Notes under the pieces: model-generated
Told to the model about the DNA's origin: nothing
Database searches by the model: none
The model's input: only the letters and a program-made list of their open reading frames with translations
Shown here: one piece after another, positions 1-64,000 of the stretch
Layout of the letters: every line of letters begins with the position of its first letter
How positions within the stretch are numbered: position 1 is the stretch's first letter
Translations under genes and position numbers: made by a program
Source: Patescibacteria group bacterium
GTDB taxonomy: Bacteria > Patescibacteriota > Patescibacteriia > UBA9934
Direction: 5' to 3'
DNA length: 64,000 nt
Assembly: GCA_041666205.1 (NCBI GenBank)
Contig: JBAYHI010000003.1
Span: 13,215-77,214, forward strand

Positions 1-822
1 AAAATTGCGCATGTGCATTTGGTCCATGATTTACAACTCATATTCCCGTCGGGCCTATTACTTGCGGGTCGCGAAAAGGTGTCATTCATTTCTTGGCCAT
101 TCTACACCGTATATGCCATGGTATGTCGATGTCTGTTTGGAAGTCCGGATTTGGTGATTTTCCCTTCACAGTATTTGAAGGGGATGTATGAACACTGGCA
201 TTTTTTCCCGCGTTCAGAAGTGATTGTGCTTCCAAATCCTTCGCCGGATTTTCCCCTCGTGGATCGTCTCCCACCAGAGCGTCAAAAAGTACGCTTGCTC
301 TTTGTGGGGCAACTGGAATCGCATAAAGGTGTTCGATTTTTAGTAGAGTCATTGAAGCGTATGCCTGAAGTAGAACTCACGATTGCCGGGGAGGGCACGC
401 TGACAGACTGGGTGACAAAACACTGCGAAGAAAATAAGCGATTGAATTTTTTGGGATTCATTTGTGCAGATCATTTGCAGGCCTGTTTGGGCACGGTGGA
501 TGCGGTTGTAGTGCCGTCGCTTTGCTATGAGAATTCGCCAACGGTTATTTACGAGAGTCTGTCGGCCGGGGTACCGGTGCTCGCTTCTGACATTGGTGGT
601 GTGGGGGAATTGGTACGCGATGGGATAAATGGATACTTATTCAAAGCCGGGGACGCGCATGCTCTGGCGCATGCGATTTGGCGATTGCGCGAACATCGGG
701 TGGCGTTCATGGCAAATCAGACAGAAATCTCCGCAACGGTTGCGCCGTTTGGACTGAAAAATTATACAGAAGAATTGCTTCGACAACTCGAGCGTGTTAT
801 CGCTCGAAAACGAAAATCGTAA
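1..822 (+). CDS. Glycosyltransferase family 4 (GT1-fold), C-terminal part; 5' end truncated by the window edge
   Basis: ORF 13..822 is in frame from base 1. Typical GT4 C-terminal sugar-nucleotide binding region (EX7E-like, 'GFICADHLQACLGTVDAVVVPSLCYENSPTVIYESLSAGVPVLASDIGG'). Confidence 0.8.
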   Translation, partial: KIAHVHLVHDLQLIFPSGLLLAGREKVSFISWPFYTVYAMVCRCLFGSPDLVIFPSQYLKGMYEHWHFFPRSEVIVLPNPSPDFPLVDRLPPERQKVRLLFVGQLESHKGVRFLVESLKRMPEVELTIAGEGTLTDWVTKHCEENKRLNFLGFICADHLQACLGTVDAVVVPSLCYENSPTVIYESLSAGVPVLASDIGGVGELVRDGINGYLFKAGDAHALAHAIWRLREHRVAFMANQTEISATVAPFGLKNYTEELLRQLERVIARKRKS

Positions 823-2872
823 CATCGCCATCGCCCACGGCAAACCAATCATTGGCAACCGCTTTTGTTTGTTCAATGATGGCATCCGCATCCCACCAGT
901 ACGCATTCACCACAAAATACGCACGATCCACTCCGGCTAACTCCATTGCAGAAATCATCGTGGCGCGCGAAGGCGTTCCTTCTGCCATGGCGAGATATTT
1001 TTCATAGAGCGGTCCTCCGGTTGGAATCGGGTAGTAAAAGAGGTCGCCGTTGTAATAGGTTTTAAATCCAAATTCGTGGAGCGCTGCGGCGGAAACCGAT
1101 TGATTGGCAAGAACGATATAGTCCGACGATCCAGCATCCTGCGCAATATCTCGCACGGCAATGAAATCCGTTGCGCTCACATTAAATCCGGCTGATCGTG
1201 CATAATTATCGTGGCGTGGATAGGCGCCATACACATTGGCCGTCATCCACAGCGAAAGAAAAACAAGAAATGACATTGCCAAATAGGGCGATGTTTTTTT
1301 GCATGCTTCCAAGACTCCCACAAGCGCAATGCCAAGGTAGGGCAGTAAAAAAAGGCAGGCAAGCACCAAGAGTCGCTCTGCATAATCTTGGCGTTCGTAT
1401 TCAATGAGGAATGAAAAATTGAGTGTGGTTGAGAGAAGCCAAAAGTTCATGAGGCATACGATACTCGATAGCGCGGGAAGATAAACGCTCATGGGTGCGT
1501 GTTCTTTGATTGCAAAATAAATGCCGATGGCACTGAGAATCAAGATTGGTAAAATTCCATTGCCGATAAACAAATAGAAAAGGTCGAAGATCGGTTGACC
1601 TTGGCTTCCAAGAAAATGTGGTAGTGCCAAAAGAGAAAAATCAAATAGATGTGAAAGCGACGGTGCGATGTCGAGTCCGGAAAGACGCGCTTGCAATAAG
1701 AAAACGAGAGGAATCGAGATGCAGGAACCAAGCGCGATGAAAATGGTGAGGAAATTACGAACGGATTTTTTCGTGATCGTCGAATGAAGAAGAAGGAAGA
1801 AGAAATACCAGAGCGCAGGAATGCCAGCGAGTGGGTGTAAACACAAGACAGCGGCAGTGAGGACTCCAAGCACCCAAAGTGGTGGGGTTGTGGTTTTTTC
1901 CAAGATGCGTGGAAGAGAAAAAAGTACGACGCTCGCGATCAATATGTAGGCGATCGTTTGTGGCGTTGTGGAGATAAATGCGCCAAGCGGAAGAAGGAAA
2001 AGCGAGAAAAGCGCAATCGGGCGACGTGATTGGAATGCGGTTTTGAATGCGAAAAATCCGCTTGTTGTGAGGAGCACGGTTGCAAGCACAGGCGCCAAAA
2101 ATCGATTTAAAAGTTCAAGTGGAAGTGCAAAAAGGTGAAGCCCACCGAGTTCGAGCATATACTGCCCGATGTAGTAGAGGGTCTTTGGCGTGAGTGTGCC
2201 GGTCGTCGCAATGTGTGAAATGGAAGCTTCGTGAATGAACGGATCAAATCCATACCCAAGCGGATACAATATAGCTGCAAGGGAGATGCTGGAGAAAAAA
2301 AGGATTGCAAACAGCAGAATGAGAATCGGTTGGGTTTGTTGTTTGTAAAAAAGAAATGAGAGACTGAGGAGTGCTAGGAAGATGGGGAGGAGGGTCAGGG
2401 GAGACAAAACAGCCCAGAGACTTCGCACGGCATCGAGAATTTGAATCGGCGATACAATGGACCAGAACAAAAAGAGAAATACAGCGATGGCTAGCACGGC
2501 AAACCAAAATCCCTTTGGCAGCTGGATTTTTTCATCTGTGTCTGCATTTGGTTTTTGGGCAAGCGCCAAAATCGTGCACGTGGTCGCAACAAGCAGGAAA
2601 GAGAAGACAATCCCAGGAATCGGCATAAGCCAATAGGCCATGGTGCCAAGGATCAGGAAAAAGACGCAGGCAATCACAGCCCCAAGGATTGTTTGCACAT
2701 AGGACGTGGCGTTTGGAAGTACGCGCGGACCTAGCAATCGTCCCGCAGAAAAAAGCCATGCGCATAAACACAGCGCTCCTAAAAGCGCATTCTGTACAAA
2801 GAATTGGAGCGTGATCGTGGTGGCAGTTGTTGCCAATAGAAGCATCACGGATGAAGAAATTCCTTTGCTCAT
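797..2872 (-). CDS. Large polytopic membrane protein (about 14+ TM) with C-terminal soluble domain; putative GT-C-like glycosyltransferase or polymerase
   Basis: 691-aa ORF, highly hydrophobic N-terminal two thirds and a soluble C-terminal 150 aa. Lies in a glycan-assembly gene neighbourhood. Function inferred only from architecture. Confidence 0.55.
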   Translation of the reverse strand: MSKGISSSVMLLLATTATTITLQFFVQNALLGALCLCAWLFSAGRLLGPRVLPNATSYVQTILGAVIACVFFLILGTMAYWLMPIPGIVFSFLLVATTCTILALAQKPNADTDEKIQLPKGFWFAVLAIAVFLFLFWSIVSPIQILDAVRSLWAVLSPLTLLPIFLALLSLSFLFYKQQTQPILILLFAILFFSSISLAAILYPLGYGFDPFIHEASISHIATTGTLTPKTLYYIGQYMLELGGLHLFALPLELLNRFLAPVLATVLLTTSGFFAFKTAFQSRRPIALFSLFLLPLGAFISTTPQTIAYILIASVVLFSLPRILEKTTTPPLWVLGVLTAAVLCLHPLAGIPALWYFFFLLLHSTITKKSVRNFLTIFIALGSCISIPLVFLLQARLSGLDIAPSLSHLFDFSLLALPHFLGSQGQPIFDLFYLFIGNGILPILILSAIGIYFAIKEHAPMSVYLPALSSIVCLMNFWLLSTTLNFSFLIEYERQDYAERLLVLACLFLLPYLGIALVGVLEACKKTSPYLAMSFLVFLSLWMTANVYGAYPRHDNYARSAGFNVSATDFIAVRDIAQDAGSSDYIVLANQSVSAAALHEFGFKTYYNGDLFYYPIPTGGPLYEKYLAMAEGTPSRATMISAMELAGVDRAYFVVNAYWWDADAIIEQTKAVANDWFAVGDGDVTIFVFER

Positions 2873-2903
2873 ACGAAAATTATGCTATCATAAGAGCAGA
2901 ACT

Positions 2904-3476
2904 ATGGCACGCGACGCGCATAAACCGTTTCCACACGACAAGTATCTATACTGGTTCATCCAATGGATTCCCCGTTGGGTGGAGCCAAATCACATTACGC
3001 TTTTGCGTCTTATTTTGACGCCGTTTGTGATCATCTTTTTGCTGTACGAAAATTATGATGTGGGGGTCCCGCTCTTTATTTTCACTGCGCTTACCGATGC
3101 GGTGGACGGCACCTTGGCACGCATGCGAAAGCAAGTCACGCCGTGGGGAATTTTCTACGATCCGGTGGCGGATAAGATTCTTATTGGCTCCGTGGTATTG
3201 CTCGTGGTGATTCAACACATCAATTTCTATATTGCTATTGGAATGGTTGCCGTGGAACTCATGCTCATTATTGGGGGATGGTATCGTCGACGCAAAACCC
3301 ATATTGAATCCGCTAATATTTGGGGAAAAATAAAGATGATTCTGGAGGTGATTGGCGTCCTATGCCTTCTCATTGCGCTTTGGTCTGGGGTAGATCTTTT
3401 TGTTCAAATTTCTAACGGGACGCTCATCGTGGCACTCCTATTTGCCATTGTATCGCTTTTGACCTACTCTCTTTGA
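2904..3476 (+). CDS. CDP-alcohol phosphatidyltransferase family protein
   Basis: Motif 'DAVDGTLAR...GIFYDPVADK' (D-G-x2-A-R...G-x3-D-x3-D). First in-frame ATG (2904) lies after the convergent upstream gene end; multi-TM. Confidence 0.8.
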   Translation: MARDAHKPFPHDKYLYWFIQWIPRWVEPNHITLLRLILTPFVIIFLLYENYDVGVPLFIFTALTDAVDGTLARMRKQVTPWGIFYDPVADKILIGSVVLLVVIQHINFYIAIGMVAVELMLIIGGWYRRRKTHIESANIWGKIKMILEVIGVLCLLIALWSGVDLFVQISNGTLIVALLFAIVSLLTYSL

Positions 3477-3479
3477 GGT

Positions 3480-5075
3480 ATGGCACTGCGAATTCTCAAA
3501 ATCATTGGGCTTTCTCTTTTTTTCGTTTCGTGTTTTACCACCACATTTTTCGTGGGGCATCTTGCCAATTCGCCCGATGAATCGGCAAATTATTTATTTG
3601 CCTCGCAAATTGCAAACGGAAATGCAATGCGTTTTTCTGAGCCTCTTGAGGCGAGTTTGGGGAATCTAATTCATCCGCGCAGTATGGTTGCAGTCGGGGA
3701 GTTTATCGTGCCTGGGAGTTTTTTGGGATTGCCGGTACTTGCAGGAATCATGGGAATAGGTTGGAAGGATGGTGTTTATTTGCTTACCCCGCTTCTTGCC
3801 GTGCTTGCGATTCTTGCGTGGCGAAGTTTTGTGAAAAACCTATTCGCAAATGAACTCCTCGCTGATCTTTCTGCATTTTTTCTGGCCATCCACCCGGCAT
3901 TTTGGTATTACGCTGGTAGGCCCATGATGCACAATGTGGGATTCCTAGCATTTTTGATTTTTGCCGTGTGGGCAATTGGCGTGCGACCCATTAAGGAAAA
4001 GTGGACGATCCTTAATTTTGTGCTCGGAGGCGTATGTTTGGCTTGGGCCTTGGCATTTCGAACTGCGGAAGCGGTTTGGGTTTTGCCAATTGCGCTTGCG
4101 ATCCTTGCCGTGATTTGGAAAAAGCATGTTATTTCGTGGAAGCAACTCCTTGGTGTTGTGGTTGGATTTGTGATTGTGATCCCGCCATTTTTGTGGCTCA
4201 ACAATTCGCTCTACGGAAGCCCATGGCTCACAGGCTATACCATGCCGAGCACAAGTGTGGTCACGTCAGACGCTCCTGCGGTTGCGGTTTCTGTTATTAC
4301 AAAGATCGCGAGTCTCGTTTTCCCATTTGGGATTCACGAGATGAATATTTTGCAAAATGGATGGTCGTATGGATTTTTGCTGTACCCGATTCTCACCCTG
4401 TTGGCACTCCTTGGGATTGGACTCGTTTTTGCGCGTTGGAAGCAGGAAACTGCCACATGGCGGTTCCTCCTTATTATAGGGGGTCTTATTTTGGCTTGGT
4501 TACTGGTCGTTTACGGCAGTTGGAAATTTAATGATAACCCTGATCCGCTGGTGCTTACGATTGGAAATTCGTATGTACGATATTGGCTTCCGATTTTTGC
4601 GATCGCTTCTGTTTTTGTTGCAAAAGCTGTGCAGTGGATTTCTGATGTTCCATTCCCGCGTGTGAAAATTGGAATCAGTGTGGCGATCATGGGAGTTTGC
4701 ATTGGTGCATCAGCGTTCACGGTGTTTGGTGGCACGGATGGGTTCTTGGCGATTCGTACGCATCTTGCGGAAAGCGCACAGAAAAAAGAAGCAGTCCTCA
4801 AGGCAACGCCAAGCGATGCAATGATCATTACAGATTACGGCGATAAATATTTATTCCCAGATCGTCGGGTGGTGGTTCCGCTTCGAAGTGATGCAACATA
4901 TGCGATGCTCCGAAACCTCGTTGACGCCGCGCCGGTTTATTATTTCGGGCTCACGCTTCCCGATGGTGATGTGGATTATTTAAATACCACGATTTTGGGT
5001 CCGCAGGGGATTATCTTGGATCGTTCGATTACAATTCTTGACGAAACGCTCTATAAATTGCGCGACATGCGCTAA
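3480..5075 (+). CDS. GT-C superfamily membrane glycosyltransferase (ArnT/PMT-like, GT39/GT83-type)
   Basis: 531 aa with about 11 TM helices. First periplasmic loop has an acidic motif (PDESANY), as in ArnT/PMT-like enzymes. Confidence 0.6.
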   Translation: MALRILKIIGLSLFFVSCFTTTFFVGHLANSPDESANYLFASQIANGNAMRFSEPLEASLGNLIHPRSMVAVGEFIVPGSFLGLPVLAGIMGIGWKDGVYLLTPLLAVLAILAWRSFVKNLFANELLADLSAFFLAIHPAFWYYAGRPMMHNVGFLAFLIFAVWAIGVRPIKEKWTILNFVLGGVCLAWALAFRTAEAVWVLPIALAILAVIWKKHVISWKQLLGVVVGFVIVIPPFLWLNNSLYGSPWLTGYTMPSTSVVTSDAPAVAVSVITKIASLVFPFGIHEMNILQNGWSYGFLLYPILTLLALLGIGLVFARWKQETATWRFLLIIGGLILAWLLVVYGSWKFNDNPDPLVLTIGNSYVRYWLPIFAIASVFVAKAVQWISDVPFPRVKIGISVAIMGVCIGASAFTVFGGTDGFLAIRTHLAESAQKKEAVLKATPSDAMIITDYGDKYLFPDRRVVVPLRSDATYAMLRNLVDAAPVYYFGLTLPDGDVDYLNTTILGPQGIILDRSITILDETLYKLRDMR

Positions 5076-5076
5076 T

Positions 5077-6540
5077 ATGGGAACGCGCATTTTTCAACTC
5101 GTCCTCATTTGCATTCCGGTCGGGTTATTTTGCTATTTGCTTGGCGTGGACATTGCGCCAGGTGGCATGCGCGAAGCATCGCTCGTCGCCGGGGGATATA
5201 GCGCGTTCATCGATCGCTTGCTTCCAGATGAACGCGTGTCGAGCGTTGAGATAACAGAAGCCGGTGGCGCGTACGCTTCTCTTCTTGACGACCCGACGTA
5301 TTTCTCGGTTCACAAACCGCAAACGGATTTTTCGGAAATTGAGGTGGAGATTTTGTATCAAAGCGAGGGTCAGCCCCTCATTCAAACAGGGCCACGCCTC
5401 GATGTGGTTTCGGATAGTTATGCCCTGCAACCACTCGTGAGCGAGACTATTGAATCGCTTGGGTGGAGCGAGATCGAAGAAGACGGAGTTCGTCTTCTTG
5501 CGCGAAACGGAGATGTGTCGAGCGTGTCGGAATTTTTGTTCGATCTGCCAAGTCGATCACGCATTGGCGTGCTTGGGTATGAGCTCACAGCGCTATATCT
5601 CCTGCCAAATTATGCTTCGCTCGGGTACAGTCAAACGTTTGATGTGAGCTTGCGCGGATATCACAAATATGTGACGTACGTAAAAAATGAATCGTTTGAT
5701 TTGGATGCAACATATTGGGACATGAATCGTACGATTGGAAAAGACGATGCCATGGTGCGTGTGCGCAATTCCGCTGGTGAGGTTTGGTTTGAAGCGCCCA
5801 TCGAAGACGACGGAAATACCACGGAAAATCAAACACCGAGTTCAGAGACGATTTCCATTCATGAATCCGGTTGGCCAGAAGGCGTTTACTCCGTTGAATT
5901 AGTCGGTACCTCGGATATTTTTTGGCGCAAATTTGTGACGTCGGAGCGCTATATGACGTTTGTCTCCAAGATTTATATCGGCGATGATGTGGGATATTTG
6001 GGTGCTACAAAGGCAACGCGATTCTATACCAGCGCAAAGCACCTCGATTTGGAAACGTATCATGCGGACGCGACCCAAGAAGTCCAGCTTGGATCGTCAC
6101 GTGTCGCAATTGTCACGAGTCATGAGCCGGTGCACGCCGTCATTGCGGACGCTGGCGTCGTAGCCGGGTACACGGCGCAAGGCGACGTAAAAATTGTGGG
6201 CGACGGGAAATTCTCTTTCTCACGCGATTCATTTTTCGATCCAGACCCGGTGCAAATCGGCGCCGAAACCGATGTGGATGCACTAAACGTTGATTATATT
6301 CTCACGACGGTTGAGGATCCAACCATTGAAGGAGAATGGAGCGTTGCCTTAACGACGTTTTCAACCGAGGGGATTTGGGACGAAAACGGCGATGCTAAAT
6401 TTGTGCTTTCAATGCCGGCGATTCAAGAAAATGGTGGCACCGTAAAGATTCACGAGATTCGAATTCGTTTTCTCAAAGACCCTTTGAATTTTTGGGGAGT
6501 GATTCGAGCACTTCGTGATTTATTGCCGTTTGGAATCTAA
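5077..6540 (+). CDS. Hypothetical membrane-anchored protein (N-terminal TM, large extracytoplasmic domain)
   Basis: ATG at 5077 lies 2 nt after the upstream stop. N-terminal hydrophobic helix. No recognisable motif. Confidence 0.55.
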   Translation: MGTRIFQLVLICIPVGLFCYLLGVDIAPGGMREASLVAGGYSAFIDRLLPDERVSSVEITEAGGAYASLLDDPTYFSVHKPQTDFSEIEVEILYQSEGQPLIQTGPRLDVVSDSYALQPLVSETIESLGWSEIEEDGVRLLARNGDVSSVSEFLFDLPSRSRIGVLGYELTALYLLPNYASLGYSQTFDVSLRGYHKYVTYVKNESFDLDATYWDMNRTIGKDDAMVRVRNSAGEVWFEAPIEDDGNTTENQTPSSETISIHESGWPEGVYSVELVGTSDIFWRKFVTSERYMTFVSKIYIGDDVGYLGATKATRFYTSAKHLDLETYHADATQEVQLGSSRVAIVTSHEPVHAVIADAGVVAGYTAQGDVKIVGDGKFSFSRDSFFDPDPVQIGAETDVDALNVDYILTTVEDPTIEGEWSVALTTFSTEGIWDENGDAKFVLSMPAIQENGGTVKIHEIRIRFLKDPLNFWGVIRALRDLLPFGI

Positions 6541-6541
6541 T

Positions 6542-6895
6542 ATGGATTATTCACGCATTGGAAAAACCGGATTTCTTGTGAGTATCATTTCATACGTTGT
6601 GTTTTGGCTTGCGGATTTTTGGCGCACGGGATTTGTGAGTACGGTTTTTTCTGTGCATTGGTTTTTATTGTTTGCGTGGATGTTTGGTGCGCTTTGGATG
6701 CTTACGACGACGACGCGTGAAACGCGATTATCAAAATTACTCATTGCAACCCTTTGCCTCATCTTTTTTATCGTACTGTGGAAATTGGGCGATGTATTTG
6801 GAGATTTGCAAATCCTCTTGGCGTTTTTTGGCGCCCTCGTGCCGGTGATTGGATTTGTCCTCTTGTCACACAAAAATGAACAAGGTACAACATAG
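6542..6895 (+). CDS. Small integral membrane protein (4 TM), hypothetical
   Basis: First ATG (6542) lies 2 nt after the upstream stop; the ORF track start at 6515 is GTG. Confidence 0.5.
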   Translation: MDYSRIGKTGFLVSIISYVVFWLADFWRTGFVSTVFSVHWFLLFAWMFGALWMLTTTTRETRLSKLLIATLCLIFFIVLWKLGDVFGDLQILLAFFGALVPVIGFVLLSHKNEQGTT

Positions 6896-6901
6896 GTATC
6901 T

Positions 6902-7321
6902 ATGAAAGATCCAAATTGCATTTTTTGTAAAATTGCTGCGCACGAAGTTCCGAGTCACATTGTCTACGAAGATGAACTCACGATTGCGTTCCTCGATATT
7001 GCTGCGGTGAGCAAAGGTCATACATTGGTTGTGCCAAAAATCCACGCGGAAAATCTTTCCGGAAATACAAAAGAAGAAGCCGAAGCACTTATGGACGTGG
7101 TTTGGAAAATCGCGCCAGCAATTATGAAGGCACTTGGTGCCAGTGGATACAATCTTGGCATGAACCACGGCAAAGACGCGGGGCAGGAAGTTGCGCATAC
7201 GCATTTTCATATCATGCCTCGTTATGCGGGGGTGGAGCGATCGTTCCGACGCTTGTCACCAGCAGATTTTGAGCTCGACGAAGTAGCTACACAAATCAAA
7301 GCCGCAATTGAGATTGTATGA
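6902..7321 (+). CDS. HIT family (histidine triad) nucleotide hydrolase
   Basis: 'CIFCKI' N-terminus and the HxHxHxx motif 'HTHFHIMPR'. Confidence 0.9.
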   Translation: MKDPNCIFCKIAAHEVPSHIVYEDELTIAFLDIAAVSKGHTLVVPKIHAENLSGNTKEEAEALMDVVWKIAPAIMKALGASGYNLGMNHGKDAGQEVAHTHFHIMPRYAGVERSFRRLSPADFELDEVATQIKAAIEIV

Positions 7322-7887
7322 GCTTATTTCACTGGAAAAAATTATCCTCTGAAATTAAAGCGGAAAATCCGTGGTGGAGCTATCGGGTTGACCGCTTTTT
7401 AGGTCCAAAAAGCAAAGAAGTGTCCTATCACAGCATGGAACATCCTGGTACGGTTGTGATTATTGGGCTGAATGCTGAGGGAAAGATTCCGCTCGTGCGT
7501 CAGTTTCGTCCTTTATTTGATGCGGAGTGTACCGAATTGCCCGCAGGTCGGATTGACGAAGGGCAAGCATTGCTCCAGGCTGCACGGATTGAGTTTGCGC
7601 AAGAGGCAAATTTTGCCGCAACGAAACTCTCGCAGATTGGGAAATTTATGGTTGCTCCTGGGTGTAGCAATGCGTGGGCGTTTGTGTTTTTGGCAACCGA
7701 TTTGGTGCCAGCAAACGATACCCCAGCCGATGAGATGGAAGAATTTGAACACATGCTCGCAACACCCGCGGAACTCGACACCCTGATTGCCAATGGTACC
7801 ATTCAAGATGGCGTTTCTATCACCGCGTGGGCTCTCGCAAAACCTCACATTTTAGCTCTACTTGACCAAGAAAACGCCACGCGCTAA
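7318..7887 (+). CDS. NUDIX hydrolase (ADP-ribose pyrophosphatase-like)
   Basis: Degenerate Nudix box 'AGRIDEGQALLQAARIEFAQEANF'. ATGA overlap with the HIT stop suggests translational coupling. Confidence 0.65.
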   Translation: MSLFHWKKLSSEIKAENPWWSYRVDRFLGPKSKEVSYHSMEHPGTVVIIGLNAEGKIPLVRQFRPLFDAECTELPAGRIDEGQALLQAARIEFAQEANFAATKLSQIGKFMVAPGCSNAWAFVFLATDLVPANDTPADEMEEFEHMLATPAELDTLIANGTIQDGVSITAWALAKPHILALLDQENATR

Positions 7888-7900
7888 GGTACTTGGTACT

Positions 7901-8911
7901 ATGAAAGTACTGGTAACCGGAGGCTGTGGGTTTATTGGTTCTCATTTCATCCGCACGGTTTTTGACCATCGCCCAGATTGGCAGGTCATTAATTTGGATG
8001 CGCTCACCTACGCTGGAAATTTGGCCAATACCTTGGATATTCAAACCCATCCACGGTATCGTTTTGTGTATGGATCCATTACGAATCGCGAACTTGTAGA
8101 AGCGCTCGTGCAGGAAGCGGATGCGGTTGTGAACTTTGCGGCAGAAACGCATGTGGATCGTTCCATTGTTGATAATGAGCCGTTCATCATGACCAATATT
8201 TTGGGCGTTCAGCGACTCATTGATGCATGCGTCAAATATGGAAAACGGTTTCATCATGTGAGCACCGATGAGGTGTTTGGACACCTGGGGCCAACCGACC
8301 CCAAATTCAATGAATCCACGCCCTACGCTCCACGCAATCCATATAGCGCTACAAAAGCTGCGTCTGATCATTTGGTACGCGCGGCCGTGGCAACGCATGG
8401 ACTTCGTGGAACGATTTCGAATTGCACAAATAATTACGGGCCTTATTTGTACCCGGAAAAATTCTTTGCGATTTCAATTACAAACTTGCTTCAAGGCAAG
8501 CCCATTATGATTTGCGGGAGTGGCTCGCAAGTTCGCGATTGGATTCAAGTAAAAGATCATGCGCTCGGCGTCTTGGCCATTTTGGAACGCGGTCGGATAG
8601 GGGAAACGTATATGATGGGCGGAAATTCAGAATTGAGTGTGGTGGAAGCGGGAAAAAAGATTTTGAATGTGATGGGATACGGAGAGGAGCATTTGCTATT
8701 GGTTGCGGATCGTCCGGGGCAAGATAAACGCTATGCAATCGACTATAGCAAAATCAAATCCGAACTTGGCTGGGAACCAACATATACGTTTGAAGAGGGA
8801 ATCCGCCACATGGTGCAGTGGTACAAACAAAACGAAGATTGGTGGAAACCTGTACGCGAAAGTTCTGGCTACCGTCGGTGGTATCGGATGCAATTTGGCA
8901 TTGATCCTTAG
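7901..8911 (+). CDS. rfbB: dTDP-glucose 4,6-dehydratase
   Basis: 'MKVLVTGGCGFIGSHF' Rossmann start plus the SDR 'YSATK' catalytic motif. Full-length similarity to RmlB. Confidence 0.92.
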   Translation: MKVLVTGGCGFIGSHFIRTVFDHRPDWQVINLDALTYAGNLANTLDIQTHPRYRFVYGSITNRELVEALVQEADAVVNFAAETHVDRSIVDNEPFIMTNILGVQRLIDACVKYGKRFHHVSTDEVFGHLGPTDPKFNESTPYAPRNPYSATKAASDHLVRAAVATHGLRGTISNCTNNYGPYLYPEKFFAISITNLLQGKPIMICGSGSQVRDWIQVKDHALGVLAILERGRIGETYMMGGNSELSVVEAGKKILNVMGYGEEHLLLVADRPGQDKRYAIDYSKIKSELGWEPTYTFEEGIRHMVQWYKQNEDWWKPVRESSGYRRWYRMQFGIDP

Positions 8912-8916
8912 CTCGT

Positions 8917-9025
8917 TATAAATTTCGACTGCTGCTTTGTCGCCTTCAGTCCGTTCTCCTCACCGTACACATGGGTACGGCTCGTCGGTACTCCTTCGGC
9001 TCCTCGCATCAGTCTGAAATTTATA
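8917..9025 (-). repeat. 109-nt element with terminal inverted repeats TATAAATTT/AAATTTATA, copy 1 (inverted relative to copy 2)
   Basis: About 80% identical to 34973..35080 in reverse complement. Fills the rfbB-rfbC spacer. Confidence 0.7.
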
Positions 9026-9044
9026 CACTCGCTGAATAAATGAT

Positions 9045-9587
9045 ATGAACATAATCCCCACAAAAATTCCGGATGTAAAAATCATTGAGCTTGATGTTTT
9101 TGGCGACGAGCGAGGATTTTTTTGCGAAACATTCAATGAAGAAAAATTTGCATCCGCCGGACTTCCAACGGATTGGAAACAGGATAATCATTCTGCATCG
9201 GTAAAAGGTGTTTTGCGCGGATTGCATTTTCAATTGCTTCCAAAGCCGATGGCAAAGCTCGTGCGTTGCACAAAAGGAAAAGTATTCGATGTCGCGGTGG
9301 ATTTGCGAAAGAGTTCGCCCACCTATTTGCAATGGGTCGGGGTAGAACTCTCAGCGGAAAATAAAAAAATGCTTCTTATCCCAGAAGGATTTGCGCATGG
9401 ATTCTATACGCTTGAGGATTGTGACTTCCTGTACAAGTGCTCCAACGTTTACGTGAAAGAACTCGATGCAAATGTTCGTTTTGATGATCCAGCGTTTGGC
9501 GTCGCGTGGCCACTCCAGGGCGCACCTGTGCTTTCAAATCGCGATGCCGCGGCGCCGGCGTTTTCAGAACTTGATTTACCATTCTAG
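9045..9587 (+). CDS. rfbC: dTDP-4-dehydrorhamnose 3,5-epimerase
   Basis: Cupin; 'DERGFFCETF...LRGLHFQ' matches the RmlC signature. Confidence 0.92.
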   Translation: MNIIPTKIPDVKIIELDVFGDERGFFCETFNEEKFASAGLPTDWKQDNHSASVKGVLRGLHFQLLPKPMAKLVRCTKGKVFDVAVDLRKSSPTYLQWVGVELSAENKKMLLIPEGFAHGFYTLEDCDFLYKCSNVYVKELDANVRFDDPAFGVAWPLQGAPVLSNRDAAAPAFSELDLPF

Positions 9588-9589
9588 AT

Positions 9590-10462
9590 ATGAAATTTCT
9601 TATTACCGGCGCACAAGGAATGCTTGGCAATGATTTGGTGCGCTTGATTCAACAGACTGGCTACACCGTGATTGCAACCGATCGCGCCACACTCGATATC
9701 ACTAACCGTGATCAAGTCCTCGCAAAAGTCCGCGAAATCAAACCCGACGTTGTCATAAACGCTGCGGCGTACAATTTAGTCGATAAGATTGAAGAAGAAG
9801 CGGTGTATCCAATTGCGCGCGCCATCAATGCAGAAGGGCCACGCAATCTCGCGGAAGCCGCAAAAGAAATCGGTGCGCGATTTGTGCACTACAGCACGGA
9901 TTATGTATTTCCCGGGGAAAAGCCAGAAGGCTACCTTGAAACCGACGAGGTGCGCCCTATTTCGAAATATGGTGAGACCAAGGCTGAAGGCGAGCGGCTC
10001 ATTCAAGAGGTTGGTGGGGATTATTTAATTTTTCGCTTATCAAAAATTTTTGGCGATCCGGGTACGGGCACAGATTGCAAGGAAAGTTTTGTGGCGCTCA
10101 TGCTTCGCTTAGCAAAAGAAAAACCAGAACTGAAAATCGTAAACGAAGAAGTTGGATCGCCAAGTTATACCAAAGATGTGGCGCGTGGCACGCTCAATGC
10201 ACTTTTGGAGCGCCGGCCACCAGGGATTTACCATTTAGTAAACGAGGGCCCTGGTGTGACGTGGTATGAATTTGCGGAAGAAATTTTTGGAGCTGCGCAT
10301 GTAACAACGCCGCGCTACCCGTGTCTTTCTTCGGAATTTCCAAAACCCGCCAAGCGTCCAAAGTTTGCTGCACTCAAAAATACAAAACTTCCCGTTCTGC
10401 GTGACAGACGGGAAGCATTACGTGAATTTCTTCTTGCTTTGTTGCGCCGTCCTTCAGCGTAA
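9590..10462 (+). CDS. rfbD: dTDP-4-dehydrorhamnose reductase
   Basis: 'MKFLITGAQGMLG', 'YSTDYVF' and full-length similarity to RmlD. Confidence 0.9.
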   Translation: MKFLITGAQGMLGNDLVRLIQQTGYTVIATDRATLDITNRDQVLAKVREIKPDVVINAAAYNLVDKIEEEAVYPIARAINAEGPRNLAEAAKEIGARFVHYSTDYVFPGEKPEGYLETDEVRPISKYGETKAEGERLIQEVGGDYLIFRLSKIFGDPGTGTDCKESFVALMLRLAKEKPELKIVNEEVGSPSYTKDVARGTLNALLERRPPGIYHLVNEGPGVTWYEFAEEIFGAAHVTTPRYPCLSSEFPKPAKRPKFAALKNTKLPVLRDRREALREFLLALLRRPSA

Positions 10463-11791
10463 CGGGAGGTGATAAAAGCCGGTGACGCTATTGATGGCGC
10501 CAAAGAAATATCCTTCTTTCCCTGATTCAGAAATCCATACACGCTCCAGATTGCCACCCTCCAAGAGGGTGGTGATTTGTCGGTTTGTGGCGTGGATCGC
10601 GCGATCGAATGCACTTAGGGTGCTGGAGGTGGCAAAGAGCACGGCATGGCCAGTCGGGTCCCAAGCGAGATACTCAATTGCATCGCTTTGTCGCAATAGG
10701 AATGTGGTTGTATGCGACGACGGGGTATAAAGATTGAGTTCATACCCGTCGCTCCACAGTAAACTCGATTCTTCCGCGAGCCAGTCAAATAGGGTGCCAC
10801 GTCCTTCCAAAAGAATCGGTTGACGCGCAGCAATATCGAGTAAAATAAATCCAGAATTATCATTGGTGAGCACCAAGTAATTTCCTTGTCGCAATGCAAT
10901 GGTATACGCACTTCGTGGAAGGAGCGCAATCAGCGTTTGTGTGGAACCAATTTGCTGGCGTAACTCGGTATAGGTGCCGTTATCTACAAACGATAAAATA
11001 CTTGCGTCTAGAAGAATTTGTGTTGAATCCGCGGCGCTCACAAGCACTTCTTTATTTCCACTGCGACTCGAGACGTCCAGTTGCTTAATCGCATCTTCAT
11101 GAACGGCAGACAAGATTCGATCATCGCTTGGGTGCCAGGAGAGATAATCCGGTGCTTCCATTTCCTGTAGGGAGGAAAGCGCGGTTCCGCTGGCGTCATA
11201 AACCGCAATTTTTTTGGCAGGCAGATCTGCAAATAAGAAATACGAACTTCCCGCAGACCAATCGAGAGTCATCTCGGAGGCATCGGTGGTGGTTGGATAG
11301 GTGAAGAGCGTTGTATCTTTACTTGTCGTTGTCTCAAAAAGATGAAGTGCACGTTCATTTTTTTCTTCGACCGTGTACAAAACAAGCGATCCGTCGGCAT
11401 TGGGCGCAACGCGACTCACATCTTGTTGAAATAATAATTCCGGAGACGCTTGCTTAAATAGCAATAAATCTCGAATCGTTGTGGTAAGCCCCTCTTTGAT
11501 TTCTACCTCATCATTCCACGCGTGATAATCTGTTTTTGAAAATCCCAGCGTATAGGTGCCGGGAATGATGTGCTTGAAAATATAGGGAGTGACCTCATCC
11601 ACCGCCACATCATCGAGCGAGATGGAAGCTCCGCGCGGCAGCGTTGCAAGCGATAGAACCCCTGTGCGCGTAACCAGCCCTTCTTGGAAATCATAGCGAA
11701 ACCCGGCGGTGTAGAGCACAATCGTGGGTGCTGCGATGCAAAAGAAGATGAGAAAAAACGCGAAGATGATTCGACGAAGATAGCGTGGCAT
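10454..11791 (-). CDS. PEGA-domain protein with N-terminal TM anchor and predicted beta-propeller
   Basis: N-terminal TM helix. A PEGA-like segment ('SISLDDVAVDEVTPYIF...PGTYTLGFSKTDYHAWNDEVEIKEG') followed by repetitive beta-rich sequence. Confidence 0.6.
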   Translation of the reverse strand: MPRYLRRIIFAFFLIFFCIAAPTIVLYTAGFRYDFQEGLVTRTGVLSLATLPRGASISLDDVAVDEVTPYIFKHIIPGTYTLGFSKTDYHAWNDEVEIKEGLTTTIRDLLLFKQASPELLFQQDVSRVAPNADGSLVLYTVEEKNERALHLFETTTSKDTTLFTYPTTTDASEMTLDWSAGSSYFLFADLPAKKIAVYDASGTALSSLQEMEAPDYLSWHPSDDRILSAVHEDAIKQLDVSSRSGNKEVLVSAADSTQILLDASILSFVDNGTYTELRQQIGSTQTLIALLPRSAYTIALRQGNYLVLTNDNSGFILLDIAARQPILLEGRGTLFDWLAEESSLLWSDGYELNLYTPSSHTTTFLLRQSDAIEYLAWDPTGHAVLFATSSTLSAFDRAIHATNRQITTLLEGGNLERVWISESGKEGYFFGAINSVTGFYHLPLR

Positions 11792-11867
11792 AGATAGTCA
11801 CAGCGTATCAAATTTGAAACAATTTGCCCATGGATTTTGTGCGTCGCTCGTGTTAGACTACAGTCGT

Positions 11868-13100
11868 ATGGAAAAAATGAAAACTCCTTGGAAAGGGGCG
11901 TCCCTTGGGTATTTATTGCTCGCTGCCAGTTTGGCGGTCACGCTTTTTTATGGAGGATTTTTCTTGGGCCAGTGGCAAGGGGCCACATCAGGCACAAGCG
12001 TAAATGGAACCGCGGTCATTCCAAGTGGAAATTTATTTGGGAATGAATCGGATTTAGATTTTGGATTATTTGAAGAAACCTGGACGCTCATCCGTGATAC
12101 GTATTTGCGAACGCCCGTAGAAGATGAAACGCTTTTTTACGGTGCGCTCGAAGGCATGGTAAACGCACTCGACGATCCGTATACCACGTTCTTTGATCCA
12201 GAAACCGCAAAAGAATTTACCGAAGAACTCGATGGTGTATTTTCCGGCATTGGTGCAGAAATTGGTAAGCGCGATGATTTGATCGTGATTATTGCTCCGC
12301 TTCCCGATAGTCCAGCACAGCGCGCAGGACTCCTATCGGGCGATGCGATTTTGGCGGTCGATGGGGAAGACACCTATGATTGGTCGGTGAGCGAAACCGT
12401 CATGAAAATTCGTGGGGAAATCGGAACCGATGTGGTGCTCACCATTTATCGCGAGGGCGAAGAAACTTCGCGCGATGTCACGCTGACGCGAGCGGAAATC
12501 AATGTGGATAGCGTCACGTGGGAATTGCGCGACGATGGGATTGCCGTGATTGAGGTCTCCATGTTCAACGAAGATAGCACGACGCTATTTCAGCAAGCTG
12601 TTCAAGAACTCATCCCACAAAATCCAAAAGGAATCGTGCTTGACTTGCGTAATAATCCAGGAGGCTTGCTAACCGAGGCAATCAATTTAGCTGGGTTCTG
12701 GGTAGATGGAAAAACGGTCGTGCAAGAACGTGTTGGCGAGACGGAATTTGAATTTCCCGCATCGGGTTCTGCACAACTTGCCGGGATCCCAACCGTGGTA
12801 CTGGTGAACGAAGGAAGCGCTTCTGCGTCAGAGATTCTTTCCGGCGCATTGCAAGATTATAAGCTCGCACGCCTCATTGGCACGCAAACATTTGGGAAAG
12901 GATCTGTGCAGGAATATCACGAATTCCCCGATGGCTCTGCGCTTAAAGTGACGGTGGCAGAATGGCTCACAGCCAAGGGGCGCTCCATCGATAAGGTGGG
13001 GATTGAGCCTGATCAAATTATTGAATTAACGCTTGAAGATTATAATGCAGGAACCGATCCACAGTTCGACGCGGCGATCGATTTCCTCACGGCGAGGTAA
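11868..13100 (+). CDS. ctpA: Carboxyl-terminal processing protease (S41 peptidase family)
   Basis: PDZ domain ('GLLSGDAILAVDG') plus the S41 catalytic region ('GIVLDLRNNPGG...GSASASEILSGALQDYKLARLIGTQTFGKGSVQ'). First in-frame ATG at 11868; the ORF track start at 11814 is TTG. Confidence 0.88.
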   Translation: MEKMKTPWKGASLGYLLLAASLAVTLFYGGFFLGQWQGATSGTSVNGTAVIPSGNLFGNESDLDFGLFEETWTLIRDTYLRTPVEDETLFYGALEGMVNALDDPYTTFFDPETAKEFTEELDGVFSGIGAEIGKRDDLIVIIAPLPDSPAQRAGLLSGDAILAVDGEDTYDWSVSETVMKIRGEIGTDVVLTIYREGEETSRDVTLTRAEINVDSVTWELRDDGIAVIEVSMFNEDSTTLFQQAVQELIPQNPKGIVLDLRNNPGGLLTEAINLAGFWVDGKTVVQERVGETEFEFPASGSAQLAGIPTVVLVNEGSASASEILSGALQDYKLARLIGTQTFGKGSVQEYHEFPDGSALKVTVAEWLTAKGRSIDKVGIEPDQIIELTLEDYNAGTDPQFDAAIDFLTAR

Positions 13101-13131
13101 ACTCCGTGGGGGCCGTAAGGTCCGGACCGAA

Positions 13132-13575
13132 GTGTCCGCAGGGGGTTTGGTCTTTCGGAGGACGAAGCGCGGTGTTCAGATTGCCATGCTCGAGGACGCA
13201 TTTGGACATTGGACGTTTCCAAAAGGTCATGTGCGACGTTTGGAAACCTTGCGCGATGCTGCGGAGCGCGAAATTGCAGAAGAGCTCAGTCTCACTGGAT
13301 TGCAATTCCGCGGACAGCTGGGGACGATTGATATTTGGTTCCGTGATCGATTTGTGTGGAAGGGTATGATGATCCACAAATTCATTCACTACTTTTTATT
13401 TGAAGCGCCTGCAGATCAGAAATTGGTCCCGCCCCCGCTCGGGGAGCACGGGGAGCAAATCCTTGCGGTTGCCTGGGTACCGGTTGAGAAAGTCTTGCGC
13501 AGGTCTACGTATCGCGATTTGCAGCCCATCATTGAAAAAGCCATTGGGATTTTGCGTCTTGCACAGCCTCGTTGA
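13132..13575 (+). CDS. NUDIX hydrolase
   Basis: Nudix box 'GHVRRLETLRDAAEREIAEELSL'. ORF is open from TTG at 13033, overlapping ctpA; GTG at 13132 is the first plausible start after the ctpA stop, so the start is uncertain. Confidence 0.7.
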   Translation: MSAGGLVFRRTKRGVQIAMLEDAFGHWTFPKGHVRRLETLRDAAEREIAEELSLTGLQFRGQLGTIDIWFRDRFVWKGMMIHKFIHYFLFEAPADQKLVPPPLGEHGEQILAVAWVPVEKVLRRSTYRDLQPIIEKAIGILRLAQPR

Positions 13576-13610
13576 CGCACAGGGGTAAACATCGATATCA
13601 TATTTGCGTT

Positions 13611-14051
13611 ATGAAAATTATCCTCATGGAGGACGTCAAAGAATTAGGCCACAAAGGGGAGGTCGTGGAAGCGTCTGAAGGGTATGTCCGCAATTTTTTG
13701 TTTCCACAGCATTTTGCCGTGGAAGCAAGCGAAGAAGCGCTTCGGGCCCTGCGCGAAAAAGAAAAAGCCCAAGGTCGACGCGAAAAAAAGCAGGAAAACG
13801 AAGAGAAAAAACTCGCAACCAGTCTTGAGGGGCGGGAATTCGTGATCACGGCAAAAACCGATCACGGCAAATTGTACGGATCCATTGGAAAAAAAGAAGT
13901 TGCGAGCGCGCTCAAAAAAGCGGGATTTGCGATTTCCGAGGAATGGATTACGTTTGCTCCGCAAAAAGAGGTTGGCAGCGCGGAAGCACTCGTTTCCTTC
14001 CCGAGCGGTTTTGAAGCCGCAGTTACCATTGTCATCGAAGATAACCCTTAA
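13611..14051 (+). CDS. rplI: 50S ribosomal protein L9
   Basis: 'MKIILMEDVKELGHKGEVVEASEGYVRNFLFP' is the canonical L9 N-terminal domain. Confidence 0.93.
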   Translation: MKIILMEDVKELGHKGEVVEASEGYVRNFLFPQHFAVEASEEALRALREKEKAQGRREKKQENEEKKLATSLEGREFVITAKTDHGKLYGSIGKKEVASALKKAGFAISEEWITFAPQKEVGSAEALVSFPSGFEAAVTIVIEDNP

Positions 14052-14060
14052 CTCACCATC

Positions 14061-14090
14061 TATCGACCCTGCGGGGTCGATCTTTCGTTT
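14061..14090 (+). terminator. Intrinsic terminator-like hairpin after rplI
   Basis: 'atcgaccctgcggggtcgat' perfect stem followed by 'ctttcgttt'. Confidence 0.5.
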
Positions 14091-15710
14091 ATGAAGCATC
14101 ATTATTTGTTCGTGGTCGGCGGTGTTATGAGTGGCGTTGGAAAAGGAACGTCGTCAGCAGCGCTTGGGCTCACCATTCAGGCAAAAGGATATTCTGTAAC
14201 GTCCATCAAAATCGATCCGTATGTCAATGTGGACGCGGGCACCATGAATCCGGTGGAGCACGGCGAAGTATTCGTCACCGTTGACGGCGACGAAACCGAT
14301 CAGGATGTGGGAACCTATGAGCGCTATTTGGGGCGAGACATTACGCGCATGAATTACATGACAACTGGTCGTGTGTATCAAACCGTAATTGAAAAAGAAC
14401 GAAACCTCGAATATGGCGGAAAGTGCGTGGAAGTTGTGCCTCATGTACCAGAAGAAGTGATTCGTCGTATTGAACATGCGTCAAAAGAAGCGAAAGCGGA
14501 CGTAACCCTCATTGAGGTTGGGGGAACGGTTGGGGAGTATCAAAATGTATTGTTCTTGGAAGCGGCTCGCATGATGAAAGCGAAAAATCCGGATGCCGTG
14601 CGATTTGTGCTGGTGAGCTATTTGCCCGTTCCGCCATCGATTGGAGAAATGAAAACCAAACCAACGCAATACGCGGTGCGCACCTTAAACGGGGCTGGCA
14701 TTCAACCGGATTTCATTATTGGTCGTTCTACCATGCCAATTGATAAACCTCGCAAGGAAAAAATTGCGCAATTTTGTGCCGTGCCCTGGGAGCACATTAT
14801 CTCAGCACCAGACGCAAAATCGGTTTACCATATCCCCGACATGTTTGAGGATCAAAATTTTGCTTCGCTTGTTCTTAAGAGTTTCAAACTCAAAGTGAAA
14901 GGCAATGACCTATCCGCGTGGAATGAATTCACAGAAAAACTCGAGACGGCCAAGACGCCAGTAAAAATCGGGGTGATTGGGAAATATTTTTCCACAGGCG
15001 ACTTCACGTTGTCGGACGCGTATATTTCCGTTCTCGAAGCCATCAAACATGCTTGCGTTGCCGAAGGCGTGAAACCAGAAATTGCGTGGCTCAATTCCGA
15101 AGAATATGAAGAGCATCCGGAAAAACTCGATGAGTTGAAAACGTTTGACGGGATTCTCATTCCTGGGGGATTTGGATCGCGTGGCGTTGAGGGGAAAATT
15201 GCGGCAATCGAATATGCCCGCAAACACAAGATTCCTTATTTTGGGCTTTGCTATGGCATGCAATGCGCGGTCATAGAATACGCACGCCATGAACTTGGAT
15301 ATACAGACGCCAATACCACGGAAATTAATCCAAAAACGAAATACCCTGTGATTCATTTGATGGATGATCAAGAGAAAAAACTCGAAGACAAACAATACGG
15401 CAATACCATGCGATTGGGGAGCTATCCATGTGTCCTCAAGGCTGACACGATTTCGCGCGCATCCTATGGCGAAGAAAAAATCAGCGAGCGACATCGCCAC
15501 CGCTATGAATTCAATAATGCGTATCGTGCGGAACTTCAAAACGCCGGGCTCGTGCTTGCTGGCACGTCGCCGGATGATCGATTAGTGGAAATAGTTGAAA
15601 TCAAGGATCATCCATTTTTCGTGGGAGTTCAATTCCATCCAGAGTTTCAGAGTCGACCCCTGTTGCCACATCCGTTATTTGTTGCATTCGTGAGGGCAAT
15701 GAAAAAGTGA
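14091..15710 (+). CDS. pyrG: CTP synthase
   Basis: N-terminal 'GGVMSGVGKG' synthetase domain and C-terminal glutamine amidotransferase domain ('GLCYGMQ', 'HRHRYEFN'). Confidence 0.95.
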   Translation: MKHHYLFVVGGVMSGVGKGTSSAALGLTIQAKGYSVTSIKIDPYVNVDAGTMNPVEHGEVFVTVDGDETDQDVGTYERYLGRDITRMNYMTTGRVYQTVIEKERNLEYGGKCVEVVPHVPEEVIRRIEHASKEAKADVTLIEVGGTVGEYQNVLFLEAARMMKAKNPDAVRFVLVSYLPVPPSIGEMKTKPTQYAVRTLNGAGIQPDFIIGRSTMPIDKPRKEKIAQFCAVPWEHIISAPDAKSVYHIPDMFEDQNFASLVLKSFKLKVKGNDLSAWNEFTEKLETAKTPVKIGVIGKYFSTGDFTLSDAYISVLEAIKHACVAEGVKPEIAWLNSEEYEEHPEKLDELKTFDGILIPGGFGSRGVEGKIAAIEYARKHKIPYFGLCYGMQCAVIEYARHELGYTDANTTEINPKTKYPVIHLMDDQEKKLEDKQYGNTMRLGSYPCVLKADTISRASYGEEKISERHRHRYEFNNAYRAELQNAGLVLAGTSPDDRLVEIVEIKDHPFFVGVQFHPEFQSRPLLPHPLFVAFVRAMKK

Positions 15711-15723
15711 TGCCGTACGGGTC

Positions 15724-15750
15724 GGGTTGCCCGACCCGTACGACGACGTA
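15724..15750 (+). repeat. REP-like element: GTAC-led GC-rich hairpin 'gtacgggtcgggttgcccgacccgtac'
   Basis: Member of the hairpin family also seen at 21877, 62965 and 46641. Confidence 0.7.
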
Positions 15751-15763
15751 AATATTCCCGATT

Positions 15764-15792
15764 GCATAATGCAATCGGGAATTATTAATTGG
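15764..15792. promoter_or_regulatory. Perfect 13-bp-arm palindrome 'attcccgattgcat-aa-atgcaatcgggaat', a candidate operator upstream of the giant surface-protein gene
   Basis: Seen directly. Sits 20 nt upstream of an extended -10 (tgtTATACT, 15815..15823) that precedes the ATG at 15832. Confidence 0.4.
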
Positions 15793-15831
15793 GGATAATT
15801 CCGCGGGGGCTCGCGATTTTTTTGTTATACT

Positions 15832-18800
15832 ATGCTCAATATGAATCGCCGATTTTTTGCGCCGAAATATTTTTTCGTCGCACTTTCACTAATTCTTGGA
15901 ATTGGTCTTTTTGCGTACGCGGATTCTGCATCCGCTGCGGCGATTTCGTGGGATAGCGGTGGGGCGAACAACGATTGGGAAACGGTCGAAAACTGGTCGG
16001 GCGATGCCGTGCCAACCGATGCAGATGACGTGACGATTGATTATGCGGAGACGATTGCTATCAATGCAACAACAACGGTGAATTCTTTAACAGTCGGTGG
16101 TACGAACGCAACGGTTCTCAATTTCGATTACGATGCCATTACCGGCGGGGCACTTATTATTGATGCGGGGAACTTGACGGTTGCCGCAAATGGAACGATT
16201 ACGCATACAGGTGGGTCAACAAGCTCGGTTCTTGCCACGGTTTTTATTGATGTACAAACAGGCGACGCAACAATTACAGGAACAGTGAATGTGGACGGAA
16301 AGGGGTATGCAAAAGGGTATGGTACCGGAAAGGGTACGGGCTTTGGTGGAGGTGGTTACGGGGGCGAAGGCAGTGCTGGGAACGGAGGTACGGGAGGCAC
16401 AACATACGGCTCTATTACTGCTCCGACAGATCTTGGTAGCGGAGGATCTGGAAGCTGTAATGGTGGGGCTGGAGCCGGGTCTGTGAAGTTATTAGTTGCT
16501 GGCGGATTAACGGTTGCGGGAAGTATCTCTGCAACAGGTGCAACGTCCAATGAGTGGTGCGCTTCGCCGGGGTCGGGCGGGTCAATTTATCTGGATGCGG
16601 GGACATTTGCTGGAGCCGGGACGGTTGATGTGAATGGTGGAGCATATAGCTATTTTAATGCAGGCCAAGGTGGTGGCGGGCGTCTTGCAATTTATTATGA
16701 TACGAATACCTATTCGGGAACTCCAACCGCATACGGTGGCTATGACGCCTCCAATGGGTACTATGCCGGTGCGGGCACAGTCTATATTAAAGACAATGCC
16801 GATACATACGGAAGTCTCACAGTCGACAACAATAGTCATGACATGACAACCGATGATCGATATTTGGGAAAAACAAATCTTTCTTCAACAGCGACCTATA
16901 AAAATCTTACAATTTCCAACGACGGTCATATTGATTTAATTTCCGGAGCAACCATTACCGTTGATTCAACGTTTACGTGGACAGGTGGAAATGTCACAGA
17001 TAGCGGTGGGGTGCTTGCAACCATAACATCAGGGGATGTTGTTGTACCGGCGGGGTCTTACTTTTATGCAAATACGGCGCGCACTGGAGCAGGGGCGCTC
17101 ACAAGTCTTACGATAAATGGTGTTCTTACACATTCAACAAATAGTACCCTTACATCTTACGTATTGGATGTGGAAACAACAGGCGCAACAGATATTGCTA
17201 CCGGGGGATCGGTCAATGTTGCAGCGCGTGGTCTTCAAAGAGGGTATGGTACTGGCGCGGCTTCGGGTGATCGCAGTGGAGCTGGATATGGAGGAGAAGG
17301 GGGCACAGGATATACATTGGCAGGTGGTGGCACCACATATGGGTCTATTACGGCCCCAACGAGTTTAGGCAGCGGAGGCTTTTCTGGGTGTGCGTCTGGA
17401 AATGGGGGCGGGGCAATTAAGCTTACGGTTGGCGGGACGCTTACAGTGACTGGGAGCATTACCGCCAGCGGTGGAGCGAGTGGGGAATGGTGTGGTGGAG
17501 GAGGATCGGGTGGCTCTATTTATCTAGACACAGGTACAATCACAGGGGCGGGGGCCATTACATCTGCGGGTGGCGCGGCAACAACAGCGGATGCGGGAAA
17601 TGGCGGAGGTGGTCGCATCGCAATCTATTACGATGCGAGTACCTATTCTGGGACTCCAACCGCGTATGGAGGATACTTTTCGACGAATTATTTTGGCGGA
17701 GCTGGCACGATTTATATAAAAGACAATGCCGACACGTATGGAAGTCTTACGGTAGATAATAATAGTCGTGATATAACAACGGATGATCGGTATTATGGGA
17801 AAACAAATCTTTCTTCAACGGCAACCTATAAAAATATTACGATTTCCAATGACGGCCATATTGATTTAATTTCCGGAGCAACCATCACGGTTGATTCAAC
17901 GCTCACGTGGACGGGCGGGAATATTACAGATAGCGGAGGGGTATTGAGCTCGGTAAATTCCGGGGACGTTGTTATCCCTGCGAACGCTCGTTTCCTAGCG
18001 AATACAACGCGGAGTGTAACCTCGCTTACCGTGAATGGCACGATGACACACTCAAAAAATACGACAGTGGAGACACATAAAATAAACTATACAACGAGCG
18101 CAGATGTCACAATCGGTGCCTCTGGGACAATAAATGTAACTCAGCAAGGTTTTATTGGGGGCTATGGGGACGGTCATGGGCACGATGCAGGGGCGTATGG
18201 TTCTGGTGGAGGTTATGGAGGCGTTGGAGGGGATACGGCAGATGGTGGAGATACCGGAGGGATTACGTATGGCTCGGAAACAGCACCGTCCAATCTCGGT
18301 TCGGGCGGGATGGGTGAGGGCGCGTCAAACCTCGGATCATCGGGCGGTGGCGCAGTCAAGCTTTCGGTGGGTGGAAATTTGAGTATTGGTGGAACAATTG
18401 TTGCAAATGGTGGATCAGATTATAGTGGGTGGTTCTTGAATTATGGCGGTGGCTCGGGCGGTTCCATTTGGCTTGCTGTTTCGGGCGCGATATCTGGAGG
18501 AGGGAATGTTTCTGCACAGGGATCAAGCGCACAAAGTGCCGGCGCTGGTGCCGGGGGTGGTGGACGTATCGCGATGACCGCCGCATCAAGTACGTGGTCG
18601 GGTTCGGCGTCTGTTATTGCTGGCACAACCGGCTATGCCGGCGGTGTTGGTACAGTGTATGATAATTACGCTCCAACAGCTGGCAATCCTTCCAATACGT
18701 TTGCAACAGATGGGACGGGCGAGATGCTTGTTTCCCTTGTTGTTGACGATCCCGATGATGAAACACTTTCATTGAAGGTGGAATATTCTATGGACGGAGG

Positions 18801-21800
18801 CGGCACGTGGGAAGACCCAACACTTTCAGAAACGCTAGGGGATACAACCGCAAGTTTTGGGACGCCGGCCACGGAAAACGATAATGCGTATCAAATTTCC
18901 AGTGTTATCACGTCATCGGGTGCAAATACAATTGCGTTCGTGTGGAATTCAAAAACCGATGAGCCAACCGGCGATGTTACCAATGCGAAAATTCGCGTCA
19001 CGGTCAACGACGGCGGAATGGATGGGACGCCAGCAACGAGTACAAATACCACGCTCGATAATGCCGCACCAACCGGTCTTGCCGACTTGGCTGTCACTGC
19101 CTATCCTTCAACCTCACTTTCTCTTTCTTGGACTGCGGCAACATCAGAATCTCACTTTGATCATTACGAACTGTGGTATGGTTCGAATTCATCCGACGTC
19201 AACAATCGTACCGGTTCCGCGACGGAATGGGACAATGCGGATGATGGTGCGCTTGCAACCATGAGTACCACTTCTACCACCATTACGGGTCTTTCACAAA
19301 ACGTCACGTACTACGTAAAGATTTGGGCGGTGGATGATTACACCAATGAAGCAACGCTTGTTGCGATCTCACAAAAAACAAATGGGCTTCCAACCGCCGC
19401 GACCGTCACACCGACGTTTGCCACAGATGGAACTGGAAGAACGACTGTGACGGTCATTATTGACGACGCAGACGATCAAACGTCTTCATTCAAAGTTGAG
19501 TATTCCACAAATGGCGGAGGTGCTTGGGCAGATCCAACACTTTCCACAACCGCGGAGGATTTGTCTGGAACGTTTGGTACTCCAGCGCTCAATAATGCGT
19601 CTACCTACCAAATTAGCAATGTCACAACCGCGTCGGGCGCGAATACGATTTCGTTCGTTTGGAACTCTGGAACGGATGTTCCCACTGCAGATGTTTCAAA
19701 CGCTCTTATTCGAATTACTCCATACGACGGTGCAGAGGCGGGGTCGGGTGTGAATTCCGCGAGTTTCTCCATGGATAATGCGGACCCTTCTGGCATGGCA
19801 GGTCTTGGTGTTGGTTCATATGCGTCCGATGAAGTTGTGATGACCTGGACTGCAGTTTCTTCTGAAACCAATTTTGATCACTACGAACTCTGGTATGGGA
19901 CTAATTCCTCGGATGTAGATAACCGCACAGGGACGGCAACAGAATGGGATAATTCCGACGATGCCACGCTCGCTACCATGACAACGGCCACGACAACAAT
20001 TCCAAGTCTTGTGGCAAATACTACGTATTACATCAAGGTTTGGGCTGTTGACGATTACGGCAATGAAGCAACGCTTGCCTCAAGTACACAAAAAACAAAC
20101 GCTATTGTGACAGCCACTACACCGACCGCGACGGTTGCAACAGACGGCACGGGTGAGGTGACGGTTGTCACGACCATTGATGACGCCGACGACGAAGACT
20201 CCCGCTTCTTGGTGGAATATTCCATCGATGGCGGTGGCACCTATGCCAAAGCGACGCTTTCGGAAACGGATGTAGACACCACGGCCACCTATGGGGATCC
20301 GGATGTTGCCAATGTAAATTCCTACCAAGTTGGAAATGCCTCCGGCTACGTTACAACTGCCTCTGGGGCAAATGCGGTAACCTTCATTTGGAATTCGCAT
20401 ACCGACGTGCCAACGGCCGATGTTACAAATGCAAAAATTCGTGTCACACCAAATGATCAAATTGAAGACGGCACCGCAATGCCATCTGCTAATTTCACGC
20501 TAGATAATGCACATCCCCAAGCACTTGCAGATTTTGTGGTGAGCGCAAAGAGTGCAACGTCTGTTACACTTACCTGGACAGCAGCAACAGATACACACTT
20601 TTCACACTATGAAATTTGGTATGGCGAAGATTCCGGAGATGTTGATGGACGGACCGGTACTGCAACGGAATGGGATAATTCCGACGATGCAGCACTCGCA
20701 ACTGCAACAACCGCAACAACACGTATCCTTCCTCTGGAGTCAGCAACAACCTATTTCTTCAAGATTTTTGCTGTCGACGATTATACAAACGAAACAACGC
20801 AGGCAGCGACTTCTGTAAAAACCTCTTCAAGAGGGAGCACTGCGTCGCGACCGACGCCAGCACCGGATCTTACCAACCTCACCGTCTCCCAAGATGATGG
20901 CACAACCACCGCGTCGCTCATGGAAGAAAAATGGACATCTGTGAATTGGCTCTCGCTTGGCGCGGTGCCAAATGTGAATGTGTATTACTCGGTTGACGAA
21001 GGAGTAAATTGGCTCAAGTTTGTTGGCCCGATTGCCAATCGCGACAATATTGGATTTGTGATGCCAGCAGGACTGGGCACCACCTTTATGCTTCGCGTCA
21101 TTGGCACCGACCTTGCCGTCAATCTCGATACTGAGACAACAGGCATCCTCACCCTCATTCCTCGTCCAATGACAGTTGAACCCGAGGCTCCGTCGGTTGT
21201 TTACAAGCCGGTTGAACCTATCTATCCCACTGATCCTTGGCTTGGCGTACCAGACCTTAACCCGGAGTGGCCACAAGAAACCGCACCGTTTATCCCTCCG
21301 GTAAAAGAAACGCCAACCGTCATTCCAGGTCAGTCTCCAATTATTACCTACACCGAACCAGAAGCCATTTCTCCGGTAACGGGACTCGAAGAACCGGTGT
21401 CAGACGTGCAGCCTGGCGACTATATTAAGAGCCCAAGTTTCCCAACCGTTTACTATGTGACGGAAGATTTGGCACGCAAACCATTTGCTGATGCACAAAC
21501 CTATTTCACCTACGAGGCAAGTTTTGATCGTATCAAAGTTGTGACAGACGCAACGCTTACGCTCCTCAATCTTTCCGGCCCCATGCTTCCAAAGCCATCC
21601 ACCGTGCTTGTAAAAATTCAAAGTGATCCAAAGGTTTACGTAGTGTCAGAAAATCCAGAGAATCCTTATCGCCCAATTCTCCGTTGGCTCTCAAGTGAAG
21701 AGCTTGCTACCACGCTGTATGGCGCCCATTGGTCAGATTATGTGATTGACGTGCCGGTGACGCTCTTTGCACGGTTTGAGATCGGGAATGCCATTGGGCT

Positions 21801-21864
21801 CCTTGATTTCCAAAGTGCGTTTGAAAAATCAGCCATGAAATTGCGGAGCGCAATTGTTCGATAA
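15832..21864 (+). CDS. Giant secreted/surface repeat protein (2010 aa): signal peptide, three Gly-rich beta-helix-like repeats, three Fn3/Ig-like repeats, C-terminal domain
   Basis: N-terminal signal 'FFVALSLILGIGLFAYADSASA'. Tandem DNA repeats with about 940-bp period (16.27-18.65 kb) and about 720-bp period (18.66-20.82 kb), with high nucleotide identity between units. Confidence 0.85.
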   Translation: MLNMNRRFFAPKYFFVALSLILGIGLFAYADSASAAAISWDSGGANNDWETVENWSGDAVPTDADDVTIDYAETIAINATTTVNSLTVGGTNATVLNFDYDAITGGALIIDAGNLTVAANGTITHTGGSTSSVLATVFIDVQTGDATITGTVNVDGKGYAKGYGTGKGTGFGGGGYGGEGSAGNGGTGGTTYGSITAPTDLGSGGSGSCNGGAGAGSVKLLVAGGLTVAGSISATGATSNEWCASPGSGGSIYLDAGTFAGAGTVDVNGGAYSYFNAGQGGGGRLAIYYDTNTYSGTPTAYGGYDASNGYYAGAGTVYIKDNADTYGSLTVDNNSHDMTTDDRYLGKTNLSSTATYKNLTISNDGHIDLISGATITVDSTFTWTGGNVTDSGGVLATITSGDVVVPAGSYFYANTARTGAGALTSLTINGVLTHSTNSTLTSYVLDVETTGATDIATGGSVNVAARGLQRGYGTGAASGDRSGAGYGGEGGTGYTLAGGGTTYGSITAPTSLGSGGFSGCASGNGGGAIKLTVGGTLTVTGSITASGGASGEWCGGGGSGGSIYLDTGTITGAGAITSAGGAATTADAGNGGGGRIAIYYDASTYSGTPTAYGGYFSTNYFGGAGTIYIKDNADTYGSLTVDNNSRDITTDDRYYGKTNLSSTATYKNITISNDGHIDLISGATITVDSTLTWTGGNITDSGGVLSSVNSGDVVIPANARFLANTTRSVTSLTVNGTMTHSKNTTVETHKINYTTSADVTIGASGTINVTQQGFIGGYGDGHGHDAGAYGSGGGYGGVGGDTADGGDTGGITYGSETAPSNLGSGGMGEGASNLGSSGGGAVKLSVGGNLSIGGTIVANGGSDYSGWFLNYGGGSGGSIWLAVSGAISGGGNVSAQGSSAQSAGAGAGGGGRIAMTAASSTWSGSASVIAGTTGYAGGVGTVYDNYAPTAGNPSNTFATDGTGEMLVSLVVDDPDDETLSLKVEYSMDGGGTWEDPTLSETLGDTTASFGTPATENDNAYQISSVITSSGANTIAFVWNSKTDEPTGDVTNAKIRVTVNDGGMDGTPATSTNTTLDNAAPTGLADLAVTAYPSTSLSLSWTAATSESHFDHYELWYGSNSSDVNNRTGSATEWDNADDGALATMSTTSTTITGLSQNVTYYVKIWAVDDYTNEATLVAISQKTNGLPTAATVTPTFATDGTGRTTVTVIIDDADDQTSSFKVEYSTNGGGAWADPTLSTTAEDLSGTFGTPALNNASTYQISNVTTASGANTISFVWNSGTDVPTADVSNALIRITPYDGAEAGSGVNSASFSMDNADPSGMAGLGVGSYASDEVVMTWTAVSSETNFDHYELWYGTNSSDVDNRTGTATEWDNSDDATLATMTTATTTIPSLVANTTYYIKVWAVDDYGNEATLASSTQKTNAIVTATTPTATVATDGTGEVTVVTTIDDADDEDSRFLVEYSIDGGGTYAKATLSETDVDTTATYGDPDVANVNSYQVGNASGYVTTASGANAVTFIWNSHTDVPTADVTNAKIRVTPNDQIEDGTAMPSANFTLDNAHPQALADFVVSAKSATSVTLTWTAATDTHFSHYEIWYGEDSGDVDGRTGTATEWDNSDDAALATATTATTRILPLESATTYFFKIFAVDDYTNETTQAATSVKTSSRGSTASRPTPAPDLTNLTVSQDDGTTTASLMEEKWTSVNWLSLGAVPNVNVYYSVDEGVNWLKFVGPIANRDNIGFVMPAGLGTTFMLRVIGTDLAVNLDTETTGILTLIPRPMTVEPEAPSVVYKPVEPIYPTDPWLGVPDLNPEWPQETAPFIPPVKETPTVIPGQSPIITYTEPEAISPVTGLEEPVSDVQPGDYIKSPSFPTVYYVTEDLARKPFADAQTYFTYEASFDRIKVVTDATLTLLNLSGPMLPKPSTVLVKIQSDPKVYVVSENPENPYRPILRWLSSEELATTLYGAHWSDYVIDVPVTLFARFEIGNAIGLLDFQSAFEKSAMKLRSAIVR

Positions 21865-21876
21865 TTGCGTGATATT

Positions 21877-21924
21877 GTAGGGGTCGGGTTCCCCGACCCG
21901 TTGGGCGGGGAAACCCCGCCCGTA
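21877..21924 (+). repeat. REP-like pair: 'gtaggggtcgggttccccgacccg' plus 'gggcggggaaaccccgccc'
   Basis: Near-identical pair recurs at 62965..63016. Confidence 0.75.
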
Positions 21925-21940
21925 TGGCGTACGATAAAAT

Positions 21941-21986
21941 AAAAAACCCTCCCGAAGCTCCGAAGGAGCGAAGGAGGGTTTTTTAT
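21941..21986. terminator. Bidirectional intrinsic terminator between the giant gene and rpmA
   Basis: 'aaaaaaccctcccgaagctccgaaggagcgaaggagggttttttattt': stem ccctcc/ggaggg flanked by an A-run and a T-run. Confidence 0.7.
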
Positions 21987-21990
21987 TTGA

Positions 21991-22272
21991 TTAAACCGCT
22001 TTGATAATTTCGACGAGCGTTTTCATGAACAGAGCGCCGTGGAAATTTGGAAGTTTTTTTTGTTTGAATTTGACCGTGCCGTTGACTGCGGCGTAGAGGG
22101 TATCGTCTTTTGCGCGGAGCACGTTTTTGCCTGGACGATATTTCGTGCCACGCTGTTTGATGATGATTTCGCCAGCACGCACAAGTTCGCCATCCGTCTT
22201 TTTCAGACCTAAGCGTTTTGCCACGGAATCGCGGCCATTACTGGTAGAACCTTGGGCTTTTTTGTGTGCCAT
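21991..22272 (-). CDS. rpmA: 50S ribosomal protein L27
   Basis: '[51 protein letters not shown]' is the L27 signature. ATG at 22272 is chosen over the longer ORF. Confidence 0.92.
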
Positions 22273-22421
22273 AGGGCGATAATTTTTAGAACGTCTTTTG
22301 ACGTGAACGGGTGAAATTGTACCCAAATGAGCCAAAAACGTCAAGTGGAATGGGGATTGTGGATGAGGTACGTCTGGAGGGAGGCGAAAAAAGGAGTATA
22401 CTAGCCCTATAACCTCAATGC

Positions 22422-22817
22422 ATGCGTAAGGGATTTCAGCAGTTTTTTTCGGCGTTTTCGCACCTTCGCCATGAGCGATTTGTGCAACAAACCACAGGGC
22501 TCGTATTCCTGTTTATCGCCCTTTCTCTTGGATTTTTGTTCTGGAAATTGTGGCCAGACATGGCTTCACAGCCCTCGGTTCCACTTCATTATAATATCCA
22601 CTTTGGCACAGATCGGGTGGGGGCGTGGTACAATCTTTTCGTTTGCCCGGCTTGGATGCTTGTGATGTACATCGTAAACGCAGTCACATCGCTTGTGGTT
22701 TGGAAAAAAGATCATACGCTTTCCTTTTTCTTGTTTGGCACGAGCGCGATTGTGAGCGCAATTCTCTTTATTGCACTCATCTTTATTGTTCTTCTAAATA
22801 TGACCTACTATGGTTGA
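22422..22817 (+). CDS. Small membrane protein (3-4 TM), hypothetical
   Basis: Hydrophobic 131-aa ORF immediately upstream of mraY, overlapping it by 8 nt. Confidence 0.5.
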
Positions 22818-23862
22818 TACGTTTCTTGTTGTGAAAATCCTCGTGCTGGCAACGCTCGCGTTTTTAGTGACCATTGCCTGGACGCCAGCGCTTACGCATT
22901 TTTTGTATAAATATCGCCTTGGAAAATCCTTGCGTGAAAAAAAGCAGGCACCCACGTATCACGCCATGCACAAGAATAAGGAAGGTACTCCCACGATGGG
23001 AGGCGTGCTGATTTGGATGACCACGCTAGGAATCGCCGGCCTTTTTGCGCTTTGTTCTTATCTTGCGCCGGAATCATTTTTAGGACAGCTGAATTTTTTC
23101 TCGCGCGGGCAAACATGGCTGCCGTTATTTGCACTTGTTTCCGCCGGTTGCATTGGACTCTTGGATGATTTTTTAAATGTACGTCGCATTGGGCGCAATG
23201 GCGGTGGGATTGATATTCGTCAGCGTCTTTTGCTATACGCGGCCGTCGCTGTTGTTGGTGCACTGTGGTTTTATTTCAAATTGGATTGGGACGTTTTACA
23301 TGTGCCATTTTTTGGCGATTTCAATATCGGCTGGTGGTATATCCCGCTTTTCATTGGCGTCGTGGTTGCCACGTCGTTTTCTGTGAATCAAACCGATGGG
23401 CTCGATGGACTTGCGGGTGGGACATTGGTTTCTTCGTTTGCAGCGCTTGCGGTGATTTCATTCCTTCAAGAGCGTTACGATTTGGCTGCGTTTTGTGCAG
23501 TGATTATTGGGGCGCTTGTGGCATTCCTCTGGTTTAATATTTATCCGGCCCGATTTTTTATGGGAGATACCGGAGCCATGTCGATGGGGGTCACGCTCGC
23601 CATCATTGCGCTTCTCACAAATACGGCGCTCTTCTTGCCAGTGATTGGGATTATTTTCGTTATCGAAGCCATTACGACCATTATTCAACTGATTTCGAAA
23701 AGAGTGTTTCATCGCAAAGTATTTTTGGTGGCACCCATTCATCATCATTTCGAAGCGCAAGGGTGGCCGGAGCCAAAAGTGGTGATGCGATTTTGGGTGA
23801 TCTCGTGGGTTGCAGCAGGCCTTGGAATTATTATGGTGCTCGTAGACATGGCCATTGTCTAG
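22810..23862 (+). CDS. mraY: Phospho-N-acetylmuramoyl-pentapeptide transferase
   Basis: 'DDFLNVRR', 'NQTDGLDGLAGG', 'GDTGAMSMG' and 'VAPIHHHFE' are MraY hallmarks. Confidence 0.95.
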   Translation: MVDTFLVVKILVLATLAFLVTIAWTPALTHFLYKYRLGKSLREKKQAPTYHAMHKNKEGTPTMGGVLIWMTTLGIAGLFALCSYLAPESFLGQLNFFSRGQTWLPLFALVSAGCIGLLDDFLNVRRIGRNGGGIDIRQRLLLYAAVAVVGALWFYFKLDWDVLHVPFFGDFNIGWWYIPLFIGVVVATSFSVNQTDGLDGLAGGTLVSSFAALAVISFLQERYDLAAFCAVIIGALVAFLWFNIYPARFFMGDTGAMSMGVTLAIIALLTNTALFLPVIGIIFVIEAITTIIQLISKRVFHRKVFLVAPIHHHFEAQGWPEPKVVMRFWVISWVAAGLGIIMVLVDMAIV

Positions 23863-23863
23863 T

Positions 23864-24982
23864 ATGCCACGCGGAAGATTCAAAGGAATCGATCTTCCGT
23901 TTCTGTTTCTTTTTTTGGGCATTCTGTTTTTTGGATTTCTTGTTTTGACATCTGCGTCTGGACCCGATGCCTACTCGCAATACGGCGATAGCTATTATTA
24001 CATCAAACATCAGCTCCTTTCTGGACTTCTTCCTGGAGCGGTCGCATTTTTGGTGGGACTTCTCGTACCCTATCAGCTTTGGAAGAGGTTGGCTCCTGTT
24101 ATTTTACTGGGAACCATTGTTCTTCTGGTGCTGGTTTTTATCCCGGGCATTGGGCAAGACTATGGCACGTCCGCAAAAAGTTGGGTGAGCATTGCAGGGA
24201 TCGGGTTTCAGCCTGCAGAACTCGCAAAAGTCGGATTCCTCCTTTATATCGCGTCTTGGCTTTCCTCTCGACGTGAAGCGGTCGCAGATTTCAAAGAAGG
24301 ACTATTGCCATTCATCGGACTTCTTTCGATCGTCGGGGCACTCATCTTTTTCCAGCCGGATTTGGGAACACTCTCGATTATTGTTGCGATGGCATTCCTT
24401 ATGTATTTTTCTGCCGGTGGTCGCACACATTATCTTGTGGCGCTTGGAGCTGGGGGGATTGCGCTCTTCATTCTCGCGGTAAAGTTGTCGCCGTATCGAT
24501 TGGAGCGTTTTACAACATTTTTACATCCAGAGCTCGACCCGCAAGGGATTGGGTATCAAATAAACCAAGCGCTCTTGGCAATTGGTTCGGGCGGATTTTT
24601 TGGGCGAGGCTACGGGCATTCACTCCAAAAGTATCAATATCTTCCCGAGGTCATTGGAGACTCCGTATTTGCGGTGATGGCGGAAGAATTCGGATTCCTC
24701 ATGACCACGGCGTTCATCGTTGCATTTGTTTTTTTTATTCTGCGCGGACTGCGTATTGCCGATCATGCACCTGATGATTTTTCAAAATACGTCTGTATTG
24801 GTGTGATGGCTTGGTTTGGGGTGCAGGCATTTGTAAATATTGGTTCGATGGTGGGAATCATGCCAATGACCGGCGTGCCACTCCCATTTGTGAGCTATGG
24901 CGGAACCTCGCTTATTGTGTCCTTGTTTGCAGTTGGTATGATGGTACATATCTCCTCACACGCTTCCTATGGACGAACATAA
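23864..24982 (+). CDS. ftsW: SEDS-family peptidoglycan glycosyltransferase FtsW/RodA
   Basis: 'GIGYQINQALLAIGSGGFFGRGYGHS...LPEVIGDSVFAVMAEEFGF' SEDS motifs. ATG at 23864; the track start at 23855 is TTG. Confidence 0.9.
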   Translation: MPRGRFKGIDLPFLFLFLGILFFGFLVLTSASGPDAYSQYGDSYYYIKHQLLSGLLPGAVAFLVGLLVPYQLWKRLAPVILLGTIVLLVLVFIPGIGQDYGTSAKSWVSIAGIGFQPAELAKVGFLLYIASWLSSRREAVADFKEGLLPFIGLLSIVGALIFFQPDLGTLSIIVAMAFLMYFSAGGRTHYLVALGAGGIALFILAVKLSPYRLERFTTFLHPELDPQGIGYQINQALLAIGSGGFFGRGYGHSLQKYQYLPEVIGDSVFAVMAEEFGFLMTTAFIVAFVFFILRGLRIADHAPDDFSKYVCIGVMAWFGVQAFVNIGSMVGIMPMTGVPLPFVSYGGTSLIVSLFAVGMMVHISSHASYGRT

Positions 24983-26045
24983 ATCAACGCATGTTTTGAT
25001 GACGGGTGGCGGCACATTGGGGCCTGTGACGCCCTTGCTTGCAATTGTAGAAGCGTGGCGACGCATTGATCCTGGCGTGCGCGTAACGTGGATTGGAACG
25101 CCTCATGGACCGGAAGCCGAACTTCTAGATGAATTGCATATCCCGTTCATTCCCATGGCGAGCGCAAAATTTGATCGCGCGCGTTTGTGGACCTTGCCGT
25201 GGAACGCGGTGGTGTTTGTGTGGAGTTGTGCACGTGCATATACGCTTCTTAAGCATCTGCAGCCCAATATGATTTTTACGGCAGGCGGATATGTGAGCGT
25301 GCCGCTCGTCATTGTGGGACGACTCATGAAAATTCCTGCATGGGTGCATCAACTCGATGTGCGTCCAGGGCTCGCAAATAAACTCATGGCCCCATTTGCC
25401 AAACGTGTGAGTGTTACGTGGGAACGCACGGCAAAATATTTTTCCGCAAAAAAGACGATCGTGGTTGGAGGGATGGAACGATCTGGTTTGCGTATTGGCG
25501 ACGGGAATGCTCTGTTGCAATCTCTGGGTATGTCTCCAGCGTGTCCAACGATTTTGGTGATGGGCGGCGGCACAGGCGCACGTACGATCAACGAAACGAT
25601 TCGCGCAATCATTCCTGAGTTGCCTGAGGTGAATGTGATCCACCTCACGGGAAAAGGGAAAAATTCCGGCGTTGGGGCACCTGGTGCGCATCATCATTAT
25701 TTTGCAACGGAATTTTTCACCCATGAAATGGGCGACGCCTATGCCGCCGCCGACGTGGTTGTGGCGCGTGCGGGCATGGGCACGATTTTGGAAGTTGCGG
25801 CACTCGGGAAGCCCACGATTTTTATTCCGATTGAAAATTCAGATCAGCTGGCAAATGCAAAAATGCTTTATAATCTGAATGCAGCGATCATTATCGACCA
25901 TCTGACCCCGCAACTCTTACGCCAAGAAATCGATCGTCTGCTCAAGGATGGATTATTGCGTCGACGGCTTTCGCAAAATATTTCGAACATATTTCCCTTT
26001 GGGGCAGAAGAAAGGATCGTTGAAGAGGCGAGAAAGATCATTTAA
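24969..26045 (+). CDS. murG: Undecaprenyldiphospho-muramoylpentapeptide beta-N-acetylglucosaminyltransferase
   Basis: 'LMTGGGTLGPVTPLLAI' G-loop, GT28 architecture and position in the cell-wall synthesis cluster. Confidence 0.9.
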   Translation: MDEHKSTHVLMTGGGTLGPVTPLLAIVEAWRRIDPGVRVTWIGTPHGPEAELLDELHIPFIPMASAKFDRARLWTLPWNAVVFVWSCARAYTLLKHLQPNMIFTAGGYVSVPLVIVGRLMKIPAWVHQLDVRPGLANKLMAPFAKRVSVTWERTAKYFSAKKTIVVGGMERSGLRIGDGNALLQSLGMSPACPTILVMGGGTGARTINETIRAIIPELPEVNVIHLTGKGKNSGVGAPGAHHHYFATEFFTHEMGDAYAAADVVVARAGMGTILEVAALGKPTIFIPIENSDQLANAKMLYNLNAAIIIDHLTPQLLRQEIDRLLKDGLLRRRLSQNISNIFPFGAEERIVEEARKII

Positions 26046-26050
26046 TCGCC

Positions 26051-26074
26051 GTAGGGACGTTGCGTGCAACGTCC
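26051..26074 (+). repeat. REP-like element 'gtagggacgttgcgtgcaacgtcc' preceded by 'cgcc'
   Basis: The 'cgccgtagg' leader is shared with 62961. Arms 'agggacgttgc/gcaacgtccct' recur at 63029..63086. Confidence 0.6.
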
Positions 26075-26129
26075 ATTCGTTAAAAAGAAGCGCCGGGAAG
26101 CGAGTGGCGCTTCTCGGCGAAGGGGAGGG

Positions 26130-26519
26130 CTAGGCAGCGATGGGGCAGAGAACAAGCGCGCCCGCGCACCAGGAATCGACCTCGGAAAACCAGGCTCTTC
26201 TCCAGGCTTTTTCCGGGTCTTTCTCTTGTTCATCGTGAACGAAACAGAGGAAATCGTCTTGACCATTCCTCATATTAGTCACGAGAATGTGAACGCCACG
26301 AAAAGGCGGTTCTGCTTTCGGCTTGCCCTTTGTTGGCTTTGCCTTGAGACCTCTTTCGAGAGCGTCGATGTCTCCTCTTGAGGCCACGGGGTCACGAATT
26401 CGTTTGAAGATCTCGGGTGCGGGGATCGTCTTTTCCTCAGGCTTGAGGAAACCGACCGCCACGAACTCGCGACCATCGTCGAGCATAAACGAAATACGGG
26501 TCTCGGAATGGGGGGTCAT
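26130..26519 (-). CDS. Hypothetical protein (GC about 58%), SD-led, immediately downstream of the RAYT transposase
   Basis: ATG at 26519 preceded by AGGAG with 5-nt spacing. The overlapping + strand ORF looks like antisense. Confidence 0.5.
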   Translation of the reverse strand: MTPHSETRISFMLDDGREFVAVGFLKPEEKTIPAPEIFKRIRDPVASRGDIDALERGLKAKPTKGKPKAEPPFRGVHILVTNMRNGQDDFLCFVHDEQEKDPEKAWRRAWFSEVDSWCAGALVLCPIAA

Positions 26520-26577
26520 GTGAACTCCTATCTGTGCAGAAGGGTTTTTCTAACATATCAGTCCGGCAAAGATAAGG

Positions 26578-27099
26578 TCAAGGTTTGCGGTGATTATGTG
26601 GGTTTTGCTGGATGTATTCGCGGACCCGGTCGAGATCACGCGGGGAACGAATGACGTGTTCGTAATAACCCCGTTGCCAAAAGGATTTTTTGAATTTCGG
26701 CCAATACCCGGCATACACGCCTCGAATATATTCATTTGTGGTTTTTGTTTTGAAAAAATTAATCATATCCGCCAATGATTTCGATTCTGTAGGGGCGGCC
26801 CAATGTGGCCGCCCGTTTGCAATTTGAATGATGCCATGGAAATGATCGGGCATAATGATAAATTCATCCAATCGCGTATTTGCAAAATGATCCGGGATTT
26901 GATTCCAAATGTTTTGAATCATATCCCTGGCCTGGGATAAACGCATTTCTTGCGGGCGGCCACATTGGGCCGCCCCTACGGTAAATAATTTCTGGCGACG
27001 ATACAAACAAATCGTCACAAAATAATATCCCTCCTGCGCATAATCATATTGCGGCAAACGGATCGATCTCCGAACAGGCAAATGCGAATTTCCTAACAT
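26578..27099 (-). mobile_element. IS200/IS605-family Y1 tyrosine transposase (REP-associated tyrosine transposase, RAYT-like)
   Basis: HuH motif 'MPDHFHGIIQI' and catalytic-Tyr region 'FWQRGYYEHVIRSPRDLDRVREYIQQNP'. N-terminal 'RRSIRLPQYDYAQEGYYFVTIC' is typical of this family. Carries two copies of a GTAG hairpin in inverted orientation inside the CDS. Confidence 0.85.
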
Positions 27100-27223
27100 A
27101 AATCCCCAAAATTATTTGGGGAGGTTTCATTTATTCATATTCGATTTTTTGGTTCCTGTCAATCCATTTATCCCCCAATGATCAAAATATGGCTTCAGGC
27201 CTTGATTTTCTTTCTAGAAAATG

Positions 27224-27232
27224 GTATAACGT
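27224..27232 (+). promoter_or_regulatory. Extended -10 promoter (TGgTATAAC) for tRNA-Lys
   Basis: Lies 25 nt upstream of the tRNA 5' end. Same TGnTATAAC form precedes tRNA-Gly (34589..34597). Confidence 0.45.
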
Positions 27233-27257
27233 CCCATGTTTCCAAGCCAAATATCAC

Positions 27258-27333
27258 GCGCTGGTAGCTCAGTCGGTAGAGCGAGGGCCTTTTAAGCCCG
27301 CGGTCGTGGGTTCGAATCCCACCCGGCGCACCA
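27258..27333 (+). tRNA. tRNA-Lys (anticodon TTT)
   Basis: Cloverleaf folds: acceptor gcgctgg/ccggcgc, anticodon loop cTTTTaa, T-arm gtgggTTCGAATcccac, 3' CCA encoded. Confidence 0.9.
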
Positions 27334-27424
27334 AAAATACCTGGATTTATTCCGGGTATTTTTGTATCTAAAAAAGAAGAACCCCACGCCGTGAGGTTCT
27401 CCTCTCGGGGTGGGGTAGGGATGT

Positions 27425-27727
27425 TCAGTAGGGCCACTCGTTCGGGAAGCCCAGCTCATCGAAGAGGCCTTGGATCACGTATCGAAGCCCGTCATCCATA
27501 TTGTTGAACGGGCCGAAGGATCCGAACATGGCTCGCGCATCACGATAGCTGTGAAACGCCAGAGTTCCGAAGGGCAACTCCAATATGATGGGGCGAGCCA
27601 GTGGGCTACAAGGCTCTCCTTCAACCATGAGTTGCTCATTGACTATTACTCGCGCCATGCACTCAATCTTTTGCATGCCTGTTATTGTTGCGATCGAGAA
27701 AGAGAACCTTTTTTCGGCGTATGCCAT
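27425..27727 (-). CDS. Hypothetical small protein
   Basis: 100-aa ORF; GC-rich hairpin terminators lie just after its 3' end (27335..27420). No motif recognised. Confidence 0.4.
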   Translation of the reverse strand: MAYAEKRFSFSIATITGMQKIECMARVIVNEQLMVEGEPCSPLARPIILELPFGTLAFHSYRDARAMFGSFGPFNNMDDGLRYVIQGLFDELGFPNEWPY

Positions 27728-27854
27728 TTATTCTCCAATCGCTCTTTTAAGAGCGGAAGGTTGTTTCAAGAACCCAGAAATCTACTCCAAAATTGTCGTT
27801 TTGTCAATAATTCCTCCACAAGGAAAAATCCCAAAAAACAGGTATAATGGCCCC

Positions 27855-28967
27855 ATGCGAATAGCAATGATTGGTCAAAAAGGAATCGAGCTTGGAAGCC
27901 GTGGGGGCGGGGTTGAGGTACATGTTGCACAAATTTCCTCTCGCCTCGTGAAAAAAGGTCACGACGTGACGATTTTTTGTCGCGCAAAATATAGTCCGAA
28001 AAAGCCGGGGGAATATCAAGGTGTTCATCTTCGGTATTTACCAACGATTTATACCAAACGCCTTGAGGCGATTGTCCACACGTTTTTTTCAACGCTTGCG
28101 GTTGTTGCAGGCTCGTTTGATGTTGTGCATTATCACGGTGTTGGACCGTCTACACTCGCATTTATTCCACGCATCTTTCGACCGCGCATGACCGTGGTTG
28201 TGACCTTCCATGCACGCGATATGCTCAATCGAAAATGGGGCTGGGGCGCACGACGACTTCTGGCATTTGCCGAGCGCACAGCGATTTGGTTTTCGCATTA
28301 TTGCATTGCTGTCTCGCATGATTTGCAGGTCTATTGTCGCGACGTGCTGCACCGCGAAGTTGTCTACATTCCAAATGGCGCCACGATTCAGGAAGAAACG
28401 GGCACAAATGAACTTGAAAAATTCGATCTCAGAGCACGAGAATATATTCTGACGGTTGGGCGGTTGGTTCCGGCAAAGGGCCTTCATTATCTTGTGGAGG
28501 CATTTCGTGGAATCGAAACGCAGCAACAACTCGTGATTGTTGGCGCGCCGAGTTATTCCGACGCCTATTTGGAATCGCTGTACGCCTTGGCCGAAGGCGA
28601 TGAGCGTATTCATTTTTTGGGATTTCAGACTGGCGAAACACTCCGCCAATTATTTGGCCATGCCTATTTGTATGTCCAACCATCCGAAGTTGAAGGGCTC
28701 CCACTCGTCGTGCTTGAAGCGATGAGCTTTGGCATTCCTCCGCTGGTTTCTGACATCGCCCCAAATCTCGAGGCAATCCACAATGGCGGATTTACATTTG
28801 AAACACAAAACGCCAATGATTTGCGCAAGCACCTGGTGGAGTTATTGGACCATCCTGATTTGGTTGCAGCGAAAAGTGCGCAAGCAAAAGAAATTATTCA
28901 AACCAAGTTTAACTGGGATGTGATTGCTGATCATACCGAGGCGATTTATATTTCGGCGCGGCACTAA
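27855..28967 (+). CDS. Glycosyltransferase family 4
   Basis: 'MRIAMIGQKG...GGGVEVHV' N-terminus and C-terminal 'EGLPLVVLEAMSFGIPPLVSD' (E-x7-E). TATAAT at 27843..27848 lies 6 nt before the ATG (leaderless-type). Confidence 0.85.
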   Translation: MRIAMIGQKGIELGSRGGGVEVHVAQISSRLVKKGHDVTIFCRAKYSPKKPGEYQGVHLRYLPTIYTKRLEAIVHTFFSTLAVVAGSFDVVHYHGVGPSTLAFIPRIFRPRMTVVVTFHARDMLNRKWGWGARRLLAFAERTAIWFSHYCIAVSHDLQVYCRDVLHREVVYIPNGATIQEETGTNELEKFDLRAREYILTVGRLVPAKGLHYLVEAFRGIETQQQLVIVGAPSYSDAYLESLYALAEGDERIHFLGFQTGETLRQLFGHAYLYVQPSEVEGLPLVVLEAMSFGIPPLVSDIAPNLEAIHNGGFTFETQNANDLRKHLVELLDHPDLVAAKSAQAKEIIQTKFNWDVIADHTEAIYISARH

Positions 28968-28968
28968 T

Positions 28969-29940
28969 ATGCAAGAGGGTGCTTCACTACTCGCAGTCCA
29001 CCATCAGAGCGTGCAAGACGCCTTGGCACTTTTTGGTGTCTCGCGTGCGGGGCTCTGCGAAGAAGATGTGCTTGTGCGCGGCGCTTCATTGGCACGACCA
29101 ACGTCATGCACGGTTGCCATTGTGCGACGGCAACAACATTTGCGACAGGTGGATGCTGAGGGGTTGGTTGAAGGAGATATTGTGCTCTTGCGCCCGGGTT
29201 TTTCTGTTTTTGCCGATGGGAGGCTCCTCCTTGCATCAGATCTCCACATGAATGAGCTCCAGATATTTGGAAATACTGATGTGCATAAGCAATTGGCTGC
29301 GCTTTTGCCAGAAACACTTCCCATCGATGCAACCAATATGGTATTTGCTGGTTCACGCGTCCTCTCCGGAACAGGCGAATACGTTGTAACCGCACCATCG
29401 GATAAATCGCTTTGCAGAAAATTCAATCTTTGTGATGTAGCATGCGAACCCGTCACAGACGTCTGCTTGGAGTTCGTGGAGTCCTCGGTGTCTGATCGCG
29501 AGCTTTTGTGTTTGCATGCAACCTTGGGCGATGAACTCATCTTAAATCCGCATACTGGCGTGTTCGAATCCATTGGCGGGCGTTATGAAAAAGCGATCGC
29601 CTTGTTTTTGCAACAGCATCCCATGGAAATCGGGTTGCGCGTTTTTCATCATCCCATGGATGCGGAACGTGGTGTTGCTATCGCAGTCGTAGAAATGGTT
29701 GGTGGGCGTACGGTTTTGCTTGCGGGGGAAGCCGATGTCCTGTTGCCGCTGCTTGATATCACCGATAAAGAACGCTCTCAAATCACAAGAAAACTTCAGG
29801 ATGCGCGAAAAAAACACATGCTCACCCTTCTTCTTGCAGAAACGCCAGGGAGTGAGCAGGCACAAACAGTTGATGCACTTGGCGATCTCTCGTATGTCGG
29901 GCTGGTGTATTTTTCGGCGATAAAAAACAAGAACTCCTAA
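28969..29940 (+). CDS. Soluble P-type-ATPase-like protein (Cation_ATPase_N + actuator + partial nucleotide-binding domain) lacking TM helices and the DKTGT phosphorylation motif
   Basis: 'SVQDALALFGVSRAGLCEEDV' N-domain, then 'VEGDIVLLRPGFSVFADGRLLLASDLHMNELQIFGNTD' (A-domain; TGES degenerate), then 'GRTVLLAGEADVLL...HMLTLLLAE' (N-domain-like). No hydrophobic segments. Confidence 0.6.
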   Translation: MQEGASLLAVHHQSVQDALALFGVSRAGLCEEDVLVRGASLARPTSCTVAIVRRQQHLRQVDAEGLVEGDIVLLRPGFSVFADGRLLLASDLHMNELQIFGNTDVHKQLAALLPETLPIDATNMVFAGSRVLSGTGEYVVTAPSDKSLCRKFNLCDVACEPVTDVCLEFVESSVSDRELLCLHATLGDELILNPHTGVFESIGGRYEKAIALFLQQHPMEIGLRVFHHPMDAERGVAIAVVEMVGGRTVLLAGEADVLLPLLDITDKERSQITRKLQDARKKHMLTLLLAETPGSEQAQTVDALGDLSYVGLVYFSAIKNKNS

Positions 29941-29966
29941 ACCTTGGTATACTAGTAAAAAATCGT

Positions 29967-31424
29967 ATGGATTTTACACGCATTGAAAATTTTCAAGACG
30001 CTGTGGTGACTGTGATGGGTCTTGGGCGTTATAAACAAGGAAGTGGGCTGGGCGCTGCCAAGTGGCTTATTCGCCATGGCGCGCAAACCATTATTACGGA
30101 TTTGAAAGATCAAACCGAGCTTGAGGAATCCATGTCGCTCGTTACCGAGTGGTATGAAAAATATCGCACGCTGTACCCGAATCGCACGATTTACCAGCCG
30201 ATTTTTGTGCTGGGCGAACACCGCAAAGAAGATTTCACCGATGTAGACTGTGTGGTGCAAAATCCTGGGGTGCCGAGTGAATCAGAATTTATTCTTGCGG
30301 CAAAAGAAAAAGGCGTCTCCATCGAATCCGACGTCAGTTTATTTTTCCGTTATTGCCCGTATCCCATTATTGCGGTCACGGGAACAAAAGGGAAAACCAC
30401 CACCACCAAACTTATTGGCACCATGCTCGAGACACGCGACCCGCAAGCTGTGACGGCTGGGAATATCAAAGTGAGTCCGCTAGAAACGCTCGATGAACTG
30501 CTCACGCGTGGCGAGCCAACGCTTGTTGTATTGGAACTCTCGTCGTGGCTTTTGGAAAGTTTGCCACCGGCGTTTGCTGATCTCAAAAAAGGACCCGATA
30601 TCTCGATTCTTACCAATGTCTACCCGGATCACTTGAATCGCTATCCAAGTTATGGCGATTATATCCATTCAAAAGAAATTATTTTCCTCGATCAAACTGC
30701 CGATCAATATACGATTCTCAATTGGGATCACGAAACCGTGCGTTCCATGGAGCCGGAAGTAAAAGGGCATTTGTTTTGGTGCTCAAAAACGTATCAGAAA
30801 CACGATGGGTGTTTTGTAAAAGATGGGCAGGTGGTTATTCGCATGGGGGAGATTGAGGAAGTGGTGATTCCGGTTGCCGATATTGCGCTCAAAGGGGATC
30901 ACAATTTGGAAAATATCTTATCCTCGGTTTGTGCGGCGCGTTTGCGTGGTATTCCAGTTGAGTTGGTGCGTGAGGTTTTGAAGACCTTCCAAGGTGTTTC
31001 GGATCGCCAGGAATTGGTGCGTGAAGTTGATGAGATTTCGTATGTGAACGATACAACGGCTACGGCGCCTGACGCAGTGATTGCGGCGCTCAAACGCTTT
31101 GGAAACGATGGCGACATTATTCTCATTGCCGGCGGAGTTGATAAGAAGATGGATTTCAAGGGCATGGTTGAGGAAACCGTGAAAACGTGCAAACACGTGA
31201 TTTTATTTGATGGCGATGCGTCCGACATTATTGAAACAGGCATTGCGGGTCGGATTCCTGTGGAAACGCATGTGAAATCTATGAAAGAAGCCGTGCAAAA
31301 AGCAAAAGCCCTAGCAAAAACAGGCGATATTGTTTTGCTCTCGCCAGGTGCGGCAAGCTTCAATTTGTTTAAAAACGAATTTGATCGCGGAGAACAATTC
31401 CGCGAGGAAGTCCGTAACCTCTAA
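29967..31424 (+). CDS. murD: UDP-N-acetylmuramoylalanine--D-glutamate ligase
   Basis: N-terminal Rossmann 'VTVMGLGRYKQGSGLGAAKWL' and Mur ligase P-loop 'AVTGTKGKTTTTKLIG'. MurD-like domain order. Confidence 0.8.
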   Translation: MDFTRIENFQDAVVTVMGLGRYKQGSGLGAAKWLIRHGAQTIITDLKDQTELEESMSLVTEWYEKYRTLYPNRTIYQPIFVLGEHRKEDFTDVDCVVQNPGVPSESEFILAAKEKGVSIESDVSLFFRYCPYPIIAVTGTKGKTTTTKLIGTMLETRDPQAVTAGNIKVSPLETLDELLTRGEPTLVVLELSSWLLESLPPAFADLKKGPDISILTNVYPDHLNRYPSYGDYIHSKEIIFLDQTADQYTILNWDHETVRSMEPEVKGHLFWCSKTYQKHDGCFVKDGQVVIRMGEIEEVVIPVADIALKGDHNLENILSSVCAARLRGIPVELVREVLKTFQGVSDRQELVREVDEISYVNDTTATAPDAVIAALKRFGNDGDIILIAGGVDKKMDFKGMVEETVKTCKHVILFDGDASDIIETGIAGRIPVETHVKSMKEAVQKAKALAKTGDIVLLSPGAASFNLFKNEFDRGEQFREEVRNL

Positions 31425-31426
31425 CC

Positions 31427-32755
31427 ATGACGCTCAAATCGCTCATTCGTCCATTTATTCCAGCGCTCGTTTTCCGTGCGTATCATTTTGCCTTAGCCGC
31501 AAGCGCAGCGATTTTTTACGGAAATCCTTCCTCCAAAATGATTGTGATTGGGGTCACGGGCACGAATGGAAAATCCTCAACCGTGCAATTTATTTCTCAG
31601 CTCCTTGATTATCTTGGGTATAAAAACGGCTATACAACCACGGCAGGGTTTTCCATTGCGGGTCAGCAAATCGAAAATCGCATGAAAATGACCATGCCAG
31701 GGCGATTCTATTTGCAGCGCTTGCTAAGCGATATGCAAAAAGCCGGATGCGCATATGCGCTGGTGGAAACGTCTTCGCAAGGCCTTGATCAATATCGTCA
31801 TTTGGGCGTGAATTATGACGCAGCGCTTTTCACAAATCTCACGCCAGAACATATTGAAGCGCATGGCGGATTCGATGCGTATAAGCGCGCAAAGGGAAAA
31901 CTATTTGCGCATCTCACACAGTTGCCAGAGAAAGTAATTGACAGCAAGGAGATTCCAAAAACGATTCTCGTAAACGACGATGATCCGCACGCGGATTATT
32001 TTGCATCGTTTCCGTCCGATCGTACGATTCGATTTGGGTGGAACAGTGCGGAGTCTAGTCGCGATCGCCTTGTTGCGCACTACCATGTGAACACCGCGTC
32101 GCATACAACCTTTGAGGTGAATGGGGTGCCGATGCAAACATCGCTTCGTGCCGCGTATCAACATAAAAATATTTTGGCCGCGATTGCAGCCGTATATGCG
32201 TACGACATTCCTCTTACGGAAATTGCAGAAGCGGTTGAGAAATTACAACCAATCCCCGGGCGATTTGAATCTGTTGATCTGGGTCAACCGTTTCATGTGA
32301 TTGTCGATTATGCCTATGAGCCGTATGCGCTCGAAGCCTTGTATGAGGCCGCAAAGATTTTGAAACCAAAACGCGTGATCGGCGTTCATGGCTCGGCAGG
32401 CGGGGGACGCGATATTGCGCGACGCGTGGAAATCGGCAAACTCGCTGGGGAAAAAGAAGAGATTGTGTTTGTTACAAATGAAGATCCGTACGATGAAGAT
32501 CCGCGCCAGATCATTGAGCAGGTTGCGGAGGGCGCAAAACTCGTTGGCAAGGTTGAAAGCAAAGATTTACGATTGGTGACAGACCGCGCGGAAGCGATTG
32601 CGCAAGCGATCGGGGAAGCGCAAGAAGGCGACCTTGTATTGATCACGGGCAAAGGTTCGGAGCCAGTGATGGCTGTGGCAAATGGGAAGAAAATTCCTTG
32701 GAGTGATTTACAAGAAGCAAAAAACGCTCTACATTCATTAGGATATGGCGCTTGA
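31427..32755 (+). CDS. Mur ligase family protein (MurE/MurC-like; N-terminal substrate domain apparently absent)
   Basis: P-loop 'VIGVTGTNGKSST' at residue about 44. C-terminal 'GDLVLITGKGSEPVMAVANGKKIPWSDLQEAKNAL' is the Mur ligase C-domain. Confidence 0.7.
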   Translation: MTLKSLIRPFIPALVFRAYHFALAASAAIFYGNPSSKMIVIGVTGTNGKSSTVQFISQLLDYLGYKNGYTTTAGFSIAGQQIENRMKMTMPGRFYLQRLLSDMQKAGCAYALVETSSQGLDQYRHLGVNYDAALFTNLTPEHIEAHGGFDAYKRAKGKLFAHLTQLPEKVIDSKEIPKTILVNDDDPHADYFASFPSDRTIRFGWNSAESSRDRLVAHYHVNTASHTTFEVNGVPMQTSLRAAYQHKNILAAIAAVYAYDIPLTEIAEAVEKLQPIPGRFESVDLGQPFHVIVDYAYEPYALEALYEAAKILKPKRVIGVHGSAGGGRDIARRVEIGKLAGEKEEIVFVTNEDPYDEDPRQIIEQVAEGAKLVGKVESKDLRLVTDRAEAIAQAIGEAQEGDLVLITGKGSEPVMAVANGKKIPWSDLQEAKNALHSLGYGA

Positions 32756-33290
32756 ATTTGTAAAATTTAATCCAAATGAGGAAATCGTTGGCGTGGTTCG
32801 CCAGAGTAGTTTATTGGCCTGGCCACGGTTGGCGCTTGCTGGGCTTTGGTTTTTGCTTCCGTTTTTTTTCTTTTTCCCTCTGCTTTCTTTGGGCCTAAGC
32901 GGATTTGCGATTTTTTTGGCACTCGCCGCCTCTGGAATGTATGTGGCATTTCGTACTTGGCTTCGATGGCGCAATACGGTTTTGTTCATTACCAATGAAC
33001 GGGTGATTGATGTGGTGCAACAAGGATTATTTGATCATGAGATTTCCGATTTGGCACTCCAGGATGTAAGTGATGTGCGGGTAGAGAAAAAAGGATGGAT
33101 TGCAAAGCGGCTTGATCTTGGGGTCTTGACCCTAGAGACCATCAAATCAAGCGAATTTGATTTGCGCATGGAAGGTGTGTCGCATTCAGAGCGTGTGCGT
33201 GATCTGATTTTAGAGCTCGCACTCCTTTCGCAAGGAAAAACGCTTCCAACAGAATTCTCCCATGAACGTATTGCCTATGATGAAGCATGA
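32745..33290 (+). CDS. Membrane protein with bacterial PH domain (YdbS/DUF304-like)
   Basis: Two TM helices followed by 'ITNERVIDVVQQGLFDHEISDLALQDVSDVRVEKKGWIAKRLDLGVLTLET'. Confidence 0.6.
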   Translation: MALEFVKFNPNEEIVGVVRQSSLLAWPRLALAGLWFLLPFFFFFPLLSLGLSGFAIFLALAASGMYVAFRTWLRWRNTVLFITNERVIDVVQQGLFDHEISDLALQDVSDVRVEKKGWIAKRLDLGVLTLETIKSSEFDLRMEGVSHSERVRDLILELALLSQGKTLPTEFSHERIAYDEA

Positions 33291-33678
33291 TCGCCCACGC
33301 GGAAAAAAATGGCGATGGTTCTTGGCAATGAACCTTGGGGTTTTTGTTTTTTTGGGCATGGCATTCGGCCGAGAATACGTTGGTCATTTACAAGTAGAGC
33401 ATGAAATTGCTCGCCTGCAAGCGGAGTACACCGATGTCGTGGATTCACAACTGGAGACTGTTTCGCTCTTGAGCCAGCTTGCAAGTCCGTATTATTTGGA
33501 GGGTGAGGCGCGCGTCAAACAAGGTCTTGGTAAAGATGGGGAAACGCTCCTGGTCATTGAAACGCCTCAGGTGACAACGTCCTCCGCGTCCGCGAGCGAG
33601 GAGCGTGTGATTTCAAATCCGATCAATTGGTTTTATTATTTTTTTGATGCCTCAGGCGCGATGCGCCAATCCTTATGA
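33277..33678 (+). CDS. Septum formation initiator (FtsB/DivIC-like): TM helix plus coiled coil
   Basis: Basic N-terminus, one TM helix, then heptad-like 'EHEIARLQAEYTDVVDSQLETVSLLSQL'. Alternative ATG at 33262. Confidence 0.55.
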   Translation: MMKHDRPRGKKWRWFLAMNLGVFVFLGMAFGREYVGHLQVEHEIARLQAEYTDVVDSQLETVSLLSQLASPYYLEGEARVKQGLGKDGETLLVIETPQVTTSSASASEERVISNPINWFYYFFDASGAMRQSL

Positions 33679-34565
33679 CGCTCGTGCCACGCGCCTATCG
33701 TGACGAGTCCGCATCGTTTTACCCGGTGCGGTTTTTGCATATTTTTATTCTGGTCTGTGCATTACTGGCATTGGTTGGGGGGATTTTTGGTGTGGTTGCG
33801 TTTTATCAATCCCATTGGTTTACCCCGGCTTCGCGCACGATTGCGCGTATCCTTCCATTGCCCGTGGCGCTTCTTGACTATACGCCGGTTTGGTATTACG
33901 AGGCAGCGGATTTTGCCGCGGTATTTGATGTGTACGGAGATAATGGGGAGGTGTTGGACGATCCATTTGAATCTGGAATAGCGCGCGCCATTGATTATAA
34001 ATTGCTCCATGAATTTACCCGTGAACGCGGCGTGACCGTTTCCCGGCAAGACATGAATGCGTACCCGGTCGAGGCGGCAGATTTAGAAACATTTTTAGAC
34101 GATACGCATTGGAATCAGCGGCAATACAATCAGTACGTGATTGAGCCACTGCTCGCGGCACAAGAACTGGAAACCATGATTTTAGCTTCGGAAGAAGATC
34201 AGCGCACGGTCGTTGCGGAAATGGAATCGATTTTGGAGCGCATTGATTTGGGGGTTGCATTTGGAGACCTGGCAACACAGTATTCTGACGACCCATCTTC
34301 GGATTATGCTGGGATCTTGGGGTTCCTCGAAGCGAGCGCATTTCAAAATGGACTCACACCGATTTTTGATCTTCCGGTGGGCTATATTTCTCCAATCTTG
34401 GAGGCAGAAACGTATTTTGTGGTCGCCAAGGTTTTGGATGAAGTTGTGATAGATGGCGTCCGCACGCAAGTGAATATTCAAATTATTACAAAGAATAAGA
34501 ATGGATTGCAGGAGGTTTTTGAAGATTATAAACAATCAAAAACCATCCGAAACCTCATTCCGTAG
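33675..34565 (+). CDS. Parvulin-type peptidyl-prolyl isomerase (SurA/PrsA-like), membrane-anchored
   Basis: N-terminal TM helix; PpiC domain 'GDLATQYSDDPSSDYAGILGFLEASAFQNGLTPIFDLPVGYISPILEAETYFVVAKV'. Confidence 0.7.
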   Translation: MTLVPRAYRDESASFYPVRFLHIFILVCALLALVGGIFGVVAFYQSHWFTPASRTIARILPLPVALLDYTPVWYYEAADFAAVFDVYGDNGEVLDDPFESGIARAIDYKLLHEFTRERGVTVSRQDMNAYPVEAADLETFLDDTHWNQRQYNQYVIEPLLAAQELETMILASEEDQRTVVAEMESILERIDLGVAFGDLATQYSDDPSSDYAGILGFLEASAFQNGLTPIFDLPVGYISPILEAETYFVVAKVLDEVVIDGVRTQVNIQIITKNKNGLQEVFEDYKQSKTIRNLIP

Positions 34566-34607
34566 GTCTCGACAACACGAAAAACTTGTGTTATAACGTC
34601 ACAACCT

Positions 34608-34683
34608 GCGGTAGTAGCTCAGTTGGTAGAGCATTTGCTTCCCAAGCAAAGGGTCGCCGGTCCGAATCCGGTCTACCGCTCCA
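34608..34683 (+). tRNA. tRNA-Gly (anticodon CCC)
   Basis: Acceptor gcggtag/ctaccgc, anticodon loop tTCCCaa, CCA encoded. Extended -10 'tgtTATAAC' (34589..34597) lies 10 nt upstream. Confidence 0.88.
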
Positions 34684-34972
34684 CCGAGCTTAGCTCGGTT
34701 TCTGTAAGATGATGGACGCTCAGCGTCCATCAAGGAAACAAAAAGTTTGCTAAGCTCGGTGGCCAGTCACGCTAAGCGTGACCACAAAGAAACCGAATTA
34801 CAGCGCTTAACGTTAGCCTCAGTTTGAGGTAAGTGTTCTTAAACAAGGTGAGCGTCTTGGATTTTACAGCCGGCTAGAAGAGAGATCGGTTTTCATGCCC
34901 ATTGTAAATTGCAAACCTGAAGGATTGCGTATAAATTTGGATAAAAAGCGCAGTTCTTGATAAGGTGAGCGT

Positions 34973-35080
34973 ATAAATTTTGGACTGATGCTAGGAGACG
35001 AGGGAGCGACGACGAGCCGTACCCAGATGTACGGTGAGGAGGCGCGCACCGAGGCGACAACGCAGCAGACAAAATTTATA
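34973..35080 (+). repeat. 108-nt TIR element, copy 2 (TATAAATTTT...AAAATTTATA)
   Basis: About 80% identical to the reverse complement of 8917..9025. Central hairpin ccgtac-N6-gtacgg. A partial TIR duplicate lies at 34927..34941. Confidence 0.7.
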
Positions 35081-35091
35081 GCGAACAATAT

Positions 35092-35167
35092 GCCATCGTA
35101 GCTCAGCTGGTAGAGCAATGCTTTCGTAAAGCAGAGGTCGGCGGTTCGAATCCGCCCGATGGCTCCA
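35092..35167 (+). tRNA. tRNA-Thr (anticodon CGT)
   Basis: Acceptor gccatcg/cgatggc, anticodon loop tTCGTaa, T-arm ggcggTTCGAATccgcc, CCA encoded. One A·G mismatch in the anticodon stem. Confidence 0.82.
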
Positions 35168-35279
35168 TCCCGTTAGAGATTAAGTAGATCAACATATCTG
35201 ATGTGAGACTAGTAACGTCGTTGCTACTCCCAGCTCAAAGCTGTTGGCCACTCTATCTCTAACGGGATCCATAACGTGT

Positions 35280-35540
35280 ATGTATTTTACGTACGTTCTA
35301 CGAAACGAAAAATTGCAAATATACGTTGGTTACACGAATGATCTTCAAAAACGTTTTTCTTTGCACCAAGAGAAGAAAGTATTCTCTACTCGACGAATGG
35401 GAGGCACTTGGACACTAATCTATTACGAGGCTTGTCTGAACCAATTTGATGCCTTGGCCCGAGAACGCTATTTGAAAAGTGGCCCTGGTCGCGCATTTCT
35501 TAGAAAACGCATTCCGCATACTTTGACCAAACCAATGTAA
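35280..35540 (+). CDS. GIY-YIG nuclease-superfamily protein (UPF0213/YhbQ-like)
   Basis: 'MYFTYVLRNEKLQIYVGYTNDLQKRFSLHQE...LARERYLKSGPGRAFLRK' matches a compact GIY-YIG domain. Gene lies directly after tRNA-Thr, bracketed by 11-bp inverted repeats (35169..35179 / 35254..35264). Confidence 0.7.
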   Translation: MYFTYVLRNEKLQIYVGYTNDLQKRFSLHQEKKVFSTRRMGGTWTLIYYEACLNQFDALARERYLKSGPGRAFLRKRIPHTLTKPM

Positions 35541-35570
35541 ACCACCCCGTCTGCGGGGTGTTTTGTGTTT
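35541..35570 (+). terminator. Rho-independent terminator 'accaccccgtctgcggggtgttttgtgttt'
   Basis: GC stem plus T-tract. Near-identical copy at 36426..36454. Confidence 0.75.
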
Positions 35571-35586
35571 CTATGGCCCCGGCTCT

Positions 35587-35613
35587 TGACAGGAATGTTA
35601 GAATGATATAACA
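35587..35613 (+). promoter_or_regulatory. Sigma70-like promoter TTGACA-N15-TATAAC
   Basis: Consensus -35 at 35587..35592 with a -10-like hexamer upstream of the 35622 gene. Confidence 0.5.
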
Positions 35614-35621
35614 TCAAAACA

Positions 35622-36215
35622 ATGTTACTTAATTCTAACTTTATGACAGAAAAAGAATTTCGAGTTTACAATCTGGTTGCGACGATGATTATTGGGTTTG
35701 TGAGCTCATTGCTTTTCCAGAACGAGCTATATTGGTTATTCGGGCTCGTATGGATTCTTCTTGGTCTTGCCGTTTGGTTTGTACAACGCCGTGTAAAGGG
35801 AGTTGTAGTCGATGAACGAGATCGCGAACTTGAAGCTCGTGCGGCTCGATATGCCATGTGGAGTTATTCAACGATCGGCATGATTGTCGTCCTGGTATTG
35901 CTGTCGTTCCAGTCTGTTAATCCCATTTTTGAAACGATTGCGATGACTCTCCTTTGCACTTTGTTTGGGTTCGTTCTGGTTTTTTTGTGTATTTTTCTTT
36001 TCCTAAAGCAAACGACCGCATCAATTGTTGGCGCATGCGTCATTATTGGTCTTTCGTTGTTCATGCTGATGGCATTCTCCGGCATATTCTATACGGAACT
36101 CATGGGTGGCCAAGATATGTGGGGGTGCGAAGATGGTGCGTGGGTGTTGATTCGAGACGGAAAAATCGATGTCCCGATGCCGACCGAAACGTGCGCGCAA
36201 CGGATGCCGATGTAA
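35622..36215 (+). CDS. Membrane protein (4 TM, DUF2178-like), hypothetical
   Basis: Hydrophobic ORF paired with a downstream XRE-family regulator. Confidence 0.55.
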
Positions 36216-36222
36216 ACAGGAT

Positions 36223-36411
36223 ATGGAAAATAACATTAAAGAACTTCGCGCGAAGTTTAAGATGACGCAGGAAGATCTCGCGAATAAAGTTCGCGTGCGG
36301 CGCGAAACCATCGTCTTCCTGGAACAGGGAAAATACAATCCGTCTCTTCGGCTCGCGCACGATGTCGCAGACGCCCTGAAAACGACCATTGACGAGTTAT
36401 TCCAATTCTAA
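36223..36411 (+). CDS. HTH XRE-family transcriptional regulator (62 aa)
   Basis: '[39 protein letters not shown]' is a classic Cro/CI-type HTH. ATG at 36223 with AGGA 4 nt upstream. Confidence 0.8.
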
Positions 36412-36425
36412 AATTCTTTTTACAA

Positions 36426-36459
36426 ACCACCCCATCCGCGGGGTGTTTTGTGTTATAAT
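36426..36459 (+). terminator. Terminator 'accaccccatccgcggggtgttttgtgtt' fused to an extended -10 (TGtTATAAT, 36451..36459) for ftsE
   Basis: TATAAT ends 6 nt before the ftsE ATG at 36466, which suggests a leaderless transcript. Confidence 0.6.
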
Positions 36460-36465
36460 ATCCCC

Positions 36466-37149
36466 ATGATTGAACTGCGCAATGTCACAAAGCATTACGC
36501 GCCTCATACAAATGCTCTCAAGAGCATTTCTTTGCATATCCGGCCCGGGGAATTTGTGTCCGTGGTCGGGCAAAGCGGTTCGGGGAAAACCACACTCGCA
36601 AAACTGCTTTTTGCCGAGGAACGTCCCACGAAGGGGAAAATTATTATTGGCGATTGGGACATTTCCGCCATTCATCAACACGAGATTCCGATTTTGCGTC
36701 GTCAAATTGGGGTGGTATTCCAAGATTACAAGCTCCTACAGCGCAAAACGATTTTCGAAAATATTGCATTCGCACTAGAAGTTGCCGGCGCACCACAAAA
36801 AACGATCCGTGATATCGTGCCCAACGTGTTGAAAATCGTAGGGCTTGGCGATAAAAAAGATCGCTATCCACGCCAACTATCCGGTGGCGAGCAACAACGT
36901 GTTTCCATTGCGCGATCGCTTGTGCATCGCCCAAAAATTTTGGTTGCCGATGAGCCTACGGGAAATCTTGATGCCATCCATTCCCATGAAATTATCGAAC
37001 TCTTGAAGCGCATCAATGAATATGGCACCACGGTCGTGCTTGTTACACACGATCGTGAAATTGTGAACGCTCTCAAAAAACGGGTGATCACGCTTCAGGA
37101 TGGCGAAATCGCGTCTGATATTGAACACGGTAAATACATTCTTTCATGA
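36466..37149 (+). CDS. ftsE: Cell division ATP-binding protein FtsE
   Basis: Walker A 'GQSGSGKTT', ABC signature '[13 protein letters not shown]', Walker B '[12 protein letters not shown]'. Followed by ftsX with an ATGA overlap. Confidence 0.9.
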
Positions 37150-38066
37150 GCCTCTATCTTTCTACGATGCGTGTTTTTCGATTCACCTTCCAGAATATCT
37201 TCCGAAATTTCTGGCTCTCGTTTGTGTCCATGACGGTTTTTGTGCTCACGCTCCTTACGGTGAACTGTGTCATCATCATGAACGTGCTAGCAAGCGCTAC
37301 GCTCGAAAGCGTTGAACGCAAAGTTGAAGTCACCATTTATTTCAATGCCGATGCTACGGAAGATTTGGTGAAGGGCGCACAAGGGTATTTGCTGGGCTTG
37401 CCGCAGGTGCGTGATGTTTCGTATATTTCCGACGCCGATGCGCTCGATGCATTTATGCGAGCAAATGCCAATGATCCATTGGTGCTTGAATCGCTTGAAG
37501 AACTCGATCGCAATCCGTTTGGTCATTCTTTGGTGGTGTCTGCACATTCCTCTGACGATTTTCCATTTATTCTTGAAGCGATTGAAACCCCTGAGTTCTC
37601 CCCATTCATCAAAGAAAAAGATACAGCCGACTATGATCGGATCATTGAGGGCATTCAAAATTTGAGCACCAAAGTCCGTTGGGGCGGCATTGCCTTGGCA
37701 GGATTTTTCGCGCTCGTTGCCATGCTCATTATTTTCAATACGATTCGCGTTGCCATTTATGTGCATCGTGAAGAAATCGGCATTATGAAGCTTGTGGGTG
37801 CAAACGATTGGTTTGTGCGCGGTCCGTTTATTTTAGAATCTCTCATTTACAGCGCAGTGGCAGCTCTCGTAATGCTTGGGTTGATTGCCTTGGTGCTTGG
37901 CGCCATGCAACCATGGATTTTGCGTTTCTTTGGCGACATTGATACGAGCCTTTCGGCGTATTATTGGAAAAACGGACTCTGGATTTTTGGTGGGCAGTGG
38001 ATCGCGCTCTCGGTCCTCAGCCTCGCAACCACCTTTATTGCCATGCGACGCTACCTTCGGGTATAG
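37146..38066 (+). CDS. ftsX: Cell division permease FtsX
   Basis: One N-terminal TM, periplasmic domain, three C-terminal TM helices; FtsX-like. Confidence 0.85.
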   Translation: MSLYLSTMRVFRFTFQNIFRNFWLSFVSMTVFVLTLLTVNCVIIMNVLASATLESVERKVEVTIYFNADATEDLVKGAQGYLLGLPQVRDVSYISDADALDAFMRANANDPLVLESLEELDRNPFGHSLVVSAHSSDDFPFILEAIETPEFSPFIKEKDTADYDRIIEGIQNLSTKVRWGGIALAGFFALVAMLIIFNTIRVAIYVHREEIGIMKLVGANDWFVRGPFILESLIYSAVAALVMLGLIALVLGAMQPWILRFFGDIDTSLSAYYWKNGLWIFGGQWIALSVLSLATTFIAMRRYLRV

Positions 38067-38091
38067 TCTGTCTTCAATTGATTTTGATCCT

Positions 38092-39576
38092 ATGCCTCAA
38101 ATCGGACAATACGGCAAACATCGGTTCTGGGAAATCATTCCCGGACTTTTGATATGGACCACGTTTTTCTTGGCAATTTTTTGTTCGTTTTTTGTGCCAA
38201 TCGCTGCGGTCATCTTCATTCTGGTGTTTGATTTGTATTGGACCATGCGTGTAATTTATTTTATCGTGCATGTCTTTGCGTCCTATAAAGAATATCGTCG
38301 AGTCCTCCGGACAAATTGGCAAGAAGAGGTGAAAGAAATTCCAACTTGGGAGCGCATCTATCATTTGGTGATGCTCCCAACGTATAAAGAAGATATTTCG
38401 ATTTTGCGGCATTCCTTGAATGCGTTAGTGGCGAGCAATTATCGGCATGATCGATTTTTTGTCGTGCTTGGTGGGGAAGAAGGGGACTTGGAGAATTTCA
38501 TGAAGTGTAAAGAAATTCTTGAAAAAGAATTTGCAGGGAAATTTTCAGAGCTTATGTTTACCGTACACCCGCGTGGATTGGGTGACGAAATTCCGGGAAA
38601 AGGATCGAATTTGCACTGGATGGCGACCCAGGTTCAGAAGCGCATTGATAAGCTGGGAATTCCCTACGAAGATATTGTGGTCTCAGCGTTTGATGTGGAT
38701 ACGATTGCGCACCCACAGTATTTTGCGCGTCTTTCATGGCTGTATCTTACGGTTCCCAATGCCATGCATTCGTCGTATCAACCGCTCAATCTTTTTTCAA
38801 ATAATATTTGGTATGCCACGGCACCGGTGCGCGTTTCCGCGTTTGGAACCACATTTTGGCTTCTCACGGATTTGGTGCGCCCGGAACGCTTGTGGACATT
38901 TTCCTCACATTCCATGCCATGGAAAATGCTCGTGGACGTGGGATTTTGGGAAACGAATATGGTTTCAGAGGATTCACGCATCTTTATGCAGGGCTTCATT
39001 CGTTACAATGGCGATTACCGCGTGACATCGATGTTTTTGCCCGTGCATATGGATGCGGTTGAGGGCGATGGGTATTGGGATAGTTTGAAAGCACTTTATA
39101 AGCAACAGCGACGTTGGGCGTGGGGCGTGGAGCATTTTCCCTATATGCTCGAGAAGTTCCGCGGAAATAAACTGATCCCACGACATCTCAAATGGAAATT
39201 CATTTTCAATCACATGGAAGGGATGTATACGTGGGCCACGGCTCCGCTTCTCATTTTTATTCTCGGGTATTTGCCGTTTTATGTGCATAGCGGTTCGGGT
39301 GCCACCGCGCTTTTCACAAATTCGCCGTTTACGTTGGAGCTCATGATGCAGGTTGCAACCGTTGGCGTATTCGTTTCAGGATTTTTTAGTTTCCTCTTCT
39401 TGCCATCTCGTCCGCAAGATATTCGCCCGTGGACCTGGCTTATTATGGTCCTCCAGTGGGTGATGCTCCCGGTCACATTCATCCTTTTTGGGGCATTTCC
39501 CGCAATCGATGCGCAAACCCGCATGATGCTTGGCAAATATCTGGGGTTCAATGTCACCAAAAAAATCGCGAAATAA
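38092..39576 (+). CDS. Processive GT2 glycosyltransferase (cellulose/chitin-synthase-like), integral membrane
   Basis: DxD 'SAFDVDT', 'VSEDSRIF' (ED) and 'YKQQRRWAWG' (QxxRW). Multiple TM helices at both ends. ATG at 38092 after the ftsX stop. Confidence 0.75.
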   Translation: MPQIGQYGKHRFWEIIPGLLIWTTFFLAIFCSFFVPIAAVIFILVFDLYWTMRVIYFIVHVFASYKEYRRVLRTNWQEEVKEIPTWERIYHLVMLPTYKEDISILRHSLNALVASNYRHDRFFVVLGGEEGDLENFMKCKEILEKEFAGKFSELMFTVHPRGLGDEIPGKGSNLHWMATQVQKRIDKLGIPYEDIVVSAFDVDTIAHPQYFARLSWLYLTVPNAMHSSYQPLNLFSNNIWYATAPVRVSAFGTTFWLLTDLVRPERLWTFSSHSMPWKMLVDVGFWETNMVSEDSRIFMQGFIRYNGDYRVTSMFLPVHMDAVEGDGYWDSLKALYKQQRRWAWGVEHFPYMLEKFRGNKLIPRHLKWKFIFNHMEGMYTWATAPLLIFILGYLPFYVHSGSGATALFTNSPFTLELMMQVATVGVFVSGFFSFLFLPSRPQDIRPWTWLIMVLQWVMLPVTFILFGAFPAIDAQTRMMLGKYLGFNVTKKIAK

Positions 39577-39614
39577 TTTTTGACCGCAATATCCCTTAGG
39601 GGTAAGCTCTGCCT

Positions 39615-40655
39615 ATGAAGGTTTATTGCCATCTCTTGACGTGGAATGATCACCGGTATTTGCCGGAGTTATTTGCGTCTTTTGATGCGCAAACGTATCG
39701 TGATTTTTCGGTTCGTGTGCTCGATAATGGGAGTAATGATAAGACCGTGGAATACCTTCAAACGCACGTTCCGCAAACGCTTGTGGGGCATAATGTCCGA
39801 AATCTCGGATTTGCCGAAGGTCATAATCAGCTTGTGCGGTTTACGCTTGAACACGAAATTGGTTCAGAGATCGATCCATGTATTTTGATCATGAACTCTG
39901 ACATGATCTTGCACAAAGATGCCATAAAAAATATGGTTGAAGCGCTCGATGCACATCCAGAATGGAGCGCGGTTCAACCAAAAGTTTATCGCGCGTTCGG
40001 CGAACATACAGGCGATGAGTCGCTCAAGGAAACCGTTCTTTCGGATATTTTAGATACGACTGGTCTTCGCGTGCAGAAGGGCTGGCGCATGACTGATCGG
40101 GGTGCTGGCGAAATGGATAGCGGGCAATACGATTCTCACATTGAACTATTCGGGCCCGCAGGCGCAATTTTCATGATTCGCCTTTCTGCGCTCAAGGAAT
40201 TATTTGTGAATGCGGAATTATTTGATCGTGAATTTTTTGCGTATCGAGAAGATTGCGATTTGGCTTGGCGTATGGCAGGCAAACGTCTGAAAACCGGTTT
40301 TGTGCCAAGTGCCACGCTTCATCACTATCGAGGGATGTATGGCGCAGAGCGCTTGTCGTTTTGGAAGCGTTTGCGCAATCGCCAAGGGCAACGTCCATTT
40401 TTTGCAGCACTTTCCACACGAAATCAACTCTTTCTGCTCCTCAAGAACTTATCGTTTGGAGATTTGTGTTTGGCACTACCATGGATTGTATGGAACGAAG
40501 GCATTCGCGTTGGCTATGGATTTCTCTTTGAACCAGAAACGCGACGATGTCTTTTGGGCATGTGGAAGGCGGTGGGGTCTATGATGGCAAAACGAAAAAC
40601 GATCCTTGCAACACGTATTGCCACCGGAGGGGAATTACGATCTTATGTCGTGTGA
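39615..40655 (+). CDS. Glycosyltransferase family 2
   Basis: 'SVRVLDNGSNDKT' and 'FAYREDCDLAWR' are GT2_A motifs. Confidence 0.8.
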   Translation: MKVYCHLLTWNDHRYLPELFASFDAQTYRDFSVRVLDNGSNDKTVEYLQTHVPQTLVGHNVRNLGFAEGHNQLVRFTLEHEIGSEIDPCILIMNSDMILHKDAIKNMVEALDAHPEWSAVQPKVYRAFGEHTGDESLKETVLSDILDTTGLRVQKGWRMTDRGAGEMDSGQYDSHIELFGPAGAIFMIRLSALKELFVNAELFDREFFAYREDCDLAWRMAGKRLKTGFVPSATLHHYRGMYGAERLSFWKRLRNRQGQRPFFAALSTRNQLFLLLKNLSFGDLCLALPWIVWNEGIRVGYGFLFEPETRRCLLGMWKAVGSMMAKRKTILATRIATGGELRSYVV

Positions 40656-41514
40656 TGTTTCTATTTTAATTGTCCAAACCTTCGAGGTCCGAAAGGTGCG
40701 TCAAACCATTCGGAATATTTATCGTGCTGCGCCACAGGTTTCGTTTGAGATTATCGTCATCGATAATAATCCGGCTGCGGGGATGCATGCGATTCTTGAA
40801 AAAGAATTTCCACATGTGCGCTATATTGCGCTCGATCGCAATAAGGGATTCGGCGGAGGAATGAACGAGGGGATTCGAATTGCCAATGGTCGATACATTT
40901 TGGTGTTCAACCCCGATATTGTTGTGGAAGCGCAATCTTTGGAAACGCTCACCCGTTTTATGGATGCACACCCAGATGTAGGTGTTGTGGGACCAAAACT
41001 TGTGAATCCCAATGGGAGCTTGCAGTTTTCTTGCTATCGATTGCCTCCACTGCTTTGGCCAGTGTATCGACGGACGCCGTTGGGAAAAACTGCGGTTGGC
41101 AAGCAGGTGATTGAAGAATATCTCATGACAGCTAACCCACATGCGGAAACGCAAGACGTGGATGCACTCATTGGCGCTGCGCTTTTTTGTCGACGCACAG
41201 ATTTGCAGGCAATCGGCTTGTTCGACGAGCGCTTTTTCATGTATTATGAGGACAATGATTTGTGCCGGCGGTTCTGGGAACGTGGCAAGCGCGTGGTGTA
41301 TTTACCGTCCGCATCCATGATCCATTATCATCGTCGCGCATCAGCAGATGGATCGCTATTGCAGCAATGTTTTTCGCGCTTCACCTGGATTCAGATTGCA
41401 AGTTTCGTGCGGTATATGCAAAAATACTTCCGCGCGCCAAACCCCCGACTTACGTATTTCGCATTTCATGGAGGAACCCATCAACCCACCAATGCCCCCT
41501 CAGAACGATCCTGA
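40645..41514 (+). CDS. Glycosyltransferase family 2
   Basis: 'EIIVIDNNPAAG', 'FNPDIVV' and 'FMYYEDNDLCRR'. Overlaps the upstream gene by 11 nt. Confidence 0.8.
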   Translation: MSCDVSILIVQTFEVRKVRQTIRNIYRAAPQVSFEIIVIDNNPAAGMHAILEKEFPHVRYIALDRNKGFGGGMNEGIRIANGRYILVFNPDIVVEAQSLETLTRFMDAHPDVGVVGPKLVNPNGSLQFSCYRLPPLLWPVYRRTPLGKTAVGKQVIEEYLMTANPHAETQDVDALIGAALFCRRTDLQAIGLFDERFFMYYEDNDLCRRFWERGKRVVYLPSASMIHYHRRASADGSLLQQCFSRFTWIQIASFVRYMQKYFRAPNPRLTYFAFHGGTHQPTNAPSERS

Positions 41515-43744
41515 TTTTCCCGATAAGTTTCAGGCGATTTTTGGTGTTCCAAAAACGTCTCCGTCCGCACCTGCATCGCCGCCTGTTTATACCGATCGAC
41601 TTCAAGAAGCACTCACGCAGACATTCCCGGAAGATACGCAACCGGTCATTGTTCCCGTTGAACCCTCTCGAGCGGTGGCGGAAGAAATTCCTCCGGTGGT
41701 GTCGGGTGATTTTTTGATTACTCCGCCCGAAGTACCGGGCGTTTTTGCGCCTCCGTTTCAAACCGAGAGCGCGCCCATTTTTGGCATTGAGCATACCCTG
41801 CACGGCGAAGATGAAATATTCGCACCCGCGCCGCTGCCACGACGAAAAACGCATTGGCTGCGGAAATTGGCGTTTGCCTGTTTTATTGCGTTTTTGGGAA
41901 TGAATGTAGCTGGGGTGGCCCTATTGGGAAGTGGGTTTTATGCGGCCAAGCAAGATGTTGACCGCATGTTTGAGTCGGTGAGCGCTTTGCAAATTGACGA
42001 TGCAGTTGAGGATCTTGCGGCAGTACGCGATGATTTTGCCCGTGCACGCAATGGCGCATATCTTTTGCAATGGGCGCGCCCAATCCCTTGGGTGGGTGAT
42101 CAAATCGAGGGCGCTGGTACGCTCCTTGTTGTTGCCGTGCAAACGCTCGATGTGCTCGAGCAAGCCGGCACCTTAGCCCAAGACCTCTATCACATCGTGA
42201 CGGACGCAGAAATTATTGCCGACGATGGCACCATTGTGACCGACATTACGTTTGAGGATATTCCAGATCGCACAAAAGAAGAGTTATTTCGAACACTTGC
42301 GTTGGCATCGCCTGATTTGTACGAACTGCGATCCAAAGTCCATTTAGCGCAAACGCGCATGACGTCGCTTGATCGGCTTTCTGTGCATCCACTTCTTGCA
42401 AGCGGATCAGAAGAATTGAATTCGATTTTGGTGCAGTTGTCGCAAGGCATTGATTTTTTGGTGCCATTTGCTTCCACAGTTGGGGAATTGGCAGGCGTCG
42501 GAGAAGATCGCCAGTGGCTCGTTTTATTCCTCAACAATACGGAGCTTCGTCCTGGCGGAGGTTTTATTGGCGTCTATGGGCTCCTCACGATGCGCGATGG
42601 GTCAATCGTGAATATGGTGACCGATGATAGTTACGCCATCGACAAACTGGTAGAGGGCAATCCTGCGTACTCGGTAACGCCACCAAAACCATTTCAGGAA
42701 TACATGATTTTGAAAAATTGGTACTTCCGCGACAGTAATTGGTCGCCGGATTTTCCGTCCTCATCTGAAAATGTGGTTCGCATGATGCAAAATGAGTTTA
42801 AGGTTGCAGGCCAACCATCTCCGGCAATCGACGGCGTGATTGGATTTACTCCGGATTTGGCAGAAGATATGCTTGGGATTATTGGCCCTGTGACAGTGGA
42901 TGGGTTTACATTCACGCACGACAATGTAACCGCCCAGCTTGAGGAATTGGTGGAATTTTATTATGCGGGGATTGGGGTGCCAAAAGAAGAGCGAAAGGAA
43001 ATCGTTGGGGATTTAACAGATGCAGTTTTGGCAAAGGTATTGGCGTCAGACTTGGACGTCTGGCAAGAAATACTTGTGATGATTGAAACAAAATTCCGTG
43101 AAAAGCACATTGCGCTTTATTCATTCGATGAGAAAACTCAAACGGCGTTTGATGATTTTGGTTGGGCAGGCTCTGTGGATTCAGGGGTTGGGGACGACAA
43201 ACTAATGCTTGTAGACGCAAATATTGCGGCCTTAAAAACCGATTTAGTGGTTGATCGAAAAATCGATTACGCCATCACAAAAGAAGGAAGTGATTATGAA
43301 GGTCATGCGACGGTTACGTATACCAATACCGGAACCTATACAAAAACCACGGGGATGTATCGCACGTTTATGCGTCTTTATGTTCCAAAAGGAAGCGAAT
43401 TTTTATCCTACGATGGCGATGTCTTTGGGATGGAAATTGAAGAAGACCTTGGGCTGTTAAGTATTGGCGGATATATTGAGGTAAAACCCGGGCAAACCGC
43501 TTCCGTCACTTACCATTATCGTTTGCCAGAATCTGTGAACGAAGCGGTGCAAAACGGCGTCTATCAATTAGCAGTTTGGAAACAAATGGGATCAAAAAAT
43601 CACGCGTTGACGCTTGACCTTGATTTTGGTAAGAACATACGTACAGCTCTGCCTGCAGAAGAGAAAGAAAACTGGGGAAATACCCAGTATGAAATCACTA
43701 CAACCATCCCGGAAAATCTTCTGTTCACAGTAGAGTTCAATTAA
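41468..43744 (+). CDS. DUF4012-domain protein with N-terminal Pro-rich region and TM anchor (cell-envelope glycan-associated)
   Basis: 'LFLNNTELRPGGGFIGVYGLLTMRDG' is the DUF4012 hallmark. Start uncertain (41468 or 41489). Confidence 0.65.
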   Translation: MEEPINPPMPPQNDPDFPDKFQAIFGVPKTSPSAPASPPVYTDRLQEALTQTFPEDTQPVIVPVEPSRAVAEEIPPVVSGDFLITPPEVPGVFAPPFQTESAPIFGIEHTLHGEDEIFAPAPLPRRKTHWLRKLAFACFIAFLGMNVAGVALLGSGFYAAKQDVDRMFESVSALQIDDAVEDLAAVRDDFARARNGAYLLQWARPIPWVGDQIEGAGTLLVVAVQTLDVLEQAGTLAQDLYHIVTDAEIIADDGTIVTDITFEDIPDRTKEELFRTLALASPDLYELRSKVHLAQTRMTSLDRLSVHPLLASGSEELNSILVQLSQGIDFLVPFASTVGELAGVGEDRQWLVLFLNNTELRPGGGFIGVYGLLTMRDGSIVNMVTDDSYAIDKLVEGNPAYSVTPPKPFQEYMILKNWYFRDSNWSPDFPSSSENVVRMMQNEFKVAGQPSPAIDGVIGFTPDLAEDMLGIIGPVTVDGFTFTHDNVTAQLEELVEFYYAGIGVPKEERKEIVGDLTDAVLAKVLASDLDVWQEILVMIETKFREKHIALYSFDEKTQTAFDDFGWAGSVDSGVGDDKLMLVDANIAALKTDLVVDRKIDYAITKEGSDYEGHATVTYTNTGTYTKTTGMYRTFMRLYVPKGSEFLSYDGDVFGMEIEEDLGLLSIGGYIEVKPGQTASVTYHYRLPESVNEAVQNGVYQLAVWKQMGSKNHALTLDLDFGKNIRTALPAEEKENWGNTQYEITTTIPENLLFTVEFN

Positions 43745-43753
43745 ACTGGCCTC

Positions 43754-44758
43754 ATGTTTTCAAAAAAGATTGGAATCGATCTTGGCACCACCACGGTGCT
43801 TGTGTATTTGCCAAAGCGTGGGATTATCATCAACGAGCCATCGGTGGTTGCGGTTTCGCGTTTGGATAAAAAAGTGCTTGCGGTAGGGAAAGAGGCAAAA
43901 GACATGCTTGGCCGTACGCCAGATTCCATCATTGCTCGCCGGCCTCTCAAAGATGGCGTGATTGCTGACTATCGCACCACCGAAGCCATGCTTCGCTATT
44001 TCATCAATAAAGCCCTTGGTGGCATGCGCATTTTTCGCCCAGAAGTGATGGTTGCCGTTCCTGGCGGGATTACCTCAACAGAACGACGCGCCGTGATTGA
44101 CGCTACGCTTTCTGCTGGTGCTAAAGCCGCCTACATCATCAAACAGCCAATTGTTGCCGCAATCGGTGCAAATATTCCAATCGGAAGCCCATCGGGCCAT
44201 ATGATTGTGGAAATTGGTGGGGGCACAACTGAGATGGCTGTTATTTCGCTTGGCGGCATTGTGACCTCGGATTCTGTGCGTATTGGTGGCGTGAAATTTG
44301 ATCAAGCTATCATGGAGCATATTCGAAAGACGTACAATTTGGCTATTGGCGAGCGCACGGCTGAAGAAATCAAGATTCGCGTTGGGTCTGCGATGTATTT
44401 GGAGGATAAGCTCACTACGGAAATCAAGGGGCGCGATATGATTACAGGCTTGCCAAAGATCGTTGAGGTGAGTTCTGACGATGTGACTGAGGCCATTAAG
44501 ACACTGTTGGAAGGAATACTCACCACAATCAAAGAAGTCTTATTTAAAACTCCACCGGAGCTCTCGGCTGATGTCATGGACAAGGGAATTGTGATTTCCG
44601 GCGGAAGCGCCCAGCTTCGAAATTTGGACCGATTGATTGCCGAGTCAACGGGCGTTGCCACCTATTGCGCCGACGATCCACAGATGTGCGTGGCTCGTGG
44701 CACGGGCATGGCAATTGAAAACCTTGATGCTTATAAACGAAGCGTATTCACTCAATAA
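43754..44758 (+). CDS. mreB: Rod shape-determining protein MreB
   Basis: 'IGIDLGTTTVLVY', 'DGVIADY' and 'VEIGGGTTEMAVIS' are actin-fold motifs. Confidence 0.93.
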   Translation: MFSKKIGIDLGTTTVLVYLPKRGIIINEPSVVAVSRLDKKVLAVGKEAKDMLGRTPDSIIARRPLKDGVIADYRTTEAMLRYFINKALGGMRIFRPEVMVAVPGGITSTERRAVIDATLSAGAKAAYIIKQPIVAAIGANIPIGSPSGHMIVEIGGGTTEMAVISLGGIVTSDSVRIGGVKFDQAIMEHIRKTYNLAIGERTAEEIKIRVGSAMYLEDKLTTEIKGRDMITGLPKIVEVSSDDVTEAIKTLLEGILTTIKEVLFKTPPELSADVMDKGIVISGGSAQLRNLDRLIAESTGVATYCADDPQMCVARGTGMAIENLDAYKRSVFTQ

Positions 44759-44759
44759 T

Positions 44760-45884
44760 ATGAAAACATACGGGATCGATGTGAATGCTTTGACCCGGGC
44801 GCGTAAAACTGGAACAGAGCGCTATGTTTTCGAGCTTTTAAAAGAAATGATAAAAACACCGCTTCAAAATGAAGAGCGGGTTGTTTTGTATTCAAGCGCG
44901 CTAATCCCAGAGCTTGGCACGCTCCCAAATGGATGGATCCTCAAGATTCTCGATTGGAAGCTCAAAAAAGCGTGGACTCACGCTCGACTTAGCTGGGAAC
45001 TTCTTACACGAACACCAGATGTATTTTTTAGTCCCGCGCATGAGATTCCGCTTTTTCACCGACGAACAAAATTTGTATCCACCGTGCATGATGTTGCATT
45101 TCGGATTGTGCCTGAGGTTTATTCCAAGAAGAGCGTGAAGCGGCAGGAATGGGCGGTTGCTCGTGCACTCAAGCTCGACCAGAAAATCATCACGATTTCT
45201 GAAACGTCCAAAAACGATTTGGTGAATCTGTATCATGTGGCACCAGAGCGTATTGCCATCACGCCTCTGGCCGTGCATCCGGAAGCATTTGCAACGGTCG
45301 AGGCCGATAAACAAAACGTTTTGGATAAATATCGCCTCAATGCCGGTCTTTATTTTGTAACGGTTGGGCGCGTTGAGAAAAAGAAAAATATTCCGTTTCT
45401 TTTGAGCACATTTGAAGCGTTTAAGCGTGATCGTGGCATTGGCGACCCATATCAACTGGTGCTTGCCGGCACATTTGGGGAAGATGCAAAGGAAATTCAA
45501 GCACAAATCGAAAAATTAGTATGCAAAGATGTTGTGCGCGTTTTGGGATATGTTCCCGACGCAGAATTGCCAGGGCTTCTGGCTGGTGCCGTCGCTTACG
45601 TTTTTCCAACACGTTACGAAGGATTTGGCATTCCAGCACTCGAGGCAATGGCTTCGCGCATTCCACTTATCGCGTCCGATATTCCGGCGCTTCGTGAAGT
45701 TGCGGGGGATGCAGCCCTTTTTGCAGGAGTTGAGGATGCTGGGGCGTGGATTGAAGCGATGCAAAAAATTGTCGATAATGAATCGCTTCGCGCGGATTTG
45801 GTACTAAAGGGTGCACAGCGTTTGCATGACTTTTCTTGGGTAGAGACGGCAAAAAAGACGTGGGAGGTGTTGCGAAGTGTGTAG
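44760..45884 (+). CDS. Glycosyltransferase family 4
   Basis: C-terminal 'EGFGIPALEAMASRIPLIASD' E-x7-E motif. ATG at 44760, 2 nt after the mreB stop. Confidence 0.8.
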   Translation: MKTYGIDVNALTRARKTGTERYVFELLKEMIKTPLQNEERVVLYSSALIPELGTLPNGWILKILDWKLKKAWTHARLSWELLTRTPDVFFSPAHEIPLFHRRTKFVSTVHDVAFRIVPEVYSKKSVKRQEWAVARALKLDQKIITISETSKNDLVNLYHVAPERIAITPLAVHPEAFATVEADKQNVLDKYRLNAGLYFVTVGRVEKKKNIPFLLSTFEAFKRDRGIGDPYQLVLAGTFGEDAKEIQAQIEKLVCKDVVRVLGYVPDAELPGLLAGAVAYVFPTRYEGFGIPALEAMASRIPLIASDIPALREVAGDAALFAGVEDAGAWIEAMQKIVDNESLRADLVLKGAQRLHDFSWVETAKKTWEVLRSV

Positions 45885-46656
45885 TATGCGCGATCTCGTT
45901 CACGATTTAGTTCGACTTGGATTTTCTGAAAAAGAAGCCGAAGGCTATGTGGCGCTTTTATCTTTAGGGAAAGCACCGGTGCAGGTGATTGCGCAGAAAA
46001 CCGGAATCAATCGGGCGAGTGTTTACCATGTGCTCGATGCCTTGGTGAAAAAAGGATTAGCAATCGTGTCAGTCGAGCATGGAGAAAAAATGTATTCAGC
46101 CGAACCGCCGGCTCGTTTGATTACGCATTTGAGCATTCAAATGCAAGAGCTCGAAGAACGTCGACGCCTGGCAGACGGGCTCATGATGCGTTTGCAGGTT
46201 TTTTACAATACAAGCGGAACCAAGCCAAAGATTTCGTATATTGAGTCGGTGGATGGACTTCGAATGCTTCAGCGGGAATATGAGGAAATGGGGGAGGACA
46301 TGATTCAAATTGTTGGCTACGATGCATTTTTGGCGCTTCGCGATACGTCAGCATCTAAGATTCACCAAAAAGAATTGGCGCGTCAGCATCGACGTGTACG
46401 ATCAATTATTGTGACAGACCGCAAGGTTGAGTTCCCAGATTTTCCGGAAATGGAAATTGTGGTGATTCCAAAAGGCGTTGTTGAAATTGATGGGGAAATG
46501 ACGGTTTGTGGCGACCGGCTTGTGATGTTTTCGTATGCGTCCGGGATTATCGCCGTTGAAATCAAATCAAAAACAATTGCAAATACAGCAAAAGCAACGC
46601 TTGAGCTCGCTTGGAAAGAGGCAAAACGCTTCGATTCTGTACGGGCAGGTCTGTGA
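45877..46656 (+). CDS. TrmB-family transcriptional regulator (HTH + sugar-binding-like domain)
   Basis: 'LGFSEKEAEGYVALLSLGKAPVQVIAQKTGINRASVYHVLDALVKKGL' is a TrmB HTH. GTG start at 45877 with GGAGGT 9 nt upstream; alternative ATG at 45886. The 3' end is overlapped by a REP hairpin. Confidence 0.7.
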   Translation: MCSMRDLVHDLVRLGFSEKEAEGYVALLSLGKAPVQVIAQKTGINRASVYHVLDALVKKGLAIVSVEHGEKMYSAEPPARLITHLSIQMQELEERRRLADGLMMRLQVFYNTSGTKPKISYIESVDGLRMLQREYEEMGEDMIQIVGYDAFLALRDTSASKIHQKELARQHRRVRSIIVTDRKVEFPDFPEMEIVVIPKGVVEIDGEMTVCGDRLVMFSYASGIIAVEIKSKTIANTAKATLELAWKEAKRFDSVRAGL

Positions 46657-46694
46657 CCTGCCCTTTTCGTATGGGCTTGACATGCCAAGCCCAT
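46641..46694 (+). repeat. REP-like hairpin pair: 'gtacgggcaggtctgtgacctgccc' plus 'atgggcttgacatgccaagcccat'
   Basis: The 5' flank 'tcgattctgta' is identical to the flank of the REP copy inside the RAYT gene (26781..26791). The stem gggcaggtc/gacctgccc recurs at 50561. Confidence 0.7.
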
Positions 46695-46795
46695 ACGGCT
46701 CGACACTGAAACAAAAATCCGCCCCCACGATGTGAAATCATGAATGCGGATTTTCCCCCGAACCCTGCGCGGTACGCATGGTTCGGAGACGAGAA

Positions 46796-47587
46796 CTAGA
46801 GGTCGAAGTGCGAGCGCAGTGGCGGTTCTCCTTCTTCGAGCTCCTCGGTTCTTTCATCAAACGCGCAACATCCATCGGGGCGTGGTCTTGTGCTTGTTGG
46901 GATTTCCGAGGGTGGAGTTTTCGGAGGCACGAATGTAGGAAAAGCCTGATGAATCACGGCAAGCGGGATCCCAGCGAGGTGCGCCCGCGTAGCTGCACCC
47001 GAGGCATCCACGATTCCGGCCGCAGATGGCTGCGTGGCACATACCTGCAGGAGAAAACGCCCTTGTTCGTATTCTTTCGCGTAGAGATAGAGTCGGACAC
47101 GTGTGACACTCGGGCCGAATGTGAGTGCCTCGTTACCTTCGCGGTTGTTGTATTGGATCGAGACACCGCCGGTACTTCCAGTCTTGATACCTTTTTTGGC
47201 ATCTACGGCATCCATCTCCGTGGCTGCACGTTTGAAGGCGTTGAAGACCTCGGTCATGAACCCAATGGAGACAGTTCTTCCGTCAATCCATCTAGGACCC
47301 GCAGGACCTGGTCGGGCTCCGAAGCACATGCAGGCCTTGGCAAATGCCAGTAGGGCCTTGTCACGTTCCTCGAAGAAGTGTCGTACCGTACGCCCTGGAT
47401 CTTGGTAAACCCGCGCGATTCTTCTCACCTTCCCTCCAATGGGCAATATTGTCTGGATCTCAAGATTGTTTTCGAAGTTCCAAGACTGTCGAGAATACTC
47501 AAATATTTGAAAAATTGCAAGAGTTAGCCAAACAAAAAATCCGCGTTCACGATTTTCATCATAAATGCGGATTCTTCCTCGAGACAT
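46796..47587 (-). CDS. Hypothetical protein in the high-GC island (263 aa)
   Basis: ATG at 47587 preceded by GAGGT with 9-nt spacing. Resemblance to a tyrosine-recombinase catalytic-domain layout (R...K...R...H, but no C-terminal Tyr) is weak and speculative. The opposite-strand ORF has antisense-like composition. Confidence 0.45.
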   Translation of the reverse strand: MSRGRIRIYDENRERGFFVWLTLAIFQIFEYSRQSWNFENNLEIQTILPIGGKVRRIARVYQDPGRTVRHFFEERDKALLAFAKACMCFGARPGPAGPRWIDGRTVSIGFMTEVFNAFKRAATEMDAVDAKKGIKTGSTGGVSIQYNNREGNEALTFGPSVTRVRLYLYAKEYEQGRFLLQVCATQPSAAGIVDASGAATRAHLAGIPLAVIHQAFPTFVPPKTPPSEIPTSTRPRPDGCCAFDERTEELEEGEPPLRSHFDL

Positions 47588-47631
47588 GCAGTGCATACCT
47601 CAAGGACGTTTGGAACGGCTCGAGTCGAGCG

Positions 47632-48096
47632 CTAGTTCCAGTCCCAGCCGTGTTCTTCCTCGGTCATTTCCGAGAGCTCACTGATATGTCGGTTACAGCG
47701 ATGGCACTGACCGTCGCAGGTCGACTTATCGCGGTCGGACGGAACTACGAACACGAGCGTTCCGCGCAGGAACTGCTGGAAAAGACCCTTGAGGAACTGG
47801 TCGTTGTCCAGCTCGCAGGTTTCTCCGCGGTCCTTGGACTCTCTCGCGAACTTCAGCACGTCGCTGATCGAGATGTTGAGTTCCCTCATCGTGAAGACGA
47901 AGGCGTGGAACGTCTCGATGTTCATGATGGTGGACCCCAGCGAGGCCAGGGCGTCCAGCAGGTTGAACAAGCTTTGGAGCTGTTCGTCACTCGCCTCCGC
48001 GACGAAGTTGAGGCTCGTGGGTGGCTCTCGGAAGAACACTCTCATGACGCGTGCTGTATTCTGCTCAAGCTTCTTCCGCTTCTTCGGATCGAACAT
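47632..48096 (-). CDS. Hypothetical protein in the high-GC island (154 aa) with C-terminal CxxC...HxC cluster
   Basis: ATG at 48096 preceded by AAGGAGGG with 7-nt spacing. The longer ORF start at 48153 is TTG. Confidence 0.5.
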   Translation of the reverse strand: MFDPKKRKKLEQNTARVMRVFFREPPTSLNFVAEASDEQLQSLFNLLDALASLGSTIMNIETFHAFVFTMRELNISISDVLKFARESKDRGETCELDNDQFLKGLFQQFLRGTLVFVVPSDRDKSTCDGQCHRCNRHISELSEMTEEEHGWDWN

Positions 48097-49291
48097 AACC
48101 GCGCCCTCCTTGGCGTTTCTAGTTGGAGCTCTTAGTACCTCGAATTGCTTCAAGGTTCCAGTTGAGCCCCCTAGAACACATCAGGCGATGCGGGCTAGGG
48201 AGAAGCTCGGAGTTGGCACTTTCGCAGCTCAGGCGAGTCTATTTTGTGGAAACGAGCGACCAACCTCGGTTTTGACCTTACGTGGACGCTTCGTGCATCG
48301 GTCAGTTGCACAAAGCGTTTCTCTCATCGTCACCTCGTGGTGAATGGTGAAGTAGATGCGAGATGGGCAAAGCACGTTGCCCGACAGAGTGTGAGCCCGC
48401 CCAGTTCTGGAGAGGCGCGGCTCATTGTTTACGATGGCGTGCTCCATCGGCCGGTTTTCTTGTCTTCCGCCCCGGCGAGCGGTTCTATATGAGGCTCAAT
48501 TCTTGATACCCCCTCCGGCGTATATGCCGGTTCGAAGTTCTCCGTCAGTTGTGGCTTCAGGCGATTTTGAATCGATGTGCCCGATGCCGTGAGTGAACGG
48601 AGAACGGTCTTGAGGACTAGCGACGAGTGTCGTGAGTCCTGTGGGACCCCCGAGACATGTTTTCACGCATGCTCAGGGAAGGGGTGAGGATCTGCTTCCT
48701 CAGGGCTCACCACTGCTTGCGGGCCAGGCAAGACGTACGGACAGGTGACTTCCGGATGCTTTGGTTTCGAGCCTAACGACGGTCCAGCGTATTGTGCTGA
48801 AGAATTCTCCATATCGGGATCGCTTCGTACTTGAGTTTCACCTCGTTCCTGACTCCCCGACACAAGAATTCGCATCTCCGCCGATTATTCTAACCCTCTC
48901 GAAAGGGCTTTTTAGTATTCCCAGGCGAATAATGTGACCTTACGGCCCCCGGGACACCAATTTCAACAGACCATTTCTTCCTTAATTTTCGAGCATCTCA
49001 CGTGTGCTCGGTATCGTTTTCCGAGTCGACTCGGAAAAATGAACGATTCTATTTTTTTGATGTACACCTCCCGGTTCGTTGTTTCGGTTGCGTGCGTAGA
49101 GCTATTTACGCAAACCACGACGGGTACATTGTACCTCCGTGTAGCACGCGTCTTCCGCGTGTGCTACGTGTTTTGGTTCTACAGTTTTTTGCCGCTGTAG
49201 TCCGGCAAAAGGTTCTTAAGGTCTCGCGGTGAAGCGGGACCCAGTCGAACCCCCAACTCGCGGTTTCATGCGCGGTTAGGGAAGATAGGGG

Positions 49292-49621
49292 CTAGTAGTT
49301 GTGGCCGAACGTTCGGCATCGGCGCATGGCGCCTTTGGCCCCGCGCCGGCGCGGGGAGAACCCGCACGCGTGGACGCGTTCGTCCGTCTCCACCGGCACC
49401 ATGAGCGCGGTGCCACCGTCGTCGGTCGAGACAAACTCGCCGACCACGGTCCCGGGGTTGGGAATTCGCGTGGCCCGCAGGCCGGGACGGAACTTCCCGT
49501 CGCCCTCCGGGATCATTGGCGTGAAATCCGACGCCGAGGTTTCCCCCGGCGCTTCGTACGTGGCGTCGACGGGGTTGCCGTCGGCGTCCGTGGCCTCGAT
49601 TCGAACGGTCTTCGTGGGCAC
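49292..49621 (-). CDS. Hypothetical protein (109 aa, GC about 68%)
   Basis: GTG start preceded by AAGGAGGGG with 5-nt spacing. Both strands carry long ORFs here because of the high GC, so the call is tentative. Confidence 0.35.
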   Translation of the reverse strand: MPTKTVRIEATDADGNPVDATYEAPGETSASDFTPMIPEGDGKFRPGLRATRIPNPGTVVGEFVSTDDGGTALMVPVETDERVHACGFSPRRRGAKGAMRRCRTFGHNY

Positions 49622-49938
49622 GGGCCCCTCCTTCGATGGTTAAGTTATGCGCACAAGCCTGGAGGTGAGTGCTACGCCAAAGCGTAGCGGCTCAGCACTC
49701 GTCTGAGCTATAACAGTGATTGCCGAAGCAATATGCTATACGGCACCCGGGTGTGTGCAGAAAGCAAGCCGGAGCCTGGTTCAAGCACTTGGGTACCAAG
49801 TCATTGTGTTATCGTCAGACGGAAATCCGACGACCAAAAACCCTACCTCCTCTCCCCCAGAGTTATGCGCACAAGTTGTAAAGATCACATCGAAGTTCAC
49901 AAATTTTTTGAACTTTGACGTGACCGCGAGATTTTTGA

Positions 49939-50376
49939 TTACTCGCTGGTAAGTTGGAATCCATTGGCGCGAAATCGTTCGCGTATGGCTTCCAGTTGCT
50001 CCGGGTATTTCTCCTTCATTTCCCGAAGCAGACGCTGTGCCGCCTCGTTGTAGGTTTCCATCCGAACCGTGTCTGGCGGTTCGAGGTGGATCCACAAGGG
50101 GACGGAGTCGAGATAAAAAGCGATTTCCGATAGCAGATAAGCTCTGCTGTCATATCGGGCACGAATACTCATCTCCTTGATTGAAATGCCCTTAGCTTTT
50201 TCTGGAAGCTGAATGGCAACCAATATGAAGATGATTCCCCATGCTCGACGTTCGGACATTGAAGTTTGTTTGAAGATCTCGACAAGGGTATCGATCATGA
50301 GCTTCTGAACCACGGATGCCTGAGGTGACACGAGTTTTTCAAGCTTTGTGCCCTGCATCATAATGAAATGAAGCAT
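49939..50376 (-). CDS. Hypothetical protein (146 aa)
   Basis: First ATG of a longer ORF (49939..50766). The upstream extension runs through a REP hairpin cluster and starts at TTG, so it is trimmed. Confidence 0.45.
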   Translation of the reverse strand: MLHFIMMQGTKLEKLVSPQASVVQKLMIDTLVEIFKQTSMSERRAWGIIFILVAIQLPEKAKGISIKEMSIRARYDSRAYLLSEIAFYLDSVPLWIHLEPPDTVRMETYNEAAQRLLREMKEKYPEQLEAIRERFRANGFQLTSE

Positions 50377-50560
50377 TCTAGCACGAAGATTAAAATCGCG
50401 TCTTTTCTGGAACCTCTCGAGGTCCCGTTGTATACGTTTTTTTATATCCAAGACGGTTTTTTCCTTTGAAAAAGAACCGGGAATAATAGCAGAAAAATAG
50501 CGATTTGTCAAGCCATACCAAGGCAATTTTTGGCGAAAATTGCGTGAATTGTGACGAATT

Positions 50561-50703
50561 GGGCAGGTCGCAGACCTGCCCGTACGGAATCGAATCCGCG
50601 TAGGGGCGGCCCAATGTGGCCGCCCCTTGGTAATATGATTCGAATCGAGGATGAAGCAATCAAATCGAGAATGACGGGCAGACGCTTGGGTCTGCCCGTA
50701 CAG
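50561..50703. repeat. BIME-like cluster of three GC-rich hairpins
   Basis: The three hairpins are 'gggcaggtcgcagacctgcccgtacgg', 'gtaggggcggcccaatgtggccgcccc' and 'gacgggcagacgcttgggtctgcccgtacag'. The middle hairpin is identical over 26 nt to the two copies inside the RAYT gene. It is flanked by inverted 'gaatcgaatcc / gattcgaatcg'. Confidence 0.75.
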
Positions 50704-50921
50704 ATTTGGATCTGCTGGAGTGTGGCCACGCAATTCCTGTCCTTCCGCCGGATTCCTCTTTGACAATGCTCGAGCCGGCGAATCGAAAAAAACAGGCTAC
50801 CGAACACAGCCCGACCGGAAAAACATGCCTGCCCTGGACGGTTTGGTTCTTCAGATGTTTTTCCGGGCTGACCAATTGCGAGGTCAGGATGGGCTATAAG
50901 AAAACAGACCCTTTCTTTTCC

Positions 50922-50986
50922 CCCCTCTTTTCTTTGGGTCCAGCAAAGAAAAGAGGGGCCAGGGTTAAAGGGGCAGGATGCCCCTT
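50922..50986. repeat. Two strong hairpins upstream of holB
   Basis: 14-bp perfect stem 'cccctcttttcttt-N9-aaagaaaagagggg' and 'aggggca-gga-tgcccct'. Followed by TATAAT (50993..50998) 9 nt before the holB ATG. Confidence 0.55.
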
Positions 50987-51007
50987 ATATGCTATAATCA
51001 CCTTGTT

Positions 51008-51904
51008 ATGACAGGGGATTTTAATGGCATTATTGGCCACCAGGCGCAAATTGAGTATTTGCGCAAAATTATTGCTGGCGAAAATGTGGCTCATGCCTAT
51101 TTATTCTCTGGCGCAGAGCGACTGGGGAAACGCACCATTGCTCGTGAATTTGCATCCATCATGCTCGGGATTGAGGAAAACGCCCTTGATACGCACCCCA
51201 ATTTCTATTTCGTGGATTATCCACTCGACGAAAAGACAGGCGAACCAAAACCCCACATCGATATCGATTCAATCCGTGATGCGCGAGAACGCATGCAACT
51301 TTCAACGTTTGACGGTGGGCGAAAAATCCTTCTCATTGATCACGCGGACAGCATGACGCTTGGCGCGCAGAATGCACTCTTGAAAACGCTCGAAGAACCA
51401 AGTGGCGATGCACTCATCATTTTGGTTGCCTGCATGCCCAAAATTCTTTTGCCAACGATTGTGTCTCGATCTGTTCACATTCGATTTGCTCCAGTTGCGT
51501 CGAAAATTATTTTGCAGTCGCTTGGCGACAAAGCACTTGCACTCAAAGAACTCGTCGAATCATTTGCCTATGGTCGTCCGGGAATTGCGCTGGAATTTTT
51601 AAACGATGAGCGTCGAGAGGAGATCGAATTGCAACGCAAGGATGCAAAAGCATTTTTTCGAGCGCCCCTTGCAAAACGATTTGGCATCATTGCAAGTCTT
51701 ACAAAGAAAAAAGAACGCAATGCCGTGCAGGAAGCGCTAAAAACCTGGCGCATGCAACTTCATGAAGATTTGGCTGAATCTCTTGGCACGCCAAGTGCAC
51801 TTCGCGTCGCAATTGCACTCAATGCGCTCGAAGAAGCCGATGAGTCGATTCGTCGCAACGGCAATGTCCCCCTTGCTTTAGAATATTTCGCAATTCATTT
51901 ATGA
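51008..51904 (+). CDS. holB: DNA polymerase III subunit delta-prime
   Basis: 'IIGHQAQIEYLRKII..NVAHAYLFSGAERLGKRTIAREFA', 'ILLIDHADSMTLGAQNALLKTLEEP' and 'SRS' sensor. AAA+ clamp-loader motifs lacking a full P-loop Lys-Thr, typical of delta-prime. Confidence 0.8.
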   Translation: MTGDFNGIIGHQAQIEYLRKIIAGENVAHAYLFSGAERLGKRTIAREFASIMLGIEENALDTHPNFYFVDYPLDEKTGEPKPHIDIDSIRDARERMQLSTFDGGRKILLIDHADSMTLGAQNALLKTLEEPSGDALIILVACMPKILLPTIVSRSVHIRFAPVASKIILQSLGDKALALKELVESFAYGRPGIALEFLNDERREEIELQRKDAKAFFRAPLAKRFGIIASLTKKKERNAVQEALKTWRMQLHEDLAESLGTPSALRVAIALNALEEADESIRRNGNVPLALEYFAIHL

Positions 51905-53013
51905 ATATGAACAATAAAAATGGCATAGGAAAGAGACCCTTCGCTATCGCTCAGGGTGACGGCATGCGGGTGACTTATTTTGTCGCGTCGCTTTGTGCGC
52001 TCATGCTCATTGGAGCGGGATGTCTCAACTCCACGGAAACTGCTACCAATGGCGGGCTTTGGAAAACTGCCGACGCGGGCGTGACCTGGTCACAGTTAGC
52101 CTCCCTCCCACAAACCAGTGGCGTTGGCTCGATTGGTGGCGTCAATGTGACCGCGCTCGAGATTGATCCAACCGATACGTCGGTGTTCTATCTTGGCACG
52201 GCACAAAACGGCATTTTCATTTCAACCGATTATGGAAGTTCATGGGCGCGACCAGAAGATAGCGATGCACGCGAAGGAGCGGTCGTGGATATTGAAGTGA
52301 GCCCATCGGATACGTGTACGCTTTTTGTCATGAAGACTGATCGAATTTTGAAATCAACCGATTGTGCACGATCGTTTGCAACGGTTTTTACAGAAACGCG
52401 CGAAGGCGAGGCGTTCACAACCATGGCCATGGACTGGTATAGCGCAAATACGATTTGGTCTGGCACTACGGCCGGGGACATCCAAAAGAGTCTGGACGGA
52501 GGCAAAAATTGGACCACAGTGTATCGCATTAAAGACGACGTGAGCGACATCATGGTGTTTAACGCCGATAGCCGCATTGTTTTGGTGGGAAGTTCGCGTA
52601 GCAGCGTTTATCGCACACAAGATAGCGGAGGCACGTGGACAGAACTTGAAGATACGTTTGAGGACTATACGAATTCCGACCGCGTGTACGGACTCGATCA
52701 AACCGCAAATGGCGGGAAAATTTTGCTCAATACCAAGTACGGACTTTTTGTTTCAAAAGATAAAGGCGTTACGTGGACTCCACTTTCGCTCATTACGTCG
52801 CCAGGGGAAGTGCGCATTTGGGGCGCTGCCATGCATCCAACAGACGGCGACATTATTTACTACGGAACGGGCGGAAATCTTTATCAGTCGCAAAATGGCG
52901 GGGAATCGTGGCTCACGGAAGAACTCCCATCCTCGCGTATGCCGTTCGTTCTCAAGGTTCACCCGGACTATTTGAATATCGTGCTGACGGGTTTTAATAG
53001 CGTTGAAGACTAA
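51901..53013 (+). CDS. BNR/Asp-box repeat beta-propeller lipoprotein (Ycf48/sialidase-like fold)
   Basis: Lipobox 'LIGAGC'. Six S-x-D-x-G-x-T-W repeats ('TADAGVTWS', 'STDYGSSWA', 'SLDGGKNWT', 'TQDSGGTWT', 'SKDKGVTWT', 'SQNGGESWL'). ATGA overlap with the holB stop. Confidence 0.75.
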   Translation: MNMNNKNGIGKRPFAIAQGDGMRVTYFVASLCALMLIGAGCLNSTETATNGGLWKTADAGVTWSQLASLPQTSGVGSIGGVNVTALEIDPTDTSVFYLGTAQNGIFISTDYGSSWARPEDSDAREGAVVDIEVSPSDTCTLFVMKTDRILKSTDCARSFATVFTETREGEAFTTMAMDWYSANTIWSGTTAGDIQKSLDGGKNWTTVYRIKDDVSDIMVFNADSRIVLVGSSRSSVYRTQDSGGTWTELEDTFEDYTNSDRVYGLDQTANGGKILLNTKYGLFVSKDKGVTWTPLSLITSPGEVRIWGAAMHPTDGDIIYYGTGGNLYQSQNGGESWLTEELPSSRMPFVLKVHPDYLNIVLTGFNSVED

Positions 53014-53052
53014 TTGACGTGAATCATCGCCATCTGTAACATACTATTCACT

Positions 53053-53595
53053 ATGAATTATTCCGTAGAAATTGCTCCGCTTTTGCAAAAGAATGTGGAG
53101 CATCTCCAGAAAGAATTAGGCACCCTTCGCACGGGCCGATCGTCCCCCGCACTTGTGGAGGATTTATCGGTTGAAGCATATGGTTCGCGCCAGCCCCTCA
53201 AGGCCTTGGCGAGTATTTCCACGCCCGACGCAAAAACAGTTCAAATTGAACCGTGGGACGCGAGCATGGTGAAAGCAATCGAAGTTGCGATTATGCAATC
53301 GTCCATTAATATTCCCCCAAACGTTGATGGAAAAATCATCCGCTTATTCATGCCCATGATGACCGAAGAAACGCGTCAGAAAATGGTGAAGGTCATGAAA
53401 GAAAAAATTGAAGAAGCGCGTGTTTCTGTACGAAAAGTACGCGAGGAATTCAAGAAAAAAATCGAAGCCGATGAATCCTTGAGCGAAGACATGACTCACG
53501 CCGAGCTCGAAACCCTTGATAAGAAAATCAAAGAAGTGAATGCAACGATCGACGACATTGGTAAGCGCAAAGAAGAAGAAATCATGAAAGTTTAA
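53053..53595 (+). CDS. frr: Ribosome recycling factor
   Basis: Full-length RRF-like: 'LRTGRSSPALVEDLSVEAYGSRQPLKALASISTPDAKTVQIEPWD'. Confidence 0.93.
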   Translation: MNYSVEIAPLLQKNVEHLQKELGTLRTGRSSPALVEDLSVEAYGSRQPLKALASISTPDAKTVQIEPWDASMVKAIEVAIMQSSINIPPNVDGKIIRLFMPMMTEETRQKMVKVMKEKIEEARVSVRKVREEFKKKIEADESLSEDMTHAELETLDKKIKEVNATIDDIGKRKEEEIMKV

Positions 53596-53597
53596 GT

Positions 53598-54914
53598 ATG
53601 GTAAGCATGGATACACTCGTGGCCTTATGTAAGTCACGCGGATTTATTTATCCGGGTTCAGATATTTATGGCGGTCTTGCCAACTCGTGGGACTACGGCC
53701 CGCTTGGCGTTGAACTGAAAAATAATATCAAGCAGGCCTGGTGGAAACGATTCGTGCAAGGGCGACTCGACATGGTAGGCATCGACGCCGCACTCATGAT
53801 GAATCCAAGCGTTTGGGAAGCGTCTGGTCACTTGGAGCATTTTACCGATCCATTGGTGGAGTGTCGTATTTGTCACGAGCGCTATCGCGCGGATCAAATT
53901 GATTTGCAAGCACCGTGTCAGAAATGTGGTGCAAAGGGTCAGCTCACGGATCCGGCATCATTCAACATGATGTTTAAAACGTTCATGGGTGCCAAAGAAG
54001 AAGGTGCGAACGTTGTGTATTTCCGACCAGAAACCGCGCAAGCGATGTTTGTGGATTTCCCACAGATTTTGCAAACCACACGCAAGCGCTTGCCATTTGG
54101 CGTTGCGCAAATTGGAAAAGCATTCCGCAATGAAATCACGCCTGGCAATTTCATTTTTCGTACGCGTGAATTTGAGCAAATGGAAATTGAATACTTCGTG
54201 AAACCCGATGCGTGGAAAGAAACGTTTGAGATGTGGCTCCAGGAAATGCATGGGTGGCTTGCGTTTTGCGGCATCAAAGAAACCGAAGCGCACGACTACG
54301 AACAGAAACCCGAAGAGCGCGCGCATTATTCCGATCGCACCGTGGACATTGAATACGATTATCCATTTGGTCGAAAGGAATTGTACGGACTTGCGTATCG
54401 CACCGACCATGATTTGCAATTGCATGCCAAACATTCAGGTGCGGACATGAACTATACCGATCCGACAACGGGCGAAAAAGTTGTCCCGCATGTGATTGAG
54501 CCATCGTTTGGTGTTGATCGAACCTTACTTGCGGTGCTTTTATCTGCCTACACCGAAGAAGAAGTGCCAACCGGCGACGGTGGTGTTGATAAACGTGTGG
54601 TTTTGAAAATCCCATCAGCGCTTGCGCCAATCAAAGTTGCCATTCTTCCGCTCTCGAAGAAACCGGAATTGCAGGGGCCAGCAACCGAGATTGCAAAAAC
54701 ACTCGCAAAGCATTGGCGGGTTGAGTATGACGAAACGCAATCCATTGGAAAGCGTTATCGCCGACAAGATGAGATTGGGACGCCGTATTGCATTACGGTT
54801 GATTTTGAAACGCTAAACGATCAGGCAGTCACGGTTCGTGATCGCGATACCATGAAGCAAGAACGAATTGCCATTGGAGAGCTGGAGGGCTATTTCCGAA
54901 CTCACTTAATTTAA
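53598..54914 (+). CDS. glyQS: Glycine--tRNA ligase (dimeric class II type)
   Basis: 'FIYPGSDIYGGLANSWDYGPLGVELKNNIKQAWW' and class II motifs 'FRNEITPGNFIFRTREFEQMEIEYF'. Anticodon-binding C-terminus. Confidence 0.92.
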   Translation: MVSMDTLVALCKSRGFIYPGSDIYGGLANSWDYGPLGVELKNNIKQAWWKRFVQGRLDMVGIDAALMMNPSVWEASGHLEHFTDPLVECRICHERYRADQIDLQAPCQKCGAKGQLTDPASFNMMFKTFMGAKEEGANVVYFRPETAQAMFVDFPQILQTTRKRLPFGVAQIGKAFRNEITPGNFIFRTREFEQMEIEYFVKPDAWKETFEMWLQEMHGWLAFCGIKETEAHDYEQKPEERAHYSDRTVDIEYDYPFGRKELYGLAYRTDHDLQLHAKHSGADMNYTDPTTGEKVVPHVIEPSFGVDRTLLAVLLSAYTEEEVPTGDGGVDKRVVLKIPSALAPIKVAILPLSKKPELQGPATEIAKTLAKHWRVEYDETQSIGKRYRRQDEIGTPYCITVDFETLNDQAVTVRDRDTMKQERIAIGELEGYFRTHLI

Positions 54915-54917
54915 TCT

Positions 54918-56201
54918 ATGTTGGAACCGAAGAAACTTAAAAACGGGATGCGCGTTCATCTCGTGCCTGTGCTTGGAACAACCGCCACCACCGTCATGGT
55001 CTTGGTTGACGTGGGATCGCGTCGTGAACCCGATGAGGTTTGGGGCGGCGCGCATTTTTTGGAACATTTGTGCTTCAAGGGCACAAAGAAATATCCAAAG
55101 ACTAAAGACATTTCTTCGCTCTTGGATCGCTACGGCGCGCAATACAATGCGTTCACCGGAAAAGATCTCACGGCCTATTATGTGAAAATCGAAGGCGGTA
55201 AAACAAAAATCGCAATTGATTTGCTCTACGAAATGCTTTTCCAGTCCCTGCATCGTCCAAAAGATTTGGAGCAAGAGCGCAAAGTCATTTTGGAAGAATT
55301 CAAAATGTATGAGGAAAATCCACTCATGCACGTGGACGATTTGCTTGAACGCGCTCTGTATCGTGGCACACGCCTTGGCAAAGACATTATTGGAAGCAAA
55401 AAATCGCTCGCCAGCATGACGCGCGCAGATTTATTGAAATTCCGCGCCGCACATTATGAGCCGTCGCAGATGGTTGTGGTCGTGGCAGGGGCAATTCCAG
55501 AAACGATTATGAAAACGCTCGAAGGATCCTTTGGAAAAGTCGCCACGGGGAAAAATGAAACGAAAAAAGAAGAATTAACGCTTGAAACATACGGCACGTC
55601 TTCAGAACCACGCATTGAGCGTCAATATAAAAAATTGGAACAAATTCAGGTGGGGATTGCGTATCCAACATTTGGGCGAGACCACAAAGACAGTGCGGCG
55701 CTTGGAATGCTCTCGTATATTTTGGGTGGCTCCATGAGTTCACGCTTATTCTTGGAAGTGCGTGAGCGCCATGGGCTTTGCTATTTTGTGCGTGCTGAAG
55801 CCGATGGATTCAAAGATATCGGAAGTTTCACCATTCGCGCAGGACTCGATGCTGCGCGGTTGCCCGAGGCACTCAAGGTGATTTTTGCTGAAGTCGAAAA
55901 GATTAAATCAAAAGGGGTGAGCGCAGAGGAACTCGCGTTTGCCAAAGATCACATTGCAGGCGCCACAAAGCTCGCATTTGAAGATTCATTTGCGCAGGCT
56001 GAATTTGTGGGTCGACAAGAAATCATGCTCGGCGACGTGAAAACCATTGAAGAGAAACTCAAAAAAATTCGTGCAGTCACGAAAGAAGATGTCAAGCGCG
56101 TGGCAAAACTCATCCTCACGCCGGAGCGGATGTCGCTTGCGGTGGTCGGCCCCTATAAAACCGACGCAGCTTTGCGCGAGGCATTACCCGTGATAAAGTA
56201 A
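54918..56201 (+). CDS. M16-family zinc metallopeptidase (insulinase-like)
   Basis: Inverted zinc motif 'HFLEHLCFKGT' (HxxEH) and a downstream Glu region. Confidence 0.85.
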   Translation: MLEPKKLKNGMRVHLVPVLGTTATTVMVLVDVGSRREPDEVWGGAHFLEHLCFKGTKKYPKTKDISSLLDRYGAQYNAFTGKDLTAYYVKIEGGKTKIAIDLLYEMLFQSLHRPKDLEQERKVILEEFKMYEENPLMHVDDLLERALYRGTRLGKDIIGSKKSLASMTRADLLKFRAAHYEPSQMVVVVAGAIPETIMKTLEGSFGKVATGKNETKKEELTLETYGTSSEPRIERQYKKLEQIQVGIAYPTFGRDHKDSAALGMLSYILGGSMSSRLFLEVRERHGLCYFVRAEADGFKDIGSFTIRAGLDAARLPEALKVIFAEVEKIKSKGVSAEELAFAKDHIAGATKLAFEDSFAQAEFVGRQEIMLGDVKTIEEKLKKIRAVTKEDVKRVAKLILTPERMSLAVVGPYKTDAALREALPVIK

Positions 56202-56207
56202 AGACGT

Positions 56208-56978
56208 ATGAAAACCATCGTTGGCAATTGGAAAATGCACCTGGGAATCCGGGAAAGTGTTGCCTTGGCCCGCGGGGTTGTGCGTCATTTGCGAGGGAAG
56301 CTTGAAACGCCCGATTTGGTGCTGTGTCCGTCGTTTACTTCGCTTTCGGAAGTGCATAAAGTGCTTGCGCGCAGTCGTGTGAGTTTGGGGGCGCAAGACG
56401 TCGGGTTTGATCGCACCGGGCCGTATACCGGCGCTATTTCTGCGGCCATGCTCCAGGATGTTGGGTGTGGGTATGTGATCATTGGTCACACGGAACGACG
56501 ACGATTTTTTGGGGAAACCGATCAGATGATTGAAAAAAAGATTTCCACCATCGACGACTCGAAGTTAACGCCCATTGTCTGTATTGGGGAGTCGTTCACA
56601 AAAAATCCAGCAGATGCGCAGCAAGAAATTCTAAGGCAACTCGATGTCTTCCAGGGATTTGATTTGCCACGCGGTCGCAAGCTCTATATTGCCTATGAAC
56701 CGGTTTGGTCGGTTGGCACGGGGAAGCCGGCTGATGTTGGCGCAGCAGTTGAAATAATCGGGCTGATTCGTGACACCATGGCATCGCGATTCGGTCTCAA
56801 GAGCCCACAGTTGCGAGTGCTCTATGGTGGTTCGATTGATCCGAAAAACGCCTATCAGTTTTTGCGTGAGGCACAAATTGATGGATTGATGGTTGGGGCG
56901 GAAAGTATTAAATTGCAATCGTTTGAAAAAATTATCGATGCAGCAATCGATGTTATGAATGCGCAAGCAAAATTGTAG
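56208..56978 (+). CDS. tpiA: Triosephosphate isomerase
   Basis: 'VGNWKMH', 'IIGHTERR' and 'AYEPVWSVGTGKPA' catalytic motifs. Confidence 0.95.
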   Translation: MKTIVGNWKMHLGIRESVALARGVVRHLRGKLETPDLVLCPSFTSLSEVHKVLARSRVSLGAQDVGFDRTGPYTGAISAAMLQDVGCGYVIIGHTERRRFFGETDQMIEKKISTIDDSKLTPIVCIGESFTKNPADAQQEILRQLDVFQGFDLPRGRKLYIAYEPVWSVGTGKPADVGAAVEIIGLIRDTMASRFGLKSPQLRVLYGGSIDPKNAYQFLREAQIDGLMVGAESIKLQSFEKIIDAAIDVMNAQAKL

Positions 56979-56980
56979 CT

Positions 56981-57796
56981 ATGTGGCTCACGATTCTTCT
57001 CACCGTTTTGATTGTTGCGGCACTTGGCGTGCTTATTTATTTGATGTGGAAAAAATGGCCACAGCTTCGGATGATTGATCCGGCTGCAGCCCCTGGGTCA
57101 AAAACACGCGAACTAAAAGGCGATTTGATTCGTCAGCGTGTTGAGCGTGCATCGTTTGAAAAACTGATGGGGGTGTGGCGCACCTATCTTCGCCCTGCGC
57201 TTTCCGCAACGCAAAATGGCATTCGCCGTCTTGCCGGGCGACTCACCGCAGCAGAACGTCGCTATCAGGAGCGCATGAAAAAAGATCGAGGTGAAAAGCC
57301 AACGACCACGGCCATGCGTCAGATGATTGAGGAATCGGAAAAATTGATGGATGAAGAACTGTGGGATCGAGCGGAAAAAATTCTCATTGAGGTGATTTCT
57401 GCCGATCCAAAGCATGTGTCTGCATATGAACATTTGGGATGGCTCTACCTGCGCAAAAAAGAATATGATTTGGCACGGGAGACATTCACGTTTTTGCGCA
57501 AACTTGCGCCAACCGATGCGAGTGTGATTGCAAGTCTTGGCGAAGTAGAAGAATTGCAAAACCATCCGCGCGAAGCCTACGAGGCGTATAAGCAGGCTGT
57601 GGACTTGAGTCCCAAGAATCCGAAATATCTTGATTTCTTCATTGGCGCCGCAATTGCGGTTGGGGAAAAACATGAGGCCATGAGTGCGGTTGACCGCTTG
57701 CGTGCCGTGAATCCGGAGAATCAAAAGATCGAGGAATTTGAAGCACAGATTGCAGAACTTCCGGGGATCGCAAAAAAAGAAGAAATTGCAGAATAA
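56981..57796 (+). CDS. TPR-repeat protein with N-terminal TM anchor
   Basis: N-terminal TM helix. TPR-like 'AYEHLGWLYLRKKEYDLARETFTFLRKLAP' and 'AYEAYKQAVDLSPKNPKY'. Confidence 0.6.
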   Translation: MWLTILLTVLIVAALGVLIYLMWKKWPQLRMIDPAAAPGSKTRELKGDLIRQRVERASFEKLMGVWRTYLRPALSATQNGIRRLAGRLTAAERRYQERMKKDRGEKPTTTAMRQMIEESEKLMDEELWDRAEKILIEVISADPKHVSAYEHLGWLYLRKKEYDLARETFTFLRKLAPTDASVIASLGEVEELQNHPREAYEAYKQAVDLSPKNPKYLDFFIGAAIAVGEKHEAMSAVDRLRAVNPENQKIEEFEAQIAELPGIAKKEEIAE

Positions 57797-57832
57797 AAAA
57801 ACCTCGGGGCAAGGCCTCGAGGTTTTTGATTT
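57797..57832. terminator. Bidirectional intrinsic terminator
   Basis: 'aaaaaaacctcggggcaaggcctcgaggtttttgatttt' between the convergent TPR gene and rpmG. Confidence 0.7.
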
Positions 57833-57871
57833 TACCCTCCGTAGCTCTGTTGTGGCAGAGCGAAGGACGGG

Positions 57872-58027
57872 TTACTTTGTTTCTTTGTGACCGGTATGGG
57901 CTTTGCATTGCTTGCAGAACTTTTGGAGTTCCAAGCGAGTTTTGAGGGTTTTGACGTTTTTGTGCACGCGGTAATTCACGGTTTTGCACGTCGTACACTC
58001 CAATTTGATCATGTTGTCTTGTGACAT
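57872..58027 (-). CDS. rpmG: 50S ribosomal protein L33
   Basis: 'MSQDNMIKLECTTCKTVNYRVHKNVKTLKTRLELQKFCKQCKAHTGHKETK' is an L33 zinc-ribbon (CxxC...CxxC). Internal ATG chosen over the 96-aa ORF. Confidence 0.85.
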   Translation of the reverse strand: MSQDNMIKLECTTCKTVNYRVHKNVKTLKTRLELQKFCKQCKAHTGHKETK

Positions 58028-58188
58028 AGGGATTGTTTGAATGGGGGAAGTGTACGTAATCGCGGCAGTTTTGTCAATTCCCGCAGGGGCTTGGATTGAC
58101 AAATCGCCATTTTTTTGATAGTTTTTTCGGTTCCTCGAGTGAGGACAACAGGTCATTCCCACTAGATTTTTCTCCGCGGAGGTTTGAA

Positions 58189-59256
58189 ATGCAGTCCTAC
58201 ATCCAGTGCGTGCCCGGGAACCACAACCGGTGCGAGGCGCAGGGGCACGGGAAGCGTCTTATCCGGGATGGAACGTGTTCGATTGGTCGGGCCTGGGCGT
58301 TGCGCGCCCTGCCCTGCGCCGGGTGTGAGATGCTGGTGCCCGCGCACCTCGGAAAGCGCGTGAATCCGGCGTTCGTGGTTGCGATCGCGGGGGTCGGGAA
58401 CATCAAGGTCGCGCCCGGAGCATTCATGCTCTACGCGGCCGTCACCGTCGACCCCGAGGCGCGCTTGTGCGACGAGTGCGCGGAAAAGCTCGCGAGCGCT
58501 GTGCAGAACGGCTCGGGGAAGCCCGGGTTCGTTCATCTCGGTTCGCAGGTCGTCCCGCTTCTCATGAGCCCCACGACTGCGCAGACCGAACTTGCGCGCT
58601 GTGAGGAGGCGCGGGCCCTGGAGCGCGCCGAGCGCGTCCAGAAGATCGTGGCGCTCGTCGAGCGAATTCGCGCGGGATCTCAGGTCGCATTCGCGCGCAA
58701 GATGCGCGAGGGCGGTGAGCTTTGGACCGAATGCACGACGCACCGCAACACGCCCGACGGCACGTGCTTTGACGATGAATCCGCTCACTACGGCTACGCC
58801 AACTGGCACGAGATGCCGTCGATTCGCGCCGACAACAAGGTCTTCGGATTCTGCCCGACTTGCGCCAAGGAAGCGAAGGGCGCCGGCGTGGAGTTCAACG
58901 GCATGATGGCCGCGCTCGTCGCGCAGGTGCAGAATTTGCCCTACACGAATCCGAGCGATCGGGGGCGGAGTGGCAACACTGCGCTTGGTCACATCACGAC
59001 CGTGGACGAAGCTTCGCGTGAGATTGGGGCGCGTCTCACGCTTGCTCAGAAGTCCGATGGTCAGCGGGACTGGGTCGCACGGAATTTCGAGTTCGGTGCG
59101 ACCGGGATGGGGCGGAAGCATCGCGTGACGCGCAAGCCCGTACAGCTCTCGCCCGAAGAAATCGAGCGTCGTCGGGCCGAGCGCGCGAAGCGCAAGGCCG
59201 ATGAGAAGAGACAGCAGAAGAAGGGGGGAGGCGGCAACAAGAAGAAGGGCCGCTAG
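58189..59256 (+). CDS. Hypothetical high-GC (about 66%) protein with multiple CxxC zinc-ribbon-like motifs and a Lys/Arg-rich C-terminal tail
   Basis: ATG at 58189 preceded by GGAGGT with 5-nt spacing. Composition differs sharply from flanking genes. The opposite-strand 369-aa ORF looks antisense (R/L/A-rich). Confidence 0.55.
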   Translation: MQSYIQCVPGNHNRCEAQGHGKRLIRDGTCSIGRAWALRALPCAGCEMLVPAHLGKRVNPAFVVAIAGVGNIKVAPGAFMLYAAVTVDPEARLCDECAEKLASAVQNGSGKPGFVHLGSQVVPLLMSPTTAQTELARCEEARALERAERVQKIVALVERIRAGSQVAFARKMREGGELWTECTTHRNTPDGTCFDDESAHYGYANWHEMPSIRADNKVFGFCPTCAKEAKGAGVEFNGMMAALVAQVQNLPYTNPSDRGRSGNTALGHITTVDEASREIGARLTLAQKSDGQRDWVARNFEFGATGMGRKHRVTRKPVQLSPEEIERRRAERAKRKADEKRQQKKGGGGNKKKGR

Positions 59257-59362
59257 TCCCTCGTATCCCACCTCACGCGAGGTGGGCTCAAGTCCGCAGC
59301 AACGTCACCGGTGGTGGCCTTGTCTGCGGGCTTTTTGGTTTGTTGTGAACAGATCAAACGCG

Positions 59363-59368
59363 TATAAT
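59363..59368 (+). promoter_or_regulatory. -10 box TATAAT 6 nt upstream of the ATG at 59375 (leaderless-type)
   Basis: Same arrangement as at 27843, 36454 and 50993. Confidence 0.5.
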
Positions 59369-59374
59369 GCGAGT

Positions 59375-61189
59375 ATGCACGTACATATTTGGCGATGGTT
59401 TTTTTGGTCTGGCATCCTCTTTATTGTCTTGGGAGGCGTGTTTGCGATTGGTCTTACGCTTGGGCTTATTTGGAAAAATGAGTTTGAGCTTCCGGTGCGC
59501 GAAGTAGGACCCCTGTATTCCTCGGGATTGCAAACGAAAGATTTTTTTGATGGTGCGTATGCAGCTGCGGAGCCAGGTGATTCGGTTTCGGTTGTGAGCG
59601 CAGTATCAGCGCATCATCTTTTGGTTGCAAAAGAGATTGCTTCGCTTTTTGAAACGATTGGTTCGGGGAGTGTCAAAACCGTCATTGTGGTGAGCCCGAA
59701 TCATTTTGATGCTGGTGTTCACCCCGCGCAGGTTTCATTCGGAAATTGGGAAACGCCGTATGGCATGGTGGAATCTTCCACGAAAGCGCGTGTGCTTGCA
59801 AATCGTGGTGGGATCGTTTGGAATGAAGAAAAAGCATTTGAACAAGAGCATGGTATTGGAGCACTCACGCCATTTGTCGCGCATTCATTTCCAAACGCGA
59901 AAATCATTCCGCTCGTGATTGATGATTCGCTCACCGCGGATGAAGCAAAGGTTGTTGCGGGCGAACTCTACGACGTTGCGCCCGACGCCATTCTGATTGC
60001 GTCCTCTGACATGTCGCACTATTTGCCAAGTTTGGCGTCGGATTACCACGACGAGGTGACGGAGAATTGCTTGGCGCGTGGAATTGCGTGTTTAGAAAAT
60101 TTGAATTTGGAAGTGGATACAAATGCCGTGCTTCAGGTTTTGGGTGAGTGGAATCGTTTGCAGGGCACGCAAGTGTGGACGCAAACCTATCACGGCAATT
60201 CGCTTGCCATGGGCATTGGCGACGCAGCAGAAGAAAATACAAGCCATATTCTGGGGTACTTTACAAAAGGTGCGCCGGTGACGTCACCCTCGGCTTCCAT
60301 TCATTTCGTTGGTGACATTATGCTTGATCGTGGTGTGCGAAAAGCAATCGATGCAGCCGGTGGCGACCCGAATTTTCCCTGGCAGCACGTGATGCGCTTT
60401 TTGCAAGGATCAGATTTGCGCGTTGGCAACCTGGAAGGAACCGTGAACGAACAACAAAGCACCTATACCTACGATCCGCCATTTCGATTTGTCTTTTCGC
60501 CAAGCTATGTGGAAGCAATGAAACCATTCATCGACGTGGTATCGCTTGCCAATAATCACGTCTGGGATGTGGGCAGTGCTGGGGAAACTGAAACGCATAC
60601 CTGGCTGGATTCCATGGGCATTCCGTGGTTTGCTTCGTATAAATCGCCAGTGCCACGCTACGACCAAGATATTAACGGAATCCCGATTACGCTCATTGGC
60701 TATCATTCATTCCAGCCCGACGAGGATTTACTGCTGGAGACGATTGCAACCGCACAAAGTGATGGGCGATTTATCATCGTCATGCCACATTGGGGCGTTG
60801 AATATGAACATCAACCGCAAACCGCACAACGGGCACTGGCTCAGAAAATGATCAACGCTGGCGCTGACCTTATTATGGCCGGTCACGCACATGTGCCAGA
60901 GGGGATTGAAGTCATCGACGGCGTGCCAGTTCTTTACTCGCTTGGGAATTTCGTTTTTGATCAACAGATTCCGGAAACCTGGTCCGCACTCACGGCTGGA
61001 GTGATTATCACGGATGAAAAAATCGAAATTAACCTCCTGCCAGTGGACGTCAGTTTGAAAGCGCCAAAGCCGATGGAGGGCGATAAAGCCACCGCACTCC
61101 TCAAACACCTTGCGGAGTATTCCGACGACGTGCTAAAAGAACAAATAATTAATGGCAAACTAATTTTTGACCGATATGAAACAAACTAA
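59375..61189 (+). CDS. Fusion protein: N-terminal TM + Memo-like (AmmeMemoRadiSam system protein B family) domain + C-terminal CapA/PGA_cap metallophosphatase-like domain
   Basis: Memo-like 'VVSPNHF...HGIG...SSDMSHY'. CapA-like 'SLANNHVWDVG...GHAHVPEGIEVIDGVPVLYSLGNFVFDQ'. Confidence 0.6.
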   Translation: MHVHIWRWFFWSGILFIVLGGVFAIGLTLGLIWKNEFELPVREVGPLYSSGLQTKDFFDGAYAAAEPGDSVSVVSAVSAHHLLVAKEIASLFETIGSGSVKTVIVVSPNHFDAGVHPAQVSFGNWETPYGMVESSTKARVLANRGGIVWNEEKAFEQEHGIGALTPFVAHSFPNAKIIPLVIDDSLTADEAKVVAGELYDVAPDAILIASSDMSHYLPSLASDYHDEVTENCLARGIACLENLNLEVDTNAVLQVLGEWNRLQGTQVWTQTYHGNSLAMGIGDAAEENTSHILGYFTKGAPVTSPSASIHFVGDIMLDRGVRKAIDAAGGDPNFPWQHVMRFLQGSDLRVGNLEGTVNEQQSTYTYDPPFRFVFSPSYVEAMKPFIDVVSLANNHVWDVGSAGETETHTWLDSMGIPWFASYKSPVPRYDQDINGIPITLIGYHSFQPDEDLLLETIATAQSDGRFIIVMPHWGVEYEHQPQTAQRALAQKMINAGADLIMAGHAHVPEGIEVIDGVPVLYSLGNFVFDQQIPETWSALTAGVIITDEKIEINLLPVDVSLKAPKPMEGDKATALLKHLAEYSDDVLKEQIINGKLIFDRYETN

Positions 61190-62960
61190 GGTCGAGCCCG
61201 TCGACATGACGGAGCAAGTACCCGTGCCCGAAGTTACAGCTCCCAAATTCAATAAAACGCTTCTGATTGCAATTGCAGCCCCGGTGGTTGTCTTGCTCGT
61301 GATTGCGTCATTCATCAGTGGCTTGCTGGTTTCGCGACTGATTGCCAATGAGACAGAAGTTGAGGATGAGGTTATTGATGGCTCTGATGAAACTGATACG
61401 GAAGAAGTATTTTTAGATGTGGAGTTTTTACCGATTGCGGCTCAGGAAAAAGTTGAATTAAATCCAGGACTCGTTGCAACATTTTCAAAACCTGATTCCA
61501 CATTTTCAGTTGATGAGAGTTCTGCCTATCTTTTGGGAGTTGTTCAGGGTGGAACCTATGATGGGTATGAGCTCGTACAAAATATTTTTGGCTCTTTAGG
61601 AATGGGGTGGGCGTATGATTATTATTATGTTCTTGAAAACCCAAACGATCGCATAGATGCAGTGCTTCTTAGCCGTTATATGAGTTATATGGGAATGTGG
61701 GAATTCCCGGTGAGAGAGTCTGATACAACAAATGGGGATACGTTTAGTACAACAATTACAGATGGAGAGCTTGCTATTCCTGAATTTGAAATGTCGTCAA
61801 CAATTACAGATGTTAATGAAATTTTGTTTGATTATGCAGGATTGTTGAACCGAATTGATTTTGAAGGTGTAGATGCGAATAAAGCGCCAAAGATTGGAAG
61901 CTCATGGTCGCAACTTGCGGACGGAACCGTTGTGTATGAAATGGTCGAGGGGACTTCAACTGTGTATGAGGATAGTTTTTATACGATTCGACCCGACAAT
62001 CGGTACGCCATTTATGAAGTGAATGTCCCATTCTGGACGGCTGGTCCGGAAGGAGATTTGAATGTGCCAAATACACCAAATATCATTTGGGAGGATGGAT
62101 CGAGAAATACGGATGAATATCTCCGCGGAGATCAATCCAGATGTGGCATGAGCTCCATTACAAACGTGGCGTCAGATATCACAGATAGCGATTTGATTTT
62201 TGCTGGAACAATCGAAAGTGAACGCGTCTTTACACCAAAAACGCTAACAGCTGATCGTTATAAGAGTAGTATCGCATCGTATAATTCTTTTTCAGGTGAA
62301 GAAGAAGTTACGCTCGAAGAATTGCAAGAAATACATCCGTATTTTTACTGGCAGGATTCACTTGGTCGTTGGATTGAATTTACGAATGTGAATTTTCTTC
62401 CGGCTGCAGAATGTGGCAAGCCGGTTATTTACCTCTACCCAGAAGAAACCACGCAGGTGAATGTACAATTGGCGCCGGTGGGAGGATTTTCCTACACCGA
62501 GCCGGCATATGGTATGGGATGGAATGTGGTGGCAGAGCCAAATGGCGAGCTCACAAATCTATCCGATGGAAAAACATATCCATATCTTTTCTGGGAAGGT
62601 AAAGGTGGACTTTACCAGGCACCAGAGAAATATTGGGTGATTGCAAAAGCTGATGTAGAAGGATTTTTGACTTCAACGCTTGCGCAACTTGGGCTTAATG
62701 AAAAAGAAATTGCAGACTTCAATGAGTTCTGGCTTCCACGCATGCAAAATGCGCCGTACTACAAGATTGGATTCCATGGAACGAGTGTTATGAACGCTCT
62801 GGCGCCAATGCAAATAACGCCTGCGCCAGATTCAGTACTGCGAATCCTCATGGATTATCAAGAGCTCGATACGGCAATCCCATCGAACCCGCCAACGCTT
62901 CCAAAAACATTTGAGCGAACAGGATTTACGGTTGTGGAATGGGGAGGGGTGATTCAATAG
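61176..62960 (+). CDS. Hypothetical membrane-anchored extracytoplasmic protein (595 aa)
   Basis: TM helix at residues about 30-55, acidic linker and a large soluble domain. ATG at 61176; the track start at 61167 is TTG. Confidence 0.5.
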   Translation: MKQTKVEPVDMTEQVPVPEVTAPKFNKTLLIAIAAPVVVLLVIASFISGLLVSRLIANETEVEDEVIDGSDETDTEEVFLDVEFLPIAAQEKVELNPGLVATFSKPDSTFSVDESSAYLLGVVQGGTYDGYELVQNIFGSLGMGWAYDYYYVLENPNDRIDAVLLSRYMSYMGMWEFPVRESDTTNGDTFSTTITDGELAIPEFEMSSTITDVNEILFDYAGLLNRIDFEGVDANKAPKIGSSWSQLADGTVVYEMVEGTSTVYEDSFYTIRPDNRYAIYEVNVPFWTAGPEGDLNVPNTPNIIWEDGSRNTDEYLRGDQSRCGMSSITNVASDITDSDLIFAGTIESERVFTPKTLTADRYKSSIASYNSFSGEEEVTLEELQEIHPYFYWQDSLGRWIEFTNVNFLPAAECGKPVIYLYPEETTQVNVQLAPVGGFSYTEPAYGMGWNVVAEPNGELTNLSDGKTYPYLFWEGKGGLYQAPEKYWVIAKADVEGFLTSTLAQLGLNEKEIADFNEFWLPRMQNAPYYKIGFHGTSVMNALAPMQITPAPDSVLRILMDYQELDTAIPSNPPTLPKTFERTGFTVVEWGGVIQ

Positions 62961-62964
62961 CGCC

Positions 62965-63016
62965 GTAGGGGTCGGGTTCCCCGACCCGGCAACGGGCGAG
63001 GAAACCTCGCCCGTAC
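62965..63016 (+). repeat. REP-like pair 'gtaggggtcgggttccccgacccg' plus 'gggcgaggaaacctcgccc'
   Basis: Near-identical to 21877..21924. Preceded by the 'cgcc' leader as at 26047. Confidence 0.75.
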
Positions 63017-63028
63017 GACGATTCGAAT

Positions 63029-63086
63029 AGGGACGTTGCATCCTCCTTCGCTCTTCGAGCTTCGGCGGGACAAGTGCAACGTCCCT
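63029..63086. repeat. Inverted repeat 'agggacgttgca' ... 'tgcaacgtccct' (34-nt spacer), related to the 26051 REP
   Basis: Seen directly. The ORF 63074..63349 5' extension runs through it and is likely spurious. Confidence 0.6.
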
Positions 63087-63151
63087 TGTCGAATTCAAAT
63101 TTTTCGTGTATATTTCTTCGTTGCTTGTGTCTGGAGCAACAGGAGGTCGCG

Positions 63152-63349
63152 ATGACGGAAGTATGGCGGCGTGGTAAGAAGCCACGCTATGTGCGAAGCG
63201 GGGATCCGGATCCGATTCGCGAGTACCCCGTAGAGGAGCTCGACGAGTTCCTGATCGTCGGCGAGCGTCCGGATCGCACGCGTTCCCGCAAGGTGACGCA
63301 GGAACAACTTGATCGCGCGCATGCCGGCGTGGGCAAGGGGCCGCAATGA
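63152..63349 (+). CDS. Hypothetical small protein (65 aa, high GC)
   Basis: ATG preceded by AGGAGG with 5-nt spacing; Arg/Asp/Glu-rich. Confidence 0.45.
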   Translation: MTEVWRRGKKPRYVRSGDPDPIREYPVEELDEFLIVGERPDRTRSRKVTQEQLDRAHAGVGKGPQ

Positions 63350-63519
63350 AGAGGAAGAGCCGGCTAAAGGACACACCTCAGCCGCTGGTCATCACTCGTC
63401 CTCGACGCGGGACGAGACCACGCACGCCCACGTCCGAGGTCATCAATCGGCGCCACGAGGAGGGTGATCGTCCTCGTGTCCGCCCGGAGCTTCCACCGCC
63501 CAACAAGGGCGACAAGTGA
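63346..63519 (+). CDS. Hypothetical small basic Pro/Arg-rich protein (57 aa)
   Basis: ATGA overlap with the upstream stop, which suggests coupling. Not in the ORF track because it is under 60 aa. Confidence 0.3.
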   Translation: MKRKSRLKDTPQPLVITRPRRGTRPRTPTSEVINRRHEEGDRPRVRPELPPPNKGDK

Positions 63520-63657
63520 GGCTCCTCGTCCCTGACGTCCGCTGGCAGCTGCCGGCGGCGTTTCTGTTTTTATCCACTAGTCGCAATGATGTTTCTTTGG
63601 TATCTTCCGTAGGACCATTGGACCCAGCCTCTCGCGAGAGGCGGGGTGGAGGTACTG

Positions 63658-63858
63658 ATGCGCCAGTCTCGAACATTTCGTACGCAGTTCGATGGCCGGG
63701 TTGATGATCCGAACCAGTGGAGAACACTCGCATCGAACGGGGAAGTCCTTCCTGCAGATCCAGCGCTCTTCAGTGACTTGCCTTCCGTCGAGGAACGAAC
63801 CGAAGAACGCGAGAAGATCTTCCCTCGCAGTCGTCCTGATTCCGTTCCAACGCCCTAG
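63658..63858 (+). CDS. Hypothetical small protein (66 aa, high GC)
   Basis: ATG preceded by GGAGGT with 4-nt spacing. Confidence 0.4.
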   Translation: MRQSRTFRTQFDGRVDDPNQWRTLASNGEVLPADPALFSDLPSVEERTEEREKIFPRSRPDSVPTP

Positions 63859-64000
63859 CTCGCTGCTACCTCTCCTTGCCCGTCGTGCTGGCGGGCATCT
63901 GCCTTTAGAGGATTGCTTTTTCGAAATTCGGTGCAGGATCCATGAACATATTTGCTTTTCCCGTGACGAGTGCCGGGTCGCCGGTTGTATAAAATGTGCG

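Follow-up and report, generated by a model that had tools for sequence, protein, structure and literature searches.

The 64,000-nt stretch of DNA analyzed here (the window) raises the question of how its genes begin translation, as the first-pass annotation had read two regimes in it: backbone genes starting shortly after a TATAAT-type box and high-GC genes led by a canonical Shine-Dalgarno (SD) motif. The DNA belongs to the core chromosome of a Patescibacteria (CPR) bacterium, with a gene content typical of CPR, and the best genome match was a Patescibacteria MAG (RRF 80% identical), followed by Uhrbacteria, Peribacteria and Saccharibacteria. Starts, curated by hand with a preference for ATG, were tallied in a small sample of 56 genes, comprising 49 curated backbone (core) genes, i.e., 20 operon-leading genes (heads) and 29 operon-internal genes, and 7 atypical genes.

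None of the 49 backbone genes carried GGAG, GAGG or AGGA at a spacing of 3 to 12 nt (0/49), including rfbB, rfbC, frr, murD and HIT, for which the absence of GGAGG had been described correctly; among control ATGs that are not starts, 6.4% had a 4-nt SD core. All seven atypical genes (six high-GC orphan ORFs and an IS200-like transposase) had a full GGAGG at 4 to 11 nt (Fisher p = 4 × 10−9 against the backbone), although the starts of the high-GC ORFs had partly been picked by that motif. Borderline SD-like sites lay at long spacing before GT2b (GGAGG at N14) and trmB (GGAGG at N18). No alternative purine-rich motif was found upstream of the internal genes, where only stop-codon k-mers were enriched. 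A start-agnostic profile of SD, N, ATG peaked only in SD-positive control loci, and the group comparisons are noisy because automated start calling recovered only ~40% SD in the positive-control loci. The observation that an SD-less core and GGAGG-led atypical genes coexist is confirmed as real and far beyond chance. The SD-led starts are as follows.

58178..58191, + strand: GGAGG-N6-ATG58189 of a 355-aa orphan ORF (GC 0.65, GC3 0.81)
63142..63660, + strand: GGAGG-N5-ATG63152 (65 aa) and GGAGG-N5-ATG63658 (66 aa), both independently called in the ENA assembly
49621..49635, − strand: AAGGAGGG-N5-GTG49621 of a 109-aa ORF (GC 0.69), directly after a conserved structured RNA
47428..48113, − strand: GGAGG-N8-ATG48096 (154 aa), and GGAGG-N4-GTG47428 or GAGGT-N9-ATG47587 (210 or 263 aa)
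27018..27038, − strand: GGAGG-N11-GTG27018 of an IS200-like (Y1_Tnp) transposase, GC 0.45
50463..50511, − strand: leadered promoter TTGACA-17-TGcTATTAT, a leader of ~20 nt and AAGGA-N10-TTG50463 of a 174-aa protein (49939..50463, GC 0.48)

Every gene of the high-GC blocks had been said to follow a GGAGG, and six ORFs do so at N4 to N8 (58178, 63142 and 63648 on the + strand; 49631, 48109 and 47437 on the − strand), although these starts were partly motif-picked and one of the ORFs, 46796..47596, has the alternative start with GAGGT-N9. SD use is not strictly tied to GC, since the IS200-like gene and the TTG-start gene have an SD and one of three further high-GC ORFs just outside the window (in L083) has none.

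The high-GC ORFs show the codon-position GC pattern of real genes, with GC3 values from 0.5 to 0.85. One reading, possible but doubtful in our judgment, is that they were recently acquired from a donor of high GC that uses SD motifs, or from its mobile elements, and brought their own signals; they may then be poorly or not expressed, and the host would have a single, SD-free regime. Four of the six have a GC3 of 0.68 to 0.85 versus ~0.5 in the backbone (the remaining two have 0.52 and 0.55), no Pfam or PHROG family was found for them, a search of 5.8 billion proteins gave no relative of the 355-aa ORF, a 41-nt inverted repeat flanks block 1 on both sides, and one SD-led gene is the transposase. 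However, high-GC ORFs occupy the same two loci in the relatives L003 (~70% identical in DNA to the window) and L004, and L003 contains a homologue of the 355-aa ORF that is 31% identical and has GGAGG-N4-TTG. Downstream of the structured RNA, the SD is kept in three genomes despite unrelated ORFs (AAGGAGGG-N4-ATG in L003), the native-composition TTG-start gene of the same cassette is also SD-led (its promoter is identical in L003, with GGAGG-N4-TTG there), and the block borders were without integrase or tRNA. The conserved GGAGG sites suggest that the anti-SD of the lineage is still working.

Operon heads presented a different signal, a −10-like box close to the start codon, at the following sites.

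27843..27857, + strand: TATAAT-N6-ATG27855 of a GT4 glycosyltransferase (27855..28967), in which Pfam Glyco_transf_4 begins 18 residues past the ATG
36428..36468, + strand: hairpin CACCCC-N6-GGGGTG and T-tract, then TGtTATAAT-N6-ATG36466 of ftsE (TATAAT at 36454)
50990..51010, + strand: TGcTATAAT-N9-ATG51008 of holB (51008..51904; TATAAT at 50993), with G as the 7th base after the box
59363..59377, + strand: TATAAT-N6-ATG59375 of a Memo-CapA fusion (59375..61189), with a terminator-like hairpin upstream (59316-59332)
15823..15843, + strand: TGtTATACT-N9-ATG15841 of the 2007-aa giant gene, downstream of hairpin 15802-15815
2870..2884, − strand: CATAAT-N6-ATG2872 of a 691-aa protein, divergent from ATG2904
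13572..13613, + strand: TTGACG-18-TATCAT-N9 (or CATATT-N6)-ATG13611 of rplI
11851..11870, + strand: TGtTAGACT-N8-ATG11868 of an S41 peptidase
22408..22424, + strand: TATAAC-N8-ATG22422 of a 131-aa protein, first gene of the mraY-ftsW-murG operon
35586..35624, + strand: TTGACA, then TGaTATAAC-N9 (or TAACAT-N7)-ATG35622 of a DUF2178 gene
53014..53055, + strand: TTGACG-17-TAACAT-N10 (or CATACT-N7)-ATG53053 of frr
39603..39617, + strand: weak candidate TAAGCT-N6-ATG39615 of GT2, 3/6 consensus match
43742..43756, + strand: weak candidate TAAACT-N6-ATG43754 of mreB, overlapping the upstream stop codon and not clearly conserved in relatives

Five boxes had been reported 6 to 9 nt before starts; those at 27843, 36454, 50993 and 59363 stand, and the first two sites share TATAATnnCCCCATG as described, but the giant-gene box reads TATACT and lies at 15826-15831 instead of 15818; it abuts ATG15832 and is N9 from ATG15841, which is the likelier start. 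The window contains 8 copies of TATAAT on the + strand and 19 on both strands, and an exact copy lay 6 to 9 nt before a Pfam-supported gene start in 4 cases versus 0.03 expected. A box matching at least 5 of 6 positions was found 5 to 9 nt upstream of 7/20 heads (p = 1.5 × 10−8) versus 0/29 internal genes, and TATAAT was the top hexamer at N6 to N9. N6 was the commonest spacing (four heads, with three at N9), which would make the A of the ATG the first transcribed base. The extended −10 element (TGn) accompanied 7 of 16 boxes versus 1 of 16 expected, and the 7th base after the box (the 8th for frr) was a purine in 13/13 candidates, as judged by eye rather than computed. Terminator-like hairpins were enriched (37 to 43 found versus 24 to 28 in shuffles) and the boxes of ftsE, the giant gene and Memo-CapA each come straight after one. 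The DNA itself shows which motifs are present, how they are spaced, to which gene classes they are restricted and that they are conserved, and the TATAAT-N6-9-ATG sites seem to act like promoters joined directly to start codons.

About eight heads fall outside this pattern. The box lay 12 to 24 nt upstream at the CDP-OH transferase, rfbC, murD, the 494-aa gene and rpmG, and was absent before pyrG, PEGA and GIY-YIG, which points to short SD-less leaders for these heads.

The boxes of holB (TGtTATAAT-N9-ATG) and Memo-CapA (TGcTATACT-N6-GTG at the aligned start) were kept in L003, and holB was preceded by TAAAAT, TAAACT or TATAGT at N6 to N8 in Saccharibacteria and other CPR loci. The TTGACG upstream of frr was kept in L003, L005, L006, L010, L012 and L013. 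A start-agnostic profile of −10-like box, N, ATG peaked at N6 and N7 in 22 other CPR loci (21 + 22 counts versus ~7 background), and blind scoring of the 12 closest relatives gave a weak leaderless signal.

It seems improbable that the boxes instead load ribosomes, as AT-rich and SD-independent elements, onto longer leadered mRNAs, like the non-SD ribosome-binding sites of Bacteroidota. Bacteroidota-type genomes also lack SD motifs (control loci; PMC6028130), and the A-rich, G-poor composition at −12 to −7 in the window extends to internal genes. Yet the box is restricted to heads and carries the promoter-type TGn, in some cases with a TTGACA or TTGACG −35 element, and the Bacteroidota control loci had no N6-7 peak and had C, not T, at −1. 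Moreover, at the giant gene, ftsE and holB the terminator hairpin and the ATG are 20 to 25 nt apart, too close to accommodate a longer leader; at Memo-CapA the distance is 42 nt.

It is very improbable that start-codon choice or a chimeric assembly produced the pattern as an artefact, for, although the starts were hand-curated and the high-GC blocks carry long ORFs on both strands (58096..59256 on + versus 58162..59271 on −) on whose strand gene callers disagree, a motif-blind call from coding potential alone picks 36466, 51008, 59375, 53053, 13611, 22422 and 43754 (with GT4 at 27867, not 27855), callers in two other assemblies chose the same ftsE ATG, the exact-TATAAT test needs no annotation, ortholog N-termini agree, the backbone/high-GC junctions are identical in the Logan, ENA and JGI assemblies, and tblastx against L003 favors the + frame of the 355-aa ORF.

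The 29 internal genes had neither a −10 box nor an SD, and lay −56 to +13 nt from the upstream gene, gaps that point to re-initiation coupling. Typical junctions are listed below.

44756..44762, + strand: TAATATG between mreB and GT4
5073-5079, 6538-6544 and 28965-28971: further TAATATG junctions
23860-23866 and 45882-45888: TAGTATG junctions
37146..37149, + strand: ATGA stop/start overlap of ftsE/ftsX, with further ATGA overlaps at 7318, 33675 and 51901

The ATGA overlaps had been noted before and are present; all stop/start junctions were kept in L003, and two further stop-T-ATG examples occur in L084. T stood at −1 in 40/49 window starts (82%) and G never, and relatives had T at 83% of 70 ortholog-anchored starts. 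This strong T at −1 is part of the start signal. The two-regime reading was partly supported but incomplete: the leaderless pattern applies to only ~12 of the 49 backbone genes, most core genes are SD-free and operon-internal, and the T at −1 had been missed.

We consider it likely that native genes initiate without SD pairing and that three classes exist: leaderless heads, coupled internal genes and SD-led accessory genes. At ~60% of the operon-leading genes, a sigma-70-type −10 box ending 6 to 9 nt before the ATG, often extended (TGnTATAAT) and often just past the previous terminator, would direct RNA polymerase to start on the A of the ATG (N6) or 1 to 3 nt before it, and the leaderless mRNA would presumably be bound through its 5′-terminal AUG. 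At internal genes, where the ATG overlaps the upstream stop or lies 1 to 13 nt beyond it (ATGA, TAA-T-ATG), the ribosome that has just terminated probably re-initiates; the nearly invariant U at −1 may help by pairing with A37 in the initiator tRNA, an interaction demonstrated experimentally in E. coli (PMC10018350). The leadered atypical genes with GGAGG 4 to 11 nt upstream (high-GC orphans, the IS200-like transposase and the cassette downstream of the conserved RNA) would use ordinary 30S/anti-SD binding. Transcription start positions, the mode of ribosome recruitment and an intact anti-SD are inferred here.

This architecture, a combination of leaderless and SD-independent initiation, is of a known kind; for this lineage, our literature search found no published description and no statement on leaderless genes in CPR. 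GeneMarkS-2 group C (Actinobacteria and Deinococcus-Thermus, e.g., Mycobacterium tuberculosis and Deinococcus deserti) is rich in leaderless transcripts (PMC6028130, PMC3898074, PMC3160421) and likewise has a Pribnow box 6 to 8 nt before the start of first operon genes, without SD, and SD-led other genes. However, its internal genes have SD-type ribosome-binding sites (here 0/29), whereas SD motifs in the window are confined to a handful of atypical genes, and Patescibacteria are not among the lineages described. With Bacteroidota and Cyanobacteria (group B; Nakagawa et al. 2017, PMC5397173) the window shares core genes that are SD-free genome-wide and A-rich, G-poor upstream regions, but in group B a non-SD motif precedes every gene and a promoter box at N6-7 is absent. 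For some CPR lineages, Tsurumaki et al. (2022; PMC9297842) reported that the anti-SD motif has been lost and that the ribosomes are reduced; that study concerns the same superphylum, with rRNA and ribosomal proteins rather than mRNA start sites as its subject, and the conserved GGAGG sites here argue for a working anti-SD. Finally, the ATGA and stop-N-ATG junctions and the U 5′ of AUG resemble termination-reinitiation coupling and the U(−1)/A37 quadruplet pairing (PMC10018350), which in E. coli are modest helpers beside the SD and here are apparently the sole signals for ~60% of the genes, with U(−1) at 82%.

Ribosome-binding signals were tallied over 49 curated backbone genes (20 operon heads and 29 operon-internal genes) and 7 atypical genes in the window, which has a GC content of about 48%, carries almost all of its genes on the + strand, and is, in its Pfam-annotated gene content, typical of the Candidate Phyla Radiation (CPR).

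Gene content of the window by Pfam annotation
Cell wall and division: mraY, ftsW, murG, murD, murE/F, ftsE/X, mreB, divIC
Rhamnose synthesis: rfbBCD
Glycosyltransferases: many
Housekeeping: rplI, rpmG, frr, proS, pyrG, tpiA, holB
Other: a 2007-aa giant protein and many orphans

Starts were curated from first-ATG position, Pfam domain position, ortholog N-termini, and the gene calls of other assemblies. In this small set, whose starts were curated by hand with a preference for ATG, a Shine-Dalgarno (SD) core (GGAG, GAGG, or AGGA at a spacing of 3 to 12 nt) preceded 0 of the 49 backbone genes versus all 7 atypical genes (Fisher p = 4 × 10−9), the control value at non-start ATGs being 6.4% (n = 2246). 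The lack of SD that the first-pass annotation had remarked for many backbone genes was thus upheld by a tally over the window. A coding-potential start caller that uses no motif picked 36466, 51008, and 59375 (the ATGs of ftsE, holB, and Memo-CapA), as well as 53053, 13611, 22422, 43754, 5077, 6542, 23864, and 45886. Three tRNAs are present, Rfam yielded no rRNA in the window, and a regex search for 16S 3′-end motifs in the 83 sequences collected gave no match.

Counting both strands, the window contains 19 copies of TATAAT, four of which lie 6 to 9 nt before Pfam-supported gene starts (0.03 expected); no other hexamer was as common at that distance. The TATAAT sites that had been read before GT4, ftsE, Memo-CapA, and holB were all borne out, and the box proposed for the giant gene is also present, but it reads TATACT and lies at 15826, not 15818.

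Candidate −10 boxes before five gene starts (N, nt between motif and start codon)
27843: TATAAT, N6 before ATG27855 of GT4
36454: TATAAT, N6 before ATG36466 of ftsE
59363: TATAAT, N6 before ATG59375 of Memo-CapA
50993: TATAAT, N9 before ATG51008 of holB
15826: TATACT, N9 before ATG15841 of the giant gene

When a −10-like box was defined as a match of at least 5/6, with A2 and T6, at a spacing of 5 to 9, such boxes were found in 7 of the 20 operon heads (p = 1.5 × 10−8; controls, 1.6%) versus none of the 29 internal genes, four of them at N6, the commonest spacing, and three at N9. With relaxed boxes admitted (TATAAC, TAGACT, CATACT, and TAAGCT), about 12 of the 20 heads fitted. An extended −10 element (TGn) preceded 7 of 16 boxes, against a chance expectation of 1/16, and good −35 elements were seen at rplI, DUF2178, and frr. 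A two-hexamer promoter scan showed no enrichment over shuffles and is uninformative in aggregate, as it is the −10 or extended −10 element on which promoters depend here. The seventh base after the box (the eighth for frr), as read by eye, was a purine in every candidate, and in the N6 class it is the A of the ATG itself. All leaderless candidates in the window begin with ATG, and none has an SD core between promoter and start.

Terminator-like hairpins were enriched in the window (37 to 43 versus 24 to 28 in shuffles). Such a hairpin lies 20 to 25 nt upstream of the ATG of ftsE, holB, and the giant gene, too close for a longer leader to fit between; at Memo-CapA the distance is 42 nt. Two near-identical terminators, CACCCC-N6-GGGGTG-TTTTGTGTT, occur 885 nt apart at 35543-35569 and 36428-36454, the second running straight into the ftsE −10 box. 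The first-pass annotation was also right that two of the box-led starts have TATAATnnCCCCATG in common. A repeated module was rejected, as the likeness between the two window loci ends at 15 nt, and the sharing was treated as a preference for a C-rich discriminator or as chance.

The promoter-at-start pattern did not fit 8 of the 20 heads. Among these, rpmG has a canonical promoter, TTGACA-17-TACACT, 21 nt upstream (N21) and is leadered and SD-less; murD, rfbC, the CDP-OH transferase gene, and the 494-aa gene have boxes at N12 to N24; and pyrG (14062-14093) lacks both −10 box and SD, its start being separated by 9 nt from a terminator-like hairpin of sequence ATCGACCC-TGC-GGGGTCGAT. A comparable start, 5 nt behind a hairpin with T-tract, is seen for the frr genes of two related CPR loci (L005 and L006).

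The leaderless character first ascribed to the backbone at large would thus hold for the fitting heads, but not for the 29 of 49 backbone genes that are operon-internal. Relative to the stop codon of the preceding gene, the ATGs of these genes lie at −56 to +13 nt, 24 of the 29 at +3 or less. Six junctions are of the form stop-T-ATG, the single-nucleotide spacer being T in 6/6, and four are ATGA overlaps, a junction type already noticed on first reading and confirmed here. A k-mer enrichment analysis for a non-canonical ribosome-binding site (RBS) upstream of the internal genes returned only stop-codon k-mers. The T at −1 extends over the backbone as a whole, being present at 40 of the 49 starts (heads, 80%; internal genes, 83%) compared with only 14.5% of non-start ATGs, and G is found there in none. 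Transcription starts prefer a pyrimidine at −1 and a purine at +1, and T(−1) at the leaderless heads fits this preference. In Escherichia coli, U(−1) has been shown to pair with A37 of the initiator tRNA (PMC10018350), and T(−1) at the internal genes may reflect the same pairing, with which it is consistent.

A comparison with 185,579 species genomes gave the Patescibacteria MAG L003 as the best match (RRF 80% identical; backbone DNA about 70% identical and syntenic), followed by MAGs at 49 to 58% and then by Uhrbacteria, Peribacteria/Peregrinibacteria, and Saccharibacteria at 40 to 48%. Independent assemblies (Logan, JGI, and ENA) also contain the window sequence itself. When starts in 20-kb loci were called from coding potential, only about 40% SD was recovered in Firmicutes and Acidobacteria positive controls, so that cross-locus comparisons automated in this way are noisy; therefore, start-agnostic motif-to-ATG profiles and ortholog-anchored starts were used instead. 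With anchored starts, L003 holB reads TGtTATAAT-N9-ATG, its Memo-CapA ortholog reads TGcTATACT-N6-GTG, and the stop/start junctions of GT4b, trmB, proS, M16, tpiA, and TPR are all kept in L003. The holB genes of Saccharibacteria and other CPR loci carry TAAAAT, TAAACT, or TATAGT at N6 to N8. Over 70 ortholog-anchored starts in the relatives L003-L014, T(−1) stood at 83% and G at 0%, and an SD core was present in 11%, near background. The leaderless signal was weak in the 12 closest loci when scored blind.

In the start-agnostic profiles, −10-like boxes before ORFs of at least 100 aa peaked at N6 and N7 in 22 other CPR loci (21 and 22 versus about 7), while a GGAGG/AGGAG peak, at N4 to N8, was confined to the control loci from Firmicutes, Acidobacteria, Aquificae, and Helicobacter; Bacteroidota control loci showed neither peak. 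Since the profiles across CPR loci show an N6-7 box peak and no SD peak, the SD-free, promoter-at-start regime seems widespread in the superphylum. The flanks of the window, taken from other assemblies, added 13 backbone-like genes without SD, two further TAATATG junctions, and three further promoter-at-start cases (CATAAT-N5, TGcTAGAAT-N9, and TGaTACAAT-N9).

All seven atypical genes, namely six high-GC ORFs and an IS200-like transposase gene (Pfam Y1_Tnp), carry a full GGAGG at N4 to N11, and this SD is kept in L003 and another relative, L004, at two loci. The claim that every high-GC gene has GGAGG stood for the six ORFs in the window, but one of three high-GC ORFs outside it has no SD; the link between GC and SD is therefore a tendency, not a rule. 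In the curated set, non-ATG starts (GTG and TTG) are confined to SD-led genes, which would fit a stricter need for AUG in SD-free initiation, a soft point because curation preferred ATG. The transposase gene (26578-27099, −) adjoins tRNA-Lys (27258-27333), and a palindromic hairpin (27103-27122) lies beside it.

The high-GC ORFs have a GC content of 0.56 to 0.69, and their GC3 is 0.68 to 0.85 in four of the six and 0.52 and 0.55 in the others, compared with about 0.5 for the backbone. Their codon-position GC (e.g., 0.65/0.50/0.81) is patterned as in real genes, those of a genome with some 62 to 65% GC. None matched a Pfam or PHROG family, and for the 355-aa ORF a search of 5.8 billion proteins returned only the query. 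As for a genomic island, composition and codon usage are atypical in the high-GC blocks, but the blocks are not absent from close relatives, no integrase domain was found at them, and their borders carry inverted, not direct, repeats. L003 and L004 have syntenic high-GC ORFs at the same two loci, and L003 holds a homologue of the 355-aa ORF (31% identical, with conserved cysteines and GGAGG-N4-TTG); because of this, the high-GC ORFs are not simple recent imports. The same-locus ORFs (window 46700-50900, 58030-59370, and 63000-64000; flanking contig L083, 13713-16370) are unrelated or only 31% identical, and the three genomes that carry them are themselves only about 70% identical in backbone DNA. 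Such same-locus yet diverged ORFs are not easily explained by horizontal transfer, old or recent.

High-GC block 1 contains a minus-strand unit of three parts behind a promoter, TTGACA-17-TGcTATTAT, that is identical in the window and L003.

Parts of the block 1 unit (minus strand)
Part 1: TTG-start gene of 174 aa, native composition; AAGGA in the window, GGAGG-N4 in L003
Part 2: conserved structured RNA; window 49640-49865 (−), L003 6069-6293 (−), L004 7798-7975 (−)
Part 3: SD-led ORF, wholly different between genomes, the SD itself conserved

The structured RNA spans about 200 to 225 nt; its window and L003 copies share about 80% identity, above the roughly 70% of neighbouring genes. It is predicted to fold with four branch points and 70 pairs, compensatory changes being present at 8 of the pairs, and the closing helix has CACCUCC as its 3′ strand. 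The more distant L004 copy scored 37.7 bits with a model built from this RNA, and in all three genomes the RNA is followed by the SD and start of a non-conserved high-GC ORF. Rfam at permissive thresholds gave no match, and a metagenome pattern scan for further copies returned 13 loci, all chance matches. ARAGORN found no tmRNA, signature sequences of SRP, RNase P, and tmRNA were not seen by eye, and the predicted fold differs from the 6S rod. The whole 3.9-kb block is bracketed by an inverted repeat of 41 nt (46630-46670 and 50554-50594) whose arms are 90% complementary; the left arm comprises the last 9 trmB codons and the trmB terminator hairpin, and the right arm is an inverted copy. A different inverted repeat, 26 nt long and perfect (5211-5236 and 7653-7678), occupies the same position in L003. 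No recombinase gene was seen at block 1, and its sequence organization suggests a putative invertible or mobile cassette.

With the motif statistics and their conservation as direct observations, the best-supported reading is one of three classes of start site. Most operon heads would give rise to leaderless mRNAs, with transcription predicted to begin at the A of the ATG or 1 to 3 nt before it; internal genes would be reached by SD-free termination-reinitiation helped by U(−1); and a few leadered accessory genes would use ordinary SD-dependent initiation with a putatively intact anti-SD. A far-reaching version, which we hold to be unlikely though worth stating, is that in this CPR clade the whole core proteome dispenses with the SD/anti-SD interaction, starting only by 5′-terminal AUG or U-AUG re-initiation, and that an anti-SD still in working order is reserved, as a private channel, for a handful of fast-evolving genes of foreign composition; one or more sets of these would sit in the inverted-repeat cassette behind the structured RNA, whose CACCUCC might hide or uncover the SD that follows, making it a possible riboregulator of an SD-dependent accessory module.

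The CPR ribosome is reduced, with bS21 often absent and bS1 short. A rule set of this kind (−10 box at N6 to N9 for heads, stop-T-ATG for internal genes, and T at −1) would describe how such a ribosome finds starts, and would connect to the reported loss of anti-SD in some Parcubacteria. If SD is confined to accessory genes, GGAGG offers an easy marker of genes that are foreign or under special regulation in these genomes. Gene callers that rely on SD will misplace starts in CPR genomes. Public, Prodigal-type calls differ from the ortholog-supported starts at GT4b (44727 versus 44760) and trmB (GTG45877 versus ATG45886), and one assembly calls an antisense ORF, on the wrong strand, in high-GC block 2 (58162-59271).

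Among known architectures, group C of GeneMarkS-2 combines leaderless and RBS-led genes (PMC6028130). The window resembles it in the −10 box some 6 to 9 nt upstream of the starts of SD-less heads, but fails one defining feature, because its internal genes have no RBS (0/29 with an SD core); the leadered rpmG is also SD-less. With the Bacteroidota-type group B it shares global SD avoidance, but the non-SD motif common to all genes of that group is missing, and the TATAAT-like motif is restricted to heads. The overlaps or few-nucleotide gaps that mark translational coupling are found here, and dependence on upstream translation is predicted. Tsurumaki et al. reported reduced CPR ribosomes and the absence of the CCTCCT anti-SD motif from about half of Parcubacteria, mRNA start signals being outside the scope of that work (PMC9297842), and we found no report of leaderless genes in CPR in the literature searched. 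We therefore file the window under a known kind of start architecture with an unusual mix of features.

Follow-up and report, generated by a model that had tools for sequence, protein, structure and literature searches.

Genes at the locus

The window, by which we mean the whole 64,000-nt stretch analysed, is part of contig JBAYHI010000003.1 (GCA_041666205.1) from a Patescibacteria group bacterium. A GT4 glycosyltransferase gene (27855-28967, + strand) is followed there by a short ORF (28969-29940, +) and by murD (29967-31424, +). The short ORF, whose product is treated here as a soluble derivative of a P2-type ATPase, runs from an ATG at 28969 to a stop codon at 29938-29940, a length of 323 aa without the stop. 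An earlier note on this DNA had placed it correctly between GT4 and murD, while its figure of 324 aa has to be amended. The NCBI entry for the product is hypothetical protein WCT24_01705 (MFA6522291.1).

The TAA stop of the GT4 gene lies 1 nt before the ATG of the short ORF ('TAATATG'). A start at the in-frame TTG at 28924, further 5', is improbable in view of the position of the GT4 stop (28965-28967). On the other side, the gap between the stop of the short ORF and murD is 26 nt. The ortholog on contig L002 has the same GT4/short-ORF spacing ('TGATATG'), and its gene order matches that of the window: GT4, short ORF, murD, murE, a gene with a bPH domain, DivIC and rotamase.

A -10-like box, 'TATACT', is found at 29947-29952 (+), 5' of the murD ATG at 29967. 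A TATAAT or TATACT box occupies the equivalent spot before murD in almost all related loci (in L002 at approximately 2196-2201, and also in L004, L005, L008, L009, L011, L012 and L051); in L051, L070, L009 and L005, it falls at or within the 3' end of the ATPase gene that precedes murD. This sequence pattern suggests that murD is transcribed from a promoter of its own, with a very short leader.

It should also be noted that the window carries an extra segment of about 1.2 kb between murG and GT4 (window 26130-27440 versus L003 5434-5843). It consists of a hypothetical gene (26130-26519, -) and an IS200-like Y1 transposase gene (26578-27099, -; Y1_Tnp, 1.8e-6), while the sister genome (L003) has tRNA-Lys alone at this site. 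The strand of the tRNA-Lys gene differs between the two (window 27258-27333, +; L003 5613-5688, -). Further upstream, an ORF of 2010 aa (15832-21864, +) lies 5' of the mraY-ftsW-murG genes.

A second short form

In a collection of 5.8 billion clusters, the window ORF matches only itself (WCT24_01705). When 1.84 billion representatives were searched exhaustively with HMMER, one real short relative emerged, P0003 (E 1.5e-24), and every lower-ranked match was a full-length or fragmentary P-type ATPase. P0003 was originally called at 228 aa; with an in-frame ATG 261 nt upstream on contig L002, it becomes a protein of 315 aa (JBAZUI01; NCBI WC730_03185), which aligns with the window protein end to end at 39% identity (E 4e-61). 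At L002 1221-1505, the Logan gene caller had placed an antisense gene of 90 aa across the actual N-terminus of the short ORF. Word-indexed searches with the ORF and with the alignment of the pair gave the same short members only, and the exhaustive search together with two metagenome scans yielded no short form beyond the window protein and P0003/P0152. Hence, of the similar TM-less fragments that the earlier note had proposed to look for in related genomes, there is one ortholog, and the exhaustive search found no others. NCBI lists both short forms as intact hypothetical proteins with no pseudogene flag.

Its short length is the one feature that would favour reading the window ORF as an assembly or gene-calling artefact, or as a recently frameshifted pseudogene of a pump within the window. 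The sequence of the ORF is, however, identical in an independent Logan assembly, the same architecture is present in a second genome, and the non-coding sequence on either side of the ORF amounts to no more than 1 nt and 26 nt. Moreover, a search of the 64-kb window in any frame found neither a frameshifted remainder nor a second P-type ATPase. We regard this explanation as refuted by the second assembly, the second genome and the flanks.

Domain architecture of the short form

The sole Pfam match of the window protein is to E1-E2_ATPase (PF00122; 7.2e-14, 52.2 bits against a cutoff of 28.1 bits), with aa 50-147 covering profile positions 7-92 of 181. Cation_ATPase_N, PF13246 (N-domain) and PF00702 (HAD) have no match at E<=1. 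Among solved structures, the Listeria Ca2+-ATPase LMCA1 ranks first (E 4e-10 over aa 42-148); MgtA, Na,K-ATPases and H,K-ATPases come next. No TM segment was found in the window protein, in which the highest 19-residue Kyte-Doolittle hydropathy is 1.58, and the DKTG, GDGxND, PEGL and TGD motifs are all missing from it. The Pfam, hydropathy and motif scans thus bear out the earlier description of a TM-less P-type ATPase homolog without catalytic motifs.

Comparison by BLASTP of the window protein with a full-length relative gives three collinear blocks. To place these blocks, we used a profile built from 68 full-length ATPases, in which TGES is at node 169, PEGL at 285, DKTGT at 328, DPLR at 508 and GDGVND at 605.

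The first block is the N-terminal segment of the ancestral pump, which packs on the A-domain (aa 1-44; 28969-29100, +). In the profile it is weak, with aa 8-37 on nodes 5-34 at 2 bits; aa 1-37 are 43% identical to residues 1-37 of the relative P0004 (pairwise E 5e-7), and, at 52% identity, this is the best-conserved block between the two short forms. A match to Cation_ATPase_N had been claimed for this region: N-terminal homology to close full-length relatives is indeed present, but the Pfam match itself is not. The segment ends at junction 1, the site of the deleted TM1-TM2 hairpin (about 70 profile nodes).

The second block is the beta-roll of the A-domain, or actuator domain (aa 45-147; 29101-29409, +). 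Residues 48-145 match nodes 117-215 at 100 bits, and the two short forms are 43% identical here. By alignment, the A-domain contains 'IFGNTD' (aa 99-104; 29263-29280, +), a degenerate form of the LTGES dephosphorylation loop: the TGES of the pumps aligns to 'GN-TD' in the window protein, with the catalytic Glu substituted, so that the claimed degeneration of TGES is upheld.

A linker marks junction 2 (aa 148-177; 29410-29499, +), where the pumps have the exit helix of the A-domain, TM3, TM4 (PEGL) and the DKTGT segment. Identity between the two short forms drops to 12% in this linker (dN about 1.2), which, on its own, has no match to the profile of full-length pumps. Two candidate relics were considered in this region. 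The first, suggested by a MAFFT alignment, takes ATLGDELILNPHTG as what a KTG-to-KTG deletion would have left of the phosphorylation loop 'ETLGSVSVICxDKTG'; it is unsupported, since HMMER places aa 178-316 on the N-domain and the linker alone matches nothing. The second, 'NPHTG' as a relic of DKTG, is likewise unsupported, since the linker alone is without any profile match. Four Cys fall within 18 linker residues of the window protein (C149, C155, C159 and C166; 29413-29466); none of the four is kept in the L002 ortholog, and the cluster is probably not a metal site.

The third block is the nucleotide-binding or N-domain (aa 178-316; 29500-29916, +), which matches profile nodes 361-507 at 41 bits, is 41% identical between the short forms, and stops at the 'GL.DPLR' boundary with the P-domain. 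The N-domain match reported earlier is therefore real, and longer than had been claimed. Within it lies 'AGEAD' (aa 252-256; 29722-29736, +), a degenerate KGAPE ATP-site motif that reads 'FAEAD' in L002. A tail past junction 3 (aa 317-323 plus the stop; 29917-29940, +) completes the protein. Everything from DPLR onward is missing, namely the second half of the P-domain, GDGxND and TM5-10 (about 360 nodes).

In all, nodes 46-116, about 216-360 and 508-870 are without counterpart in the short form, which has 37% of the length of the parent pump. In each short form 'RG' is separated from 'VRR' by 13 residues, and the two C-termini fall within one residue of each other. Given that these junctions are common to both, the deletions predate the split of the two lineages.

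Origin from a full-length pump

With murD as the syntenic anchor, 77 loci were fetched from reference genomes. Ten of these loci have a MurD of 55-83% identity, and in every one of them a P-type ATPase of about 825-880 aa is encoded directly 5' of murD (L004, L005, L006, L008-L012, L051 and L070), and in L004, L006, L010 and L051 GT4 directly precedes the pump gene. The slot before murD holds the 323/315-aa form solely in the window and in L002/L003. The syntenic pumps score best against models of PMR1/SERCA-type Ca2+-ATPases (NCBIfam TIGR01522/TIGR01116), at values under the equivalog cutoffs. In their source records, the full-length pumps bear the names 'HAD-IC family P-type ATPase' or 'Ca2+-transporting ATPase'; Candidatus Uhrbacteria is the source of many of them.

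The short ORF is the in-situ orthologous remnant of a P2-type (Ca2+-ATPase-like) pump gene located before murD, and the comparison shows that the short-form clade has lost a pump gene that its relatives keep beside murD. A full-length ATPase around the ORF, which had been raised as a possible sign of a pseudogene remnant, is thus present in the same slot of ten relatives, but not as a frameshifted remainder in the window. Among the best 120 relatives of a full-length ortholog, none is an intact paralog on either of the two short-form contigs, a weak result that covers these contigs only. The suggestion of domain shuffling does not survive, as the blocks are strictly collinear with the ancestral pump and point to in-situ deletions. 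GT4 is 78% identical between the window and L002, against 55-59% between the window and the pump-bearing genomes; this supports the two short-form genomes being sister lineages.

In the common ancestor of the two lineages, the gene thus lost three regions by deletion, and a single reading frame persisted. Gone are the TM1-TM2 hairpin, the part that begins at the exit of the A-domain and takes in TM3-TM4 and the DKTGT site, and all that lies past the N-domain (the rest of the P-domain and TM5-10). The N-terminal segment, the roll of the A-domain and the N-domain are left, on short linkers; membrane anchor, phosphorylation site and ion-binding site are all lacking.

Two observations on the relatives are recorded here. 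In syntenic pumps such as those of L051 (3176-5824) and L012 (5311-7944), the Lys of KGAPE is already replaced ('IGAPD', 'VGAPD/E'), and these KGAPE-variant pumps of Patescibacteria otherwise retain all catalytic motifs. Separately, several TPA MAG records (L004, L005, L007, L008, L009, L012 and others) carry the title 'uncultured Gammaproteobacteria bacterium' or 'Candidatus Saccharibacteria'. Their gene content and similarity clearly mark them as Patescibacteria (MurD 72-78% identical to that of the window, Uhrbacteria-like ATPase), and the titles are probably placeholders or wrong taxonomy labels.

Catalytic residues and predicted fold

Full-length pumps show conservation of 80% or more at 39 positions inside the retained blocks. 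Of these, 36-39 are kept by the syntenic pumps, 26 by the window protein and 22 by the L002 protein. The retained positions are mostly structural ('VxPGDxVxLxxG', 'ADxR', 'NMVFxG'). The TGES loop is substituted in the window protein and has suffered a 5-residue deletion in L002. In the ATP site, both forms have other residues for the GAP of KGAPE; the Arg of GLRVLA, which we take to be SERCA R560 on the residue mapping of the textbook ATP site, has given way to Leu or Thr; nothing corresponds to the Lys of PFDSxxK; and the PFDS Phe is Met in the window protein only. The Glu of the adenine-site motif GxxTE is retained ('GGRYE' in one form, 'GSGYE' in the other). With TGES and ATP-site residues lost and structural residues retained, the label of pseudo-enzyme given to the protein earlier is apt.

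Judged from these residues, the short form is unable to pump ions or to be phosphorylated, because the phosphorylation site, the dephosphorylation loop and the ion site are gone and the ATP site is degraded. Very probably, it neither hydrolyses ATP nor binds it well. This bears on a proposal that we consider improbable, namely that the N-domain still binds ATP or ADP and that the protein acts as a soluble sensor or regulator, which is the regulatory option of the earlier note read to the letter. In its favour, the N-domain fold is kept with good model confidence and the GxxTE Glu is still there; yet GAP of KGAPE has become EA in both forms, the equivalent of R560 is Leu or Thr, the PFDSxxK Lys is lacking, and the Phe that stacks on the nucleotide is Met in the window protein.

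When AF2 was run with an alignment, the mean pLDDT was 77, with values above 90 for the A-domain and of about 65-97 for the N-domain (aa 205-315, mostly above 78), and weak values for the N-terminus and the linker; from the single sequence, pLDDT was 32.6. The best Foldseek matches of the AF2 model are LMCA1, MgtA, Na,K-ATPase and SERCA. P-type ATPases therefore come out on top in a fold check of the kind that had been proposed, although the AF2 alignment itself consisted of P-type ATPases, with parts misplaced, which makes this support for the fold partly circular. The model fits two intact domains on a flexible tether.

Selection on the short form

Between the window and L002, protein identity is 39% for the short form, compared with 78% for GT4, 86% for MurD, 66% for MurE and 53% for the bPH protein. 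Both short forms have an open frame throughout, of 323 and 315 codons, which none of the indels shifts. At the first, second and third codon positions, identity is 0.54, 0.63 and 0.32, respectively. With dN at 0.63-0.69 and dS at about 2.3-2.5, omega for the short form is approximately 0.25 (NG86) or 0.30 (ML), values that are imprecise given that dS is saturated; LWL85 and YN00 give no dN/dS for the short form owing to this saturation. Saturation extends to all five genes compared (dS 1.3-2.9; identity at 4-fold sites 0.25-0.46), and omega of the neighbouring genes ranges from 0.02 to 0.35 by gene and method.

In neutral simulations (32-50% nucleotide identity), 0 of 200 sequences remained free of stops, and the gap in identity between positions 2 and 3, observed at 0.31, reached a maximum of 0.11 in simulations at matched divergence. 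Codon pattern and simulations therefore point to purifying selection at the protein level over most of the time since the deletions. The frame is undisrupted and the substitution pattern is not neutral, and on these grounds the short form appears not to be a dead pseudogene. The view that this is not a simple pseudogene is accordingly supported by an ortholog with the same architecture, 39% identity, an intact frame and dN/dS of about 0.3.

The same data weigh on the idea that the ORF is a translated spacer, open only so that translation passes through the operon by coupling to GT4 and without polarity on murD-murE, its amino acids being irrelevant. The distance of 1 nt between the GT4 stop and the ORF start in both genomes speaks for it, and no terminator-like site was found between GT4 and murD. 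A spacer, though, predicts avoidance of stops with equal divergence at all codon positions, which is not the pattern observed, and the 39% amino acid identity is concentrated in the domain blocks. Furthermore, with a -10-like box of its own before murD in almost all relatives, read-through is probably not needed. We consider the spacer highly improbable.

Constraint on the short form is nevertheless weaker than on the pump from which it derives. Over the same A- and N-domain columns and at equal MurD divergence (86-88%), the full-length proteins of L011 and L012 are 73% identical, against 39-44% for the short forms; from Poisson distances, the rate of the short form is about 2.5-3 times that of the corresponding segments in full-length pumps. 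As far as the sequences go, this faster rate is what relaxed selection would produce, and a slowly dying gene would behave likewise. With dS saturated, a recent lapse of constraint in either lineage would also be compatible with the data.

An alternative that we consider unlikely, and yet take seriously, is that the short form is a non-functional relic in slow decay. The pump would have become dispensable, frame-keeping deletions would have removed its aggregation-prone membrane parts, and the leftover would be without a role, its constraint either directed only against a toxic or misfolded product or recently lapsed. The accelerated rate is what one would expect of such a relic, as are the loss of catalytic and ATP-site residues, the different decay of the TGES loop in the two forms, the confinement to two lineages and the lack of any function-specific motif. 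Against it, two frames of about 320 codons have stayed open and 39% identical while synonymous sites became saturated, omega is around 0.3, and constraint follows the domains. In addition, so small a genome would be expected to shed a useless 1-kb stretch over such time.

Interpretation

Our preferred reading, to which we assign a probability of roughly 0.6, is that the ORF encodes a soluble, catalytically inert protein of A- and N-domains, translated via coupling to GT4 and kept under relaxed selection. The product would be a soluble two-domain protein whose translation is tightly coupled to the GT4 stop, and any role would be one of binding or scaffolding, as a pseudoenzyme, rather than catalysis. 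Neither a known partner nor a newly conserved motif hints at a function.

A stronger version is offered tentatively, at somewhat less than even odds: a free-standing A+N module was carved from a P-type pump and has long been kept in a binding or regulatory capacity that involves no catalysis, its expression shared with the cell-envelope genes GT4, murD and murE in one clade of Patescibacteria. That only two lineages are known to have the short form counts against such a retained protein.

Either way, the short form is a clean, datable case of the gene for a large membrane pump shrinking in an ultra-small genome, with the two mobile cytoplasmic domains surviving as one soluble protein under protein-level constraint. 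Should it have a role, this would make it the first A+N module of a P-type ATPase to stand alone in nature, and it would serve as a model for the birth of a pseudoenzyme from a transporter; if the retained-module reading is true, that pseudoenzyme would have been caught as it arises. If it has none, it calibrates the persistence time of a 'harmless' relic. For annotators, the case means that a PF00122 match alone does not imply a pump.

Comparison with known systems

Bacterial P2-type Ca2+-ATPases (LMCA1 and the syntenic Uhrbacteria pumps) share with the short form the slot, the orientation, the tight GT4 junction, the N-terminal segment and the A- and N-domains. Unlike those pumps, the short form is without TM helices, PEGL, DKTGT, P-domain and GDGxND. 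We found nothing comparable in the literature in the way of a natural soluble A/N-domain protein.

Like the short form, the archaeal 'soluble P-type ATPase' (arCOG01579) is a TM-less relative of the cytoplasmic part of a pump. This family presumably corresponds to the MJ0968-type protein. The archaeal soluble P-type ATPase keeps a phosphatase-like, HAD-type P-domain with the phosphorylation motif. Set against that description, the short form shows the opposite retention, with A and N kept and the P-domain gone. The arCOG01579 'soluble P-type ATPase' is listed as a methanogen marker (PMC4153887).

A co-opted P-type ATPase module is known from Apicomplexa, in which a P4-ATPase-like domain is fused to guanylyl cyclase (PMC7858053). 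As would be the case for the short form, a piece of a P-type ATPase is kept there for a use outside classical pumping. The modules fused to guanylyl cyclase are membrane-embedded, near full-length and joined to an enzyme, whereas the short form is a free-standing soluble fragment.

Finally, the short form resembles the pseudogenes of reductive genomes in being truncated, fast-evolving and devoid of catalytic residues. Unlike such pseudogenes, it has an intact frame in two lineages with saturated dS, an omega of about 0.3, and deletions that respect domain boundaries.

Follow-up and report, generated by a model that had tools for sequence, protein, structure and literature searches.

Genes and signals of the islet

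The window analysed here is a stretch of 64,000 nt from a Patescibacteria contig, in which a GC-rich islet (46700-49850) lies between a TrmB-like winged-helix regulator gene (45877-46656, plus strand; Pfam PF01978, E 1.6e-14) and holB. A sequence-only reading of this DNA had proposed three plausible minus-strand genes, and this description suits two of them well. ORF2 (47632-48096; 154 aa) and ORF3 (49292-49621; 109 aa), both on the minus strand, are convincing genes with a strong coding signature, as seen from clear frame plots and from GC1/2/3 values of 0.54/0.35/0.81 and 0.65/0.56/0.86, respectively, the comparison value for GC3 being 0.47. GGAGG is found 8 nt before the ATG of ORF2 and 5 nt before the GTG of ORF3. 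The ORF2 product is predicted to be helical, with a CxxxCxxC..H patch at its C-terminus.

ORF1 has only a weak coding signal (GC3 0.55), and its reading frame may not be functional. It is annotated by NCBI as a 263-aa protein starting at ATG 47587, a reading which crosses the terminator hairpin found after the ORF2 stop (47535-47576) and a spacer of 42% GC. Because the terminator lies within the annotated 5' end, the start is most likely the GTG at 47428, which has GGAGG 4 nt upstream; ORF1 would then extend over 46796-47428 (minus strand) and encode 210 aa. The AlphaFold model of ORF1 was unusable (pLDDT 33).

The claim that these Shine-Dalgarno (SD) sites set the three ORFs apart from backbone genes was borne out, since each ORF carries one and GGAGG precedes none of 27 longest-ORF starts and none of 10 independently called starts in the backbone. 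GGAGG-led starts in the window are essentially limited to three GC-rich islets, two of them elsewhere on the same contig, and to the TrmB-like gene, the sole nearby gene of backbone GC with this motif (9 nt before its GTG).

ORF1 and ORF2 end in the same type of two-hairpin terminator module. The ORF1 module (46700-46795, minus strand; fold z -4.9) has an intrinsic terminator, AAAAUCCGC...GCGGAUUUUUGUUU, as its second hairpin, and it is homologous to the ORF2 module and terminator (47535-47631, minus strand; fold z -7.0), with 75% identity in the alignment and direct repeats D1/D6. The ORF2 module is part of the ORF1-ORF2 spacer (47429-47631), the 42% GC segment mentioned above, along with a promoter-like site for ORF1 (47492 to 47465, minus strand).

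To the right of the islet, gene A (49939-50451, minus strand) encodes about 170 aa from a probable TTG start; it has a GC of 0.47, no SD and no relatives that we could find, and its membership of the islet is uncertain. Its stop codon is followed by a hairpin (49885-49923, minus strand; fold z -5.5). Upstream lies a strong sigma-70-like promoter (50483-50511, minus strand; TTGACA-17-TATTAT, TG-extended). The 42 nt around it are repeated at 58092-58133, ahead of another GC-rich gene, with a looser match at 27789-27807.

Composition and boundaries

Recomputation of windowed GC and tetranucleotides confirmed that the segment is compositionally foreign and not uniform with its surroundings. The GC of the islet is 0.557, whereas that of the backbone, the remaining window, is 0.482; 400-nt windows give 0.55-0.58 over 46600-48800 and 0.68 at 49200-49599. 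By segment, GC amounts to 0.564 for ORF1, 0.568 for ORF2, 0.537 for the 48097-49291 spacer and 0.694, the peak, for ORF3. The tetranucleotide distance of 47001-50000 (z=7.7) ranked second in the window. Another compositionally deviant block, also flanked by REP-type hairpins, is found at 15.7-21.9 kb.

The rise in GC had been placed between two matching hairpins, at 46641 and 50561. The rise is real, and its right limit is not: gene A and its promoter (49850-50560) have a backbone-level GC of 0.47, so that the GC-rich part stops near 49850 and the right hairpin is no compositional boundary. The islet thus measures about 3.2 kb, more than a third of it non-coding. No direct repeat or target duplication was found at its compositional edges, no tRNA within 11 kb, no transposase inside it, and no match to a recombinase family in Pfam or NCBIfam; the islet recurs neither in the window nor in related loci.

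Structured non-coding DNA

The spacer between ORF3 and ORF2 (48097-49291, minus strand; 1.2 kb) had been described as devoid of a convincing ORF and rich in hairpins. In agreement with this, no ORF with codon periodicity or a family match was found in it, although weak periodicity appears in patches at 48600-48830 and 49125-49275, and the hairpins that had been singled out were located at 49017-49038 and 49186-49209. On the minus strand the spacer folds better than chance, with a mean fold z of about -2.4 in 160-nt windows versus -0.2 ± 1.0 in 30 backbone windows; the most stable domain, at 48500-48700, reaches the minimum of -6.3. On the plus strand, a terminator-like hairpin (49138-49170) is followed by TTTTGG.

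Upstream of ORF3 lies a multi-hairpin leader domain of about 230 nt (49643-49875, minus strand; fold z -7.3 for 49622-49940). The 15-nt repeat reported to bracket it is exact (49643-49657 and 49861-49875) and occurs nowhere else, but it is not a plain direct repeat: its core, UUGUGCGCAUAA, is a quasi-palindrome, and its two copies are predicted to base-pair with one another, using G.U pairs which are available only in the minus-strand RNA. Pairing of the adjacent GGGGGAGAGGAGG and CACUCACCUCC would help to close the domain, which holds a cUUCGg tetraloop. Eleven pairs have a probability of 0.95 or more in 319-, 809- and 1561-nt contexts. A covariance search against Rfam 15 gave no family at the gathering score and chance-level miRNA or snoRNA matches alone at E<=5.

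REP hairpins and RAYT genes around the islet

REPs, or repetitive extragenic palindromes, carry a conserved GTAG-type tetranucleotide on their 5' side, and RAYT is the Y1 transposase that goes with them. Both are present in the window. Sites of the form GTA[C/G]GG plus a GC-rich hairpin number 13 in the 64 kb, versus 0.8 in shuffles (about 16-fold). The Y1 transposase gene, of RAYT/IS200 type, occupies 26578-27099 (minus strand; PF01797, E 1.9e-6, 28.4 bits with a cut-off of 23) and has the same hairpins beside or within it. The presence of REP hairpins in frame within the RAYT gene itself is unusual.

The left end of the islet is bordered by a REP-type hairpin and a second palindrome (46630-46697, plus strand), consisting of GTAC with GGGCAGGTC/GACCTGCCC at 46639-46663 and of the palindrome at 46668-46697. 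This hairpin doubles as the terminator-like end of the TrmB-like gene and provides its final 9 codons. To the right, a decayed RAYT gene copy (50554-50720, minus strand) was recognised by BLASTP against the 26578-27099 product (E 3e-7) and by DNA alignment; its HxH motif is deleted and it holds three REP-type hairpins (50561-50585, 50600-50627 and 50674-50701), the first being the right-hand hairpin of the sequence-only reading. The arrangement GGGCAGGTC-N3-GACCTGCCC, at 46643-46663 and 50561-50581, has only these two matches in the window (0 expected), and both are contained in a 41-nt inverted repeat (46630-46670 and 50554-50594) of 90% complementarity. The bracketing hairpins are genuine REP-type elements with a shared stem, which do not delimit the right GC edge.

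Searches for homologues and functions

Searches in 5.8 billion (5.8e9) proteins recovered ORF1-3 themselves only, and the result was the same for ORF1 when 1.84e9 representatives were scanned in full with HMMER. The three proteins had no match in Pfam, PHROGs, NCBIfam, PADLOC or PDB sequences; blastn and tblastn against phage and plasmid DNA (50,697 phage records) and a search of IMG/VR were equally negative. PADLOC gave 0 families at E<=1 across four proteins. These family searches agree with the earlier remark that known toxin, defence and integrase motifs are absent. The suggested resemblance of the 263-aa protein to a tyrosine-recombinase core found no support in any search (no Pfam or NCBIfam match at E<=1, no PDB sequence match, self matches only with HMMER). 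The candidate mobile or defence island that had been proposed is likewise unsupported as a positive claim, with no recombinase, internal transposase, tRNA, target duplication or PADLOC match.

The same locus in related genomes

We compared 80 related loci with conserved flanks (71-88% MreB identity, none from the same species). They share the order DUF4012-MreB-GT4-(TrmB)-gap-HolB-BNR. GT4 is directly followed by HolB in many relatives, which is the usual arrangement; the TrmB-like gene is present in closer relatives only, and there it is followed by variable DNA, with TrmB-to-HolB gaps of 0.9, 2.3, 4.2 and 5.3 kb and others that exceed 4-8 kb. Conserved synteny of the islet genes would have argued against an insertion; homologues of ORF1-3 or of gene A were found in none of the 80 loci. 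Five of about ten TrmB-HolB gaps are GC-rich (0.58-0.64, versus backbones of 0.41-0.51) and carry AGGAGG-led genes that are unrelated to one another and either have no relatives or encode MopE-type Cys-rich repeat proteins. From this comparison, the TrmB-holB interval appears as a recurrent insertion hot spot, hypervariable in this Patescibacteria clade. REPs of the type seen here are almost absent from the related genomes (0.43 per 64 kb). Because they are nearly lacking in relatives with GC-rich inserts at the same locus, the REPs are best regarded as bystanders or later colonisers, and not as what brought the islet in.

Origin and nature of the islet

Taken together, these results lead us to favour, with moderate confidence, the view that 46700-49850 is a horizontally acquired, mosaic GC-rich islet lodged between the TrmB-like gene and holB. 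Since no donor or homologue was found, the foreign origin is argued only from the composition, the use of SD sites and the lack of these genes in relatives. Phage morons are autonomous promoter-gene-terminator units of deviant composition, and the islet is built of self-contained minus-strand expression units of this kind. The first consists of ORF3 after its structured leader, the second of the structured spacer leading into ORF2, and the third of ORF1 with its promoter-like site. The islet genes retain a donor signature, namely a high GC3 and a canonical GGAGG amid host genes without SD. The DNA would come from a GC-rich bacterium that uses SD sites, out of its pool of accessory or phage genes, and would have entered by DNA uptake and illegitimate recombination, with no dedicated recombinase involved. 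Both the RAYT remnant and the REP hairpins at the edges would belong to the genome's own REP/RAYT system and would have arrived independently.

Judging from their signals, the islet genes are probably expressed. The motifs predict that ORF3 and ORF2 are transcribed as a single long minus-strand RNA that stops at the terminator of ORF2, while ORF1 has a transcript to itself. The role of these genes would be accessory and lineage-specific. The 1.2-kb non-coding stretch is an odd cargo for simple gene transfer.

An alternative is that the islet is what remains of a prophage, a satellite or an integrated plasmid, either from this bacterium or infecting it. ORF1-3 would then be the morons left over, and the 1.2-kb spacer would be a gene that has decayed. 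Units with their own promoter, terminator and composition fit the moron layout, phage accessory regions typically contain small genes that lack relatives, and the patchy periodicity of the spacer might be a trace of former coding. We consider this unlikely, in view of the lack of any hallmark gene (integrase, capsid, terminase, Rep), of PHROG matches, of matches in the phage records or IMG/VR, and of an att-like duplication at the islet ends. In addition, phage GC usually equals or lies under that of the host, whereas the islet is far above it, and the spacer does not have the strong GC3 periodicity expected of a gene from this source that decayed recently.

The islet might also be centred on RNA, the 230-nt domain, the 1.2-kb spacer or both being a new large structured RNA that would act as a leader with a regulatory role, be processed to a stable RNA or partner the small proteins, possibly in a defence or toxin-antitoxin-like system. 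What speaks for such a module is the structure itself: the low fold z of the leader region and of 48500-48700, the excess throughout the spacer on the minus strand, and a leader domain closed by roughly 25 bp of helix, with G.U pairs on the transcribed strand only and a cUUCGg tetraloop. Low z values can however arise without function from GC-rich foreign DNA and terminator hairpins, the 15-nt repeat might just as well consist of two operator sites or reflect a duplication at the DNA level, and the structures, known from a single sequence, fit none of the Rfam families, not even at E<=5, nor do the neighbouring proteins match PADLOC. We find this reading distinctly improbable.

Even less probable is a REP-bracketed cargo of 3.9 kb (46639 to 50585), which the RAYT transposase of this genome would mobilise in single-stranded form, in the manner of a giant REPIN, or of an IS200/IS605-type element without its own transposase. 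The 41-nt inverted repeat, the over-representation of the REP family, the RAYT gene in the window with its remnant at the right end, and the REPs that also border the deviant block at 15.7-21.9 kb would all suit it. The right compositional edge, however, falls 700 nt short of the REP, and the stretch between them holds a gene of backbone GC with its promoter; on the left, the end of the TrmB-like gene is fused with the REP. The REPINs that are known measure tens of bases rather than kilobases, and IS200/IS605 elements do not have inverted repeats as their ends; the islet neither ends at the hairpins nor has a further copy in the window, and relatives with almost no such REPs carry GC-rich inserts at the same locus.

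Finally, an assembly chimera, with a fragment of a GC-rich organism misjoined into the contig at repeated hairpins, is barely credible despite the abrupt composition changes, the repeats at both ends and a Logan contig that ends at 50775 within the REP cluster, since this independent assembly is 100% identical over 35586-50775, covering the left junction and the whole islet, the repeats are merely 41 nt at 90% with GC boundaries off the right one, the same contig has two more GC-rich, SD-led islets, analogous inserts occupy this locus in contigs from unrelated studies, and HolB follows as synteny predicts.

The favoured reading, a mosaic islet of foreign origin, leaves three small relative-less genes and a long, unusually foldable non-coding stretch in an ultra-small bacterium.

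Comparison with known systems

As in integron cassette arrays, small co-oriented genes without relatives and of differing composition follow one another in the islet, and after two of them come 3' modules of about 90 nt that are homologous and form imperfect palindromes. Unlike attC sites, these modules are ordinary intrinsic terminators (hairpin and U-tract) without R''/R' (RYYYAAC/GTTRRRY) core sites, ORF1 has its own promoter-like site, and no intI is found among the genes that flank the islet. The flanking hairpins (GTA[C/G]GG and GC-rich stem) and the intact and decayed RAYT-type genes are those of a REP/RAYT system, but the REPs bracketing the islet are 3.9 kb apart, against tens of bases in REPINs, and the compositional edges differ.

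Genomic islands resemble the islet in their deviant GC, tetranucleotides and codon usage, and in relative-less, lineage-specific genes within a variable interval between conserved syntenic genes, absent from otherwise syntenic loci. They differ from it in that the islet is only 3.2 kb long, is more than a third non-coding and has none of the mobility signatures (internal integrase or transposase, tRNA target, flanking direct repeats); its contrast is moreover heightened by SD-led genes within a non-SD host. Phage morons lie within prophages, whereas the islet is outside any recognisable prophage and matches no phage protein family. Like morons, its genes have their own ribosome-binding site and terminator, ORF1 also has its own promoter-like site, and composition differs both from the surroundings and among the units.

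A GC-rich islet between a TrmB-like gene and holB

The window is part of a metagenome-assembled genome of Patescibacteria (CPR); its backbone has a GC content of about 0.48 and carries nearly all genes on the plus strand. Between a TrmB-like regulator gene on the left (45877-46656, PF01978) and holB on the right (50978-51904), the GC content per 400-nt window rises from 0.44-0.49 to 0.55-0.58 at 46600, peaks at 0.68 at 49200-49599 and returns to 0.44-0.49 from about 49850. Tetranucleotide usage of 47001-50000 was the second most deviant among 3-kb windows (z=7.7), in agreement with the recomputed GC and with the compositional anomaly noticed in the sequence-only reading. The GC-rich island is thus real over about 3.15 kb (46700-49850, hereafter the islet); its proposed extension to the right-hand hairpin did not hold, and gene A, which lies in that stretch (49939-50451, minus strand), has a GC content of only 0.472. 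Within the islet, GC is 0.564 for ORF1, 0.568 for ORF2, 0.537 for the spacer between ORF2 and ORF3 (48097-49291), 0.694 for ORF3 and 0.505 for the structured leader upstream of ORF3 (49643-49875). RNA searches ruled out an rRNA or other known RNA behind the high GC.

Islet genes carry Shine-Dalgarno sites that host genes lack

Three minus-strand genes with Shine-Dalgarno (SD) sites had been proposed in this segment, and their proteins are annotated at NCBI as WCT24_01805, WCT24_01810 and WCT24_01815. Two of them are well supported: ORF2 (47632-48096; GC1/2/3 of 0.54/0.35/0.81; GGAGG 8 nt upstream) and ORF3 (49292-49621; GC1/2/3 of 0.65/0.56/0.86; GGAGG 5 nt upstream) give sharp frame plots that stop at their start codons, and bear the classical signature of genes from GC-rich genomes. 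A plus-strand ORF at 47344-48135, returned by one gene caller, was dismissed as an antisense shadow of ORF2 (GC1 0.69, GC3 0.50). The coding signal of ORF1 is weaker (GC1/2/3 of 0.63/0.52/0.55) and its 263-aa form is the less likely one, as the annotated start lies inside a 42% GC spacer and the frame crosses a hairpin and U-tract (47535-47576) directly after the ORF2 stop. The frame also contains a GTG at 47428 that has GGAGG 4 nt before it and lies exactly at the GC rise; a start there gives a protein of 210 aa, and a promoter-like site is found at 47492..47465. The 3' module after the ORF2 stop is 75% identical to that after the ORF1 stop. From these modules and starts, ORF1 and ORF2 look like separate units with a homologous 3' terminator module in common.

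The earlier remark that these SD sites are unlike the backbone was borne out, GGAGG being found upstream of 0/27 backbone ORF starts and 0/10 independently called starts. When the window was scanned for GGAGG placed 3-11 nt ahead of a start codon that opens a frame of 50 codons or more, ORF1 (47428), ORF2, ORF3 and the TrmB-like gene were recovered. The scan also picked up the genes of two further GC-rich islets (58189 in one, 63152 and 63658 in the other) and a few sites that are internal or coincidental. Host genes therefore do without SD sites, while the GC-rich genes all have one, and this contrast proved to be the sharpest discriminator between islet genes and backbone. Foreign genes can be recognised here simply by GGAGG and high GC3, both absent from host genes, and the contrast is unusually clean. 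The 64 kb contain three such islets.

The second islet (58140-59260, GC about 0.63) is flanked by rpmG (L33, minus strand, about 57870-58030) on one side and by the following backbone gene on the other, and holds one 355-aa gene starting at 58189, with GGAGG 6 nt upstream and no match in Pfam. This gene is preceded by a 42-nt promoter region (58092-58133) that is 81% identical to the promoter of gene A. A looser third copy of this promoter, TTGACAAAACGACAATTTT (27789-27807), lies upstream of a 100-aa ORF (27425-27807, minus strand) of slightly raised GC and without family match, which adjoins tRNA-Lys (27258-27333). The third islet (62960-63900, GC about 0.60) comes directly after a cluster of REP-type hairpins (62965-63090) and contains at least three tiny ORFs with SD sites, which start at 63152, about 63348 and 63658; a terminator-like hairpin follows each of them.

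Islet proteins have no recognisable relatives

ORF1-3 matched only themselves among 5.8 billion clustered proteins. A full-sensitivity HMMER scan of 1.84 billion representatives, carried out for ORF1, returned the protein itself and one weak match to a repeat protein (P0004), which was discarded as a spurious translated tandem repeat. The island proteins had no match in Pfam, PHROGs, NCBIfam, PADLOC or PDB sequences, and AlphaFold models from single sequences, without alignment, were unusable (pLDDT of 41 for ORF2 and 33 for ORF1). The resemblance of the 263-aa protein to a tyrosine recombinase, suggested from sequence alone, was supported by none of these searches, and we make no claim of a defence, toxin or mobility role for the three proteins. 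Nor was there any match in phage or plasmid records by blastn and tblastn, or in IMG/VR, and that the islet is the remnant of a prophage or satellite is unlikely.

The leader and spacer are predicted to be highly structured

Minus-strand RNA of the leader, which lies between gene A and ORF3, folds far more stably than expected (z=-7.3). The named hairpins and the exact 15-nt direct repeat reported earlier were both found in the sequence; the repeat copies share a quasi-palindromic core, UUGUGCGCAUAA, and can thus pair with each other. Two of the pairs are G.U pairs in the minus-strand RNA only, where the plus strand has A.C mismatches, and 11 pairs keep a probability of at least 0.95 in folds of 319, 809 and 1561 nt. 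Together with the adjacent pairing of GGGGGAGAGGAGG and CACUCACCUCC, the repeats form a predicted closing helix of about 25 bp, which encloses 5 or 6 hairpins, one of them capped by a cUUCGg tetraloop, and stops 11 nt short of the SD of ORF3. An operator reading of TTRTGCGCAYAA was rejected, there being no further copies in the window. A search of viral contigs for the repeat-pair pattern found nothing. As predicted from one sequence, a structured leader or a processed RNA is credible, and this strongly folding leader is a secondary lead.

In the spacer, described earlier as a hairpin-dense stretch with no convincing ORF (48150-49290), codon periodicity, family searches and folding all agreed with this description. 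No ORF has codon periodicity and the short ORFs have no family match, while 160-nt windows of the minus strand have a mean fold z of about -2.4 and a minimum of -6.3 at 48520-48679, against -0.2 ± 1.0 for 30 backbone windows; the plus strand is less structured (about -1.0). Although minus frame 1 has TGA as its only stop type from 48942 to ORF2, a recoded gene reading TGA as sense was rejected, as periodicity is absent there and other frames also show stretches with only TGA stops. It is unlikely that the spacer holds a GC3-rich pseudogene of recent decay, the periodicity being weak and patchy and the short ORFs without family match; at most, 48600-48830 may be a remnant of one. On the minus strand no clear intrinsic terminator follows ORF3 until the ORF2 module, so that a single transcript may span ORF3, the spacer and ORF2. 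The stable folds of leader and spacer would suit a functional module centred on RNA, but neither region matches an Rfam family and we regard such a module as unlikely.

Unrelated GC-rich inserts occupy the same interval in related genomes

Searches of genome and metagenome collections with the TrmB-like protein or gene A recovered no relatives. MreB used as query retrieved 80 related loci at 71-88% identity, with the conserved order DUF4012-MreB-GT4-(TrmB)-gap-HolB-BNR-p53053-p53598. In many relatives, mostly more distant ones, GT4 is followed directly by HolB, without the TrmB-like gene; in those that have it, TrmB and HolB are separated by 0.9, 2.3, 4.2 or 5.3 kb, or no HolB appears in the 4-8 kb that follow TrmB. 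ORF1-3 and gene A have no homologue at any of the 80 loci, and the islet DNA has no blastn match there. In five of about ten such gaps there are inserts with a GC content of 0.58-0.64, where the backbones have 0.41-0.51; across all the related sequence examined, such GC-rich segments account for just 4%. The insert genes are mostly AGGAGG-led and unrelated between genomes; they are without family match or encode large Cys- and Gly-rich MopE-type repeat proteins (L025, 13744-16254, plus strand; L031, 8717-10693, plus strand, and 11478-13427, minus strand; PF11617, E 9e-35 and 1.5e-6), with the addition of one GIY-YIG nuclease (L031, 10949-11371, minus strand). Judging from the loci compared, the TrmB-holB locus has thus repeatedly received foreign DNA that is GC-rich and bears SD sites, the islet being one instance. 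With such inserts in about half of the related genomes examined, the interval would represent a recurrent hot spot of insertion in Patescibacteria.

The TrmB-like gene is itself an exception among backbone genes, with GGAGG 9 nt before its GTG start (45877). Its lack in the more distant relatives suggests an older acquisition. In six of the related loci (L028, L060, L065, L070, L077 and L078), mreB and GT4, which are adjacent in the window, are set apart by an additional 1-3 kb, and this looks like another variable interval in the conserved block.

REP elements and RAYT remains at the islet edges

The matching hairpins taken as brackets of the island (46643-46663 and 50561-50581) are REP elements of this genome. 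Their shared stem, GGGCAGGTC/GACCTGCCC, was confirmed with exactly 2 occurrences against 0 expected, and belongs to a 41-nt inverted repeat; sites combining GTA[C/G]GG with a GC-rich hairpin number 13 in the window against 0.8 in shuffled sequences. Related genomes have hardly any such REPs (0.43 per 64 kb). The left hairpin provides the last nine codons and the terminator-like end of the TrmB-like gene. The right one lies, with two more, in a decayed copy (50554-50720; BLASTP 3e-7; HxH motif deleted) of the gene for a REP-associated Y1 transposase (RAYT), whose intact form, a RAYT/IS200-type gene of 173 aa, is found at 26578-27099 (minus strand; PF01797, above cut-off). Mobilisation of the islet as a REP/RAYT composite, which the matching hairpins at its two sides might evoke, we hold to be distinctly improbable.

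Inside the RAYT gene, the REP hairpin GTAGGGGCGGCCCAATGTGGCCGCCC is present in two inverted, in-frame copies (26789-26827 and 26954-26980), encoding ..GRPHWAAPT.., and this hairpin is also found at 50600-50627. It is odd for a transposase gene to carry its own REP elements in frame, and this system is another secondary lead. REP-type hairpins also flank, at 15715/15741 and 21877, a 2010-aa gene (15832-21864) whose tetranucleotide usage deviates more than that of any other block of the window (z=8.1).

Origin of the islet

Over 35586-50775 the window agrees at 100% identity with a Logan assembly of SRR6484324, so that the left junction and the whole islet are independently reproduced, and synteny with relatives supports the right junction; both argue against an assembly chimera, which is very unlikely indeed. 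The population is also represented in JGI sample 3300037810.

The best-supported reading, which we consider probable, is that the islet would be a horizontally acquired mosaic of self-contained expression units. These would stem from the accessory or phage gene pool of a GC-rich, SD-using donor and would have inserted into a hypervariable interval, independently of the REP/RAYT debris found at the edges. Since no recombinase, tRNA or end duplication was found, we infer that this mosaic may have entered by natural transformation followed by illegitimate recombination. A bolder view, to which we give little credence, is that the interval downstream of TrmB serves as a dedicated capture site, where this clade would time and again acquire GC-rich, SD-led DNA of bacterial partners or hosts and express it, with a cargo that in this genome would include an undescribed large structured RNA made of the 230-nt leader domain closed by the repeats and the 1.2-kb spacer. 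If this were true, the inserts would record which partners exchange DNA with these ultra-small bacteria. Patescibacteria are thought to depend on other bacteria, so the inserts could hint at the identity of donors or hosts once donors are sampled.

Taken alone, the islet is one more anonymous horizontally acquired segment; as genomic islands have already been documented in Patescibacteria (PMC12455944), it adds a further case to these.
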